From: Nageia nagi
Lineage: Eukaryota; Plantae; Pinophyta
Direction: 5' to 3'
NCBI GenBank assembly: GCA_050084985.1
Contig: JBITNC010000001.1
Coordinates: 26,474,001-26,538,000 of the forward strand
DNA length: 64,000 nucleotides
How positions within the stretch are numbered: position 1 is the stretch's first letter; each line of letters starts with the position of its first letter. This document shows positions 1 through 64,000 of the stretch, in pieces. The notes below the pieces were generated by a model. That model had not been told where the DNA came from and searched no databases. It was given only the letters and a program-made list of their open reading frames with translations. The position numbers were made by a program, and so were the translations under genes.

Positions 1-261
1 CTGGTGATATCATCATAAGTTTATTATCCATATTCCTATGCATTTATCCTTGCATTTGTGATCCTTTTTCGCTTTCGTTCACATTTGCAGTCTTTCCTCT
101 TTGTGGAAACGAATTTCGATGGTGAATTTTCCTTGTATACGGTTAATAACATGCATCTCTATCCATTGTGCCCTAGTGCATATTCCATGTGAGCGCTTGG
201 GGTAACCATTCCTTTCAGGAGTAAATAAGTAACGTTGTTTCCTCCGAGTCCTGTTGTTCTA
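1..261 (+). repeat. 3' part of a fourth copy of the giant gene-bearing LTR-like family, last ~35 bp missing
   Basis: Colinear with 7163-7433 (e.g. TTGTATACGGTTAA, CATATTCCATGTGAG, TGTTTCCTCC). Confidence 0.8.
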
Positions 262-1099
262 CACCTTTTGAGTAGCGGTTGAGGTGAGTGTTTGTGTTGT
301 GAGGTTGCCCTACCCTGAGGCGTCTATAACATCTGCACCTTTGAATCCATCCGGTGGTATTCCGGAACTACATTCGATCTCTTTGTCGGTAGATAGCTTG
401 TGAGAGAGCCCTTCAGTGTGGCATCCACAGATTTGATAGTGTGGTTGTTCTACAGTGGTTTTAGCAACAATATTCATCCTTTCACAACTGTGTACCCTAG
501 TTGGCTCCTTGGAGGCCAACGTTGAGCTCTCTTGGGCTTGATATTTGTTGGTATGTTTTTCTTTCCTCATCTAAAACATGCACAAGACTTGGAGGAAACA
601 ACGTTACTTGTTTTCGCTTGAAAGGACTGGTTACTGCAAGCGCTCACATGGAATATGGACCCGAGTACAGTGGATAGAGATGCATGTTGTTAATCGTATA
701 CAAGAGAAATTCACCGTTGAAATTTTTTTCCACAAAGAGAAAAGATTGCAAGAGTGAATGAAAGCAAAGAAAGATCACAAATGCAAGGATAAATGGATAG
801 GAATATAGACATAAGCTTATGAGAGTGTCACAGTGATGTAGTGTCGTAGCTGGTCATCTTCAGATTCCTTAAGAAAAATGTATTCACTTATCAAACTTGG
901 AAGCAAATAACAAAGCTCAAGTTGCTACTAGACAAGCAAGAAGTTGTAGGGTTTGTTGTGCCTACACAACACCCCCCAATTTTTTTTTTGCATTTTGAGG
1001 ACTCTAAGGAAAACAAATAGGAAATTGCATGAAAGAAATTTGTCAAAGGGAATGCATATCTTTGGGACTAGTTTCGGGAACATGTTTAAACTGCATTGT

Positions 1100-2600
1100 C
1101 ATGGTAGTCAAGTCAAAATCATGCATTTTTAGGCCTATCGAATGTCTTTTAATGAGTCCTTTTACACCCCTCTCAAACCATGCGACCAACCTCTTCCTAC
1201 GTTTTTCATCTCTTGCATTTCATGTTTAAAGGCACCCTAAAGGACTCCATGTTGTAGGAATCCATTTGCATTTTATGTGCGTCATTTTTGGTCAAAAATG
1301 CAAAGGGAAAGGAGTCATTTTCAGCCTGTTGCATGTTTTGAGGGTGTGCTTTTGCACCCTCTAGAAAAGGTGCGACCAGGGTGAACATCTTCTCACACTT
1401 AGCATTTTTGTCGTTGCATTAAGTTGTCGCATGTTTTTTCATAAGAGTCCTTTTGCACCCTTTGGAAAAGGTGCGACCAAGGTGGAGATTTCTATACTTA
1501 GCATTTTCAAACTTGTTGCATGTTTTTGGATGAGTCCTTTTGCACTCACCAAAAACGGTGGGACCAGAGGAGATTTCATACTTAGCATTTTTTTTTGGAG
1601 CATTAAGGCTGTTGCATGCTATTAGGAGAGTTCTTTTGCACTCGTCCAAGAGGGTGCAACAAAGTGGAGAATACTTAGTCATTTTCTTGGGCATCAAAGC
1701 TTGTCGCATGCTTTTTGAGGTGTCCTTTTGCGCCCATCAGTGAAGGAAAATTGGCTAAGTGTTGGACTTTGTTTGTTGACAAGTGGAAACTCATGCACTT
1801 GGACCTCCTTCCAAACCTATCACGTGGTGACACTTGTCCCAGCCGGAGGGGCTATAAAAAGGAAGTCAACCCCTTTGTTTCAGTTTGCAAACCTGTCTGG
1901 GGCAGAGCGTGGGAGTAGAGAAGAAAAAGCATTCCTTCCAGGGTGTGCGACCAAGGACCACTTGTATTTTTTTGAAGTATCTTGAGATCTCAGGCGTTGG
2001 GAAGCGTGCCAGGACTCAAGCGCAAGGATTGAGACACATGCTTTTAGCACCCATTCAAAAGGGTGCGACCAAGGGTGAAACTTCAATTTCGTTTGGAATT
2101 TGGCTAAGTGCTTAAGGGCCCAATCGCATGCTTTTCATCACGTCCTTTTGCACCCTTCAAGAGACATGCACCCTTATTCTTGGTCCGCTATTTGACCACT
2201 AGATGAACCAATCGGAAGGTGACACTTGGCAAGTACATGAATCTATAAATACCCCCATCCCATGATCATTTCAATCACTTCATTTCAGAAATACCCTCTT
2301 CCCTAGTCCCGCCATTTCTCATGCATGCTTAGGCACTCATTCCAAAACGTGCGACAAAGAAGAAGGAAGGTTTTTGGGGAACATTACACATCTAGTTAGC
2401 CTTTTTGGCCAAGGCATTTCAGTCCAACCCTTGGAGCTAGTCGCATACTTTCAAAGATGTACTCAAAACACTCATCCTAAACCATGCGCCCAGATTTGAA
2501 GTGAAGAATTTTGTCTTGGAAATTGACTAATTGACCCTAGGCCCAGTCGCATGCTTTTCTAGCTATGCTTTTGCACTCATCCAAAACTGTGTTCCTAGAT
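1100..2600 (+). repeat. Degenerate ~85-100-bp repeat array upstream of the X ORF
   Basis: Recurrent unit GT(C/T)GCATG...TTTTGCACCC...GGTGCGACC, seen more than 10 times. Confidence 0.75.
2243..2252 (+). promoter_or_regulatory. Candidate TATA box for the X ORF
   Basis: CTATAAATAC ~400 bp upstream of ATG 2651, followed by TCATTTCA initiator-like sequence; a similar GGCTATAAAAA lies at ~1851. Confidence 0.5.
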
Positions 2601-2650
2601 TGGTCAGACATCAGGAGTTGAAAGGGGAAGGAGATAAGTGATATTCTTAC

Positions 2651-5600
2651 ATGGCTTCAAACATCAGAGCACCTCTATTGAGAGCCAGGAAGATTCAAAG
2701 TTAGTTGTTCGAAAGGCATGTGACCAAAAGCCAGATGACTCAGCTTTTGAAGGAAAGCCTGATTGAATTTCAGCAGAAAGAGAAACCAGAGCTCCCTGAA
2801 GCCAAATTCAAGGGGAGACATATCTTCATTGGTGACACAGATTGGGGAAACTTGGACCCTATCCTAAACGTAGCTTCCATGTCCTCCATCAGCAAAGAGG
2901 ACTTATTAGAAGAACTCATCGACACATGCGATTTGTTCAATGCTGCTATGATGCCATTTGCAATACCTTTTCTTGACCTATGCAGTGAAGTTGCTAGGAA
3001 GTGTGAATATGAGAAAAGGGTCTTGCAGGACAGAGAGGGCAACGTGATCATAGACTTTTACCCTGCTAGAGTTGAAGCAGCCTTTGGTTGAAAAAGATAT
3101 GGGGACGATTATACATTGGCTTATTCTGAGGAGTTCTATGATTCCACAGCCCGGCGTGGGGATTACATTCGACCCTGGTTGCTTGAAGAGTATCAAAACC
3201 TTCAAGGGCAGAGATTAATCAGGCATGGAGAGAGGAATTTTTGCCAGTTGTGGCAATATTGATCACTCTCATGTCGAGGTTGACTGGTCAAGAAAATGAT
3301 ATCAAATATAGAAGAGAGTTCACAGGTTTAAGTGCAGCTATCAGTTTGGGGAGACCTATTCGATGGGTTGGGGTAATCAATGATGCCCTGTGCTACCAGT
3401 TAGCCTATTTCGGTTCCTCGAAGAAGTTCTATATGAACTCTTATCTTGTGTACTTGTTGTTGCATGGTAAAGCCAGATCCAAGGAGTTAGCTGATGAAAG
3501 GTACTTGGGGCAAAACACCCTCGTGTGGAGAGCTTACCAAAAGTGGTGGTATCAGAACACGTTCCAGTATTTCTATGAGAGGACCAATTACTGGGAGTAT
3601 GACATCTACAAGGATATCAAAGGGGAGTCTGTTGTGAAGAAGATTTCTGATGCAGCTGCTCAAGCCATCAGTGTACATGCAGATTTCTTTTTGCAAGACG
3701 TTGGCTTTACATATATCAGAGTCTATGGCTCAGAAGAGAAACACCTGCTACAGCCGAGATATGCCAATGACAGGTTCATTCTCATGGAATTTGCCAAACA
3801 ACTCTTTATTCTTGAAGGAGAAGGTCTGGAAGAAGAAGAACACCACCTTAAATTTGCCTATTTCTATATCCAGATATGTGTGCCGGACGTGGGTTGAGGC
3901 AACACATATGAGGGAAGAGCTACAACAGTACAACTTCTTCAGGGAAGCTACTGCTAGGAACTATGATCCTAAGGGGATAATTGTACATTTCTATGACATG
4001 ACTTTCTACAAGCCCATTGTGTTTCCACATAAGTCTTTGGTAATCAAAGAGAAGTATAGGAACGTGCATGATAGAGGGGAAATTGCATGAATAGATGCTC
4101 TTTTGAGCAAGAAACCTTCAAAGACCTCGAACTACCAAGCCCCGATCTAAAGAGGTCCCTCTAAAGATCAAGTCTCTTTCTGCTGCTCACACAATGTCCT
4201 CACCAAGAAAGACACTCTTGCTTCCTGAAGGAAAAAGGCAAGAGGCCCCGAGGGAGCCCATCTTAGGTTCCAGCAAACACAGTGTAATAGAGGCTAATCT
4301 CAAAGACGTTGGTTATCATGCTTTTCCCGCAGATGTGCTGGATGATGTGGTGAATGCACCTTGTGCCATTGGTTCACTCACCAAGGCAATCTCTTCCAGA
4401 TCTGCTCATTCTCCTGGTTCCAGGGAGAAAGTTTCCCCTCTACAACCAAGTTCTAGCTCTAGCCCTAGCTCTGAACGCTCCTCTTTTTCTTCCGATGAAG
4501 AAACCGATGAAGATCCTGATCGTACAATGGAAGATTCTGGAAAAGAATCAGAAAGCCGTAGCGAGAGAGAAGAAGATGATATTGATAATGTTGCGAATAT
4601 GCCTGAGCAAGAGGATGTAGCTGTAGGTGCTTCAGCATGATGAGACGTAAATTGAAACCATCTTGGATGAAAAGATAGTGGATGTTGGTACCTATGATGA
4701 TGACGTCCAGATAGTTGGAGAAAAGTGCACTAGAGAGGTGGTTGCATCTAAATCCTTTCCTGCCAAACATAGGAAGAAGTCACCTTCTTCGCATAAATCC
4801 TCCTCCAAGAGGAGTCATGATAGATCTCCCCAGCTTCCGAATAAAGGATTATCTATAGGCGCTAATGGAGGAGATGAAGAAGACGAAGGAGAGACTAAAG
4901 AACAGAAAAAGAACAGGAGGCAGGAGGAGCATCAAGGCAAAGAAATGGCCGTAGTTCAAACCACTCTAGTGAAGGAGGTCAAGACAATCGATAAAGGAAG
5001 ATTGCTGGTTCAAAGGTTTCCCCCTCGGGCAGCAACTGAACATTTGGATCTTGATCTGGATGCTTGCCTTAGAGCCCTCAGCATGTGTATGGTTCATGAT
5101 GAAGGCATATACTAGGACTTACGTTCTGAAGATGTCGAGGAAGAACTTTCAGATGGGGAGAAGATTCATAGGGTGGACATTTTTTCCTCCACCTCTCAAA
5201 AAGAGATCTCCATTAGCCATTACGACTCTCAGGAGAAGCACCCTCAGAGAGCAGAGGACTATGTCATCGAGACATTCAAGATGCCTGTGAAACTAGGGTT
5301 GACAGCTAGAAAACGCATTGTTGCTCAGAATGCTGCAGTCATTGAGTAGGAAGGCTATGAAGCCAAAAAGGAGGTGAAGAGGTTGAAGAAGGAATTCACG
5401 GCTAGGAGGAAGATCATCAAGGAGTTCCTAAAAATTAGCACCACCCCTTTAGATCTGCAGAAGCAGACTTCCTTCCATGAAGGATGGAAACTGATGGAGT
5501 AGCTTAGGAACGAAGTGATGGAGGCCATCGAGAGATTGTCTTCACAGATTTACAAACTCTTTGCTGAAGGTGTTGAAATTAGGGATCTTAAGACACAACT

Positions 5601-6155
5601 TTCAGCACACCTTAGCTCGTTGGATAGTTATCTTCCCAACGTCTCCTATCTGGAGCACATATATGCCGACAACCCTGAGAAATTGGTCTATTGCCACGAG
5701 TTCACTTATCATCACGATTGGTTGAACCACACACTTGAGAAGTGCAACGCAGTCCTGAAAATCGGAATCCCCTTGAAAAAGGAGTTCGAGGAACAGATGA
5801 GTATCTTTATCAACTCAAGTTCCAAGGGGAGGATAACAACGTTAGGAAGGAGGAGGCGGTATTGGTAGAGGCCCAAAATCTGATTTAGGAGCATCTTGAA
5901 GTTAATGATCTCAACTTGTTGAAGGCAGGACATTCCATCGTCCATGAGAAGCAAATGGTCATCTAGAGATACCAGATGCAGGTTATGTCCAAGAAGATTG
6001 AAGGATACTTCTTGTAGAGTGGCAGTACTATTGGCATGATCTCAAGGGGCATGCAGAAGACTATGGCATTCCTGGAGGAGACCATTGAGTCCTACAGTCT
6101 CACTAGCAAGGAGTGGAACTCCGCCCATATCGAATCAGATCTGGCCTATGTCTGA
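2651..6155 (+). pseudogene. Decayed ~1,170-codon ORF of unknown function (retroelement accessory-ORF-like) in element X
   Basis: ORF-track fragments 2705-3091, 3241-3897, 3650-4090, 4194-4640, 4663-5115 and 5515-5868 link through stops and frameshifts. Motifs GDTDWGNLDPI and RWVGVINDALCYQL..KKFYMNSYLVYLLLH are shared with Y and W. End position approximate. Confidence 0.85.
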
Positions 6156-6502
6156 TTCACTATGTCAGACTTTATTTCATCTGATTTGGTTGGTGTAGGG
6201 ATGAGATTTTGCTCCCGCCAAATCAAATCTGTCAGACTCATTTATGGCTTTGATCGGTGCAGGGATGAGGTTTTTCTCCCGCCGGTTTAGATGTCAGACT
6301 TTTCAGAATATTTATTGCATATCTGATTTACTGTTTCATAGATTAGATATAGATTAGATGCGTTTTGATGGTGGCATTTATATTTTGTCAGCTTTAAGTG
6401 CCACTTGCATAGTTTTTTGCGATCTGATTTTGTATTGATATGTGTGTTGTGTGTGTGTGCATCATATCAGATTTGATGCCTTTAGGGTAGTACTTCTAGT
6501 GG

Positions 6503-6513
6503 CCTATTTATAC
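6503..6513 (+). promoter_or_regulatory. Candidate LTR (U3/R) TATA box downstream of the ORF in X
   Basis: CCTATTTATAC ~960 bp before the 3' terminus; the same motif is conserved in Y at ~8052-8064; an equivalent CTCTATAAGTAAG (rev. comp.) is in W at ~40991-41003. Confidence 0.45.
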
Positions 6514-8467
6514 CCCACTCGAGCCATTTAGAAGAGGATTTTGACATGAGTGATTTTTGATATGAGGAATTTATGCATAGGATCTTGACACAATTTTGCA
6601 TGGGACTTCTGCACTTAATAAAAGCATCATATATTGGAGTTCTTGCATCTTTGAGATCCTGGCTATGGGTTTATGTATGTAATCATTTTGTGCCTTTGCA
6701 TATTATAATACTCATATTCCATTGCATAGAGGTTTGCTGCATAAGGGGTTCTATGCATGTATCTTTGTTGAAAATCATTATGAATGTGTCTATCTAGAGG
6801 AATGAAATCTTAAAGTTTATACTATGAGGAATATCATTTGTGGGATTATGCATATTTGAATGATTCTTTCTTTGAGCTGCATATTGAATATTCATGTGAA
6901 AGAGTTTGATCCTTCTTTGCATAGTTTGCATGTAAGAGGATATATTCTGAGGCTTACAACTTGTCTTTATATCATTCGGTTAGGTTATTGCACTCATGCC
7001 CTTATTTCACCTATACTCCCTCCATTAGTCTTCCACAAAGACCCTACAGCTCCTTGCTCTTGTTTGGTAGTGTTTTGAGCATATTTGCTATTTGCTGCCC
7101 AACTTGATAGTGAGTGCATCAACCTTAATAAATTTGAAGATGACCTGCTGAGACTCTGTATCCCTGGTGATATCTTCATAAGTCTTTTCCTTTGCTCGCA
7201 TTTCCTTGCATCTATCCCTGTGTTTGTCCTTGCATTTGTGATTTTTCTTCGCTTTCATTCACATTTGCATTCTTTCCTCATTTGTGGAAAGGATCTTCGG
7301 TGTGTATTTCCCTTGTATACGGTTAACAACATGCATCTTTGATTGCTGAGCCATCAAGACCATATTCCATGTGAGTGCTTGGGGTAACCAATCTTTTCTG
7401 GTGGAAACAAGTAATGCTGTTTCCTCCAAGTCTTGTGCATGTTTTGGGCAAGGAAAGAAAAACGTACCAACAGGGTCTATGATGGAAGACTCGATGGGAA
7501 TGAGATGAAGGGAAATGACCATGTGAATACATAAATTCTAGCTGAAGGACATAGAGATAAGTTGTAAGCCACATAATACATTCACTTATGTGCAAACCAT
7601 GCAATGAACAATTTAAATCACTTCAACAAATATTCAACTTTCTTCTCTTAAAACTTGCAGTTTTCAAAAAGAATGCACTTAAGCAGTAAAAACTATTCAA
7701 GCTGGTAAGAAACTCTTACAAAAATAAGATGCATGGTTCCACGAATGACAAACTTCGCAGCATTTGCTTTATAAAACCATTCCAGAAAGAAACAAACTTG
7801 CAAATATACTCAATAATATGAATATGAGCATTCCTTTCTTGATTGCAAAAGAACTCTGAATATGATATTTCAAAATGAATTAGAGATACAACAACAATAT
7901 GGCAGAAATCGTCTATGTAACCACAGTATGCAACAATCGACCATATGCAAAAGTGCCTCCATGCAATAATGATATGCAAAAATGTGTATGGCAAAAGTCC
8001 TCAATGCAATTACCAATATGCAACAATCCTGTTCTAAATGGCCTGAGTGGGGTATAAATAGGCCACTAGAAGTGTTGTCCTAAAGGCTTCAAATCTAATA
8101 CGATGTGCTCACATGCAACACACATACCAATGCAAAATTTGATTGTTTTATAAATAACTATGCAAGTGGTATTTAAAGGTTGACAAAACATAAATGCCAC
8201 TATCCAAAAATGTGTAATCTACCTCTAATCCATGCAAAAATAATTTAGAAATGCTATAAATGTCTAACATCTGAACTGTTAGGAGCAAAACCTCATCCTT
8301 GCACCGATCAGATTCATAAATGAGTCTGACAAATTTGATCTAGTGGGAGCAAAAACTCATCCCTACCCCAATCAAATCAAGTAAATGAAGTCTGAACATA
8401 ATCAAAACCACCAACAATATGCATTTAACAATTGAAAAGACTGTTACAGACAAAATCTGCAAGTGGA

Positions 8468-11400
8468 TCAAATCTAGGCCAAATTTGATTCGGCACCTAT
8501 GGAGTTCCACTTTTTGTTGGTGAGATCGTATGACTCTATGGAAATCATACCCCCAATGTTGTTTTTCTGCCTCGATCTGCTTAGACATAGCCTGCATCTG
8601 AAATTTCTAGATGACCATCTAACTCTCGTGATGAATGGGTCTGCCTGCCTTCAATAGGTTGAGATCCTTGACCTCAAGATGCTTCTAAATTAGGTTTTCT
8701 GCTTCTTCCAAGATTGCTTCTTTTCTTTGCATGTTGTTATCTTCCCCTTGGAATTTTAATTGATAAACATATTGATTCATTTGTTCTTCCACTTCCTTTC
8801 TCAAGGGTATTCTTATTTTCAATACTATATGGCACTTGTCCAGTGCATGCTTCAGCCAGTCATGCTAATACATAAACTCATGGCAGAAGACCAATTTTTT
8901 AGGTTTGTTAGCGATGATTTGCTGCAAGTGGGTGATGGTGAGGAGATAACCATCAAGCTTCTCGAGGAGGGATGTTATTTGGGATTTCAACTCCCTAATC
9001 TCAACGCCTTCATAAGGAGGCGATAAACTTGAGAAGCTATGGTTTCCATCATCTGCTTCTTCAAAACATCTTTCATTAATTCCCACCCCACATGGAATGA
9101 AGTTTAAATTCTATAGGAGTAGTACTTATAGTTTGGAATTCCTTTATGATTTTCCTATTGGCTGTGAGTTCCTTTTTGAATCTTCTCACCTCCTTCTTGG
9201 CTTCATAGCCTTCTTGTTCCATGACAACAACATTCTAAGTGACTGTGTTTTTTGGCTGACAGACCTAATTTTGCAAGCATCTTGATAGTCTCAATCATGA
9301 AATCTTCAGGTCTTTGGGATTCTTCTCCTTGGAGTAACAATGGCTAATGGAAATCTCCTTCCTAGAAGTAGAGACAAAGGTATCTACTCTCCTAACTTTT
9401 TCACCATCAGAGAGCTCCTTTTCTTCGTCCTCAAACCTTAGATCTTGATCAATGTCTTCATCATGAGCTGTGCTCATTCTCAAAGCTCTTAGGTAGGCAT
9501 CCAAGTCAAGTTTGGATGTTCGATGGATGGCTTGGGGGAAACCTCTGTACTAGCACTCTTTTTTTATTTTTCTTCTTGACTTCTTTTGTTGGAGTGGATT
9601 GAATGAGGGAAACCTCCTTAACTTGGTGCTCTTCCTGCTTCCTCTTCTTCTTCTGCTCTTCAATCTTATCTTCATCATCCTCATCTCCACCACCACCTCC
9701 TAAAGATATGACTTTTCTACGTGGTTGAGGGGATTTCTCATGGCTGGTTCTTTTCACTAAAGGCGGGGACGACTTCTTCCTATGTTCTGCAGGAGAGGGT
9801 TTGGAAGAAGGTACTTGCTTAGCATATCTCACTCCAACAATATGGACGTCTTCATCACATGTCTCAACATCAATAAACAAATCATCTTCATCAACCGGGA
9901 GAGTATCAATCTCCGTATGATCAAGTGCAGAAGCACCTACAACTACATTCTCTTGATCAGGGTAATCATCATGGGGATCGAGCTCAACATCTTTATCGTC
10001 ATCACCATCATCCTCTTCGTCTTCTTCTTCTTCTTCTTCACCACGACTCTCTTCTTCTTCTCCTTGCCTCTTTGTTTCTTCTTTTGAACCTTCTTTAGCA
10101 TAGCCGGGTTCTTCATCATCTTCTTCATTGGAAGAAGAGGTAGAGGAGTGTTCGGAAGAATTGGAACTTGGTTGCAATGGGGGAACTTTCTCTCTGCATC
10201 CAGGAAGATGAGAGGATCTCTGTGGAGTCTTCCTGATAGGGGATCACTAGCACAAGCATTCTCCAAGGGACATCATGGTAGCCAACATCCCTAGGATCAG
10301 CCACTTGTTGGCCTATCTCTGTTGTGTTGGCAACTACACTACATTTACTTGATTTCATTGAAGCATATTGCCCCAAGGTACCTTGTCTTTTCCCAATGGG
10401 AAGTAAGGATTACTTGACTTGTGGAGGTGCATTGCTAGGAGGAGGAGGTGTCTTGATCCTAAGTAGGACCTCTTTAGGTCGTTCTTTCACAGTTCTAGGT
10501 CTTTGAGGTGTCTTCTTCTCTGTTTGAAAAGGGGCCTTGTTTCTTCACAGAAGAACATCTATCTTTGCTATTTCCCCTTCATTATGCACATTCCTGTATT
10601 TCTCTACATTCCCCAAAGACTTATGCTTATACACTACAGGTTTCTGGAATGCAGTGTTAAAGAAAAGGGAAATAACATCTCTAGGATCATAATTTCTTAC
10701 TGCTGCCTCCTTGTAGAAAACATATTGCTGCAACTCCTTGATACTTTTGGCCTCAACCCAAGTCTGGAAAACATAACTCATAATGGAAATAGGAAAGTTA
10801 ATTGTAGCATCTTTCTTTCTCTATACTCGCTCCTTCAAGAACAACAATTGCCTGGCAAACTCCATGAGGACTAGCCTATTGCTAGAAGATTTGGGCAAGA
10901 GTAGAGGCTACTCTTTGGAGCCATAGACTCTGATGTAAGTGTGGTCAGTGTCGAAAACAAATCGGGCAGTTGAATGAATTCGCTTGGCAATTAGGCAGTT
11001 CCAGTTGAATGCATTTCGGATGCTTTCGAAGAGAAGTTGACTAGCTCTTCTAATGGCTAGATCCAAACCTGGATACAGGGCGGAACTGCAAGTAGAAATT
11101 TGCATGTACACTAATGGCTTGGATGGCTGCATTAGAAATCCTCTTCACCATTGACTCACTTTTGATCTCCTTGTGAATGGCATACTCCCACTCATCATTC
11201 CTCTTGTAGTAATGCCTAAACTTGTTGTGATACCACCACTTAGGGTAAACATTCAACAATGGGATGCCTTTCTTACCCAACTTTCTCTCATTTGCATGCT
11301 CCTTGGATTTGCATTTACCATGTAACAATAGATACACTAAGTAAGAGTTCATATAAAACGTCCTGGAAGAGCCAAAGTAAACTAGCTGGTGGCACAAGGC

Positions 11401-12132
11401 ATCACTGATCACCCTACTCCATCGTATGGCTCTCCCTGAATTGATCATTGCTATGAAACTGATGAACTCTTTCCTATACTTAGTGTCATTCTCCTAGCCT
11501 GTGACTCTGGACAACAAGGTGATCAACTTAAATACTTTTGGGAGGAACTCCTCCCTACAGGCACTAACCAATCTCTAGCTTTGGATACCCTGATAATCTT
11601 CATAAAACCAACATTTGATATAATCCCCAGGTTAGGCAGTAGTATCATGGAACTCCTCTAATTGGGCCAAATTGTAATCATCTCCATATCTTCTCCAATC
11701 AAAAGCAGCTTCAATCCCTTCTAGAGAGAAGTCCATGATCACGTTTCCTTCCGTGTCCAAGAAACCTCTCTTATCATATTTGCAGTGTTTGGATACTTCA
11801 TAGCACAAGTCAGGAGAAGGAACAACAAAAGGCATCATAGTGGCAATGAATAATCCACAAGAGTGGATAATCTCATCTGTAAATCTTCTTCTTTAATAGA
11901 AGCAGTGGATGCTATAGTCTGGATGGGATCAACATTTCCCCAATCTGTATCTCCAACAAAAGTGAATCTCCCCTTGAATTTGGCTTCAAGGAGCTCTAGT
12001 TTTTCTCTTTCTTGAAACTCAATCTGGCTTTCTCTCATAATTCTCTCCATACGATCTTCTGTGATGTCTCTCAAAGAGTTGCTTTTGAATTTTTTTGGAT
12101 TTGGATGGGATGGGCTTTGCCCTAGAACTCAT
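8468..12132 (-). pseudogene. Decayed ~1,220-codon homologue of the X ORF in element Y
   Basis: Begins MSSRAKPIPSKSKKIQKQLFERH; fragments with GDTDWGNVDPI, RWSRVISDALCHQL..FYMNSYLVYLLLH, an acidic S/E-rich middle and C-terminal GVEIRELKSQ...LVFCHEF, all colinear with X. Confidence 0.85.
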
Positions 12133-14660
12133 CTTGAATTTTGAAAAATGCAGAAAATGATAGGAAAAAGTTTGAATTCTAGCTGAAAATGTCCCTAAAG
12201 GGGTCAAGCAAAAATTTGGATGTGTCCTGTAGCAATGCAGAAAATGCTAGACGTACAGGTTCAGCTGCAAAAATGTCCAGCAGAAATAAACTGGAATACC
12301 CCTTTTATAGAGGTCGCATGGAGGGTATATGTCTGGCACTCTGCATGGGTGCCACTTATCTTCTTATCCCTTTGACTCTTGGCTTCCTCAGTATTTAGTC
12401 AATTTTAGCTCACAATTCCTAGGGCGCATTGTTTTAAAGGTTGTTTTTTCACTACCTGAAAAACATGCAATTGGACACTTGGTATATGGACATATAACTA
12501 AGTCAATTTTATGTTTTCCAGGGCAATAATATGTCACATTGAAAGTTCAAATCACCACTTCATGCTAGGGCGCACCGATTTAGGCAAGTGCTTTTTCATC
12601 ACAAAAAATCCTTGCACCTCAAATTTTCATGCATAAATGAAGGGAGAATGAAATGCACCTCATAACATAAATACTTAGCCAAAATTCTCAATTCAGACCT
12701 GGATGCATTGTTTTGGATGGGTCCTTTGCACTACTGGAAAATCATGCACCTAGGTCAATTAGGGCAAACCATGCAAAAAGAAATGAAGTGAATTTCAAAA
12801 ATTGGACCTTGAGATCCAACTTACCCCTAAGAAAAATGGCTCCAGACAACTCAAATGCCTTTTCAAACCCTTATTCCTCCTAGGTGCACCGATTTGAGTG
12901 AGTCCTAAAGCATAGTTTGGAAATGGTGCGATTGGGGGGCCTTGAACAAAATGAAATGAAGTGGTAAATAATACAAGGGGTGACCTCCTATATATAACTT
13001 TCCATCTTGCCATGTGTCACTTTTTCATTGGTAAAAAGTGAGGTCAAATGGTCGAGCCAGGATGGAGGGTGCACGTTTTAGAGTGAGTGCTTTTCCATGT
13101 TCCAGAATGCATGTGCCTACCAACTTGGTGCAACAAAATGACTTACCCAATTTTTATCAACCTTTCATCTCTTGAAGGTTGGTCGCACCTTTTTGGAAGG
13201 GTGCAAAAGCACGTCCCAAAATCCTTGCACCTAGGGGGTAGGCACCTTCTTGAAAACTTAAATTGAAAATCCCTAAGAATTTTGGGCTCACTAATTTAGG
13301 AGTTCAAAAGCATGTCCCAGAAAACATGCGCCTGGCCAAGGTGGAATTCTATACTTAGTCAAAAAAACTTGCTCCTGGGCCAAGACGTCTTGAGGCTAGT
13401 GCACCAATTTACTTGAGTGCTTTCACGATTTCCCATAATCATGCGCACAGCTCCATGGCACTCACCAATGCAATAAATTAAACTTTAATAAAAATGGCTT
13501 CCAAAAATAATTTCCAAGGTGGGCTGTACCAATTTGGAAGAGTGCTTCACCTCACCTTGAAGAAAGACTTAGCTTAATGCACCACCAATTGACCAAATGA
13601 CTTGAAAAATGAAATTCACCTCCGTTTATAGCCTTGGTCCCCATATGGACAAGTGTCACACATTGTTTGGTGTGAATGAAGGCCAAATGCATGTGAACAC
13701 ACTTTTCTCCCTCATGGTGGACGTCCAGAATTTTGACACTTAGCCAATTTTATGCACATGAAAGGATGGGCACACCATTTTTTGTACATACAAAAGCATG
13801 TCCCCAAAAGCATGCGCTCAAGCTATTTTACCAATTTTCTATAAAAAAATGCCAAGTGTTTGAAACACCTCATCCACTTGGGCGTAACTTTTTGGTATGT
13901 GCTCTTTCATTGCATGAAATACATACGCCCAAGCACAAAATATGTCAATTTTTGCGAAAATGACCCCCCAAAATGATGGGCAATGAGGGGGATAATGCAA
14001 CTTTACAAATGACAAGTGCAAATTTGGCATGAAGAATGCAATTTAAACATGAAAATGTAGGAATTCACCAGAAACATGCAAAATGAGGTTGGGCACACCA
14101 TTTATGGTGCATGCAAAAGCATGTCCCCTAAACTATGCGCCTAGGACAAAATGGTGTTTTAGATTTGTTTGAACATGAAAATGCAAATTTACCATGTTTA
14201 TCCTCGTTTGGCCTGAAATTTGTGCATTTGACTTAGAAAAATTTTCACCTTAGTCTCTCAGTATGATGAGGGTACTAAAAAAATGCAAAATTTTCGGGGG
14301 GGGGGGGGTGTTGTGCAGGCACAACAATATTATATTGATCTCATCATTTATCATTAAAACAGCTGTGGCATATTGGATCTTCACTTATTGTCTCATGTTT
14401 GTATGTGTTTGGTGCAATCTTGTCTCATTGTGCATGATGTTGGGCATTTAAGTTGTAATTGTGCTTGTATAGTGGGTCGTTCGCATTCTTGGCTCAGTTT
14501 TATGTGTATTTGATGCCCTAGATCAGTTCGTGGCATGCCTAGGAGCATAGTTTGATATCTATTTCATATTTACTTGGCTAATTTCCACGTTGAGAATATT
14601 TGGGATTTTACAGTTTCTTGCACTAATGCCTTCCTTTATAGTACCGATTTAGCTTTCACT

Positions 14661-15013
14661 CTAAGTTGCATGAAATGTCAAAAAGCTTCCAAGTTTCCGA
14701 AATGAGAACACCTGGAAACATGACCCCTCCAAAATGGGTACGTCAAAGGAAACATGTTATATAAAAAATAAAATATAAATATATATCTCTGTTTTTTTTA
14801 AATACACATTAACTTGCAAAACAATAAGAATGATACACATAAATAATATTTTAGAAGGAAAACCATGTCTATATTAACTCCCATAGATGATTACATGATG
14901 CAAAATCCAAAATAAGCCTTTATAGATGAGGCTTTACTTTCCGAGTTTCATCCAAGTTTCCAGAGGTTTATGAAAAGGGAACACAGCTGTTTTACAATTT
15001 TCCTGTAACTTAG
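14661..15013. mobile_element. hAT-type MITE (353 bp)
   Basis: TIRs CTAAGTTGCATGAAA / TTTCCTGTAACTTAG (13/15 match); perfect 8-bp TSD CTTTCACT (14653-14660 / 15014-15021). Confidence 0.8.
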
Positions 15014-15593
15014 CTTTCACTTGTTAGCTTCCTTCTATGTGAAGCCAACTTTCACATTGTTGCATGGGGATAAATGTAGGGATTAAGTGAGTGTCTTGGC
15101 AATAAGTTGACTTGGAGTCTTGGACACTTTTGAGTACCAAATCCTAAATGTTTTGGTGCTGCATGCTCTTTATACCAGCACTTACTACTTTTGTAAGTAT
15201 CGACTGCCTAGGTTTCTCCCAAGACTGATCTCTTATAATTTAGCTTTTATTTTAAACAATTTTTTGCCTAAAAACTCATTTAATAGTATTGAACAAATCA
15301 ACCACTTCATTTTTGGATGTAATTTGTTGACCATTTCCTCGTGCATAAATTCTCTTCTTACTTTTTGTAATCTCTTTACTGTCATAGAGAAACAGAATTC
15401 TTAAATTTGATTATTTGCTGGTTATATTGACCTTATGCATTAGTTTTTTTCTATTGTATTCAGATATCCAATGTGTGGACGTTTTAAGCATGTTGAGTAA
15501 CAGGCATCAACAAAATATCTAGGTCTTTCTATTTTCTTGATCATGCATGTTGATTTCTGACAACTACTTTTGTAATAAATACTCGTGCTTCAG

Positions 15594-15701
15594 GTTGCTT
15601 TCCATGCTGTGAGAAAGTTTGATGGTAAATCATTTAGACAGTTACTTCCTGGTGAATACACGCAAATGGCTGGGCGAGCAGGTCGGCGTGGGCTAGATGA
15701 G
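15594..15701 (+). CDS. SKI2: SKI2-like DExH-box RNA helicase, internal exon (helicase motif VI region)
   Basis: CAG| acceptor, |GTTGGT donor; 108 bp translating [36 protein letters not shown], which contains the Ski2-family [10 protein letters not shown] motif VI. Not in the ORF track. Confidence 0.95.
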
Positions 15702-15908
15702 GTTGGTTAATGGAAAGAGTGGAAACTTTGAAATCAGTTTATATTGAGATAAATCTGTAATATGGAACAAAAAAGTGCCTGGCACACCTTTCATTCACTC
15801 ACTTCCAGAGTTATTTTTCCACGATAGGTTATCAGTTCATTTGCTGTCTTCTTTTTTAAGTTTGTGATGGATCGTTTGAGGTCAATCATCCAACATTACT
15901 CATTTCAG

Positions 15909-16058
15909 GTTGGTATTGTCATTCTAATTTGTTGGGAGGAAATACCAGAAGAGAGTGATTTGAAATGCTTAATTACTGGAAAACCAACAAAGCTCGAGTC
16001 CCAGTTCCGTTTAACCTACAGCATGATTTTAAACTTACTTCGTGTGGAAGACCTAAAG
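15909..16058 (+). CDS. SKI2: SKI2-like helicase, internal exon
   Basis: AG/GT bounded, phase 0/0, 150 bp: [64 protein letters not shown] is characteristic of SKI2 rather than MTR4/HEN2. Confidence 0.95.
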
Positions 16059-16853
16059 GTACTGTTGTGCCCTTTTTGTTAAGATGGACATAAGTTTATG
16101 CAATGTATCATGATAATTTGTTTTACATTTAAAACTTTGGTTTGAGCTTTGTAGGATTCATTCTATATGCCAAATTAAGATGGCAGGTTACTGAAGTTGG
16201 AATTTCAGATATACTGGTTTTATCTATAGATTACACACCTCTGGGTAGACCCCAATTAAATTTGAACCATGAAGGGAAAAAAGGAAATGTTTAGGAGTTA
16301 TTTACATTGTAGCAGATTAACTGAATATGTTTGTTCTTTTTCAATAAGCATGGTGAATGATCAGGAAAGAAAAATGGTTTCGGGCCTTTGGCTCTTAAGA
16401 GAGAAAATTGATTGTATTATTCTAGAAAGTGACCTGCTAAATATATTTAATGAAACATAAAGATTTGAAGCTACTTGCTGTAACAAAATAAGCTGTTCTT
16501 TAAAAATAATTAATTTCTTGATGTGCTTTATAGCAGTTAAAACTTATATAATTAAAATTTCCCCTATTTTAATTTTGTTTTGTTACCAATAATGACCTAT
16601 ATCCCATTCTTCAAATGCTCTACTTTTGAATAAAATGAGAATTACAAGTTTGTAACCATTTTAAGATGTTCTTTTTATCCCTATTAAATAAAGACTAAAG
16701 CTATATATAACTTTGGGGGATTGGAGTAAGCGCAAGTTTTCTTGTTGATAATAAGTTGATAACAATATTTGTTCTAATTGTAAATTACTATAGCATTCTT
16801 AAATTACATTATTAGGTATTTTGATAAGATTGATCTACGGTTTTGAACTGCAG

Positions 16854-16972
16854 GTAGAGGACATGTTGAAAAGGAGCTTTGCTGAATTTCATGCACAGCA
16901 AGCGCTGCATGAACAGCAAAAGCGACTTCTAAAGGGAGAGGGAGAGCTTTCAAAGATGACCGCATTAATTGA
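16854..16972 (+). CDS. SKI2: SKI2-like helicase, internal exon
   Basis: CTGCAG| acceptor; VEDMLKRSFAEFHAQQALHEQQKRLLKGEGELSKMTALI+GA, then |GTAATG donor (phase 2). Confidence 0.93.
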
Positions 16973-18711
16973 GTAATGCTTATTCCCACATTCTTTATAT
17001 GATGGGTGTGCTTGGAAGGTTTTGTAATTACAGAAGAAAGATCAATAATGTCAATTAATGATAATTCTAATTGGATGCAAAGTTATTACCGATTAGTTGT
17101 ATAGACGTAACAAAACAGTAACATACATGGTAGTCTGATAAATTAGTAATTTGTGATACACAATTACACAGGCTATGGTCATATTGAAAAAAGAGGAAGT
17201 TTTAAGACTTCGAGTTTAAACATAGATATTTATGTAGTAGTTTTATTGCACAACACAAACAAAACTAAAAGTGTTAAAAATGATTATGCTAAATGTACAT
17301 AATTTTTAAAATTCGTTGGCTTTCTTATTGACACCTAGTAGTTATCATACAGAAGCTTAGAACTGCCAGCAATGTCTACGAATCACTGGGATGTTGTGGG
17401 CATTATATTGGTGTCATCAAGATTCGCTGATGTTCCTGGAAGGATTTATATTTAAATTTCAGTGTAATTATTTATTAATTTATTTTGTTATCTTGCATAC
17501 TTAGTAGGTGTACTTATAGTGATCCTTGTCATTTGATTATCATGATGATGGATAACAGAGTGTGATCTGCAACATCAATTAATTGTAGACAGATTTTCCA
17601 GAAATTGCATCAAACGAAGGATGTTTTTACTTATACTGAGTAGTTTAAGTTTTGTACCAGCATGTGCTTTGGCCAAGTCCGATGTAACTCAAACCTATTC
17701 TTTTCATTGCAAATTGAGCTATAATGGATGGTCCATATATAATGTACTAAAAAATGGAAGCTTAAAAATAAACAAAGAAGAAAAAGAAAGAAATTGTATT
17801 AGTGTCATTTGAATACCAAACTATGCCAATGGGACTCAAAAATAAATTGCTTTTGTACAAAATAATGTAGAACCTGTTGGTGAGGATTTCTTTCTTCTTA
17901 CGTTGGTGAGATTAACAGGGAAAGGGCCAACACTATTTGGGTGAGGTAGTGTATCTTACGCCCACTTGAGAGGACTTGAACCCCAATGCTTACGTGTCCA
18001 TCATGACTCTAGATGTTTATCGATCTATTCTCCAGTGAATACTAGGATAATTCAGAAAAGAAGGTAGGATGGGTGTTAACTCACGTTTAAATAGGCATCT
18101 GGAGTGTTATGCAGTTGATCGAAAGTTGCAGGTTCTAAAGAAAAGAAAATAAAAGAACGAAAACTGAGAATGATGTTGATGTCTCTTGCTAAAGTTGAAA
18201 GGGCAACCGATCTTCAAATTCGTATGCTTCCTAAAGAGATCAAAGATACAAAGTATTGATGCAAACTCTAGGATTGGAAGATACAACTAAATCATCCTCC
18301 CTTCAAAATGATCCAAGATGGGTTCTTATAGCATATAGTTTTGACAACATCATCAAATGCAGTGTTGCCCTAAAACGACAAATAATAATCGAAAATAGGG
18401 GTCTTTTGATTTAAGCCTAATTTACTCAAATCCAAACATGCTTATCACTCCAAAATTACTTAATTAAATCAGATCTTAGATAAATACCAAATTATGCATG
18501 CAATTCATCCATAAAATAATTATTCTAGCTCAACTTATCCATATGAACATGCATAAACATCACATAAACTCAAATGATGCCCTAGGAGTGAGACATCCAC
18601 CTCCATGGATTAAAATAACAAGATCCAAACCACAAGTAAACGAGAAAGATATATTTTGTAAGTTTCTGAATAAGAACTGAGAGAAGTACAAGCCTCAAAG
18701 TGCCCTAGAAA

Positions 18712-19273
18712 TGTGATGTCCCAAGAGGGGCCTCTATCAACCACTCCAATTGCAGATTGAACTCAAACTATCTCTCCTAAGTTGGATGCCCAATTCTTGG
18801 GTCTCTCAACAATAGTAGATGAAGCGCTAGGGCGTTCGGAAGTAGATCTCAATAGGAATATGAGCACCAAGGCTCAACGGGCACCAAAGCCATGCAGTAG
18901 TTTGGCAAGAATAAGCTTTGAGGATGGCAACCTCAAGACCTCCCTTACGCACAAGAGGAATAAGAGAGCAAGTTCACACCAACAAATGTAAAATAAGTAA
19001 ATGATGATCTTCAAATGAGGCGTCTCCCTCCTTTTATAGCCAATTTGGTCTTTTTCCTTATTGACTGGCCGACCCAATCCAGACTTAACTACCAAATACT
19101 CCTAAACTACAAATTACACCTTTACATGGGGTATCCCACCTTGTGATGACAATTATAACCCTGAAAAACTCATTCTTCATAGTTTTTTATGACAATTATA
19201 ATACTACGAAAGTAAATAACGCCGAAACATAATACCATTTTTCATCAAACCCTAATACTACCAAAGTATCACA
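18712..19273 (-). mobile_element. LTR (or LTR fragment) of a Gypsy-type family, inverted, abutting the PBS of G1
   Basis: TGTGATGTCCC...ATCACA ends; minus-strand GGCTATAAAAGGAGGG...CTCATTTG promoter resembling the G1/G2 LTR promoter; no TSD found. Confidence 0.55.
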
Positions 19274-19275
19274 AG

Positions 19276-22200
19276 TGGTATCAGAGCTAGAATCTTGCCA
19301 GCCTATGGTCAATGTCTATTTTTCTGAGTTTTGGCAGTTTTGAGTATCTCAGGTTTTGAATTTTTCTGAATTAGGGTTTTTAGAAAAATTAGGGCTTTCA
19401 AAAATTGTGGGTATTTCAGATTCGTGTTGAAAAATGTTTTTCTGTGGTGAAAATTTATGTCCTAGTGAAAATTGCGGATTTTTAGGGGATTCGCGGATTT
19501 TTATGGATTTTTTTTTTGAAAATAAAAATTGCAGATTTGGATATCCTTTTGGCCAAATTGTGGATATATTGTTTCAAAAAAAATTTTGGTGGTAAGAATT
19601 TTCAGTATTTCGAAATTCCATTTTTTTAGGGTTTGATAGGGTTTTATGCATCGCCCCCCTATTCATCAGTATTTTACGAGGAGAAACAAACTTGCTTTGG
19701 AAATGGCAAACAGGGAAGAGGATGAGGAGCCTCAAAGGCCAATTGATAGGGCTGAGCAAAAGTTCGATGCCCTACTTGAGATGCTGCAAAGAATGGTGTC
19801 CTTACAAGAGACAAATCAACAAGAATTGAGGGTAGCTTTGGGCAACCCAAATGGTACAAGGAGGGAAGGAGAAAGGGGAGGCAACAACAATGGGCATGAG
19901 TCATCATCTAACTCAACACACTCCTTTGCCTAGGCCATCCAAGCCTATGTTTCTTGTTCCACCACCTTCACCGGAGGAAGATGAGGTAATTGATGAATTA
20001 GATGAATGGTTTGTTGCTTATAGTAATAAATCTGAAGGTTTTAGGGCAGCAATTTCTTTTGATAAATATTTGAAAATTGTGGGTAAATTTGTTGTTGAGG
20101 TTAAAAAAGAGAAAAAGAAACCTTTATTGCATCAAAGGTGACCATTCCCTCATTTAATGGTCAAGATGGTCTCATAGCTAGGGCATGGCTTCAAAAATTG
20201 TAGACTTATTTTACCTTGGAGCCTATTTTTGAAGCTGATGCAGTTCAAATTGCTACACTCCACCTTGAGGGTAGTGCTTACTCATGGTGGCATCATGGGT
20301 TAGTAACCCAAGGGCATGGTGATATTGATACATTTGATGAATTTTGCGTTAGGGTTTTGAACAAGTTTGAAAGGAGGAATGTGGAAGAGTATTTTAAGGA
20401 GCTTGCCACTTTGAAGCAAACTTCATCCATTCATGCCTATGTGGAGGAGTTTGAGCAACTTTCAGTTCAGGTACAAAACATTTCACCCAAGAGGGTAATT
20501 TTTCTTTTTATGGATGCTTTATTGGAACCCTTGCGAGGGCTAGTTAAGGCTTTTGAGCCAGTTACTCTTGAGGATGCCATTAAGAGGGCTTTGAGCTTGG
20601 AATCTGTTGATTGAGATTGTGTAATATGTGCGCCTGGAACAATCTTAACCAAAGTAGTTCACGAACAGACTGTGGGACGCAGCCTGATCTCCGGAGAAGG
20701 CCGGTTCCTTATCCATTGGGTAAAGAAAAAGTAACAGGAAAGAGATAAAAAGAGTAGGGAGCGAGAGATTCAAGCAAAAGGATAGGGTAACAAGAAAGGA
20801 AGTAAAAGGATAGGGTAACGAGAGAGGAAGTAAAGGGATAGGGTAACGAGAGAGAAAGCAAAGGGGTAGATCACTAGTTCAGCGCGGGCTTTCGCAGTGT
20901 GCGAAACCTTGGCCTGAATCTAGTGTCGCAGCCACAGAACAAGTTCTCACTCTCTGAATAGCTCCCCAGCTTCTACTCTACCATGTAGCAGACACAGTTA
21001 TACTAGCAACCCGCAACTATTACTCAGGAAACAAGCTAAGCTGCCACAATGTAACCAAATTAAGAATAACAATTACGAGTGCTAGACAAGAAAGGTCAAG
21101 ATGGTTTCATAGTACCGGACTGAAGCTACAGGTCTTCGAGAACAAATGAAAAGGGCAATACTAGGCTTCCGACCCTAGTTTCTCTTTATTTTCATATATT
21201 TATACTGTATTAATAACAGTTACAAGATTACAGAATAGAAACGTTTACAAAACGGCCGCAAGATTCTGGCCTTCTTGAACTGATATCACCTACATATGAC
21301 ACTTGGCCGACTGTTACAAAATTGGGCAGATCGCCGACGATTCGGTTCCCTGATGATGGCGCTCAGGTATTTTGCAGACTTCCTTCTCTCCCGGAATGTT
21401 CAATTCTCCAACTCGGACTCTTCGATCTTTCATTGCGGCCTATTTTCCTCTGGACGCGGTCTTAATCCCAAATGTTAATCTTTCCCCTTCGCCTGACGTC
21501 AGCCTTGAATCTCCGGACTTCTTTATTCACTGGCTCCGGACACTAAATTGCTCCTTGATGATGTCATCCATTCCGGGCTCCGGTTTGCTTTATGAATGTA
21601 AACTTTATATCTCCTTGTGACGTCACCTTTGAATCTCCGGAATTTCCCGCTCGCTGGTTCCGGATGCTAAATTTCTCTTTGCTGATGTCATCTGTTCCGG
21701 GCTCCGGTTTCCTTTGTGAATGTAGACTTTGCCTTTCCATGTGACGTCATTTCCGGACTTCCGGAACGCTTCGCCTTCCGGAGAAGACGGTGTAGACTTC
21801 ATCGCTTCCGGGGTCTGATTTCCTTCAAGATATGAACTCTGTTGTACCTGTGACATCACCTTCATATGTCCGGAATGCTCCATGCACTGATTCCGGGCCT
21901 TTTAGTTCCCTTTGATGAACTCATCATCTCCGGACTCCGGTTCTTATTCAAAATGTGAACGTCGTTTCGCCTGTGACGTCATCTTTCTTTCCTCCGGAAT
22001 GTTTTCCTTTATGGCTCCGGATACTAAGTCGCTACCTGCTGACGTCATATCCTACGGACTCCGGCCTTTTATTTATTCCGGAATAGCTCCCGGGGACATT
22101 AAGGTGAACTCATGATAATAATTGTAATACCCCGGGCCCTTCTTCAAGAATTTTAATGTAGGAATCTACAGAATCTATTTTGCCTTCTAGGCAGAAATAT

Positions 22201-25200
22201 GTTGCATATAACACATCTGCTAGACCACCTTTTGCAGCTAGGAAAACAGGTTTTGGACAGCAGTATGGACAGTTAGGAAACCTCACGCAGCAAGGTGGAA
22301 ATGAGAGAAATTTTTATGGCAAAAATCCAACACATAGAGAGGGTTTTAGATCTGGTTTTCAGCCACCTAATAAGCCCCCAAATGGCCCACGCTTGACACA
22401 AGAAGAGAAAGATGAGGTAAGGAAACAAAACAAGTGTTTCATTTGCAAGTCTCCTTGGCAAAGAGGTCATAAATGGAGAGGAAATATGAAAATTATTGAA
22501 TTACATTCTAATTCTGATTCTGATAATTCTGATATTTATGCGGCAGATGAGACACCTTTGGAAGAGGAAGCACAAAGGGAGTATGGGGAAGTTCTTGAAG
22601 GTTCCCTAGCCACTTTGAGTGGGCTGAATTAGTTTAGCACTATTAAAGCACCGGGTAGATTTTTTGAGAAAAAGGTTATTGTTTTAATAGATGGTGGTGC
22701 TACTTACAATTTTGTTGATGAGAAGTTTGCCACTAGAAAGAATCTTCCTATAGCTATCATTCCTGGTTTCAGTGTTGCTATTGGCAATGGTGATCTTATC
22801 ACATGCAACAAAGTGGTAAGAAACATAAAAATTAATTTTGGCAACATGGAAGAGATGAGCAATTCTTTGTTTTCCCTTAGGAGGTATTCCACATATGATT
22901 TTGGGTGTGCAATGGTTGTATTCACTTGGTGATTATGTTACTAATTATCAGAAATTAGAACTGAAATTTGTGCTTGAAGGGAAAGATGTGGTGTTGCAAG
23001 GAATCAAGGAAAATGGGCCAAATGATTCTTGCAAAATTTTGGAGGTCTCTTGCAAAAGAATGGAGAGAATGATGAGGCATAGAGACATTGAGTGGGCAGT
23101 TGTAATTTTCAATACAGAAGGAAAAAACTCAGCCACCTATCATCCTCAAATTCAAGGTTTGCTACAAAAACATCTTAAGGTATTTTCCGACCTACCTAAA
23201 GGTTTGCCACCTAGTAGAGGTTTTCAGCATGTTATTGAATTGGAAGCAAATAGTAAACCTGTTATAATAATACCTTATAGGCATCCAAAGGTTTTTAAAG
23301 ATGAGATTGAGAAAACAATTGCTGGATTTCTTGAGAGTGGACACATTAGACCTAGTTGTAGTCCTTTTTTGCTTCACCTGTTGTTTTAGTGAAAAAGAAG
23401 GATGGAACTACGAGAATGTGCATTGATTATAAAACATTGAATAAAAGGACCATAAAAAATAGATATCCTATTCCTAGAGTTGATGAATTGATAGATGAGT
23501 ACATGGGGCTATGTATTTTTCAAAAATTGATCTGAGATCAGGATATCATCAAATTCGTAAGAGGGATGAGGATGTGTATAAAACAACATTTAGATGCCAT
23601 TGTGGACACTATGGGTTTATGGTTATGCCTTTTGGATTGACTATTGCACTTGCCACTTTTCAATTAGCCATGAATCAAATTTTCAATCAGCATTTGAGGT
23701 GCTTTGTCTTGGTATTTTTTGATGATATTTTGGTATATAGCAAAAATTGGGATGATCATTTACAACATGTAAATTCAGTTTTGAGCATTTTAGGACAACA
23801 AGATTTATATGCAAAAGAATCTAAGTGTGAATTTGCTATTACTGAAATTTTGTACTCGGGGCATATTATTTGCGAAGATGGGGTGAAAGTTGATCAAACT
23901 AAAGTTTCACTTGTACAAAGATGGCCTATACTATCCAACCTAACAAAATTGAGAGGTTTTGTGGGTTTATGCAGTTACTACAGAAGGTTCATTAAGGGGT
24001 TTTCTTCTTTGGCTGCCCCCATTACTGAATTGACTAAGAAAGGGGCTTTTTCATGGTCCAATGAGGCTCTTCTAGCTTTTCTAAAGCTGACGGATGTAAT
24101 GACTTCCACTCCTTACTTGCTATTCCTGATTTTTCTGTTGCTCTTACTATTGCTTGTGATGCATCAGGTGCAGGAGTTGGAGCTGTACTTATGCAACAAG
24201 GATGCCCCATTGCATATGAGAGTAGAAAGCTCTCAAATGTGGAGAAAACATTCAGCATCTATGATAAAGAGATGCTAGCTATCATGCATCCCTTGACCAA
24301 ATTTAAGCAATACTTGGTGTGTGGCAAGTTTGTGGTCAAAATTGATCATAACCGTTTGAAATATTTCTTGAGGCAAGTTGAACTAAATGAAAGGCAACAA
24401 AAATGGGTAACAAAGTTGCAATCATATGATTTTGAAATTGAGTTTGTAAAGGGTAAGAAGAATTCAGTTGCTGATGCACTTTTTAGGCACCCTAATTTTC
24501 ATTCTCTTTCCATTATTTCTGCTGATTGGAAGGTGAAAATTATGGCTGAATATGTGAAGAATGATTTTTGTTCTAAACTAATAAATGGGCAAGTTGAAGA
24601 TGATAGGATCAGTCATAAAGAAGGACTGATTTTTTGCAAAGGAAGAGTGTTTTTAGTACCTGAATCAAAAGCTGAAACAAGCTTTAATTAAAGCCATGCA
24701 TGATGCTTCACTTATAGGCCATCTAGGTTTCTACAAGACTTATAAACAAGTTAGGGAAAGATGCTATCGGAAAGGTTTGAAAATGGATGTTTTCTTGCAT
24801 GTTCAGGAATGTGTTATTTGCCAAGAAAACAAGGGAGAATATGAATTTTCAGCTGGTTTACTTCAGCCACTTCCTATTCCCAATCAGAAATGGGAAAGTA
24901 TCTCCATGGATTTCATTACTGGTGTGCCCAAGGTATATGTGAGGGATTGCATGGATTTCATTGCATGGATTGCCTAAATCCATTGTGAGTGATAGGGACA
25001 ACAGATTTTTGAGCATGTTTTGGCAGGAATTGTTTAAGCTATGTGGTAGTAAATTGACTCCTAGTACTAGCTACCATCCCCAAACTGATGGGCCAACTGA
25101 GATTGTTAACAAATGGCTTAAAGGATGTTTGAGAAATTATGTTTCAGGTCAACAAAATGCATGGGTTAAATGGCTGCACCTTGGTGAATACTGCTACAAT

Positions 25201-26617
25201 TCTACTTATCATATGTCCATAAAAATGTCTCCATTCAAGGCATTTTATGGTTATGATGCACCACACTTTTCAGATCTGATTTTTGGTGATTCAAAGGTCC
25301 AAAAAGCTAGAGACTTTGCAGCAGAAAATCAAGCTATTCTTAATGCTTTGAAGGATAATATTCTTATGGCACAAAATCAGCAAAAGAAGTATGCAGATCA
25401 ACAACGTAGTCAGCGCTCATTTGAGGTGGGTGACTTGGTTTATGTTAGGTTGCAGCCCTACAAACAGTCCACATTGAAGAAGAGTGGAGCAGAGAAGGTA
25501 AAACCAAGTTCTATGGGCCTTACAAGGTGATTAGTAAGGTTGGACAGGTTGCATATGCTTTGGAACTTCCAAGTGAGAGTAAGATACACAATGTTTTTCA
25601 TGTTTCTTGCTTGAAAAAGGCTTTAGGCCAACATGTTCAGCCATCTTCAGATTTGCCACCTCTTGATGATGAAGGAAAGCTCATTCTTGAACCTGAATTG
25701 ATCCTTGAGACAAGGAGAGAAAAGCTTAGGAGTAGGACTATCAAAGAATATCTTGTGAAGTGGAAGAACTTGCCTGTGGAGGATGCTACTTGGGAAGGTG
25801 CAAAAATTTTAGATGATCCAACTTTGACTTTGCTTGAGGACAAGCAATTTGAGGAGGGTGGACTTGTAATGTTCCAAAAATAAATATTTTGTAAATGTCT
25901 CCTACACTTAATTATAAAAGTGGAAAAGGGGTTCATGTGACTAGAAGACATAACTTAAGTTGTGTTTATTTATGTTTTATATTTTTATTTTTTTGTAATA
26001 GGTACTTTAAGTGATTTTAGGGTTAGGAGATGTCAACTCCAAATTAGAACCTCATTCTATAAAAGGAAGTGAGCATCTCATTTGGAGGATGTTATGTGAT
26101 ATGCGAATTGAATATTGAAACCCTAGAGTTTCCATGAGTTGAGATTGCATGTCTTGCTCATTCCCATAGTGCATTGGAGGTGCATGGTTGGGGTTTTGGT
26201 AATATCATTGAAGGCATTTTTGCCCTAAAATATCAAAAATACAAAAAGAGGCATCTGTGAGTGGTTCGTGGCATTTTTGGGACGTTTGTGATGTGTTTCA
26301 GACTTGTTGGCAGCCCCAAACCCTATGCTTGTATTTGGGGTCATTTTTGAGGAGTTTTTGCATCAGTTCAGCCTTGGGGTCAGTTTTTCCCACTTGTGGG
26401 AGTTTGTATCTGCATTTTGAGTTCCTTGGGGACTCCATTTGTCCATTTCAGCTGTTGTATTGGTTTGGCAATATTTAATATATGATACTGGCTGATTTCT
26501 CCTCATATTTGTGTTTTTTTATGAGCAATTTCTGAGTTGTTTTATTGCTGCAATTTATCTCTGCATTTTTATGTTGAGGGTTTGCTAGAAAAAAATGTAT
26601 ATAAAAGGAACATCACA
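19276..26617 (+). mobile_element. Gypsy chromovirus G1 (IFG/Reina-like), degenerate, own 5' LTR missing
   Basis: PBS TGGTATCAGAGC (tRNA-iMet) at 19276; fragmented gag-PR-RT(FFDDIL)-RH-IN-chromodomain 19646-25883; PPT then 3' LTR 25865-26617; same family as G2. Confidence 0.92.
20605..22170 (-). mobile_element. Solo LTR (1,566 bp) inserted in G1 gag
   Basis: TG...CA ends, perfect TSD GAATC (20600-20604 / 22171-22175); G1 gag resumes after it; minus-strand TATAAATA at ~21200; ~28-bp tandem repeat at 20770-20870. Confidence 0.88.
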
Positions 26618-29076
26618 ATGGCCCTTCTAGTAGTGTTAAATAATCCAAGGTAATGCCAACACCTTTGGATAGGTAGCTAGTCCTTTGAGGTACGCTAACA
26701 CTCTAAGTAGTGATCTGTATAGCCTTGAGACTTCGCTAGATCTCAGCACGTCCCTTGTGGGTTTTCATTCGCAAGAAGCAAAGGATGGAGCCAATGCCCA
26801 TGCCCTCAAGAAGAGAGAATTAATCCAAACAAGCATATCTTCAAATGATCTCTCATATTCCTTTGATAGACTCCAAATGGCCTTCATGTCCTGCATCCAT
26901 CTCTAGATGTTTCCATGATATCTTAGGATCACCATAATCACCTTTGATGGTCAAGATTTGCTCTTGGATTGATACGTTGTATTATTTGTGTCTTGCGATT
27001 CATGAAATCACATCTAACAATGCCAGTTTGCTCTTCTGAAATATTTTGAACTAGGGCTGATCATGCACTTGAAATACCCAAAATGCCCTATTTACACTTA
27101 GAAAATGTAAACATCCAACCTCAAGAGCAATATTGTAATGCCAAAGACCCAACGTTTGAGCTAGCAATGCCAAATCTCATCAATTAAGCTTAAAATAGTG
27201 CAAATATCTCATGCAAACTCAAGGTCCAAGTAGTTATGGCAAAATGGCATGAAATGACATCCACTAATCCAACATCTAGCCAATGAAGCAAGATCTCAAC
27301 CGAAATGACCCAATGTCTAGCAGATAAGTGCAACTAAGGAAAGATCTCATGAAATAACACAAATAATTAGAGCCACAAATGTAATTCAAATAATATTGCA
27401 AATGAGAATTGAATTACATGCCTCATATTTTAGAGCAAGTGTGCCCTAGGGATGATTCCTTAAAGATATTTATGATTTTCCAATAAAGAAGCACCAAGGC
27501 TTTAAATTTCGTCAGCAGTGACAAGGTTTGCAGCAGGGCTTCATCCCCCTCGAGTTGTGGTGGAGACATCAGAGTCCCACTAGCAGTCTTAAGCTAATCT
27601 AGGGTAATGCCAACACTCCTAGATAGCTAGCTATGACCCTGGAGGTATGCTAATCCTCAAAGTAGCAATCCTTTAAGTTCTGAGGCTTTGCTAGACCTCA
27701 GGTACCTCCAGGTGGATTTTTGTCCATAAGGGTACGAAGAGAGCCGATGCCCTACGTCTAGTGTAAAAGAGAGAAGTAATCCAAGCACATCCAAATGAGT
27801 CCAAAGCATCTCCTTTTATAGTCTCCTTGAGCAGATGTTTCCCTTAGAAGCATTTGGATTGCCACAATCATGATGGATGGTGGAGATTAGCCCTCATGGG
27901 TGTGCGTTGCACTTTGTGTGTCATCCATGCGCCTTGGGATCATTACAATTACATCTAAGGGTCCTTGCATATGCAATGTTCCATGGTGGGAGTCTTCTTG
28001 TGCCTCAGGGTTTGTGTAATCTTCCTTGAGTTGTGTAACTCTAGCTCTAGTGGGGTGCCCCTGTTAGAGGGAAGTTCTATTACATCTACAGGCATACTAA
28101 GTGCCCATTTTATTTATTAACTACAAATAAACTCTTAAATACAAATTAAACGTCTTTTATTTCCAAGACACACCTTTGAATCACAAATTACAAATATTTG
28201 AGCATTATTAATGGTCCACTTGTTACAAATGTTAAAATACCCCTAATTAAAGATAAATCATTCCTAAATTAACTAAATTGCAATTGCTCATCCTTAGAAG
28301 AGGGATGTCACATTCATAGTAGCCAAATGGAAATGGAATATTGGAATCTCAGGCGTGCATGCGATATGTTGCCAAGGACAATTTTCAAGATGCCATATCT
28401 TCCTTGTTTCTTGTCGAAACCATGTCGTGTAACTTGTCAAAACGAATAGCATGAGATTCTCTATCCATTTCAAGGGATGAATCGACAATTCCTGGCTTGT
28501 GGAAGACAAAATCTCTTCAAGAACAAAAATGAGTGGAACCTCAAAATTTGGGAATATTATATCTTCTAGATGCCATACCTCCCTCTTGGGGTCGTCTATG
28601 CCTTGGGATCAGTGTCTCCCTCTTGAAATCCTTGTGCTCTACCCCTAGGGATGTGTCCAACTTGGGGGGAAGCAATATTACATTGAGAGGCATCTAAGTG
28701 CCTCGAGATGCCAAATTACAATTCATCAAGGCTCAAATATGCAACACCTCACTAAAGGAAACTAATATTGGATTTACAAATATAATTTTGCCTTGGTATT
28801 ATAATTACAATATTTATTTCGCATCCCTAAGTGGCCCACCTAATTACTAATATTAAAGTAACAAGTAATGACTCCTAGAGTCCAACGTCCCATGTTGGAG
28901 AGCCGCCAAGTGGAGCTTTACAACCAAAAGGACTTTAATATTGTTGAAAATAACACAATATTCCCAAATTTACTCTAAACTACTAAAATACCCCTAAATA
29001 GGTAATTGAACACAATGAGGGTGCATGTCCCACTCGTGCCAAAGTGAGCGAGACACCAAAATTTGGGAATATTACA
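26618..29076. repeat. Jumble of decayed LTR fragments, including the 3' LTR of G3 with boundary at ~29076
   Basis: Repeated LTR-like termini (…GGGAATATTACA, …CAATATTACA); 26625-26900 resembles 27580-27830; individual boundaries unresolved. Confidence 0.5.
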
Positions 29077-30131
29077 AATCCGCCCCTCCCATATTGCTTT
29101 TTCCCAAGTAATTTGGAACTATGAATGCAGCAGTTGAGTCAGAGTCTTCTTGCTCCTTTCTACATTCATCTTCATTCTTTCGTGTGTTGCTTGATAGCAT
29201 ACCAAGATCAAAGTTTGTGGTGTGTTGTGCGACCTTCTTTGGTTGAAGACGGTTTATGGAGTTGTTTTTGTGGTAGGGGGTTTCCTTGCAAATTATCTCC
29301 ATCCTTTTAAGTCCAGCTCCATGTTCCCCTTCGTCGTTGATCCCTTGTAGGTGTACCTCACATCCGTTGACCTTGAATTTCATCTCTAATGTTTTATAGT
29401 TGGAAGTGATTTTACCCAAAGTGTACAACCATTGTACTCCAAGCACTATATGCGATAGTCCCCCTAAAAGTAAGACATAGAAATCGTTGATCAAGGAGTA
29501 GATGCCCAAGCTCACCTTTAATTTTTTTACTAATTTATTGCTTGAGGCAATATTTTCATTGCCCACTGCTACATCGAATCCCTCAAATTCCTTGTTTTGA
29601 GTCCCTTTTCCTTGATAAAATCCTCATCTATGAAGTTGTGTGTGGCTCTAGCCTCTATGAGTATTAGGACTTTGCTTTTATCCACCTCTCCTTCTACCTT
29701 GATAGTGAGGAATTGGGATTTCCCCTTTAAGGTAGCAATACCTCTCCTTCTACATCGATAGTGAGGAATCAAAAGAGCATTTCATTTCACTTGTCTAGTT
29801 TATTATCAAATATATGGTAGATACTATTGCCTATTCAGAGACACACATACACTACAGTCATGGATAAAATATGAAGATCAAAGATGCATAGCCCTTTTCA
29901 TCCGAGACCTATTTAATCTCAGGAAAGTTCTACTCAGCAACAAAACTCATAAGAACACTGAGTTTAGACATATTCCCTATTTTTTCAGCCCCAGGGAGCT
30001 TCAAATAGGAAGCGTTCGATTGTTCACAAAGACACATCAATATCAACTCGTCGAAGACTTCAACTAGGGCTTCCTAGCAAGACTCCAAACAACTATGTAA
30101 CTCGTTATTTCTCAACTTTAAGTAATAGGAA

Positions 30132-32454
30132 TGAAAGATCCCAAAAATAATCTCAAGTGCAAATTAGTCAAATAATTATCAAATAATATCAAAATACACA
30201 ATTAAACATGCCACGCTTGGACTAGGGCATCAAACACATACAAAAAAAAGCCAGGAATGCAACGATTCACTTAACAAGCAAGAATATCACTCAAATGCCC
30301 ACCGTCATGCACAATGAGACAAGATTGCACCAAACGCACACAATTGTGAGACAAGAATGAGATCCAAGTATGCCACAACTTCAATTAGCAAGTTAATGAT
30401 GAGTACAATACCGAACTGACCCAAGAGGGCTCAACCTTGGCCTCCAAGGAGCCAACTAGGGCATACGAATATGCAAATATGATCACTGCTGGAACAATGG
30501 ATGGGATAGCTACACTCCCTCAACATCTAAATCCTCTCCACTGAAGGAGCCTTCTCCAAACCTTGGAAACCAACTGAATGGTAGGACTACAACCTCGAAA
30601 TACCACCAACAGGACTAAGATGTTGCACCTTAGCTGTAGATTAGGAAGATCCCTCAGCCTGCTAACCCTCTTAGATGTTGCACCTAGGGAAGATTGCTTG
30701 ACGCTGCACCAAGACTTGTGTCCTCTGTACAGAAGAAGAGATAATATAAAATTCAACATATCTATGCAATTATGCTCCAATGCCTAATATAGCTCAAGCT
30801 TGGATCTAGATTGTCACCTTGAAGTCATCAATGCCTCCCTAATCCAACGTTAGCCTCCTCGAGGCCCTCAAATGCCTCAAACATGTCATAAATGCTCATG
30901 TGTGGGGTTTAGAGCCTCCCCAAGGTGTGACGTGGGCCTTCAAGGGTGATGGGATGTATCCATGTCCAATGTTGGGGTCCTAGAAGTTCCCCAATGTCAT
31001 GCGTTGGGTTTCTAGGAGTCATGCATGTGCCTAGATCCTATTTTCCTTGTAGCCTTGGAATTCCCACAATTGATTCTCGGGATCTCCAAGTACATAAAAT
31101 AACATTAAATTATGCTAACCTATGCTTGGTAGGAAGATGTAAGATCCCAAATACAAACTCAAGCAGAAATAATCAAATGTGAAAAAATATCCACCCACGT
31201 TTGGACTAGAAGATCAAATTCAAGCATACACAACCTCACAACACCAACGTCTTGCATATACAAACATAAATGCACTCAAACACCGAATGTTGCAAGTATG
31301 GAGCATACACATCAAATAATAAGACAATAAATGAGATCGAATATGCCCACGGTTGTATTAATGATGTATAATGTCAAATGATACAACACCAGGCCCGCAG
31401 GGCTCAACGTTGGCCTTCAAGGTGCCAACTAGGGCACAACAAACATACATATGTGATCACTCCTGGTACCACGAAACAATGGATGGGACAACCTCACTCC
31501 TTCAAACCTGGATGCTGCTGCAGAACTCCCATGCCTGGAAACCATTGAAGGTAGAAGTGTGACCTCGGAATACCATCGGATGGACTAAGATGCTACACCT
31601 TAGCCATAACTTAACAGGATCCCTTAGCCTGCTAACCCTCCTAGATGTTGCACCTAGGGAGATTGCTTGACGTTGCACCAAGACTTGCATCCATTGGACA
31701 ATATGAGAAATAGTAATAATAAGGCATATCCAACAATGATGCTCCAAGGTTTAATATAGCTCACACTGGATCTAGATCTCACCTCAAAGTCATCACCTAG
31801 CCTTCCTATACCAACGTTGGTTTCCGATAAGCCCCACAAAGCCCATTGAAGGTGCCTAGGGGTCAATGCAAGCCAAACATGGGTCTCTGGGCCTTTCACA
31901 TGCTCAACGTGGGTCTGAAGGGCAAGCGTGGGTGTTTAGGAGTCATCATGGGCCAACATGGGGTCTAGGAGTCTCCCCAAGGCTGGCGCATGTGTACAAT
32001 TGCTCCCAAACCCAACGTTGGGGCAAATAGGTGTTTATCCATGCTCAAGTGATATCTAGGTGCTAAACAAGCCTTGGGATTCCCAGAATCAATTCTCGAA
32101 ATCTCCAAGTATATAAAATAACATTAAATTAAGCTAGCCTATGCTTGGGAGGAAGACGTCCTACTTGGGACTCATAGTGGGGTCCAACGAACCTTTATAT
32201 TTTCTATCCCAAGCACTAACAACTAATGCACAATTAAATAAATAAATATTTAAAAAGGGGAATCCATGGGATTCCATAATTAATCACATTTTGTAAAAGG
32301 GGACGTCACAGAAGACTCATAGTGGGGTCCAATGGACCATTATTATTTCTATCCCAAGTACTAACACAAATACATAAATAAATAAATAAATATTTACAAG
32401 AGGGAATCCTTAGGATTCCATAATTAATTATCTTTTACAAGAGAGGGTGTTACA
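30132..32454 (+). mobile_element. Solo LTR Z1 (~1.15 kb net) inserted in G3
   Basis: TGAAAGATCCC...GGGTGTTACA; perfect TSD AGGAA (30127-30131 / 32455-32459). Confidence 0.85.
31138..32310 (+). mobile_element. Solo LTR Z2 (1,173 bp) nested in same-family Z1
   Basis: TGTAAGATCCC...GGGACGTCACA; perfect TSD GAAGA (31133-31137 / 32311-32315); colinear with Z1. Confidence 0.88.
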
Positions 32455-33990
32455 AGGAATGATTGTTAAAATCCCTAGGAGTCTTCTCTCAGTTTGAATG
32501 AGGGTAAAGGGTTACTTTCTTTCTGACGTACTGCTATATTGTTTTACCTGCTCTCTTTTTTTCTGTTTCTAATTGGTACTGCGTTAGGCACTCCAAATAC
32601 TTTTGTAATGTCCTTCCTTACAGTCCCATTGACCTTTTTTTGGCCAATAGTGGACATTAATAAATTTCTAGTTCTATTTCTAAACTCGTGTTGGCAAGGT
32701 TTCGGTTCCTGATCCGATGCTTCTTCATCTTCAATGACCTCTATGTAGAAATTTTGCTCCTTTCCTTGACACTTGTGACCCTTTCCCATGGGTTTCTATA
32801 GGTGAAACAAAGATTCCTTTTCCATAAGTCATTTCGTGTGGCCTTATCCAATTTTCTTGCGGGGTTGGAAACTTTTTGCACAAGGAATGTATTTGATCCC
32901 TTTTGAATGATGACCTTGATGGTCCTGCCTAATTAGCTCTATGTGTTGTGACACTTAATCCCTTTTGTTTTGTTGAATACTGTACCGCAAGAAGTAGTGC
33001 CTTGCGTATAGTTGCAGCCAGTGTAGACAGCTCTAATGCCTTAATAGTTGCCCCCAATGGGGTCTTGCAATCCTTCCATGAAGAGGTATGCAAGTCTTTT
33101 GTTGTCTATATTAGGAACCATGCAAGATATTCTCTGAAATTTTTTGACGTATTCCTCAACTGTAGTGGTTTTTCTGAGGAAAGCAAATTCCTTGAAATAC
33201 TCTTCCACGTTCTTTTGCTCAAACCTTTCTAGTAATTTTTGACTGAATTCTTCAAATGTAGTTTCCTCATTATGATCGAATGTGGTAAGGCCATGGTGCC
33301 ACTTCGTCCAAGCACATGGTCATTGTCCAGAGTCCTTTTTCTTCATCCATGGGGTTGAGGGTAAAGTACGTTTGCATTTTTTGTAACCATGCTCTTGTCA
33401 AAATCTTGTTACTCCTATTAAAGATTGGCATCTGCATCTTGGGTTGATTATCCTTCTTTTTGACCAATTTTGGAGTTTCTCCCATGTTTTTGCTTTTGTA
33501 TGTCCCAAAAGGTTTGGAAAGGAACAATTCCTCTGAATTCTTCTATTTGATCCATATATTCTTGGATCATTGTATTAATGTCTACTTCTATGAAGTCTGA
33601 TTCTAGAATTTCTTTGAGTGTGAAGAGAGATTGTCTCGGCCAAACAATTGGTGGAGTGGTTTTCTGATTGATCCTTCACCCTTTGGCATGGTGCCCTTGT
33701 TGGGCATTTTTTGTCCATCTTTGCCAAAAGCTTGTTCAATGACTCAAATATAGCATCCATTCTTGGATTTGCCATTTCTTCAGGTCTTTTGGCTTGCCTT
33801 TGTTAGAATTGGCTCATTTCAGGGTGCATAGACTTACCCTCTTCCCAACTTAGGTGCTACTACAACTTGACATCTATCCAAAATTTGAAATTTGTTTTCA
33901 GAATGCAGAAATTAATATTCCAAGAGCAGACAAACTTACCAAGGGCTGTGAATACTGCTTCTGAAAGTGTGCCAACATCCTCCTTGAGAG

Positions 33991-36900
33991 TGTTAGAGTA
34001 ATAAGTTCACTTAGGAGTATTTATTTATTTTCTAGGTCTTATTTCTAGCCTATTTGTTGTGGTGATAGCCACTTCTTTGTCACTTTGTGGATTTTACCTT
34101 CACGTATGGTTGGCATGCTTTTGTACACTAGCTTCTATTTTCCCTATTTATTTGGGTCCATTCTCATTTCAAATTGATCAATTCTGAGGATTCTAGCTTC
34201 TCTCTTTGTTCTTGTGGTGCTCTTGCATTTTCCTTTCTAGCTTTGATTTGCTCTCCTTGCAAATCTTCACATGGTACCAGAGCAGGTTGGATTTTTTACA
34301 AGCATCCAGACTCTTCATGAAGCTTTCTTATATCTGATTCTTTTGGGCTGTGCAAATTTTTCTGGTTGCACTCCCTCTTTACTCAGTCCGTGAAGATTAC
34401 CTCGCCTCGATACGAGTTGTGTGTGACAGGAATTACGTATTTAGATCTGCCTGTGTTTGTCGGATCTGCAAATAATTACCTCTTGTGACTTTCTAGCTTC
34501 CTCAACCCTGCCCTTAACCATATGGCCTGTTGCAATCACTGGATCCCTGCATTTGCATCAGCCCACTCTAGTGCAGGGGTCATTGATCTAGGTGTGATCG
34601 TTGAGAAGGGATTTTACTTTCCGTTGTGGAAAGTGATCGATTTATTTTTGGTGGTGTGTGCTTATTCTTTACTGCAACCTGTTTGCATCCTCTTTTGTCG
34701 TCTAGTGTTTGGGTGCTAGAGATTGTGGCCTTGTTGCATGTAGCGTAGCTCTTGGCAGATCGCAGCCCAACTTGTCTGTTACTTATCAGGTGCCTCCCTC
34801 CTAGCGGCTCCTAGAAACTCCACGACATCAAGCTTTGCGCTCCTTTGGTGAAGTCTCACGTTGCTTGCATGCTCCTCACTATGTCAAACTGTGTTGTCTA
34901 GCCTAGAGATATCCAATTCAAAGCACCTCCTCTTAGCCTTCAAAACCTGTTCACAGTCTCGCCTGCAACACGTCTTCATACAGATCCAAAACCTTCCTCT
35001 ATGTCTTCATACAGATCCATATCCTCCCTTGACGTCTTCATACAGATCTGGGATCCAAAATTGATTGCGCCACTCAGCCAAACTCGTAAGTCTCCCACAT
35101 TGCAGACATTATAAAATTAAGGATTAATTGATCCAGTGGCCGCCCGATTCTTTTCACAATAACTTTGGAATTATAAATTCACATTAAATTTTCATTTTAT
35201 GTGATATTTGTAAAGTTTGGCATTAATTTTTTAGTTTTTTTTTGCCTATTGTAAAGTTCTTGGGGGCTAAAAATTATTTTTGGAGGCATTGGATTTAATT
35301 CTGTAACTTGTGCAAACGGACTCAGATTGGAGTCATGTTTTTTGCGTTGGAAAGGTGGAGATGATATCTTTTCATCCATTTGCATTGTAAACCTTGACAA
35401 CAAGTTTTTTAGGGGGGGTCCTTTGAAAACGAATGAAATTTGGGTGGGGTCTTCTCGGTGTCGAGTGCTGATTTTTGCACCTTCCTTGTTGCTTGGTTCC
35501 TTGGTTTTCTTGGTGTTTTAAGATGGAGCATTCACCATTTAAAATTGAACCTCTCACACCTCATAACTATCACACTTGGAAACCATAGATGTTGACAGTA
35601 TTAGCACAAAGAGAACTAAACACATTCATTAAGGAGCAAAAATTCACATTCAAATCAAACTATGAAACTTAGTCATTCACAAAGGCAACTAGTGAGGTAT
35701 TTGGGCTAATAAAATCAAATGTTAGTGAGAGCTTGTGGTTTCATCTTGATAGTATAACCACACCACATGAGGCATGGGATAAATTGGAATCTTTGTTTGG
35801 TAAAGTTGACACAATGAGAGCCATGAAAATTGATGCTCAACTTACTGCTTTGTCTCTTGACGACCATCCCACCATGATTGATTATCTCACTAAATTTAAC
35901 GAGTTATACTCACAATTGTTGGGTAGTGGTAAAAAGAGGAAAGAGGAAGAATGCATTTATTTGATTTTATCAAAATTGAAGGGCCCATTCTATGTATTTG
36001 CATCTACATTCCTCTCTACAATCGATGCTATGGGTGATGAATTCACAATGCTTAAAAAGAATTTTGTGAACGTCTTACAAGGGAAGAGACTAAAATTTCA
36101 ATTCTTGAGGCATCTTCATCTAAAGCAATAACAACATCTAAAGGCAAAGTCAAGCCCAAGCCTAAGCCTAAGTCCACTACACCACAGACAGCTCCTAAAG
36201 CCCCTGACTCCAAATCCACTCAAGAAAAGGAGAAGCCTACTTGTTCTTATTGTGGGAAGCTTGGTCATGTCATTGAAAATTGTTACAAAAATATGAAAGA
36301 TGATAAAAAGAAGAAAAAATCTGAAACTTCTCATGTATCAAGCAAGGCTTTGAATGTTCATGGGAAGAGACATTCAGTTTTTGAGAGTTGGGTTATGGAT
36401 TCAGGTGCCTCTCATCACATGACTTCATCCAAAGAATCTTTTCCATCTCTTTGTTCTATTTCTACTTCTAGCATTGAGGTTGGTGATTCCTCTCACATTT
36501 CTGTGAAGGGGAATGGGGACATTCCTGTTGAAGGTGGTCGCATCCTTGATGTGCTTTTGGTTCCTAATCTCTTCACCAACCTTCTTTCTATGTATTAGAT
36601 TTGTAATATTGGTGGTGGGAGGATTGTTTTATTTACACTTGATGATTTTGAGATTCGTAGTTTGCTGGAGCCATAGTCGCTTCTCGCACAAGGTGATGTT
36701 GACCATTCCTTGAGGCTCTATCAGTTTGAGGCCGTTGATGATACTGATTCAGGTACTGGGTTGGTTTTCCATGCAGATTTTGTGAGTAGACTTTGGCATG
36801 AGAGGTTTGGGCACCTCAAATATAGATATTTGTAGCAATTGCATTCTCATGATACTGTCATTGGCTTGCCTAAGGTGTCTTGTTTGATGGTGGTTGCAAC

Positions 36901-39890
36901 CCTTGGGAAGCAACATCAAGAACCTTTTCCTAAAGGTAAAGCTAATTGCGCCTCTTCTCTTTTAGAGTTGGTGCATAGTGACTTGATGATCTTTCCACAC
37001 CCATCCTTCATTGGAGCTCGGTATGCATTGACTTTTATTGATGATTTCTCGAGACGTACTTGGGTGTATTTTCTCAAGTACAAGAGTGATGTCTTTGCTC
37101 ACTTCAAAGTCTTCAAGGCTTTGGTCAAGAATCAGTCTTCCAGTTGTATCAAGAAGCTTCGCACAGACAATGGGGGAGAATACTTAATACTTCAGCATTG
37201 AGTTTTTAGAGTTCCTTGAGTAGTATGGAATAATTCATCAACATTTAGTTCCTCACACTCCACAGCAGAATGGAGTTGTAGAAAGAAAGAACAAAACACT
37301 GAAGGAGATGGCCAGTTGTATGATGCATTCCAAAGACTTGCCTTCTATTTTTTGGGCTAAGGCAGTCAATTGTGCGAACTACATCCAGAATCGCACTCCC
37401 ATCGGGCATTTGATCATATGACTCCTATAGAGGCTTGGAGTGGAACCAAGCCATATGTGTCATGCTTCAGAGTGTTTGGTAGTCATGCTTGGGCTTTCAT
37501 TCCGAAGACCAAGTGTAAGGCCTTGGATAAGAAGAGCAAACCTCTCATCTTTGTTGGCTATAGTGAGAGTATGAAGGTGTATTGACTGATTGATCTTGAT
37601 ATCCATGATCTCTTTTTCCACACTCATGTTCAGTTTAATGAGCACCTTCCTGATTCTCTCTCTTCATCTCCTTCCTCGGTCTTACCCTACTCCTGTGACA
37701 CATCTTCTGAGGCTTTCATGAGTAAGATATTCCTTAGGTTGTTTCTCCCACAACAACTATTGATTCTCCTACACCTACACCTCCTGTAGTTGTTGCTACT
37801 CCTATTCATGTTGCATCTTCTTCCATTGCTGGTAGTCGCATACCCAAATGGGATTGCTCTACACTTGAGGATGCAACACCTTTCATCAAGGATCTCCCTC
37901 CTTCTTGCCGCTATTCCACTGGTTCCAGTCTAGTTGGTCAAGCACATTCAAGTGATCCACAAACTTTTTCAAAGGCTCATGGTATACCGGAGTGGGATGA
38001 TGCCATGGCGGTTGATTATTCTTCCTTTTTGAAGAATAATAGTTGGGAGCTTGTTTCTCTTCCCCATGGGAGGAAGTTGTTTTGGTGTAAATGGGTGTAT
38101 CGAACCAAGTATGCAGCTGATGGTTCCATTGATAAGTATAAGGCTCGTCTTGTTGGTTCTCACAAGTTGAAGGGATTGACTACTCTAAGACCTTTTCCCC
38201 TGTGGCCAAGATGGATTCAATTCACCTTATACTTGCTTTTGCTGCTGCTCAGGGATGGTCAATTTTTCAGATGGATGTGAAGAGCGCGGAGCAGCTCGTC
38301 GGTTTTGTCCAGGATTCTTCACTTGTTTGTAGGCTTAAAAAATCTCTCTATGGCCTCAAACAAGCTCCTTGGGCATGGTATGAGAAGATGGATTCTTTTC
38401 TCCTCTCCATTGATTTTGTATGGTGTTCCTCCAACCCTGCAGTCTATATCTGGAGACATGGATCAGATACCACTATTTTGTGTTGTATGTTGATGACCTT
38501 CTTCTCACCAGCACCTTCCGCTCTCACATTTAGACAGTTTAACAGGCTCTCTCTGAGAGATTTGAGATGGTATACCTTGGACTTGCTCGTTACTTTCTTG
38601 GTTTTTAGGTGACATAGACAGATTGAGGGATTTCCATATCTTAGCAGAAATATGTCTTGGATCTTCTTCAACGGTGTAGGATGGTAGATTGCAATCCTTC
38701 TCCAACACCTTTTCAAAGTGGGGTAACTTTTACTTCCATTTGCATTTCACCGCTATGTGATGTTGCTTTGTCTCGCTAGTTGGTTGGAAGCCTTCTATAC
38801 CTCACCCATACTCGACCACATATTTCATATGTTGTTGGGCTTGTTTCTTGGTTTGTACAGACCCCTCATGAGTGTCATTGGCAGGAAGCCAAGAGAATTC
38901 TTTGATATATGAGGGGCAGTACCCACTTCGGTCTGCAGTAAACGAGAGGTGATCCAGTGTTGAGTGGATATACAGATTCTAATTGGGCTGGTTCTTTTGA
39001 TGATCATCGTTCCACTTGTCTATGTATTTTGTCTTGGTACTTCTCCCATTGCTTGGTCGTGCAAGAAGAGGTAGGCTATTGCACTATCATTGACTAAGGC
39101 AGAGTATAGAGTAGTTTTTTATGTGAGTCAAGAGGCACTTTGGCTTCAGTAGTTATTGGAGGAGTTTGGCTACCCCTAATCTCGGACCACAGTTCTTTGG
39201 TGTGACAACTAGAGCGCAATTCACATTTCGCTCAATCCTGTTGAGCATCAATGAACCAAACACATTGAGGTCCACATGTACTTCATCCGTCAACATATTC
39301 AGGATAGCATTCTCAGCTTGGAGTACATTCCTACAGAGCAGCAGATCACGAACATCTTCACTAAATCCTTTGCATTGCCTCGTTTCCTTGAGTTGCATGG
39401 CTTGCTTGGGGTGAAGGAAGTTGTCCTCAAGGGGTGTTGGTGAGGACATCTTCCTCTCCATCCTCCCTCTTCTACTGTGAGATGGTTTTTTCATCATCTT
39501 TCAGCAGATTCTTTGCACATATTGTACATGAGTACTTGATCAGGCCTTGTTGCCAGGACTCATTTTTTGTGGATGTGCCACTTTACCGCCTTGTTCACTT
39601 AAGGGGGAGTGTTAGAGTATTAAAATCACTTAGGAGTATTTATTTATTTCCTAGGTCTTATTTCTAGCCTGTTTGTTGTGGTGATAACCACTTCTTTGTC
39701 ACTTTGTGGATTTTTTCTTCACGCATGTTTGGCATGCTTTTGTACACTAGCTTGTATTTTCCCTATTTATTTGGGCTCCATTCTTATTTCAGATTGATCA
39801 GTTCCAGGATTCTAGCTTCTTTCGTTGTTCTTATTGTGCTCTTGCATTTTTCTTTCTGAGTTTGATTTTCTCTCCTTGCAAGTCTTCACA
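33991..39890 (+). mobile_element. Full-length degenerate Ty1/Copia retrotransposon
   Basis: 281-bp LTRs at 33991-34271 and 39610-39890 (roughly 9-10% diverged by eye); PBS TGGTACCAGAGC, PPT AAGGGGGAG, TSD GAGAG/GAGGG. Zinc knuckle CSYCGKLGH, protease WVMDSGASHHM, integrase LELVHSDL/RTDNGGEY, RT LKKSLYGLKQAP and RNase H occur in Copia order. Confidence 0.95.
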
Positions 39891-42800
39891 GAGGGTGGAC
39901 GAATCTCCCTAAAGCCAAGGATTCACCAAAACAACCCTCTCCAAGTGCTACAATCCTTCTCAAGCTTGTTTGTGTTGGGATGCTTTTCTTTTCCGCGCGG
40001 GACACTCTGAATATCGCGGGCAAAACTTAGGAGATCCCAAGCAACATAGTTGGGAATGCATTACCAATTCCCCTGGTTGAAAAGGATTGTGTACGTCCAA
40101 GGCTCTTATTGAAACACCCTGTCCAGCGACCCCAACATTGTTATGTTGTAAGGTGTGTTCGCTAGGTGTGTTTCGGGATAGGGATAGATAAATAAAAGGT
40201 GCAGTATCCCTCTTTGGAATTAGCCTCAATGGAATGGAATGAAAGGTATGTAGTCTTTTAACCAACGATGTTTTATTCTTTGATGTATAGAGTTTGTTCG
40301 GAACTTTTGTGCATGGACGTAATGATTGTATTAGGGTTTGAAAGCATAAAGGAAAAATGTTAAGATGTGAAGGACAACACCTTGGAGAAAGAAATGGATA
40401 CTTGGTTGGATTATGAGTTCGAGGTTCACTGACAGGAAAGTGTCTAAGAGTTGATCTCTTTCGAATCGGTTAAGGACTCTTCATCCAATTCATCCAACCT
40501 TGCAAGCAACCAACTTCATGTTCGAATTGCTTCAAAGATGAGCAGGGAGAAACATCAAATGGATGGAAACAAGAGTTTCAAGATGAGAGGATCATGGGTT
40601 TGGATGAAGGACCTAACAAGATGTCATGAAAGTAGAAATTTGACATAGAATACCCAATCAACTTGCGTGTTAAGGATCAAGCAACAAACATAGGTAGACT
40701 TCAAGTACTTTTTAAAGTTTTTTCAAAGATAACTTCCCTAAAGCTCTTGAGCTTTCAAAAGAATAAAATGAAAGTACACAAATCCACTATGAGTGCCCTC
40801 AAAGAATTAATCAATAACACCAATGTGAAAAGTTTCAAACTCAAGTCTTTGCTTTAACCACTTTGTATTAATTTGAAAAAGAGTCATGCAACGATACATC
40901 AAGTTGCTACTCTCTTACAAAAGTTCTCTCTCCAAGCTTGAAGTATTTTGCTTCAAAATGAAGTCCTTACAAAAATGAGACCCTTGGTCTCTTACTTATA
41001 GAGTTTGGAAGCCCTAAAACTGACTTTTGAAACCCTAGAAATGAGTTTCAAAACCCTAACCCTAATTACGAAATTAAAAGCTAATTAAAAATGCTAAATA
41101 GAGATTACAATTGAACGTAGTGGAAATCCACTAAGTTGGCCAAATATTTGGCATATGTATCAAAAATTTGCCAAAATAGACTCCTTTGTATTCTGGCGAT
41201 TGTGGGAAGATGACTTGCATGTTTGTGGCGATTTTGGCTTCAAAGTCATCTCCCATGAACGCTTCTACATTCCTAATGGCACGATGGATTGTTTGGAGAG
41301 CTCCTTCGTTTGATAGCAGGTGCTCCAAGATGGCCTTATTGGTTTTGACCATTTCCTTGCTCCAATTAGCCAATCTCATCCCTCCTATCATTTGTTTTCC
41401 TATTTTTAGGCTATGTGGATCCTCAGAACATATATGCTTTATGATAGTGGCGTGGATCATTGTCATCATTGTCATATACTCCTTAATGCTACCATTTTCC
41501 TCAAACAAGGTTACCTGGAATTCGTATTCCCTTGCCTGTTTATTGATGACGGCTTTGAGCTGGTTTCTGGTGTATATGAAGTCAGTGGACTTGGCTTTGA
41601 TATAGAACAAGTAATCGTATAGTTGGAACCAATCTATGCAAAAATCCAACACGAAAGGATGATGGGTTTCCCTTCTTCGTATGTCTAGTATTGTAGGGCA
41701 CCCATTCTTCCATCTGATGATCAATTGGTCTATTTTCTCCGCTTGAGAATGCGACCTGTCCTTCTCAATATAAAAATTTACCTTGCTTGAGTGGAGTGCT
41801 TTGATGGCCTCAATGAGGTTCTTGGTCCATCCTTGTTTTAGGGCAGTTATTTCAGTATTTAAGTCAACCTGCTTTTTGATGTCTTCAACTATCAAATTAG
41901 AAGCCTTGACTTCTTTGTCGATCATTTTCTACCTCGCCACTATCTTCTTCAGCTTTCGGTTCTCTAACTTCAATAACATACCAGATTCCCTCAATGCCTG
42001 TGCATTTGTGATGATGTTGTGCTCCATTCCCAATTGGCCAACAATCTTTGTAGGGGCCTCTTCTGTCTCGATGGTGAGGGCAAACTTTCTGGTACTAGCC
42101 TTGTTTTTCCTTGAGTAGAGCTTATCCTTATAGGTGACTTTTCCTACAGTGGTGATAAGAGTATCAATTTGCTAAAGTTCCTCATTTTCATCTTCGGAAT
42201 CTTCTCTTTCGCAGGGATGATTTGAACTCAAATTGGCCATCATTGCAACCATGTCGAAGCGGGGTTCCATAGGTTGTTTTCTGTAGGGAACCATCTCTTT
42301 GTCTTCAATGATCTCAACATCATGCTCTACTTGTCTTCTTTTTCTCCTCTATTCTTCATTTTCTCTCTCATCCTCCTGATTTCCATCGTCTCCCCTTGAA
42401 GATGACGCCATTGCCCTGGGTCTTGAAGTACCCTTTTGAGCTGATGTTGTTGTGGTTCTCCGAGATGGTGGTGTTTGCGATGCCTGTTTTGAGGAGCAGA
42501 TTTTGGGGTAGCCTCTCCTACTGCTTGCTGTACAATCATATCAGCTGAGGGATTGCCTTCACTAAGGATCTCTACTAAATGATCAATGTTGACCCGCTCA
42601 AAGGCAGTATCTTGGTTTATCTCCATGTCGGTGTTGATGATTGCAGCAAAATCCATCTCTTCATCGGTCTTTGATGAGTCACTTAGTCCATATTTATCGG
42701 AACTGGATGATGATGTGTAGGGTTTTTGATTCAGGTGCATACCACTCCGGTTCAAACCTTGCGGGAGATTTATCTTTTTTTGCAAGTGTTTGAATGGTTG

Positions 42801-42927
42801 AGAGATCAGGCCTACTCTTCTGAGGTCCAGGATTTCATTTCTCGTACTTGTGATAGTTGTTTCAATGGTTTGTCCAGGGATGCTATTGGTAGCATACTGC
42901 CCGTTCTATCCTTGAGCCAGGGTTACT

Positions 42928-45900
42928 TGTAATGTTCCAAAAATAAATATTTTGTAAATGTCTCCTACGCTTAATTATAAAAGTGGAAAAGGGGTTCATG
43001 TGACTAGGAGACATAACTTAAGTTGTGTTTATTTATGTTTTATATTTTTATTTTTTTGTAATAAGGTACTTTAAGTGATTTTAGGGTTAGGAGATGTCAA
43101 CTCCAAATTAGAACCTCATTCTATAAAAGGAAGTGAGCATCTCATTTGGAGGATGTTATGTGATATGAGAATTGAATATTGAAACCCTAGAGTTTCCATG
43201 AGTTGAGATTGCAGGTCTTGCTCATTCCCATAGTGCATTGGAGGTGCATGGTTGGGGACTTGGCAATATCATTGAAGGTGTTATTGCCCTAAAATATAAA
43301 AAATACAAAAAGAGGCATCTGTGAGTGGTTCGTGGCATTTCTTTTGGGGAGGGATTCACTCAGTTTGAAAAGTTTGTATCTGCATTTTTAGTTTCGTGAG
43401 GATTCCATTTGTCCATTCCAACTTTGTATTGGTTTGGAAATATTTAATATATATGATACTGGCTGATTTCTCCTCATACTAGTGTTATTTTATGAGCAAT
43501 TTCTGAGTTATTTTATTGCTGCAATTTATTTTTGCATTTTTATATTGAGGGTTTGCTAGAAATAAAGAAATAAAAATAAAAGGAACATCACAAGTGGTAT
43601 CAGAGCTTGGATCTTGCCAGCTTGTGGTTAGATCTAACATTTTTCAAAGATTTGGAGAGTTTTTGTAGAAAATTCAGATTTTCAGTTTCCAGCATCTGGG
43701 TATTGAAGAAATTTGGGTGATCTGCATTTTAAAAGCAATTTTCAGAGTCAAAAAGGCATTTTTTTTAAGAAATCTGCATTCCTAGACTAAGTCGTCTAGG
43801 TTTGGGAGAAAAAATTTGCAGGATTGAAAGCTATTTTCAAGCCCAAAAAGTCTTGATCTATTATTCTAGCCAGAAAAAAGTCTTGAGAATTCAAGGCAGA
43901 ATTGGAGTTGTGTTTTCTTTGAATTAGGGTTTTCAGAAAAATTAGGGATTTCAGAAATTTTTTGTGGGTATTTCAGATTCATGTTAAAAAGTGCTTTTCT
44001 ATGGTGAAAATTTATGCCCTGGTGAAAATTGCGGATTTTTAGGGGATTCGCGGATTTTTAGGGATGTGTATTAGAAAATAAAAATTGCAGATTTGGATAC
44101 CCTTTTGGCCAAATTGAAGATTTGTGGCTTCAGAAAAAATTTGGTGGTAAGAATTTTTCAGTATTTCAAAATTCCATTCTTTTGAAGGTTTGATAGGGTT
44201 TTATGCATCGTCCCCCTATTCATCAGTATTTTACTAGGAAAAACAAACTTGCTTTGGAAATGGCAAACAAGGCAGAGGATGAGGAGCCCCAAAGGCCAGT
44301 TGATAGGACTGAGCAAAAGTTCGATGCCCTACTTAACATGATGCAAAGAATGGTGTCCTTACAAGAGACAAATCAGCAAGAATTGAGGGCAGCTTTGGGC
44401 AAGCCAAATGGCACAAGGAGGGAAGGAGAAAGGGGGAAAAACAACAATGGGCATGAGTCATCATCTAATTCACATACTCCCTTGCCTAGGCCATCCAAGC
44501 CTATGTTTCTTGCTCCACCACCTTCACCAGAGGAAGATGAGGTAACTGATGAATTAGATGAATGGTTTGCTGCTTATAGTAATAAATCTGAAGGTTTTAG
44601 GGCAGCAGTTTCTTTTGATAAATATTTGAAGATTGTGGGTAAATCTGTTGTTGAGGCTAAAAAAGAGAAAAAGAAACCCTTATTGCATCAAAAGGTGACC
44701 ATTCCCTCATTTAATGGTCAAGATGGTCTCACAGCTAAGGCATGGCTTCAAAAATTGCAAACTTATTTTACCTTGGAGCCTATTTCTGAAGCTGATGCAG
44801 TTCAGATTGCTACACTTCACCTTGAGGGTAGTGCTTACTTATGGTGGCATCATGGGTTAGTAACCCAAGGGCACAGTGATATTGATATATTTGATGAGTT
44901 TTGTGTTAGGGTTTTGAACAGGTTTGAAAGATGGAATGTGGAAGAGTATTTTAAGGAGCTTGCCACTTTGAAGCAAACTTCATCCATTCATGCCTATGTG
45001 GAGGAGTTTGAGCAACTTTTAGTTCAGGTCCAAAACATATCACCCAAGAGGGTAATTTTTCTTTTTATGGATGGTTTATTGGAACCTTTGAAAGGGCTAG
45101 TTAAGGCTTTTGAGCCAGTTACTCTTGATGATGCCATTAAGAGGGCTTTGAACTTGGAATCTGTTTTACCTCCTAGGCAGAAATATGTTGCACATAACAC
45201 ATCTGTTAGACCACATTTTGCAGCTAGGAAAACAGGTTTTGGACTGCAGTATGGACAATCAGGAAATCTCACGCAGCAAGGTGGAAATGAAAGGAATTTT
45301 TATGGCAAGAATCCCATGCATAGAGAGGGTTTCAGATCTGGTTTTCAGCCATCTAATAAGCCTCCAAATGGACCACGCTTGACACAAGAAGAGAAATATG
45401 AGCTAAGGAAACAAAACAAGTGTTTCATTTGCAAGTCTCCTTGGCAAAGAGGTCATAAATGTAGAGAAGGAGGTATGAAAATCATTGAATTACATTCTGA
45501 TTCTGATTCTGATAATTCTGATTTTTATGAGGCAGATGAGACACCTTTGGAAGAGGAAGCACAAAGGGAGTATGACGAAGTTCCTGAAGGTTCCCTAGCC
45601 ACTTTGAGTGGGTTGAATGAGTTTCGCACTATTAAAGTACCAGGTAGATCTTTTGATGAGAAGGTTATTGTTTTAATAGATGGTGGTGCTACTTACAATT
45701 TTGTTGATGAGAAGTTTGCCACTAGAAAGAATCTTCCTACAACTATCATTCCTGGTTTTAGTGTTGCTATTGGCAATGGTGATCTTATCACTTGCAACAA
45801 AGTGGTAAGAAACATAAAAATTAATTTTGGCAACATGGAAGTAGATGAGCAATTCTTTGTTTTTCCCTTAGGAGGCATTCCACATATGGTTTTGGGTGTG

Positions 45901-48900
45901 CAATGGTTATATTCACTTGGTGATTATGTTACTAATTATCAAAAATTAGAACTGAAATTTGTGCTTGAAGAGAAAGAAGTGGTGTTGCAAGGAATAAAGG
46001 AAAATGGGCCAAAAGATTCTTGCAAAATTTTGGATGTCTCTTGCAAAAGAATGGAGAGATTGATGAGGCATAGAGACATTGAATGGGCAGCTGTAATTTT
46101 TAGCACAGAAGGGAAAAAATCAACCACCTATCATCCTCAAATTCAAGGTTTGCTACAAAAACATCTTAAGGTATTTTCTGACCTACCTAAAGGTTTGCCA
46201 CCTAGTAGAGGTTTTCAACATGTTATTGAATTGGAAGCAAATAGTAAACCTGTTATAATAAAACCTTATAGGCATCCAAAGGTTTTTAAAGATAAGATTG
46301 AGAAAACAATTGCTGAATTGCTTGAGAGTGGACACATTAGACCTAGTTGTAGTCCTTTTGCCTCACCTATTGTTTTAGTGAAAAAGAAAGATGGAACTAT
46401 GAGAATGTGCTTTGATTATAGGGCATTGAATAAAAAAACCATAAAAAATAGATATCCTATTCCTAGAGTTGATGAATTGATAGATGAGTTACATGGGGCT
46501 AAGTATTTTTCAAAAATTGATCTTAGATCAAGATATCATCAGATTCGTATGAAGGATGAGGATGTGTATAAAACAGCATTTAGATGCTATTGTGGACACT
46601 ATGAGTTTATGGTTATGCCTTTTGGATTGACTAATGCACCTGCCACTTTTCAATCAACCATGAATCAAATTTTCAGTCAGCATTTGAGGCGCTTTGTCTT
46701 GGTATTTTTTGATGATATTTTGGTATATAGCAAAAATTGGGATGATCATTTACAACATTTAGATTCAGTTTTGAGCATTTTAGGACAGCAAGAGTTTTAT
46801 GCAAAAGAATCTAAGTGTGAATTTGCTATGACTGAAATTTTGTACTTGGGGCATATTATTTGCAAAGATGGGGTGAAAGTTGATCAAGCTAAAGTTTCAG
46901 CTGTACAAAGATGGCATATAGCATCCAACCTAACAGAATTGAGAGGTTTTGTGGGATTATGTAGTTACTACAGGAGGTTCATTAAGGGGTTTTCATCTTT
47001 GGCTGCTCCCCTTACTGAATTGACTAAGAAAGGGGCTTTTTCATGGTCCAATGAGGCTCTTCTAAGTTTTCTAAAGTTGAAGGATGTAATGACTTCCACT
47101 CCTTTACTTGCTATTCCTAATTTTTCTGTTGCTTTTACTATTGCTTGTGATGCTTCAGATGCTGGAGTTAGAGCTGTACTTATGCAACAAGGACGCCTCA
47201 TTGCCTATGAGAGTAGAAAGCTCTCAAATGTGGAGAAAACTTTCAGCATCTATGATAAAGAGATGCTAGCTATCATGCATGCCTTGACCAAATTCAAGCA
47301 ATACTTGGTGTGTGGCAAGTTTGTGGTCAAAATTGATCATAACAGTTTGAAATACTTCTTGGGACAAGCTGACCTAAATGAAAGACAACAAAAATGGGTA
47401 ACAAAGTTGCAATCATATGATTTTGAAATTGAATTTGTAAAGGGTAAGAAGAATTCAGCAGCTGATGCACTTTCTAGGCACCCTACTTTTCATTCTTTTT
47501 CCATTATTTCTGCTGATTGGAAAGTAAAAATTATGGCTGAATATGCGAAGCATGATTTTTTCTCTAAACTAATAAATGGGCAAGTTGAAGATGATAGGTT
47601 CAGCCATAAAGAAGACTGATTTTCTGCAAGGGAAGAGTGTTTTTAGTACCTGAATCAAAGTTGAAACAAACTTTAATGACAGCCATGCATAATGCTCCAC
47701 TTGTAGGCCATCCAGGTTTCTACAAGACTTACAAACAGGTTAGAGAAAGATTCTATTGGAAGGGTTTGAAAAGAGATGTTTTCTTGCATGTTCAGGAATG
47801 TGTTATTTGCCAAGAAAATAAGGGAGAACATGAATTTTCAGCTAGTTTACTTCAGCCACTTCCTATTCCCAATCAGAAATGGGAAAGTATCTCCATGGAT
47901 TTCATTACTGGTTTGCCCAAGGTATACATGAAGGATTGCATATTCGTTGTTGTTGATAGATTGACAAAATTTGCTCATTTCTATGCCATTTCAGCAACTT
48001 ATACAGCCATACAAGTTGCTGATTTGTTTTTTAAAGAAGTTTTTAGATTGCATGGTTTGCCTAGATCCATTGTGAGTGATAGGGACAAAAGATTTTTGAG
48101 CATGTTTTGGCAAGAATTGTTTAAGCTATGTGGTACTAAATTGACTCCTAGTACTAGCTACCATCCCAAACTGATGGGCAAACTGAAATTGTTAACAAAT
48201 GGCTTGAAGGGTATTTGAGAAATTATGTTTCAAGTCAGCAAAGTGCATGGGTTAAATGGCTGCACCTTGGTGAATACTGCTACAATTCTACTTATCATAT
48301 GTCCATAAAAATGTCTCCATTCAAGGCATTTTATGGTTATGATGCACCACACTTTTCAGATTGATTTTTGGTGATTCAAAGGTCCAAAAAGCTAGAGACT
48401 TTGCAGCAGAAAATCAAGCTATTCTTAATGCTTTGAAGGATAATATTCTTATGGCACAAAATCAGCAAAAGAAGTATGCAGATCAACAACGTAGTCAGCG
48501 CTCATTTGAGGTGGGTGACTTGGTTTATGTTAGGTTGCAGCCCTACAAACAGTCCACATTGAAGAAGAGTGGAGCAGAGAAGGTAAAACCCAAGTTCTAT
48601 GGGCCTTACAAGGTGATTAGTAAGGTTGGACAGGTTGCATATGCTTTGGAACTTCCAAGTGAGAGTAAGATACACAATGTTTTTCATGTTTCTTGCTTGA
48701 AAAAGGCTTTAGGCCAACATGTTCAGCCATCTTCAGATTTGCCACCTCTTGATGATGAAGGAAAGCTCATTCTTGAACCTGAATTGATCCTTGAGACAAG
48801 GGAGAAAAAGCTTAGGAGTAGGACTATCAAAGAATATCTTGTGAAGTGGAAGAACTTGCCTGTGGAGGATGCTACTTGGGAAGGTGCAAAAATTTTAGAT

Positions 48901-49615
48901 GATCCAACTTTGACTTTGCTTGAGGACAAGCAATTTGAGGAGGGTGGACTTGTAATGTTCCAAAAATAAATATTTTGTAAATGTCTCCTACACTTAATTA
49001 TAAAAGTGGAAAAGGGGTTCATGTGACTAGAAGACATAACTTAAGTTGTGTTTATTTATGTTTTATATTTTTATTTTTTTGTAATAAGGTACTTTAAGTG
49101 ATTTTAGGGTTAGGAGATGTCAACTCCAAATTAGAACCTCATTCTATAAAAGGAAGTGAGCATCTCATTTGGAGGATGTTATGTGATATGCGAATTGAAT
49201 ATTGAAACCCTAGAGTTTCCATGAGTTGAGATTGCATGTCTTGCTCATTCCCATAGTGCATTGGAGGTGCATGGTTGGGGACTTGGCAATATCATTGAAG
49301 GTGTTATTGCCCTAAAATATAAAAAATACAAAAAGAGGCATCTGTGAGTGGTTCGTGGCATTTCTTTTTAGGAGGGATTCACTCAGTTTGGAAAGTTTGT
49401 ATCTGCATTTTTAGTTTCGTGAGGATTCCATTTGTCCATTCTAGCTTTGTATTGGTTTGGAAATATTTAATATATATGATACTGGCTGATTTCTCCTCAT
49501 ACTAGTGTTATTTTATGAGCAATTTCTGAGTTATTTTATTGCTGCAATTTATTTTTGCATTTTTATATTGAGGGTTTGCTAGAAATAAAGAAATAAAAAT
49601 AAAACGAACATCACA
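42928..49615 (+). mobile_element. Near-intact Gypsy chromovirus G2 (IFG/Reina-like)
   Basis: 665-bp LTRs at 42928-43592 and 48951-49615 (~10 differences); PBS 43595-43606, PPT; TSD TTACT/TTACA. Confidence 0.97.
44203..48969 (+). pseudogene. G2 gag-pol polyprotein (gag-PR-RT-RH-IN-chromodomain) with frameshifts after 47619
   Basis: 1138-aa ORF with CFICKSPWQRGHKC, LIDGGATYNF, FFDDIL and ACDAS. Downstream fragments carry integrase (SMDFITGLP, SDRD, GPY) and chromodomain (EYLVKWKNLPVEDATWE); the stop lies inside the 3' LTR. Confidence 0.95.
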
Positions 49616-52099
49616 TTACAGAAGAGGATATTATGGGAATAACATACCCGTGGCTTGGGGATATGGTGACCCATGCATTGGCTCTTAACTTGGCAGCTTC
49701 TTCGGATTCATGCTGTTTTTGTTCTTTTTTCAGCTCCTTGTGAATCCGTTGAACTTGCAGGGCATCCTAAATGTTCATGTACCTCTCGATGCTACCAAGG
49801 GATTGGTGTGGATATGATGAGCTCCAACTCTTTTGGAAGAATGCATCAATCATTCCAATGGAATCATAGTGATCTGCAACTACTTCTATCGGGAATTCAT
49901 AAAACGCCAGTTCTTGTTTGATCATTTCAATCTGTCGCCAGGTGCTGCATTCATAATTCTTGATGAGAATAGGTAATTGGTAAGTGGTCGCCGCCTTCTT
50001 TACCCATACCTTATTGTATACGTTTAGCAAGTGTCTTGAAAATTCTATAAGGATGATACGATCACTTGCATAACGGGGTAGCCTGTAAGGGGCTTCTTTG
50101 GAGCCATAGACCTTTAGGTAGGTGAACTGTTATGTCTTCTGCAAAGAAGTCTACATGTCCCTTGATAGTGGCTAAAGCCTCTTTGGATATTCTGAATACG
50201 TTGGCTCTACCTAGGATCTCTTCGTAAATTTGGCCTTCAATACCATCGGTCATCATCGTTCAGTTTCCAGTATTCCATTTATTATGAGCACAGATCCAGG
50301 GGTAATTTTCCCACACTAGATGTGTAGGGTTGTATAGATATTGGGTATTGGCAATTGAAGTTACCCTCTCCCTAACATGAAGGAGTAGGAAAACTAGGTA
50401 GGAGCTCATATAGAATTTCTTGCTCTTCTGAATGTGTTTCAGGTGCTGAGCCAAGGAATCACTAATTACTCTGCTCCACCTAACACCTTTGCCGCTACTG
50501 ATTAGCACTATAAACCCTGCAAATTTCGGCTGGAATTTGGTGTCATCTTTTTGTCCATCACTCTGGAAAACATGGATATTAGTCTGGAAACTACTAGATA
50601 GAACTCTCCTCTGTTTGGCATTGCTAAGGCTCTCCTTGTGAGATGCTTGTGATCATCGGCCAACCAATCTTTGATCAAATCAGCTAGAGGTTGTAGACCT
50701 TTGTAGAACTTCAAGGAGTCTTGCATGCTGTATGATAGGCCTTCACCCTTCCAAGCGAATTCCTTTTCTATTCCTTCCTTGCAGAAGTCCATGATTACCT
50801 CATTTCCTCTATCAAGGAGTCTCCACTCTTGGATGTTGCAATGCTATCCTAGCTCGTAGCACAACTTAGGGAAGGGGGTGGCACGTGACACCATAGAAGC
50901 TGATACTAGTAAGGAAGTTTTCAAGGTGTCCTTCACTATCGAAGCTGGATCCAATGTATGTATTTTCATTAGAGTTTTAATTGGATTGAGGGAGTTACAG
51001 TCTGTATCTCCGATCTCACTTAGTTGGTCAATGATTCTTGCGGTGGGCATCATGGGCTCTGACGTATGTTCAAGAGTGATGGGACTATCCATCGTGAGCC
51101 TTTTTTGCTTCCTGTCTTTGATATTCTGAGCAACTAATGCCATCTTGTTCCTGTCTAAGAGAACAACATAGTGTTAGAGGAGTCTTGGGAAGCTTGTGGC
51201 ACTTTCTAGGCAAGCTAAGAGAATTTTTCAAAAAATTGGGATTTTGGGCATTTTTTTCTCTAAGTGTACCATCATCGAAAAATGTCAAGGTTTGCAATTT
51301 TCAAATTCTTTTGGATGAGTTTAAGATGACATAAAGGTAGCTGCCTCAAAGGGGAATGCCTTGGCAAAAAAATAGGAGGATTGGAGAATTTCCAAGTTTT
51401 TCTCAAAAAAGTTGACTTTTTCAACAGGAAATAGTGGTGAAATTTGGCAAAATTGGCAAATGGTGCCGGAATCAAGTTCTAACACCTTAGATGGATGGGG
51501 AATGAATGGGGAAGGTGTTTCAGACTTTGAAATGGCTAAAACAGGTTTCAGAAACAATTTTTGGAGTTTTCTAAAAAAAATTTGGATTTTTTTAATTTTT
51601 TTTCAAGAAATGAGATTTTGAGCACTAAGATTTTGGATTTGATGATTTTTTTGTGTTTTTTTAACTGAAAATAAAAGTTGATTACATGGATAAAGGGTAT
51701 CCGAAAAAGTGATCAAATTTGGAATCTGAAAAAATAAATTTTCAAGTGTTTTGAGTGTTTGAAAAAAACGTTTTTGTGAAAAATCCTCAAAACTTGGAAA
51801 AAATGTAGTTCATATGGATGGAGGATGCTTGGATTTTGAATTTTAATGGAGTTTGGGTAAATTGCCAAGATACTAAGTGTTTGAAAAATCTTCAAAGGCT
51901 GGAAAAATGGCTTCTTTTCTCACTTGACTCTCAAATTCTCAAAAATTTGGTTAGCATAAGGGTGCAAAAATGAGAGGTGAGCAAAATGGAGGGGGTATGG
52001 TCATATTTATAGAGCTAGAGGGGTTAAAAGTGCCACATGTCACTTCCACATCAACCATAGAGCTCAACACTTGCACTTTGGACTATTCCCTCTCAAACC

Positions 52100-54500
52100 C
52101 AACATTGGAAATCATGAGAAAACTTGGAAAAAATTCAAAACCTGCACCTAGATGGGGAAGGAGCAGATTTGGTGCAATGGGGGAGGTCTTGGAAGCAAAG
52201 ATGATGGCCTTGGAATGCTCTACAACCTCCATGCTTCAGATTTGGATTTTGAATTTTGAGATTTTTTGAAAGAAGATCAATTTTTTTTTTGAGTTTTCTC
52301 AGCCTTTATATCCTTTTTGGATGAAAAAGGTGGTTTTTAGGAGTTTGTGTAAGCCAAATTGCACAACTGATAAGTCAAAATGGTGTAGAATCACACCACC
52401 TACCTCATAGAAGTGAAAAATTGAAATTTTGGGCACTTTTAGGGCCAAGGAGGGTAGGTGCAGGTTTTAGGATGTTTAGGCAAGTTTTGAAAAATGAAAA
52501 AATGGGGGATAACTTGCAAAACCAGCGCCTACCTTTTAGGGCGGCAAAAATTAGTTTTTGAGCAAATTTGCAAGAGGCAAAGATGCTTGCATTTGGATTT
52601 TGAACCCTACCTTTCTTTCTTATTTTGTTTTTGAGATATTTGTTTTTGAAAATTTTGGAAAATTTTGTAGCTCTCCCATTGGCTGATCCAAATTTTGGGT
52701 TTTTGAGGGAGTAGTTCAACTTTTTTCCAAAAACTTGAAACATGAAAGAGATGCAAAATTGGATTTCCCATGCTCCTAGGATCAATTTTTTTTTATTTTT
52801 GAGCAAAAATGAGGGCTTGCAAGCTAGGCGCAAGTTTAGGGGCTTTGGCATGTTTTTGGAAATTTAAAAAATGGGGGAAACAAGACAAAACTGCCGCCTA
52901 GCTTTTTGAGGGGGTAAACTTGATTTTTTTGCAACATTGCAAGAGGCAATGTTGATCTCCTTTGGATTTTGCACCCTACCTCACTTTCCTTTTTCGATTT
53001 GACCAGTTTTGGAAACTTTTGAGAAAATTTGGAGCCCTCTCATTGGTCAATTGAAATTTGATGATTTGAGGAGGTAGATTTCTTTTTGTTGAAAAACTAA
53101 AATCATCAATCTTATGTGAAATCCCATCCTATGCCCCTTGAAGGTCAAAATTTCCAATTTTTTTCACTTTTGGGGCACAAGAAGGGTAGGTGCAGGTTTT
53201 GAGGTGTTTGGGTGTTTTGAAGATTTTGAAAAATGAGGGAAAACACCCAAAACCAGTGCCTAGCTCTAGGAGGGTCAAAATTTGCCTAATTTCGAAAATT
53301 CCAAGAGGAAAGGTGCCTAATTTTTTATTTGCCACCCTACCCTACTCTCAAATTTTCATTTTGACACTTTTGGAATTTTGGAAATCTTGGAACATTCTCA
53401 TTGGCTGCCCTTTTGCTCATATACCTGTTTTTCTCACTTTCGATGGAGCAAAACGATTCGAAATCACGAACTTGAAAGACCAATTTGATGTAGAATTGTG
53501 ATCCCTTGCTTCTGAGCTCAAAAATTGCCATTTCTGATCAATCTGGGCCTCCCAAAAGTTAGGTGCAGGTTTTGAAGAGATTAGGCCATTTTTCGAAATT
53601 TACTAAGTGAGGGAAAACTTGCAAAACTTGGCCCTAACTTTTCGGGGGTCAAAATCAAGTTTTTTTGAAATTTTGAAGAGTAGAGTGGCCTTAATTTGTC
53701 ATTTGGCACCACACCTCTCTCTCGAATTTTCATTTCGAGCATTTTGTAAAAAACTCAATTTTCGGGCTCAGACCAAAGCTTTTTGGAGGCCAAAACGCTC
53801 ATTTCTTGATCCTGGCCCACAAGGGTGCTCAAACTTGTTTTCCTTGTTCATCCCGGGCTATACTGTACATTCTTGACCTTCTCTGTCTTTTACAGGCCCC
53901 AACGGTGCATTTCCAGCCCTTTTTTGGCATTTCTGGGCTCTAAGCATGAATTTCAACCATTTCTAGCTTTTTTGGACATTTTTGAGCTCAAACAGTGAAA
54001 AAACAATCATTTCCGGCGTTTCTAGCATTTCAAGCTCAAAATCTACATTTCTGGCCTTTCCGAACTCAAGATATGCACAAATGCTCATTTTCGATTTTTT
54101 CGGGCATTTCCAAGCACTTTGAGCTCAAACTTGCATTTTTGGTCATTTTTGAGCTTTTCGGGCCCAAACTATGCTAAAAACGCACATTTTCACTATATTG
54201 ACCAAGGTCGAACTCAAAATTGACTAGAACGTGCTTTTCGGTGCTGTAGACCATCTTCTGGGTCTTCGAGCTCAAAATTGAAAAAAAATGCACTTTTATG
54301 TGCTGTTGACCATTTTCTAGCTCTTTAGGCTCAAAATTGACAAAAACTGCTTATTGGATGTAGATGCCCTTTCCAGGTTCAATTTGTGCAAAAATGCGCA
54401 TTTTCATCATCTTAACTGTATCCATTGATCCCAGGGCTCAAACTTGATGGAAAACGCACCTTTTGTCATCTTGACACCTTTGTTGCTCAAAATTGCCAAC
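52100..54500 (-). repeat. Degenerate repeat arrays upstream of the W ORF
   Basis: Roughly 370-bp blocks with TAGGTGCAGGTTTT, GC(G)CCTA and CATTGG motifs (52430-53650), and short GCTCAAA-cored units (53880-54500). Confidence 0.65.
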
Positions 54501-55071
54501 ATGATGCCTTTTCCGCCTTGGAGGTCATTCACTCAAAACTCCATTGTGTGGTTGTTGTCGTAATCCACAACTCCGTCCTCTGAGACATGGCTGAGCTGAA
54601 TTGTTTCCATGACTCCGGGGCATGCTTGTCTGCTACTTTGATCATCTAGCCGTTCTGAGTCTCTATACCGGCGTAGTAAGTTGATCATGCCCAGGCAATG
54701 TTGCTCATTGTCGTTTGAAAACATTGGGTCCCCAAAATGCTGCATCTTGGGTTGTGTTGTGCAAACACAACAGTTTGAAGTCTCCAAAATCTGAATGAGC
54801 TTCTCTTCTTGCAATTTTGAAATGATGCTCAAGGATTGCGAACTTGCTTTCCAATTTTGTGTGCTTCTTTCTCCCACCTCAACGTCTTCTTTTATAGGGT
54901 CCTTTAAAATTTTCGAATTGATATTTTCCCTCCAAATTTCCAGGCGACTTATTCCTCAAATAAAATAATTTTTCCGAAATAAAATATTCTCTTCTCTCTT
55001 AATTAATTCCAAAAAATTTCGAATTGATTATAATAAGGAAATAAGGAAAATTGGAATCATAAGGAGATACT

Positions 55072-57763
55072 TGAAAGGAAATAGGAAAAACTTATATTGA
55101 TACAATGAGAGATGCCTATAAATAGGCATTTACAAGAACGAATACCATGGTTTGAGCACATGGTATTGTGCACATGGTTTTACAAAACAACGGTAAACAT
55201 TAAATGATCGTAAACATTCAATGACCGTAAACATTAAATGATAACTAACTTAGGGACTCTAAAGTTAGATACCCTAGCAAGCTTAACTAACTCTAACACC
55301 CCCCTTTAAGCGAGGCTAGGAGGTAGTAGACATAAGCAAACTAGTACAATATGGGTCCCGGCAACAAGGCCTGATGAGGTACCCATTAACAAAATGAATC
55401 AAGCACAAAGAAGTTGTAGAGTGACCAAAGATAACGAACATGTGCAACTGAAGAACAAAGAACCTCCAACAAAAGCTGGATCAAAGAGTCACTACTCGAT
55501 CAACACAAACAAAGAGAGTCCCTCAACCTGAAATTAGGGCACGAACTTTTCTTTGAAGAGCTTGTTGATGATGCAAAAGGCACACCAAATGGTACCTAGA
55601 ACCCATTAACACTGTACCAAAAATGGTACAAGGATCCATGAAGGAAGTCGATGTCGAACTCAGGAACACTGTCGAAGAAGATGGATCACCAAAACTCATT
55701 GTGCCAAGATTCAACACGATGAAGAGAACTACAGAGTACGAGCAACCAAGAGAAAGGGTGTGCAAAATAAGGCACACTCGCATGAAGGTAGACAAGGTTG
55801 TGACCATGACACAACAAACCCCCATGGCACTTTATAATTCAATGCAAGTACAATGAGCTCCAAAATAACATAAATAGAAACTAATACAAATAGAAGTCCT
55901 CCCAACTGGAACATGAAGTAATCCCCCATGAAAGATGCTGATGACCACACAACTTAGTAGAGAACAAGTCCACAAACGATGACTGTTAAAAAGTCAACGG
56001 GAGCATGAGGAATGATAATGCAGTACTAAACATCAACCAAAGTGATGTTGAACAAAAGTTCAAGACTACAATAAGGTTTGAACCTCATGATGTATCTCCT
56101 AGGAACCTATCAAAACAAAGTTGTAAATAAAGCCCCCCCTTAAAATTTGCCTTTATAAATTAGGCTTACAACCAATTTCATCAAAAACTATTCGAAGTCT
56201 GCTCCACAATGCAAAAAACGGCACTCAAAATGAAGTCCGTTTGCAAAAATTACGGAATTAATTCGTTTTGGAGCAAAAAATTAAATTTTTAATGCCCAAA
56301 ACATTAGAAAAATTTAATTAAATTAAAAACAGTGAATTTAATTAAATTTAAATGGCAGAACTCCAAATTGTGATTCATGATTGATGGGGGAGGCAAAATG
56401 GGTCATGCAGCTACTCAAAACGATCGGAATGGAATGAGGAACATCATGAAAGTGTCCGTTCCCAAAAATGAGCCCCGATGAAAGCACAATCTCGAAAAAC
56501 GTGACTGTTACACAAGCTGCCCCAATTAAATTGAAAGCTGAATCATCAAACACTCGTAACTTCCTCAAACGAGCTCGGATTCTAATGATCCAAAAGACAA
56601 AATTGTGTAACTCAAAAAAGGGTATCCGATTATGCTGCCAGAAATCAAATTTGATGAACAGCAACTTCAAAAATTGTGCCTATCTTTTTCATGACGTTTT
56701 CGAGCAAGTGAAGGGCACAAATCTCTCGTAGCAGGAAGAACATACCCATTAGACAGCAAAGAGGCATGCACAGTCAGCAAGGTCGTAACGTCAGGGGACG
56801 GACGCGAACAGAGGAGCAGCTACGTAGCAGGCGCGAAAAGGGCGCGAGCTCTGAAGTCAGCGTCAACGAAAAACGGAGGCAGCGGAACGCGCGCGAGCGG
56901 CGAAAGAAGGCTGACAGCTAAGCGGCAGACAGGAGGGCCGCAAGCAAAGACGCGCGAGGAGTCGAGTGAAGGATGCGCGGCCAGATCTGGACAGGTTCAG
57001 CAGGCGGCAGTGGACGGCAAGGTGCGAGGTGGTGAAACGACGCAGAGCAGCAACGGCAGAGGCAGGAGGCGTGCTTCTAGATGCAAACGAACTCGCCGCC
57101 AAAGGTGCCAGCTACAGAATGCGCCATCGCCAATTTTGATTCCCATGAATTAAAATTCATGGCCTTGTTGCAAAGGAATAGAATCAAAAGATCACCAATA
57201 TCCACCACCGTCAATTTGATTCCCATGAGTTAAAAACTCATGGCCTTGTTGCAAAGGAATAGAACCAAAAAGATCACCAATCGGGAATGGCACAACAAAG
57301 ATTAGGCCTCCCACAAATCCATCACTCTTTCTCCTTCACAAAATTCATTAACAACCACCAAACTACGTAGATTTCCTCTCCACAAAGAGCACAAACACAG
57401 GTCATCTACCACACATCAAAAAGCAGCAAAAAAAAAAATGGAGATGAGGGGGGGATTGGCGTAAAGAGGCCAATCCCCCCTCACAGATTTGCTGATCAAA
57501 TTGAGGGAGATTCAGAGGTCGACCCGCTCTGATACCATGAAAGGAAATAGGAAAAACTTATATTGATACAATGAGAGATGCCTATAAATAGGCATTTACA
57601 AGAACGAATACCATGGTTTGAGCACATGGTATTGTGCACATGGTTTTACAAAACAACGGTAAACATTAAATGATCGTAAACATTCAATGACCGTAAACAT
57701 TAAATGATAACTAACTTAGGGACTCTAAAGTTAGATACCTAGAAAGCTTAACTAACTCTAACA
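55072..57763 (-). mobile_element. Young non-autonomous LTR element (2,692 bp; large-TRIM/LARD-like, no coding domains)
   Basis: ~227-bp LTRs at 55072-55298 and 57538-57763, nearly identical; PBS GCTCTGATACCA (57526-57537), PPT CCCCCCTTT at 55299; perfect TSD ATACT. Confidence 0.93.
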
Positions 57764-58959
57764 ATACTGAAAATGGAAAAGTCGTATACCTAGATGAGGG
57801 AAATATGCCTTATTGTGATACTTAAATAAAGACTTTCATGTTGATTTAGCTGCAGACTATTGGCAGAATGTTGGACAATTTCATTATTGTTTGATTTTGA
57901 GTCTGCAATTAGAGATTAATGCATGAACAGTAGATTACTATTGAGTAATTAGAATTTACAGTATCTATGGCAGTATGTTTATTATTTGATTTTTTGCATC
58001 AACTGCTGATGCTTAAGAGGGGGCAGTCATGCCTTACCTGCCTAGGAATGTAGGATTACAGCAGTCACTGAATTCTCTTTTCCATGTTTGTAGTGACCTG
58101 AGATAGTTTGAATTAGTTGTCTGCCTATTCTTGAATGTAAAGGATGATACTTGCTAGCTTTCTAGAAATCTCTGATGCTATGATTATCTTATGAAGGAAG
58201 AGGCGATTAACAGGTCCTTTTTATTGAACCCTTCTTTCTGACTGTATTGTACACTACCCTTTCCATTCCTAAGGTTGGTAATATCTGTATGAATGGAGTT
58301 ATGATCTTAGACAAGGAATTCGTGTTTGTCACAGCTATATTCAATGAGATAGATTGGAATTAGGTAATATCCATAATATGAAGCTTAAATTTTTTTTTTT
58401 TGTCAACTCTAGTCTATAGAACTCATTATGAAAAGACAGTTCTAACTTATAATTGGTAGAGAAGCTTAATTTAAATTTATCATTTAATACTTCAACAGAG
58501 AGCCTTCTAACAGTAGGTAGAGCATTGGTTCATGATTCCTGAAATTCAATTCAATTGGAGATCACATTTGTCACAGAGATAGAAAATTGTATGATTGGAA
58601 CATTGTATATAAGTCTTCTCTGGACATATTGTATTATCTTTGTACTTCTTTGTTGTGGTCATGGGTGGAGGAATAGAGGACAAGTCCCGTTTGTACCTTA
58701 GAAAAGTGAAAGAATCCACAAAACTTTCATTGGTGTTTCCTAACTTTCTCACTCATATTCTCTGAGAGGTACTTCATGTTTGGTTTCCTAAAATCTTTAG
58801 TTGCAAATGTGGTGTAAAGATTAAATTTCTATCCTACTAAACCACTTTTGGTATTGCTCAGGTTCGAAGTGTTTCAGTTTTCTTACTCTTACTGACATTT
58901 TCCCCTTTAGCTGAATGTTTGTTTAATTTCTAACTACTAGTTTTCTGGTTGGATTTTAG

Positions 58960-59113
58960 TTGTATCCGAGGTGACCCAACCATCGAAGAATATTATGCAC
59001 TAGCAAGGGAGGCAGAAAAACTTGGGGAGGACATACAAGAGAAAATCATGCAGTCACGTGCTGCTCAACAAGCACTAACCCCAGGAAGGCTAGTGGTTGT
59101 TCGTACACCATTG
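58960..59113 (+). CDS. SKI2: SKI2-like helicase, internal exon (start of arch/insertion domain)
   Basis: TTTTAG| acceptor; first base T completes the split codon GA+T=Asp from the previous exon. Then CIRGDPTIEEYYALAREAEKLGEDIQEKIMQSRAAQQALTPGRLVVVRTPL and |GTATGT donor. Resembles plant SKI2 'ECIKGEPAIEEYY...GRVVVV'. Confidence 0.9.
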
Positions 59114-59823
59114 GTATGTTTTTTTAAATGACTTTAATTTAAGTACCTATAATTTTGTATTTAGTTTGCCTTTCAAGAAAGAAATAAATGGAACATATTT
59201 GATGAATTAAACTAAAGGACTAAATTTTCTGCAAGCTAATTGTATTCAGAGGGATGGAATTGAAAGAAATCTTCACTGGTGTGTTGATTTCATTATGAGA
59301 TTGTATATATTTATACATACAAACAATGACAAGTCATGCATGTTAACAAACAATCACTGAACCTATATGTGCAGTATAAAACAATATCATAAGACTATTG
59401 TGAAATAGCAACCTATAAAAAACCCTATGAAGTAATAATTGCTAATACCCCCCCCCTCCCTTTTATATCAATCTTTAAATGGGGATAGTTTACCAATAAC
59501 TACTTGATCATGGAATTAGGTATGATAGTTCGTCAAAACATAAGGTATGAATAGAGGACTCGCCTCACTACTATTCTTCATTTGATCATGGACAAGAACA
59601 TCCATGATTCTCTACTTCAATTGGATAGGGACACACACACTATCCAAACACAATAGTTGTGAACCAGGATACACACAATTGCTCACCTACTTGTGATTGG
59701 GGATAAACATAACCAATCACAAATAACTGGAGAGGGACACACACTATTGTTTAAACATATGATTGGGGACATACATGCCAGTCATCTTCAACAACTATGA
59801 TTGGAGACAAACAGGTCCAATCC

Positions 59824-62800
59824 TGATCCAGGTGGATATTGGTGACCATCTGCCTATTCCACTTGGATATTGGATAACTTACTATTTTTAGCAGTTTTTG
59901 GGTCCTGAACTTCCGGAGCCGTTTTGAGGCCCTAAATGACGTTTTTTGGGCATCGTCATTCATCATTTCATGTAATGAAATTCGTCTTACAAGTTGTAGT
60001 CTTCGAATAGATCTTTCCAACGAGGTATCATGTGCATCAAACGGAGATAGTATGCAAAAGTTACGTCCTGGGAAGTTGAAACACCAATTTACCCAAACGG
60101 GGTCCATAGTTTTGGCACTTCATCTCCTAAGGTTAGGTTTTTGGGATGTTTAGGGTTCTCCATTGTTTCTCAATAATAAATAGGCCCTCGAGCCTCATTG
60201 TAACAGAGTTCAGAAGCCTGTAGCCGTAACATCTCTTCTCAGAGATAGCTACCAGTGCTCTAGCTAGTTTTATTTCCAATCTGTCTGTAAGCAAATTTCA
60301 TTCTATGACTTTAATGGAATGAAGTGTTATTTCCGCTGCATCTCTATATTTATGGTTATATGTTTATTCTATTGCATTCCTACATAAATCCGGATCAGTG
60401 GTATCAGAGCGATCTGCTTTTTTCTCGATCCTTCTTTGCATGTCTCCAACGAGGTCAGGGTATAAGGAGCTAGGGCTTGATCTGGTGGAACCTTTGCAAG
60501 ATCAGCCTCGCAAACCTCGACGGACACCCATGGGGGATGAAAAGAAAGATGAGGGAGCAGGAGATCCTATCAAAAGATTGCTCGAGGAGGCCCTCGAAAC
60601 ACAAAGGAATGTGATGATGGATAACTTTGCTCAGATCCTTCAACGGTTACCTATCGGCGGCGCATCTGCATCTAGTAGCCACTTTGGAGTTGCAACTCCT
60701 TTTAAGGTACAAGTAAATTTTGACATTCCATATTTGAGGGTCAAATAGATGCCGATGCCGTAGATAGATGGTTGAATCTATTAGAAGGATATTTCTCTGT
60801 GCATGACTTTTCAGATTGGGAGAAGATTATTTTTGCACTCCTCAAAGCTACCCCCCATGTTAAGGATTGGTGGGAAACCTACTGTGAGAACGAGGACCAG
60901 ATAGAACCCTCTCTGTTCTCGGCCATATCAACTTGGAATTCTTTTCGAGATGCCATCAAGGAATAGTACTATCCTGTGGGGAGCTATGAGGACAAGTACA
61001 TACAATGGATCACGCTGCGACAACAAAGGGATCAAGATGTGCATGAGCTGACGAATCTGTTCCATACCCTGCGTACAAAGTTGGGTATCAAAGATTCAGA
61101 GAAACATTTGGTGCTAAAATATCGCAGCTGTTTGCATAGATACATTCAGGAGGAAATGGAGTTCCTCGACATCTCCTCACTTGGTACGGCATACCGGTAT
61201 GCTGCCAAGATTGAGCAAAAATTCAAACAGAAGAAGCGAGACTTTGGATCTGCGAATCAAAAGCAAGGGAAAGATGCTTCCAAACCGCAGAACAAAGGAC
61301 AGAGCCAAGGCATGGCGGCCAAAGACAACTTGTCAAAGTCAAAGAAGGACACAGGAAAGTGGTGTGAGTTCCATAAGAGCTCCACTCACAACACAAGTGA
61401 GTGTCGAGCCAAGCAGTCGCTAGTGGCCGAGATGAGGGCTTCTGAGTCAGATGCATGCTCTGACTCCGAATCAGAACCTGAAAAGGGGAATGAAAAAGGG
61501 AAACAAATTATTGATGCAGATCCCAATGCCATTGTTGCCACTACAAAGGTCCAGAAGGAGGAACCGGAAGATCCAGAGGAGGAGGAACGTCTCTTCCACT
61601 CCCAGATGTGGGTAAAGGGCTCCCCTGTACAGTTCCTTGTCGACAATGGGAGCCAAAAGAACCTCATTTCAGCAAACACCGTGAAGCGGTTGGGCTTACC
61701 AACCATCGCTCACCCACATCCATACACCATCGGGTGGTTTCACCAAGGACGAGATCTTCGCATCAGCCAGCAGTGCCGCCTTCCCTATAGCATCAAGCCC
61801 TTCATAGATGAGGTATTATGTGACGTTGCTCCTATTGATGCTACTGATGTATTATTAGGACAACCATACTTGTGGAAGCGTCATGCTGTGTATGAGTCTC
61901 GACCTCATGCTGTTATTATTACTTTGGGAAATAAGTTGTACAGGATACCAGAGGTACCACCTCCTATGGCTATCTCCTTGGTTACTGCAAAACAATGCAG
62001 TAAGCTCATTTCCCAAACTAGGAAATTCATTTTCCTGATGATCTGCCCCCAGGGCAAGAAGAAGAATGTGGCCACGACCTCCAGACAGGGCCCCTCTACA
62101 CAACAACAACAAATGGATAAGGTTGTGGAGGAGTACAGGGACATCTTCACCTCACCCATAGGGGTTCCTCTGCACTGTCAGGTCAAGCACCCAATTGATC
62201 AGACCCCAGATGCACCGCTACCCAATGGACCGATCTATCAATGCTCTATTCTAGAAAATAATGAAATCAAGAGGCAGATTCAAGTCGATTCAGCTCACAT
62301 CCAATCTGAAGTTGACAAAGCAAGTAGCTTCATCGAGCGCATTCAACACATCCGCCAACAGGTTCATGATATATTGGACAGAGCCAATGTAGAGTACAAG
62401 CAGCACCATGATCAACACCGGGTGCCACACAACTTCCAGGTGGGAGACAAAGTATGGCTACATTTGCAGAAGGAGCACCTCACTAGACCCCATTGCAAGC
62501 TTCGCCCGCTCCGATACGGGCCATACAACATCACCAAGGCTGTAGGGAACCATACTTTCAAGCTTGGGATTCCACCATTCCTTGGACTGCACCTAGTCTT
62601 CAATGTGGATCACCTTCGTCCTTACTTCCCACTTCTACTGGACACTTCGAACATTGCCGAACAACTCCTACACCAAGGAAAGTGGTTCACCAAGGACCAA
62701 GTTCAGCAAAAATTTCCTCATCTCATGGAGGAACTTAATGCAATGGGGACCATTGCTTTCTAAGGGGGGAGGAATGATCCAGGTGGATATTGGTGACCAT

Positions 62801-63348
62801 CTGCCTATTCCACTTGGATATTGGATAACTTACTATTTTTAGCAGTTTTTGGGTCCTGAACTTTCGGAGCCATTTTGAGGCCCTAAATGACGTTTTTTGG
62901 GCATCGTCATTCGTCATTTCATGTAATGAAATTCGTCTTACAAGTTGTAGTCCTCGAATAGATCTTTCCAACGAGGTATCATGTGCATCAAACGGAGATA
63001 GTATGCAAAAGTTACGTCCCTGGAAGTTGAAACACCAATTTACCCAAACGGGGTCCATAGTTTTGGCACTTCATCTCCTAAGGTTAGGTTTTTGGGATGT
63101 TTAGGGTTCTCCATTGTTTCTCAATAATAAATAGGCCCTCGAGCCTCATTGTAACAGAGTTCAGAAGCCTGTAGCCGTAACATCTCTTCTCAGAGATAGC
63201 TACCAGTGCTCTAGCTAGTTTTATTTCCAATCTGTCTGTAAGCAAATTTCATTCTATGACTTTAATGGAATGAAGTGTTATTTCCGCTGCATCTCTATAT
63301 TTATGGTTATATGTTTATTCTATTGCATTCCTACATAAATCCGGATCA
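59824..63348 (+). mobile_element. Internally deleted CRM-like Gypsy element G4 (3,525 bp)
   Basis: 574-bp LTRs with TGAT...ATCA ends (59824-60397, 62775-63348; ~6 differences); PBS 60399-60410, PPT GGGGGGAGGAA; perfect TSD AATCC. Confidence 0.95.
60530..62763 (+). pseudogene. G4 gag-protease fused in frame to the integrase C-terminal tail; RT/RH/IN core absent
   Basis: WCEFHKSSTHNTSEC, FLVDNGSQKNLIS, HPHPYTIGW, then EIKRQIQ runs directly into ...FQVGDKVWL...RYGPY...VFNV. One frameshift and one stop in the N-terminal gag. Confidence 0.85.
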
Positions 63349-63413
63349 AATCCCTTACTTCATCTCGTGAATGGGGAGAAACATATCCATTCATCTCATC
63401 ATCATGTGAATGG

Positions 63414-64000
63414 TGTGACGTTCCCTTTTAGAAGTCATTTCTTTTAGGGGTACTTTTGTAGTTAGGAGCATTTATTTGTTAGTTGCATGTGTACGTAGGC
63501 TTACAATAGCAAACTTGTGGGTCCCATGGACCAATTGTGAGCCCCAAAGTGGCACGTATCCGTCCTAGAGATAGATTAGGAGCATTTAAGTGTAATATTG
63601 TGGATCCCAAGGCACAACACATGATTAGAAGGTGAGCACATGATTGGGAGTGATCCCAAGGCATGATGTGGACGCCCAAACATGACATCTCCTTGAGGGG
63701 TTTGTGGATGCCCAACCTTGAGGGAATCCTATTTATATGGCTGGCGTAGGAGTAGGAAGCCATCACTGAGCACATTGACATCTTCTATACTTAGAGTGGC
63801 AGCACCATCTCTTGGGCCTCTTGTTGGATGGAAACCCAACGTGGAGAAGGGTTTAGTGGGACATAGCCCTCACTAGATCTTGGCTAAGGATGAAAACCCT
63901 TAGTCAAACCAATCTTGCAGCTTAGATCCGAGGGTTGAAAGCCCTAATAGTGTGATGTTAGCATTTGGAGAGTGTATGCCCTAGATCTGGTCCATTGAAC
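63414..64000 (-). mobile_element. Z-like LTR end, continuing beyond the window
   Basis: TGTGACGTTCCCTTTT approximates the reverse complement of the Z2 terminus AAAAGGGGACGTCACA. Confidence 0.55.

Follow-up and report, generated by a model that had tools for sequence, protein, structure and literature searches.

Gene-carrying 6.5–8.1-kb units with LTR-type ends in Nageia nagi: possible solo LTRs of a giant Tat-type retrotransposon

Results

Three Mobile Units Within the Introns of One Plant Gene

The window analyzed here, a 64,000-nucleotide stretch of the Nageia nagi assembly GCA_050084985.1 (contig JBITNC010000001.1, positions 26,474,001 to 26,538,000), holds three mobile units of 6.5–8.1 kb, named X, Y, and W, which are sited within introns of one plant gene (Table 1). 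Their coordinates, TG..CA ends and 5-bp target site duplications (TSDs; 4/5 positions matching in X, 5/5 in both Y and W) were re-derived exactly as the original prediction had given them, as was a single layout common to all three, with motif arrays that include a TATA box and a second TATA-like motif at the expected places. The termini TGTTG..CAACA occur in all three complete units and in all nine further intact ends, and the terminal inverted repeat is 5 bp only. X and Y are true insertions, since their empty sites are present in read sets (joints of 928/933 to 7473/7502 for X, loose ends at 527 for Y).

The units were also predicted to lack gag/pol and paired LTRs, and this was borne out: in none of X, Y and W are the two ends matched by a direct repeat, and tblastn with the gypsy and copia proteins encoded in the window itself gave no match in the units at E<0.01. 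No PBS lies inside any unit, and the two LTRs with PBS and PPT that define LARDs and TRIMs were not found. Each is instead a single unit within a 5-bp TSD, inside the 4–6-bp range by which solo LTRs are recognized. Four other elements of the same window retain both LTRs, which counts against the solo-LTR reading.

Table 1. Features of the three units and of related or nested elements (positions are those of the window).
Feature	Position	Strand	Details
Unit X	954..7472	+	6519 bp; TSD GGGTT/GGGTC; inside 3' kilobase of Y, opposite orientation
X 5' end	954..1003	+	18-bp hairpin and second inverted repeat; kept in X, Y, W and three V copies
X motif arrays	1004..2650	+	Degenerate tandem motifs, same-strand 8-mers, 4–6 copies each; TATA boxes 1852, 2243
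X broken gene	2705..6197	+	Folded N-terminal ~480 aa, acidic low-complexity middle, helical C-terminal part; ends approximate
X second TATA	6504..6512	+	969 nt before 3' end; AATAAA 113 nt downstream; likely U3/R region
X 3'-terminal motif	7379..7472	+	Conserved; 7-bp covarying stem, 8-nt loop (7403–7424), purine run, CCAACA end
Unit Y	546..14326	-	7257 bp without X; TSD ATATT/ATATT; host site is another repeat
Y 5' end hairpins	14277..14326	-	
Y motif arrays	12130..14276	-	TATA boxes 12997, 12310
Y broken gene	8343..12128	-	X homologue, 65–70% DNA identity; ends approximate
Y second TATA	8053..8061	-	
Y 3'-terminal motif	546..639	-	Conserved
Unit W	39973..54772	-	~8.1 kb without G2; TSD GTTTG/GTTTG
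W 5' end hairpins	54723..54772	-	
W motif arrays	51144..54722	-	TATA boxes 52313, 52012
W broken gene	41131..51143	-	Split by gypsy element G2
W second TATA	40993..41001	-	1029 nt before 3' end
W 3'-terminal motif	39973..40100	-	Conserved
G2	42928..49615	+	Ordinary two-LTR gypsy nested in W, outside the family; TSD TTACT/TTACA
Z	1..251	+	Fourth copy, partial (Y/X-like 3' region); truncated by another repeat at ~252 and by window edge
T	17875..18400	-	Partial fifth copy (3' end at 17875, TATA, terminal motif); L005-like; upper bound approximate

A Decayed Gene With a Predicted VANC/PMD-Like Fold

The ~1,100–1,200-codon ORF of the original prediction stands as the span of one large gene (~1,100–1,260 codons), but not as an open frame: the longest stop-free stretch is 236 codons in X, 245 in Y, and 265 in W, and all three genes are pseudogenes. 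Values of dN/dS between 0.15 and 0.30 in six of seven pairs, the remaining pair being saturated, show at the level of substitution patterns that the gene was formerly under purifying selection, before its decay.

Models of two homologs predict that the N-terminal domain of the X gene is VANC/PMD-like. In VIA searches the first model had VANC21 (9lnk), an anti-silencing protein that binds DNA and has a PMD/MAIN fold, as its top match (Z 7.3, rmsd 4.7, 240 aligned; next Z 5.4), and the second again matched VANC21 best (Z 7.8, rmsd 4.6, 235 aligned; next 2.6), the sole chain at Z≥5 among 48,161; the match is of moderate strength, as both scores fall under Z 8 at 6–8% identity, and the Foldseek E of 1.8 is not significant. 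Foldseek against the PDB and viral structures returned no match at E≤0.001. Searches with Pfam gave nothing above cut-off for 11 window frames and scattered weak matches only for 136 homologs, none of them to PMD; there was no sequence-level match to Pfam PMD/DUF1985 or to the PDB (profile against PDB sequences, 0), and Atlas gave no usable match for P0018. This predicted fold had been missed originally, and the type of cargo is already known from the Tat internal region, where eORFs with PMD and coiled coil were found first in gymnosperm lineage III (PMC4408406). MAIN is a structural homolog of VANC (PMC13547354), and since VANC binds short motifs set in one orientation within tandem repeats (PMC5735166), the single-strand arrays beside the gene are consistent with a VANC-like fold.

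Promoters, Arrays and Terminal Structures

The upstream arrays extend over 1.7, 2.2, and 3.6 kb in X, Y, and W, respectively. The second TATA lies 914–1030 nt from the 3' end in all seven copies with an uninterrupted last kilobase, across all subfamilies, and closer to it in three cut or deleted copies; a poly(A)-like hexamer follows 54–132 nt behind it in five of those seven. The orientation of this motif rests on the W, L005, and T forms, because in X, Y, and V it is a better TATA box when read on the opposite strand.

The 18-bp hairpin pattern, derived from X, Y, and W themselves, occurs at only these three places in the window (six strand matches against 0.04 expected; 0/100 shuffles reach six). 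A G-run by the 5' hairpin was considered as a PPT preceding an 18-bp mini-LTR and rejected, as it is an inverted-repeat arm in W and V and is unrepeated at the other end. Near the 3' end, both sides of the small hairpin change in six of its seven pairs and 85.7% of cells are paired; the covariation score was equaled by 0/500 shuffles, with the structure read from the same 10 sequences used for scoring. Covariation is limited to this stem, and folding of whole ends gave mostly weak z-scores (-2.1 to +2.1 in six 3' ends). No Rfam match passed gathering cut-offs in the window and four loci. In sequence, this combination of TATA motif, poly(A)-like signal and hairpin is what the R-U5 of an LTR would retain, which supports reading the units as solo LTRs.

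Occurrence Beyond the Window

The family is large: further members were found at seven metagenome loci, and cover was present in 4/4 read sets. The subfamilies are just 58–65% alike in DNA, yet have the same two ends and layout. They include ORF-less derivatives of ~2.2–2.6 kb, overlooked originally, in which both end regions are kept; V1 retains the last ~20 codons of the gene and is therefore a deletion form. Three protein profiles and two end patterns found no relative in IMG/VR, where an LTR-end plus PBS pattern returned 91 stretches that all lacked the family end, the gene and RT. Protein search of GTDB likewise found no relative, and its sole pattern match (L008) was rejected as a chance match within a bacterial gene.

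Discussion

Probable Solo LTRs of a Giant Tat-Type Element

We put at roughly 55% the probability that X, Y, and W are solo LTRs of a Tat-type Ty3 family whose accessory gene has moved into U3. There, the gene would encode the predicted VANC/PMD-fold DNA-binding protein, which, by analogy with VANC, may recognize the motif arrays beside its gene and shield the family from silencing. The first TATA would drive the gene transcript, terminating at a shared poly(A) site, while the second would start the genomic RNA, with the last kilobase serving as R-U5. The inserting parent would consist of two 6.5–8-kb repeats around PBS-gag-pol-PPT and measure 20 kb or more; recombination between such long repeats, in keeping with the higher recombination reported for longer LTRs, would leave mostly solo copies. 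ORF-less copies could spread as well, because the gene product would act in trans.

The units have 5-bp TSDs, and their TG..CA ends fit the LTR att consensus (PMC3601003). Gymnosperm TatII/TatIII and Ogre elements share with the units a 5-bp TSD, tandem arrays and one large accessory ORF, here with a predicted PMD-like fold and helical C-terminus, and Ogre also has very long LTRs (1.9–6.5 kb). Tat elements, however, normally carry their arrays and eORFs internally (eORFs 5' of gag, or between pol and the 3' LTR, antisense in TatIII), which counts against a U3 placement, whereas here the gene sits within one TSD-flanked 6.5–8.1-kb unit (3/3 complete units), likely in LTR sense. There is no Pfam PMD match, and as no gag-pol is linked to any copy, the Tat lineage is putative. 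The retroviral gene sag of MMTV is encoded in U3, and a separately transcribed gene within U3 would follow the same plan, although the units carry ~3.5 kb of coding sequence with their own promoter and arrays, and belong to a plant element.

The original prediction named two copies around PBS-gag-pol-PPT as proof of such a parent, and these were not found. None of nine intact ends outside the discovery set (six at 3', three at 5') adjoins a PBS, PPT or gag-pol, and the six discovery ends likewise lack them, so that 15/15 intact ends are external. By our own arithmetic, 0/9 has a probability of ~0.004 at the solo rate of Picea abies (1 per 5.6 complete) and ~0.12 at that of Cupressus (2.8 solo per intact), for a sample that is small and biased: metagenome contigs are short, read contigs are collapsed, and both are less likely to show two 7-kb repeats. 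Loose ends in the read sets agree at 0.42–0.49 in 6/6 rows, the level of unrelated flanks (a 45% shared flank would give 0.57–0.60), a comparison that is weak because contigs collapse shared flanks. Moreover, a giant parent would escape standard scans, because these limit LTRs to 6 kb or spacing to 15–20 kb.

Alternative Origins

The pair of alternatives originally proposed, solo LTRs or a new element class moving as a single unit, is the right one, with the TATA motif, poly(A)-like signal and hairpin of the 3' end backing the former and the two-LTR proof not found. The second is possible and clearly the less probable: the whole TG..CA unit would be mobile with no two-LTR parent, using a borrowed LTR-type integrase, perhaps also a borrowed RT primed from the terminal fold-backs, and encoding only an anti-silencing factor. 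The uniformly external ends, the unshared flanks of the read sets, the conserved fold-backs at both ends, and the ORF-less forms, which resemble non-autonomous elements and include the deletion form V1, all suit it. Against it, no known route copies a repeat-less unit having internal promoters, the terminal inverted repeat is very short, a conserved promoter that lies 1 kb before the 3' end and presumably points outward would be roleless although it is the defining feature of an LTR, and the contig sample is biased against its competitor. Slightly more doubtful still is the full claim of a new high-copy class, namely an enzyme-less 6.5–8-kb unit with hairpins at both ends and ORF-less satellites, whose only gene encodes an anti-silencing factor of VANC fold directed against the arrays of the unit itself.

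That the units arose from ordinary Tat/Athila elements by deletion or recombination, the outcome that would have overturned the original prediction, is unlikely. The gene and arrays would then be the usual 3' internal region still joined to an LTR, and Retand, TatII/III, and Ogre are indeed known to carry arrays with an eORF between pol and the 3' LTR. Diverged subfamilies nevertheless share both ends and the layout, every complete unit has its own TSD, each unit has the 5'-end motif a single time, and the stretch from the gene to the second TATA, which in W follows the stop codon by only ~130 bp, contains no PPT-TG junction.

The VANDAL VANC system of Arabidopsis MULEs resembles the units in its matching VANC21 fold, in its conserved domain followed by a variable low-complexity region and coiled coil, and in degenerate tandem repeats whose short, subfamily-specific motifs all lie on the same strand; the units differ in lacking a transposase, in their LTR-type ends and 5-bp TSD, and in sharing just 6–8% identity, and a binding or demethylation role is putative by analogy. 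That they are DNA transposons of the Ginger or VANDAL/MULE kind, non-autonomous and reduced to a VANC-like gene, is very improbable: these VANDAL features and the TGT..ACA termini, 4–5-bp TSD and single-unit form of Ginger are outweighed by the absence from the units of any transposase (including DDE) or integrase and of the long TIRs (40–270 bp) expected of Ginger, and by a TSD of 5 bp rather than the ~9 bp of MULEs.

Implications

In the literature, taken apart from the repeat catalogues Repbase, Dfam, and REXdb, we found no description of the architecture of either leading reading. A plant LTR containing a whole 3.5-kb gene would, if true, be longer than standard annotation allows for an LTR; an abundant family would stay hidden among the repeats of giant genomes that are classed as 'unknown', and solo-LTR estimates would become biased. 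A gene in U3 would also outlast solo-LTR formation and continue acting in trans. The modeled fold match suggests a testable function, sequence-specific anti-silencing, for the long-unexplained Tat-type accessory ORFs; such anti-silencing has so far been shown for one DNA transposon family, and here candidate target motifs adjoin the gene.

Two partial copies in the window, T, whose 5' part was not found, and Z, had been overlooked in the original prediction.

Structure and setting of the units

X, Y and W, three complete units of one family, are real, and rechecking of ends and target site duplications (TSDs) placed them exactly where originally predicted; two partial copies, Z and T, had been overlooked. 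All three begin with TGTTG and end with CAACA (3/3) and, minus nested insertions, measure 6519 (X), 7257 (Y) and about 8100 bp (W). X and Y are 61-69% identical across most of their length, and W is alignable in patches only (58-63%). None has a paired end repeat, a primer binding site (PBS) at its borders, or any internal resemblance to the gypsy and copia proteins encoded in the window, in keeping with the claim that gag/pol, PBS and paired LTRs are absent.

The units sit in introns of a SKI2-like helicase gene (top PDB match human SKI2, E 3e-12 for one exon), whose 42-kb intron contains T, W and several nested retroelements and, in its resemblance to those of giant-intron gymnosperm genes, suggests a gymnosperm host. 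Contigs of four public runs, which capture relatives rather than this particular copy (5-15% of words), cover 30/30 bins of 1-14600 in all four runs and include empty sites of X and of Y.

Features of the window and of related metagenome loci (L)
Feature	Position	Strand	Remarks
X	954-7472	+	TSD GGGTT/GGGTC
Y	546-14326	-	TSD ATATT/ATATT
W	39973-54772	-	TSD GTTTG/GTTTG
Z, partial copy	1-251
T, partial copy	3' end 17875		E 6e-5 with profile built without T
ORF-less V relatives	L002:764-3004, L002:13740-16323, L003:1-1687		about 2.2-2.6 kb
ORF-bearing V copy	ends at L002:18220
Near-identical insertion site of X / V2	949-958/7473-7481 / L002:16324-16335		both antisense to Y-type copy
SKI2-like exons	15594-15701, 15910-16059, 16853-16973, 58962-59113	+	approximate
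Gypsy G1	about 18712-26617		93-98% like gypsy G2 internally
Young two-LTR element, no RT	55072-57763	-	LTRs 99% alike
Young two-LTR element, no RT	59824-63348	+	LTRs 99% alike
Decayed copia	33988-39890	+

A metagenome scan yielded seven family loci out of 170 candidates: Y-like (L002, L007), W-like (L003, L004) and more distant copies (L001, L005, L006). Also present at these loci is a fourth type, V: one copy has the ORF, and three ORF-less relatives keep 5' hairpins, their own motif arrays, the second TATA and the 3' region; since V1 retains the gene's last codons, it is a deletion form. V copies are nested in family members (3/3), and X and the ORF-less V2, although of different subfamilies, integrated within about 4 bp of the same position, in the 3'-most kilobase of Y-type copies, possibly reflecting a hot spot or self-targeting.

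A formerly functional gene and its predicted fold

The ORFs of ~1,100-1,200 codons originally described are broken, with longest stop-free stretches of 236 (X), 245 (Y) and 265 (W) codons. In-frame blocks compared between copies nevertheless gave dN/dS of 0.15-0.30 in six of seven pairs (the seventh was saturated), indicating that the gene was functional while the subfamilies diverged. A window fragment retrieved one intact homolog (P0001, 758 aa, 47%), which as query led to 186 clusters at 50% identity, with no informative protein names among them and no convincing Pfam family among the homologs. Distant homologs (P0018, P0070, P0107, P0148; 20-26% identity, up to 1010 aa) have a long coiled-coil C-terminus and show the protein family to be old and diverse.

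AlphaFold models of P0001 (136-row alignment) and P0018 (23% identical to P0001) contain a confident ~450-residue domain; in P0001, a long helix and a disordered stretch come after it. Among 48,161 PDB representatives, VANC21-DNA (9lnk) ranks first for both: Z 7.3, rmsd 4.7 and 240 aligned residues for P0001 (lower-ranked matches, at 5.4, are coiled-coil only), and Z 7.8, rmsd 4.6 and 235 for P0018 (next match 2.6). With Z under 8 and identity of 6-8%, we regard this match as moderate and the VANC/PMD-like fold as predicted; Foldseek placed VANC21 second for P0018, not significantly (E 1.8, TM 0.25/0.32), VANC21 was not among the matches listed for P0001, and a protein profile against PDB sequences gave no sequence-level support.

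VANC is described as a structural homolog of the PMD protein MAIN (PMC13547354), and eORFs with PMD and coiled coil are known Tat cargo, starting with gymnosperm lineage III (PMC4408406; PMC6317226 supplement). VANC21 targets short motifs in one orientation, arrayed in tandem repeats (PMC5735166). The upstream arrays hold subfamily-specific repeated 8-mers (3-6 copies versus 0-0.5 expected, many confined to one strand), consistent with their being the product's target, though repeats by themselves would also yield such 8-mers.

Conserved ends

Six 5' ends have in common a terminal hairpin plus another inverted repeat, and the 3' ends a ~100-nt motif whose 7-bp stem encloses an 8-nt loop. Six of the seven stem pairs changed on both sides; the covariation score was attained by 0/500 shuffles and exceeds that of slid controls, with the structure derived from the same sequences and W fitting after a register shift. 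Seven copies have no interruption in their final kilobase; in all of these the second TATA is placed 914-1030 nt before the 3' end, and in five a poly(A)-like hexamer follows it after 54-132 nt. The units are likely oriented with this TATA pointing to the 3' end, although in X, Y and V it makes a better TATA box on the opposite strand. The last 45-60 nt (window 7420-7472 and homologous ends) can fold back so as to bring the terminal CCAACA into pairing with a TTGG motif further inside; this works in W and L005 and more poorly in other ends.

Solo LTRs or single mobile units

We favor, at a probability of roughly 55%, the reading that X, Y and W are solo LTRs of a retrotransposon carrying its gene inside the repeat, because of the att-type ends, TSDs, conserved, probably outward promoter, poly(A)-like signal and structured tail, an arrangement that would match the U3-R-U5 order (PMC3601003). 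The simplest explanation for selection on the tail would be that it once formed the transcribed leader of a genomic RNA. LTRs of up to 6.5 kb occur in Ogre (PMC6431247), and recombination is reportedly more frequent between long LTRs (PMC7251063); since scans have been limited to 6-kb LTRs (PMC6317226) or 15-kb spacing (PMC13477047), a two-LTR parent would escape them.

Against solo LTRs, no two copies bracketing PBS-gag-pol-PPT were found: a PBS or PPT adjoins 0/9 intact ends outside the discovery set, which leaves out V2's damaged 3' end, also host-flanked, and copies truncated at contig borders or disrupted by insertions. By our own arithmetic, this has a chance of 0.004 for LTRs at the Picea solo rate (PMC5751070) and 0.12 at the Cupressus rate (bioRxiv 10.64898/2026.07.23.736688). 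It also counts against solo LTRs that both repeats are retained in four further elements of this window. The less likely alternative is an element in which the whole TG..CA unit is mobile and no two-LTR parent exists, which, if true, would be categorically new; a gene in U3 would be a variation on a known element type. Flanks in read contigs (Y 3' end, four rows of 6-15 contigs; X 5' end, two rows of 6) agree at 0.42-0.49, a level reproduced in simulation by unrelated flanks, or with no more than a small fraction shared, and not by 45% sharing; because assembly collapses shared flanks, a parent is still accommodated. Together, ends and flanks bound complete elements to a minority share.

Deletion products are an improbable account of three units with their own TSDs and a common anatomy. 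A DNA transposon is very unlikely: the TSDs are 5 bp, and those of MULEs about 9 bp. The integrase-like transposase and long terminal inverted repeats of Ginger DNA transposons (PMC2836005) are not found here.

The solo-LTR reading suggests a history. The units inserted with 5-bp TSDs, share one anatomy and keep conserved end structures and the mark of past selection; a Tat-type element may have relocated arrays, promoter and gene together into U3 as one accessory cassette, possibly by upstream displacement of the plus-strand start. Transcripts of the gene would terminate in R, the protein would bind the arrays and reduce silencing of the family in trans, and recombination between 7-kb repeats would leave solo copies retaining the cassette. 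Among retroviruses, the sag gene of MMTV is encoded within U3. The plant gene would work like Tat eORF cargo, and resembles the VANDAL VANC system in predicted fold and motif arrays, but does not occupy the internal position usual in Tat: REXdb places eORFs exclusively in the internal region, at its 5' or 3' side (PMC6317226), and that of Retand is internal (PMC11963269). A literature search including PMC11539532 and PMC13468544, with Repbase, Dfam and REXdb sequences and most subscription papers outside its scope, turned up no plant LTR that contains a gene.

Other elements in the window

G1 is likely a recombinant; its two LTRs do not match each other, and its gag is interrupted by a 1.5-kb insert. 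In the plus-strand young element, a 535-codon gag-protease has survived as a fusion with an integrase tail.

Follow-up and report, generated by a model that had tools for sequence, protein, structure and literature searches.

A gene with a predicted VANC-like fold inside large LTR-like units bounded by target-site duplications in Nageia nagi

Three broken copies of one gene

The window, by which we mean the whole 64-kb stretch of Nageia nagi DNA that was analysed, holds three copies of one gene, here called X, Y and W. ORF X, delimited by motif and similarity comparison, is on the forward strand at 2651..6155 (ATG at 2651, end at about 6155) and consists of an N-terminal domain (about 2651-4100), an acidic/basic low-complexity linker (about 4130-5150) and a helical C-terminal region (about 5300-6155). 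ORF Y is on the reverse strand at 8470..12132 (ATG at 12132, end at about 8470). ORF W, also reverse, comes in two parts, the N-terminal one at 49616..51143 (ATG at 51143) and the linker and C-terminal one at 41134..42927, which resumes beyond an unrelated chromovirus-type Ty3 element nested in the ORF (42928..49615, forward strand; LTRs 98.5% alike, TSD TTACT / TTACA). The sequence-only reading had drawn the family's limits at 2651..12132, a span that takes in X and Y and leaves W outside. The lengths are about 1,170 codons for X, 1,220 for Y and 1,110 for W, and all three copies contain stops and frameshifts.

The N-terminal domain that had been described as common to the three copies is indeed shared: its quoted motifs are found in 3/3, and X or Y match W with E-values of 5e-29 to 1e-12. 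Some of the details needed correction. The spacing of the first motif is GDTD...(L/V)(D/N)PI, the K.FYM motif fails in Y, which reads RTFYM, and of the basic patches in the linker the NLS-like QKKKRKQEE is present in Y only, X reading QKKNRRQEE. The C-terminal regions of X and W, reported to align, do not do so significantly by themselves (E 15) and are joined only through two intermediate relatives; L002 has E-values of 2e-24 with W and 7e-7 with X, and L007 about 2e-7 with each of them. A longer X-W match, low-complexity linker included, has E 9e-11. At the DNA level W and X/Y are as dissimilar as had been supposed, blastn giving no X-W or Y-W match at E 1e-3.

The family is visible only by a full HMMER scan, which found 186 relatives of the ORF; word-based homologue searches gave 1, 1 and 2 matches. 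Past purifying selection, proposed earlier from conservation of the protein, is borne out by dN/dS values of 0.10-0.31 in 17 of 55 pairs (those with dS < 2). For the pair X-Y the value is 0.20 (0.12-0.27), well short of the neutral value of 1, and the identity per codon position is 0.75/0.75/0.51. Judging from their sequences, all three copies, now broken, go back to a single ORF of 1,110-1,220 codons that was formerly under purifying selection. The surrounding units are covered by thousands of divergent contigs in 4/4 public runs, of which X4 is taken to be RNA by guess only. No relatives of the family were found in scans of viral and prokaryote contigs, and the end motif of the units had 13 viral matches without any further similarity.

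The carrier units

Each ORF is enclosed by a discrete unit of 6.5-8.1 kb that starts with TGTTG, finishes with CAACA and is flanked by a 5-bp target-site duplication (TSD). This TSD-bounded TG...CA carrier, overlooked in the sequence-only reading, is a more unusual feature than the ORF itself. Element X (954..7472, forward strand, 6,519 bp) has GGGTT / GGGTC as its flanks, a TSD match of 4/5 bases, and sits reversed within the right arm of element Y. Element Y (546..14326, reverse strand, about 7.26 kb minus the nested X) splits an older unrelated LTR, and element W (39973..54772, reverse strand) is about 8.1 kb minus the nested chromovirus; their TSDs are exact over 5/5 bases (ATATT / ATATT and GTTTG / GTTTG). 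X and Y lie upstream of a mid-gene exon (15594..15701, forward strand) of a host SKI2-like helicase gene and W lies within a 42-kb intron of it (16973-58959, read by eye). A fourth copy of the family is represented by a fragment of the right-arm region at 13..254 (forward strand, 81% to 7213-7436).

TG...CA termini are seen in 3/3 window copies, at 8 of 9 right ends (E1 is altered) and at 6/6 left ends. The 9 right and 6 left termini align and the similarity stops at the terminus, and there are many insertions of family units with unrelated flanks. Contigs of the public runs end exactly at 546 in 4/4 runs (at least 13, 8, 6 and 1 contigs; agreement 0.46-0.49 where there are several) and at 954 in 2/4 (at least 6 and 5; agreement 0.47 and 0.56). 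E1 is without a TSD; its left junction is damaged, and the host sequence around it is continuous. Two other interpretations of the boundaries were ruled out. One was a single element with 440-bp TIRs (546-960 against 7034-7472), which is X nested reversed in Y, and the other a Helitron 3' end, dropped because both ends have a 5-bp TSD.

Read in the sense of the ORF, each unit runs from an end hairpin through a subfamily-specific repeat array and the ORF to a TATA of LTR type some 1 kb short of the far end. The X terminus upstream of the ORF (954..971, forward strand) is an 18-bp hairpin, TGTTGTG-N4-CACAACA, which is common to X, Y (14309-14326) and W (54755-54772). The upstream arm of X holds a quasi-palindromic repeat array of about 9 units (1130..2600, forward strand), that of Y (12133..14326, reverse strand) a repeat array and the terminal hairpin, and that of W (51144..54772, reverse strand, 3.6 kb) longer repeats of about 370 bp with a different motif. 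Inverted half-site pairs 34-44 bp apart number 7 in X and 10 in Y against shuffle maxima of 4 and 5, for a pattern picked post hoc from the same data. There are none in 5/5 control regions, and they are not clearly enriched in W, L002, L005, E3 and E4.

In X the start codon is preceded, at a distance of 408 bp, by a TATA-like box (2243..2250, forward strand, with a second one at about 1852) that is a putative internal promoter of ORF X. Beyond the ORF a conserved CTAT(A/T)(A/T)RTA box with a CATT tract after it (6503..6535, forward strand) lies about 0.96 kb before the right end of X, with an AATAAA about 110 bp past it, and this region is a putative LTR promoter and R region. The TATA-plus-CATT motif recurs in the ORF sense 0.9-1.0 kb before the right end of 10/10 aligned units. 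Its TATA is canonical in the ORF sense in W, L004 and L007, and the boxes of X and Y are the canonical TATAAATA if read on the opposite strand. The chromovirus LTR of the window gives no in-register alignment with the motif, so that the orientation of the LTR rests on resemblance. An ORF antisense to the LTR promoter was set aside, as W, L004 and L007 favour the sense orientation.

X, Y and W are without gag/pol, PBS, PPT or an LTR pair, the last judged by self-comparison. The RTs seen in the window and the loci come from nested elements of chromovirus and copia type, and pol is linked to no unit. ORF-less relatives of 2.2-2.6 kb exist, and ORF-less units with both ends and the TATA are found at L003 13740-16323, L003 810-3004 and L004 1-1687.

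Predicted fold and possible origin of the units

The AF2 model of the N-domain has a pLDDT of 91 and a pTM of 0.89. Its best structural match is VANC21-DNA (9lnk_A), with 240-245 of 291 residues aligned at rmsd 4.8-4.9, 8% identity and a Z of 6.6, below the Z of 8 that is the comparison tool's caution line. Among 48,161 chains this is the sole one at Z >= 5 in two models, the next being at Z 3.4 with 71 residues aligned. VANC21 is absent from the Foldseek matches listed, and HMM searches of PDB likewise miss it. Foldseek found nothing at E <= 0.001 in PDB (two runs) or BFVD (one run), PDB sequence profiles gave one chance-level match at E 0.083 and then none at E up to 10, and the ESM Atlas had no usable match to the whole protein or the N-domain. 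No gag, env or transposase structures are among the VIA rows, which leaves such folds possible.

In Pfam scans of 49 of 64 window ORFs, of 6 proteins at E up to 10 and of 68 of 150 listed relatives, no family was found for the ORF; PMD (PF10536), DUF1985, Transposase_28, Transposase_32 and ATHILA ORF1 were all unmatched, and so were the gag, env, transposase and integrase profiles. Sub-threshold matches to DUF7405 (2/68 relatives) and DUF7812 (1/68) were not accepted. Published models reportedly give VANC and PMD/MAIN one fold (PMC13547354, 10.1101/2024.09.27.615353). The earlier suggestion that the protein is an accessory factor of a retroelement, acting on chromatin or against silencing, thus gains independent support from the VANC21 match, while the likeness to PMD and Transposase_28/32 did not hold up as membership at the sequence level. 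The targets of VANC are family-specific tandem repeats in non-coding TE DNA (PMC5735166), and the repeat units of X are candidate binding sites of the encoded protein.

The reading we prefer, with a probability of roughly one half, is that each of X, Y and W is a giant LTR of 6.5-8 kb in solo form, carrying a gene in its U3, the predicted PMD/VANC-like product of which would bind its own repeat array and keep the LTR active. The N-domain is predicted to fold like an anti-silencing DNA-binding protein, and therefore the product would likely turn on the element that encodes it. A full-length parent, with an LTR on either side of an internal region and likely more than 15 kb long, would have been inserted by its integrase, and recombination between the two very long LTRs would then have deleted everything between them, so that a single LTR stayed behind with the TSDs around it. 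While the element was active, the internal U3 promoter would have driven an ORF transcript that terminated at the poly(A) site of the LTR. The protein could have entered the nucleus by means of its basic linker patches, oligomerised through the helical C-terminus and, by binding the inverted half-sites that precede its promoter, counteracted methylation or Polycomb silencing in the manner of the VANC and PMD-C proteins. ORF-less derivatives, with ends, repeats and TATA kept, would borrow the protein in trans.

A full-length parent with two LTRs, PBS, PPT and internal region was found neither at 15 ends nor in 8 loci, where contigs are short. All four units with both ends visible stand alone, a recognisable PBS follows 0/5 further right ends (L007 has TGG at +2 and then a protease fragment), and a PPT precedes 0/2 further left ends. 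At the solo:complete ratio of 0.18 in Picea abies (PMC5751070), such an outcome would be very unlikely; at the ratio of 4.26 in Ginkgo (PMC8275611) the chance is, by our own arithmetic, about 0.06. For spruce, LTR length and solo frequency were found to have no connection (PMC5751070), and the largest LTRs named in PMC6317226 reach about 5 kb.

The best of the alternatives is one that we think unlikely: the 6.5-8 kb unit could be the whole element, with no internal region, encoding only its own activator and moved in trans by an integrase-like cut-and-paste on TGTTG ends or as tandem LTR-only copies. All 15 visible ends adjoin unrelated DNA, and the four other LTR elements of the window are complete with two LTRs each, a state never seen in the X/Y/W family. 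ORF-less derivatives retain both ends and the repeat array, like non-autonomous DNA transposons. The loose contig ends in the public runs have no common flank among the matches listed. However, this survey counts the contigs listed and not depth, so a shared PBS junction could escape notice, and two 7-kb LTRs are too long for short-read contigs to span. The inverted repeat is only 5 bp long, the repeat array is at one end only, the ORF has no transposase or integrase domain, and the units conserve a promoter and poly(A) arrangement of LTR type. The wider claim that could follow is held just as tentatively: a high-copy plant element class made of one giant LTR-like unit without gag, pol, transposase or internal region. 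Its sole cargo would be a VANC-fold anti-silencing gene aimed at the element itself, together with the array to which the product binds; it would be integrated in trans, show TG...CA ends and 5-bp TSDs, and be accompanied by ORF-less dependants.

It is improbable, in our judgement, that the carrier is a solo LTR with a protein that serves in structure or trafficking, as a particle, envelope-like or movement protein, instead of regulating through DNA binding. The VANC21 match is moderate and unseen by Foldseek, the fold model leaves out the C-terminal 350 residues, and env-like ORFs also have long helical C-terminal regions (PMC4408406). Such a factor would leave the repeat arrays without explanation, and the basic linker patches, the lack of gag, env or transposase Pfam matches and the lack of a viral fold at E <= 0.001 in BFVD also speak against it.

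We give slightly less credence to a reversed, gag-pol-deleted element of Retand/TatIII type. Its 5' LTR would measure about 1 kb and be followed by an accessory ORF in antisense, tandem repeats and a G-rich PPT, and the 18-bp hairpin would be what is left of its 3' LTR. Gymnosperm TatIII elements do have a PMD ORF in antisense orientation at their 3' end (PMC4408406), Retand has antisense ORFs and tandem arrays before its 3' LTR (PMC11963269), and in X and Y a G-run adjoins the hairpin, with TATAAATA on that strand. But the G-run is missing in W, E1, E3 and E4, there is no terminal duplication for strand transfer, and W, L004 and L007 have their canonical TATA in the sense of the ORF. Pseudogenes of a host family spread by duplication or capture are very improbable and already disfavoured by the TSDs, for although purifying selection alone cannot separate host from mobile genes, each copy is intronless, TSD-bounded and in the same place in a homologous unit, the contigs over the units are divergent and number thousands in every run, and the selection is seen across divergent subfamilies.

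Significance and comparison with known systems

To our knowledge the accessory ORFs of plant LTR retrotransposons have gone functionally unexplained for decades, and we know of VANC-type anti-silencing as established only for Mutator-like DNA transposons. A predicted VANC-fold gene with subfamily-specific repeat arrays in one compact unit makes the idea that retroelements encode self-targeted anti-silencers directly testable, because each diverged subfamily supplies a protein together with its matching target. If the units are solo LTRs, a complete regulatory gene would survive deletion of the retrotransposon body; our literature searches met no 3.4-kb gene inside a plant LTR. Units of 6.5-8 kb without RT or Pfam domain could also explain part of the unclassified repeats of giant plant genomes and may underlie many 'hypothetical' gene models.

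Retroviral ORFs in U3 are familiar from MMTV sag and HIV nef, which are of 0.6-1 kb, have an internal promoter and lie in LTRs under 1.5 kb. The position inside U3 and the internal promoter, here putative, are alike, whereas our ORF, of about 3.4 kb, sits in a unit of 6.5-8 kb and has no relation to them in sequence or function. Ginger and GingerRoot can also have TG...CA ends and no LTR pair, but their TIRs are long (100-150 bp in GingerRoot), their TSDs measure 4 or 6 bp and they encode a DDE integrase (PMC6839031), in contrast to the 5-bp inverted repeat, 5-bp TSD and ORF without rve match found here. The antisense ORFs of Retand (Transposase_28, Grande gene23) and ATHILA ORF1 are accessory ORFs next to tandem repeats, with their own promoter and a proposed role as DNA-binding regulators, much as is proposed for our units, although ours has no Pfam match; Retand LTRs are 315-1,194 bp and Retand is found only in angiosperms (PMC11963269).

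The PMD (PF10536) extra ORFs of Tat/Ogre and TatIII Ty3 retrotransposons are also accessory ORFs with a globular domain and a helical C-terminus, in their case PMD and coiled coil. They would belong to the same predicted fold group by transitivity through VANC, their TSD is of 5 bp and very long LTRs are known in the clade. Our ORF differs in having no Pfam PMD match, and published PMD/OTA eORFs are located internally (before gag, or from pol to the 3' LTR), not inside a TSD-bounded LTR-like unit without PBS, PPT or LTR pair. VANC of the VANDAL (Mutator-like) transposons, such as VANC21 (PDB 9lnk), is separated from our protein by 8% identity without an HMM link, and our units by TG...CA ends, a 5-bp TSD, a single ORF and no MuDR transposase match. 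It is nonetheless the top structural match (245/291 residues), and like our protein it is TE-encoded, combines a domain with a low-complexity region and a helical part, and goes with family-specific repeats in the non-coding DNA of its element.

A conserved gene family

Six-frame reading established the broken ORFs X (2651 to ~6155, plus strand) and Y (12132 to ~8470, minus strand), whose DNA is 65-71% alike over the ORF. The third broken copy, W, lies on the minus strand at 51143-49616 and 42927-41134, interrupted by a nested chromovirus. The sequence-only reading had proposed that the protein is conserved between W and X/Y with little likeness in the DNA, and this was borne out, with protein E-values of 5e-29 to 1e-12 and no DNA match of W to X or Y by blastn. 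Its C-terminal alignment of X with W held in part: the short stretch quoted is not significant alone (E 15), and the two copies are bridged via relatives at metagenome loci L002 and L007.

Codons were compared over the first 480 residues of 11 copies, three from the window and eight from metagenome loci that possibly belong to other species. In the 17 of 55 pairs with dS below 2, dN/dS was 0.10-0.31 with bootstrap upper bounds of at most 0.45, for codons chosen by local alignment score and pairs that are non-independent. The other 38 pairs have synonymous sites near or at saturation and amino-acid identity still at 37-63%. These ratios are far from 1, the value named as speaking against past purifying selection, and they support that earlier claim. 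X, Y and W are a real, formerly functional gene family.

An intact N-terminal relative (protein entries P0006/P0008) is coded by L002. HMMER found 186 relatives at E <=0.001 among 1.84 billion representatives, mostly fragments and including distant subfamilies at 20-30% identity; the annotation of 10 relatives left eight nameless and called two "hypothetical protein", and no Pfam family exceeded its own cut-off in the proteins scanned. AlphaFold predicts with confidence a mainly helical N-domain at residues 35-325 (pLDDT 91, pTM 0.89); beyond it come a subdomain ending near residue 445, a long helix spanning 448-496 and a linker predicted to be disordered. Among 48,161 solved chains the sole match with Z of at least 5, in both models, was DNA-bound VANC21, the anti-silencing protein of a VANDAL transposon (Z 6.6, below the tool's caution line; rmsd 4.8 and 4.9, 240 and 245 residues aligned, 8% identity); the runner-up in the domain-only run aligned over 71 residues and reached Z 3.4. 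Neither Foldseek nor searches with profiles recovered this link. The match between models and structure is probably real, given its reach over 84% of the domain, its clear lead over the other matches and the fact that VANC21 is encoded by a plant transposon; it speaks to fold and not to function.

Carrier units and their layout

Each ORF lies in a unit bounded by a target-site duplication (TSD): X at 954-7472 (GGGTT/GGGTC), Y at 546-14326 (ATATT/ATATT) and W at 39973-54772 (GTTTG/GTTTG), where simple arithmetic puts the chance of an exact 5-bp match at about 1 in 1,000. X is inserted in reverse within the right arm, or non-coding flank, of Y, and Y itself interrupts an older LTR (253-545 and 14327-14612) of a family with more minus-strand copies at about 30130-31820. 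The left ends have in common a TGTTGTG hairpin and a CCC-AAAAT tract (six ends compared), and the right ends an A-rich tract and CAACA (nine ends compared). We take the left terminus to be similar to Ogre LTR starts, as a lead only. Self-comparison of the units gave nothing beyond sub-terminal repeats and no LTR pair. No gag, pol or transposase domain was found inside X, Y or W. Each of four public runs placed 3,835-16,690 contigs on 1-14800, covering 30 of 30 bins, and the majority were less than 95% alike to the window; by contig counts among the matches listed, some end exactly at 546 and 954 and continue into unrelated DNA. Discrete TSD-bounded units, divergent contigs and exact breaks at the ends together mark the units as a high-copy family of integrated elements.

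In the ORF sense a unit runs from the hairpin through a 1.7-3.6 kb arm with repeat arrays to the ORF, a TATA-like box and the right end. In all 10 units aligned, a TATA-like box accompanied by a CATT tract is conserved 0.9-1.0 kb short of the right end, and TATA-like boxes occur 179-869 bp upstream of the start codon in all four arms checked. By analogy this layout resembles U3-R-U5 with the gene placed in U3. W and the L004 and L007 units show the canonical box in the ORF sense, and X, Y and four others show it on the opposite strand; since its strand differs among units, we infer the orientation. The non-coding right arms of X and Y (6884-7472 equivalent) are 72-79% alike against 51% at third codon positions, which argues that the terminal kilobase is under strong constraint in cis.

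Arm motifs are subfamily-specific and rare outside the arms. Inverted half-site pairs 34-44 bp apart, a pattern chosen post hoc from inspected data, number 7 in X (shuffle maximum 4) and 10 in Y (shuffle maximum 5). E1, a further family unit, has 5 (shuffle maximum 6), and its best 3-bp spacing window was matched in 0 of 200 shuffles. Such pairs were absent from all five control regions and showed no clear enrichment in the other five of eight arms; the W and L002 arms use a different motif.

Three ORF-less units of 2.2-2.6 kb have the same ends and TATA-like box (L003 13740-16323, L003 810-3004 and L004 1-1687). All three contain a long near-perfect palindromic repeat unit and sit within ORF-bearing family members, hinting at self-targeting. 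The 810-3004 unit retains a trace resembling the end of the distant L003 ORF (from 18219), and on this evidence the ORF-less units seem to have arisen by deletion. The distant-subfamily unit itself (L003 18219-20429) has the same right end and TATA-like box, and at E 1e-3 the C-terminus of its ORF matched none of X, W and P0008.

The host intron and its other elements

The window covers transposon-packed introns of a plant gene encoding a SKI2-like helicase. The exon at 15594-15701 matches SKI2 (E 2e-11), and further exons, read by eye, at 15909-16058, 16854-16972 and 58960-59113 delimit a single 42-kb intron (16973-58959), which houses W together with five or more further LTR elements or their remnants. 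The size of the intron, along with a likeness to hypothetical proteins annotated in conifers, would fit a gymnosperm-type host. Chromovirus and copia elements occupy the remainder of the window. The young chromovirus-type Ty3 element nested in ORF W (42928-49615; LTRs 98.5% alike, open gag-pol frame of 1,140 codons at 44197-47619) gives a minimum age for the decay of W. A second chromovirus (17880-26618) is 92-98% alike to it; its PBS near 19275 is preceded by DNA unlike its own 3' LTR (a weak 62-bp match only), and it is possibly a chimera or has a replaced 5' LTR. The recent 3.5-kb element at 59824-63348 (574-bp LTRs 99% alike, TSD AATCC) has a 598-codon open frame with protease and Tf2-type SH3 matches and no RT or integrase match; judged from its sequence, it is coding though apparently non-autonomous. 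On the minus strand, a 2.7-kb element (55072-57763; 227-bp LTRs 99% alike, TSD ATACT) gave no Pfam match in the ORFs scanned, and its interior has short inverted matches to the copia element at 33988-39891.

Solo LTR or whole element

We favor the reading of the unit as a giant solo LTR, with a total probability of roughly 0.6. All 15 visible unit ends adjoin unrelated DNA, and none has a clear PBS or PPT, both of which are present in the window's chromovirus. Because of these 15 ends, the solo-LTR reading holds only if solo formation greatly exceeds the ratio of 0.18 given for spruce (PMC5751070) and somewhat exceeds the 4.26 given for Ginkgo (PMC8275611), an excess that the great length of the LTRs and a bias of assembly might produce. 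A unit that moves without any internal region we consider unlikely, and a collapsed Retand-type element less likely still. For a family of host pseudogenes, set beside the TSDs, we see hardly any prospect.

One published survey gives element lengths up to ~24 kb with LTRs up to ~5 kb, and sorts eORFs by whether they lie on the 5' or the 3' side of the polyprotein, with a known domain in only 21.4% (PMC6317226). Another source describes an antisense 3' PMD ORF in gymnosperm Tat lineage III and PMD with a coiled coil in later lineages (PMC4408406). In the literature covered, which takes in few subscription journals and no Repbase, no paper listed was relevant to an ORF lying within a plant LTR. 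What stands out is that the gene sits beside its likely target array within an LTR-like, TSD-bounded stretch of 6.5-8 kb.

In published work, VANC/DUF1985 and PMD/MAIN are structurally alike and PMD-C opposes Polycomb silencing (PMC13547354, 10.1101/2024.09.27.615353), and VANC targets are short motifs amplified into family-specific tandem repeats (PMC5735166). The sources drawn on also include PMC11963269 on Retand, PMC6839031 on GingerRoot, PMC13477047 and PMC11539532. The earlier guess at a retroelement accessory protein with an anti-silencing role is partly borne out by the predicted fold. The protein differs from the VANC and PMD families in that profiles assign it to neither, and resembles them in its putative role as a self-activator.
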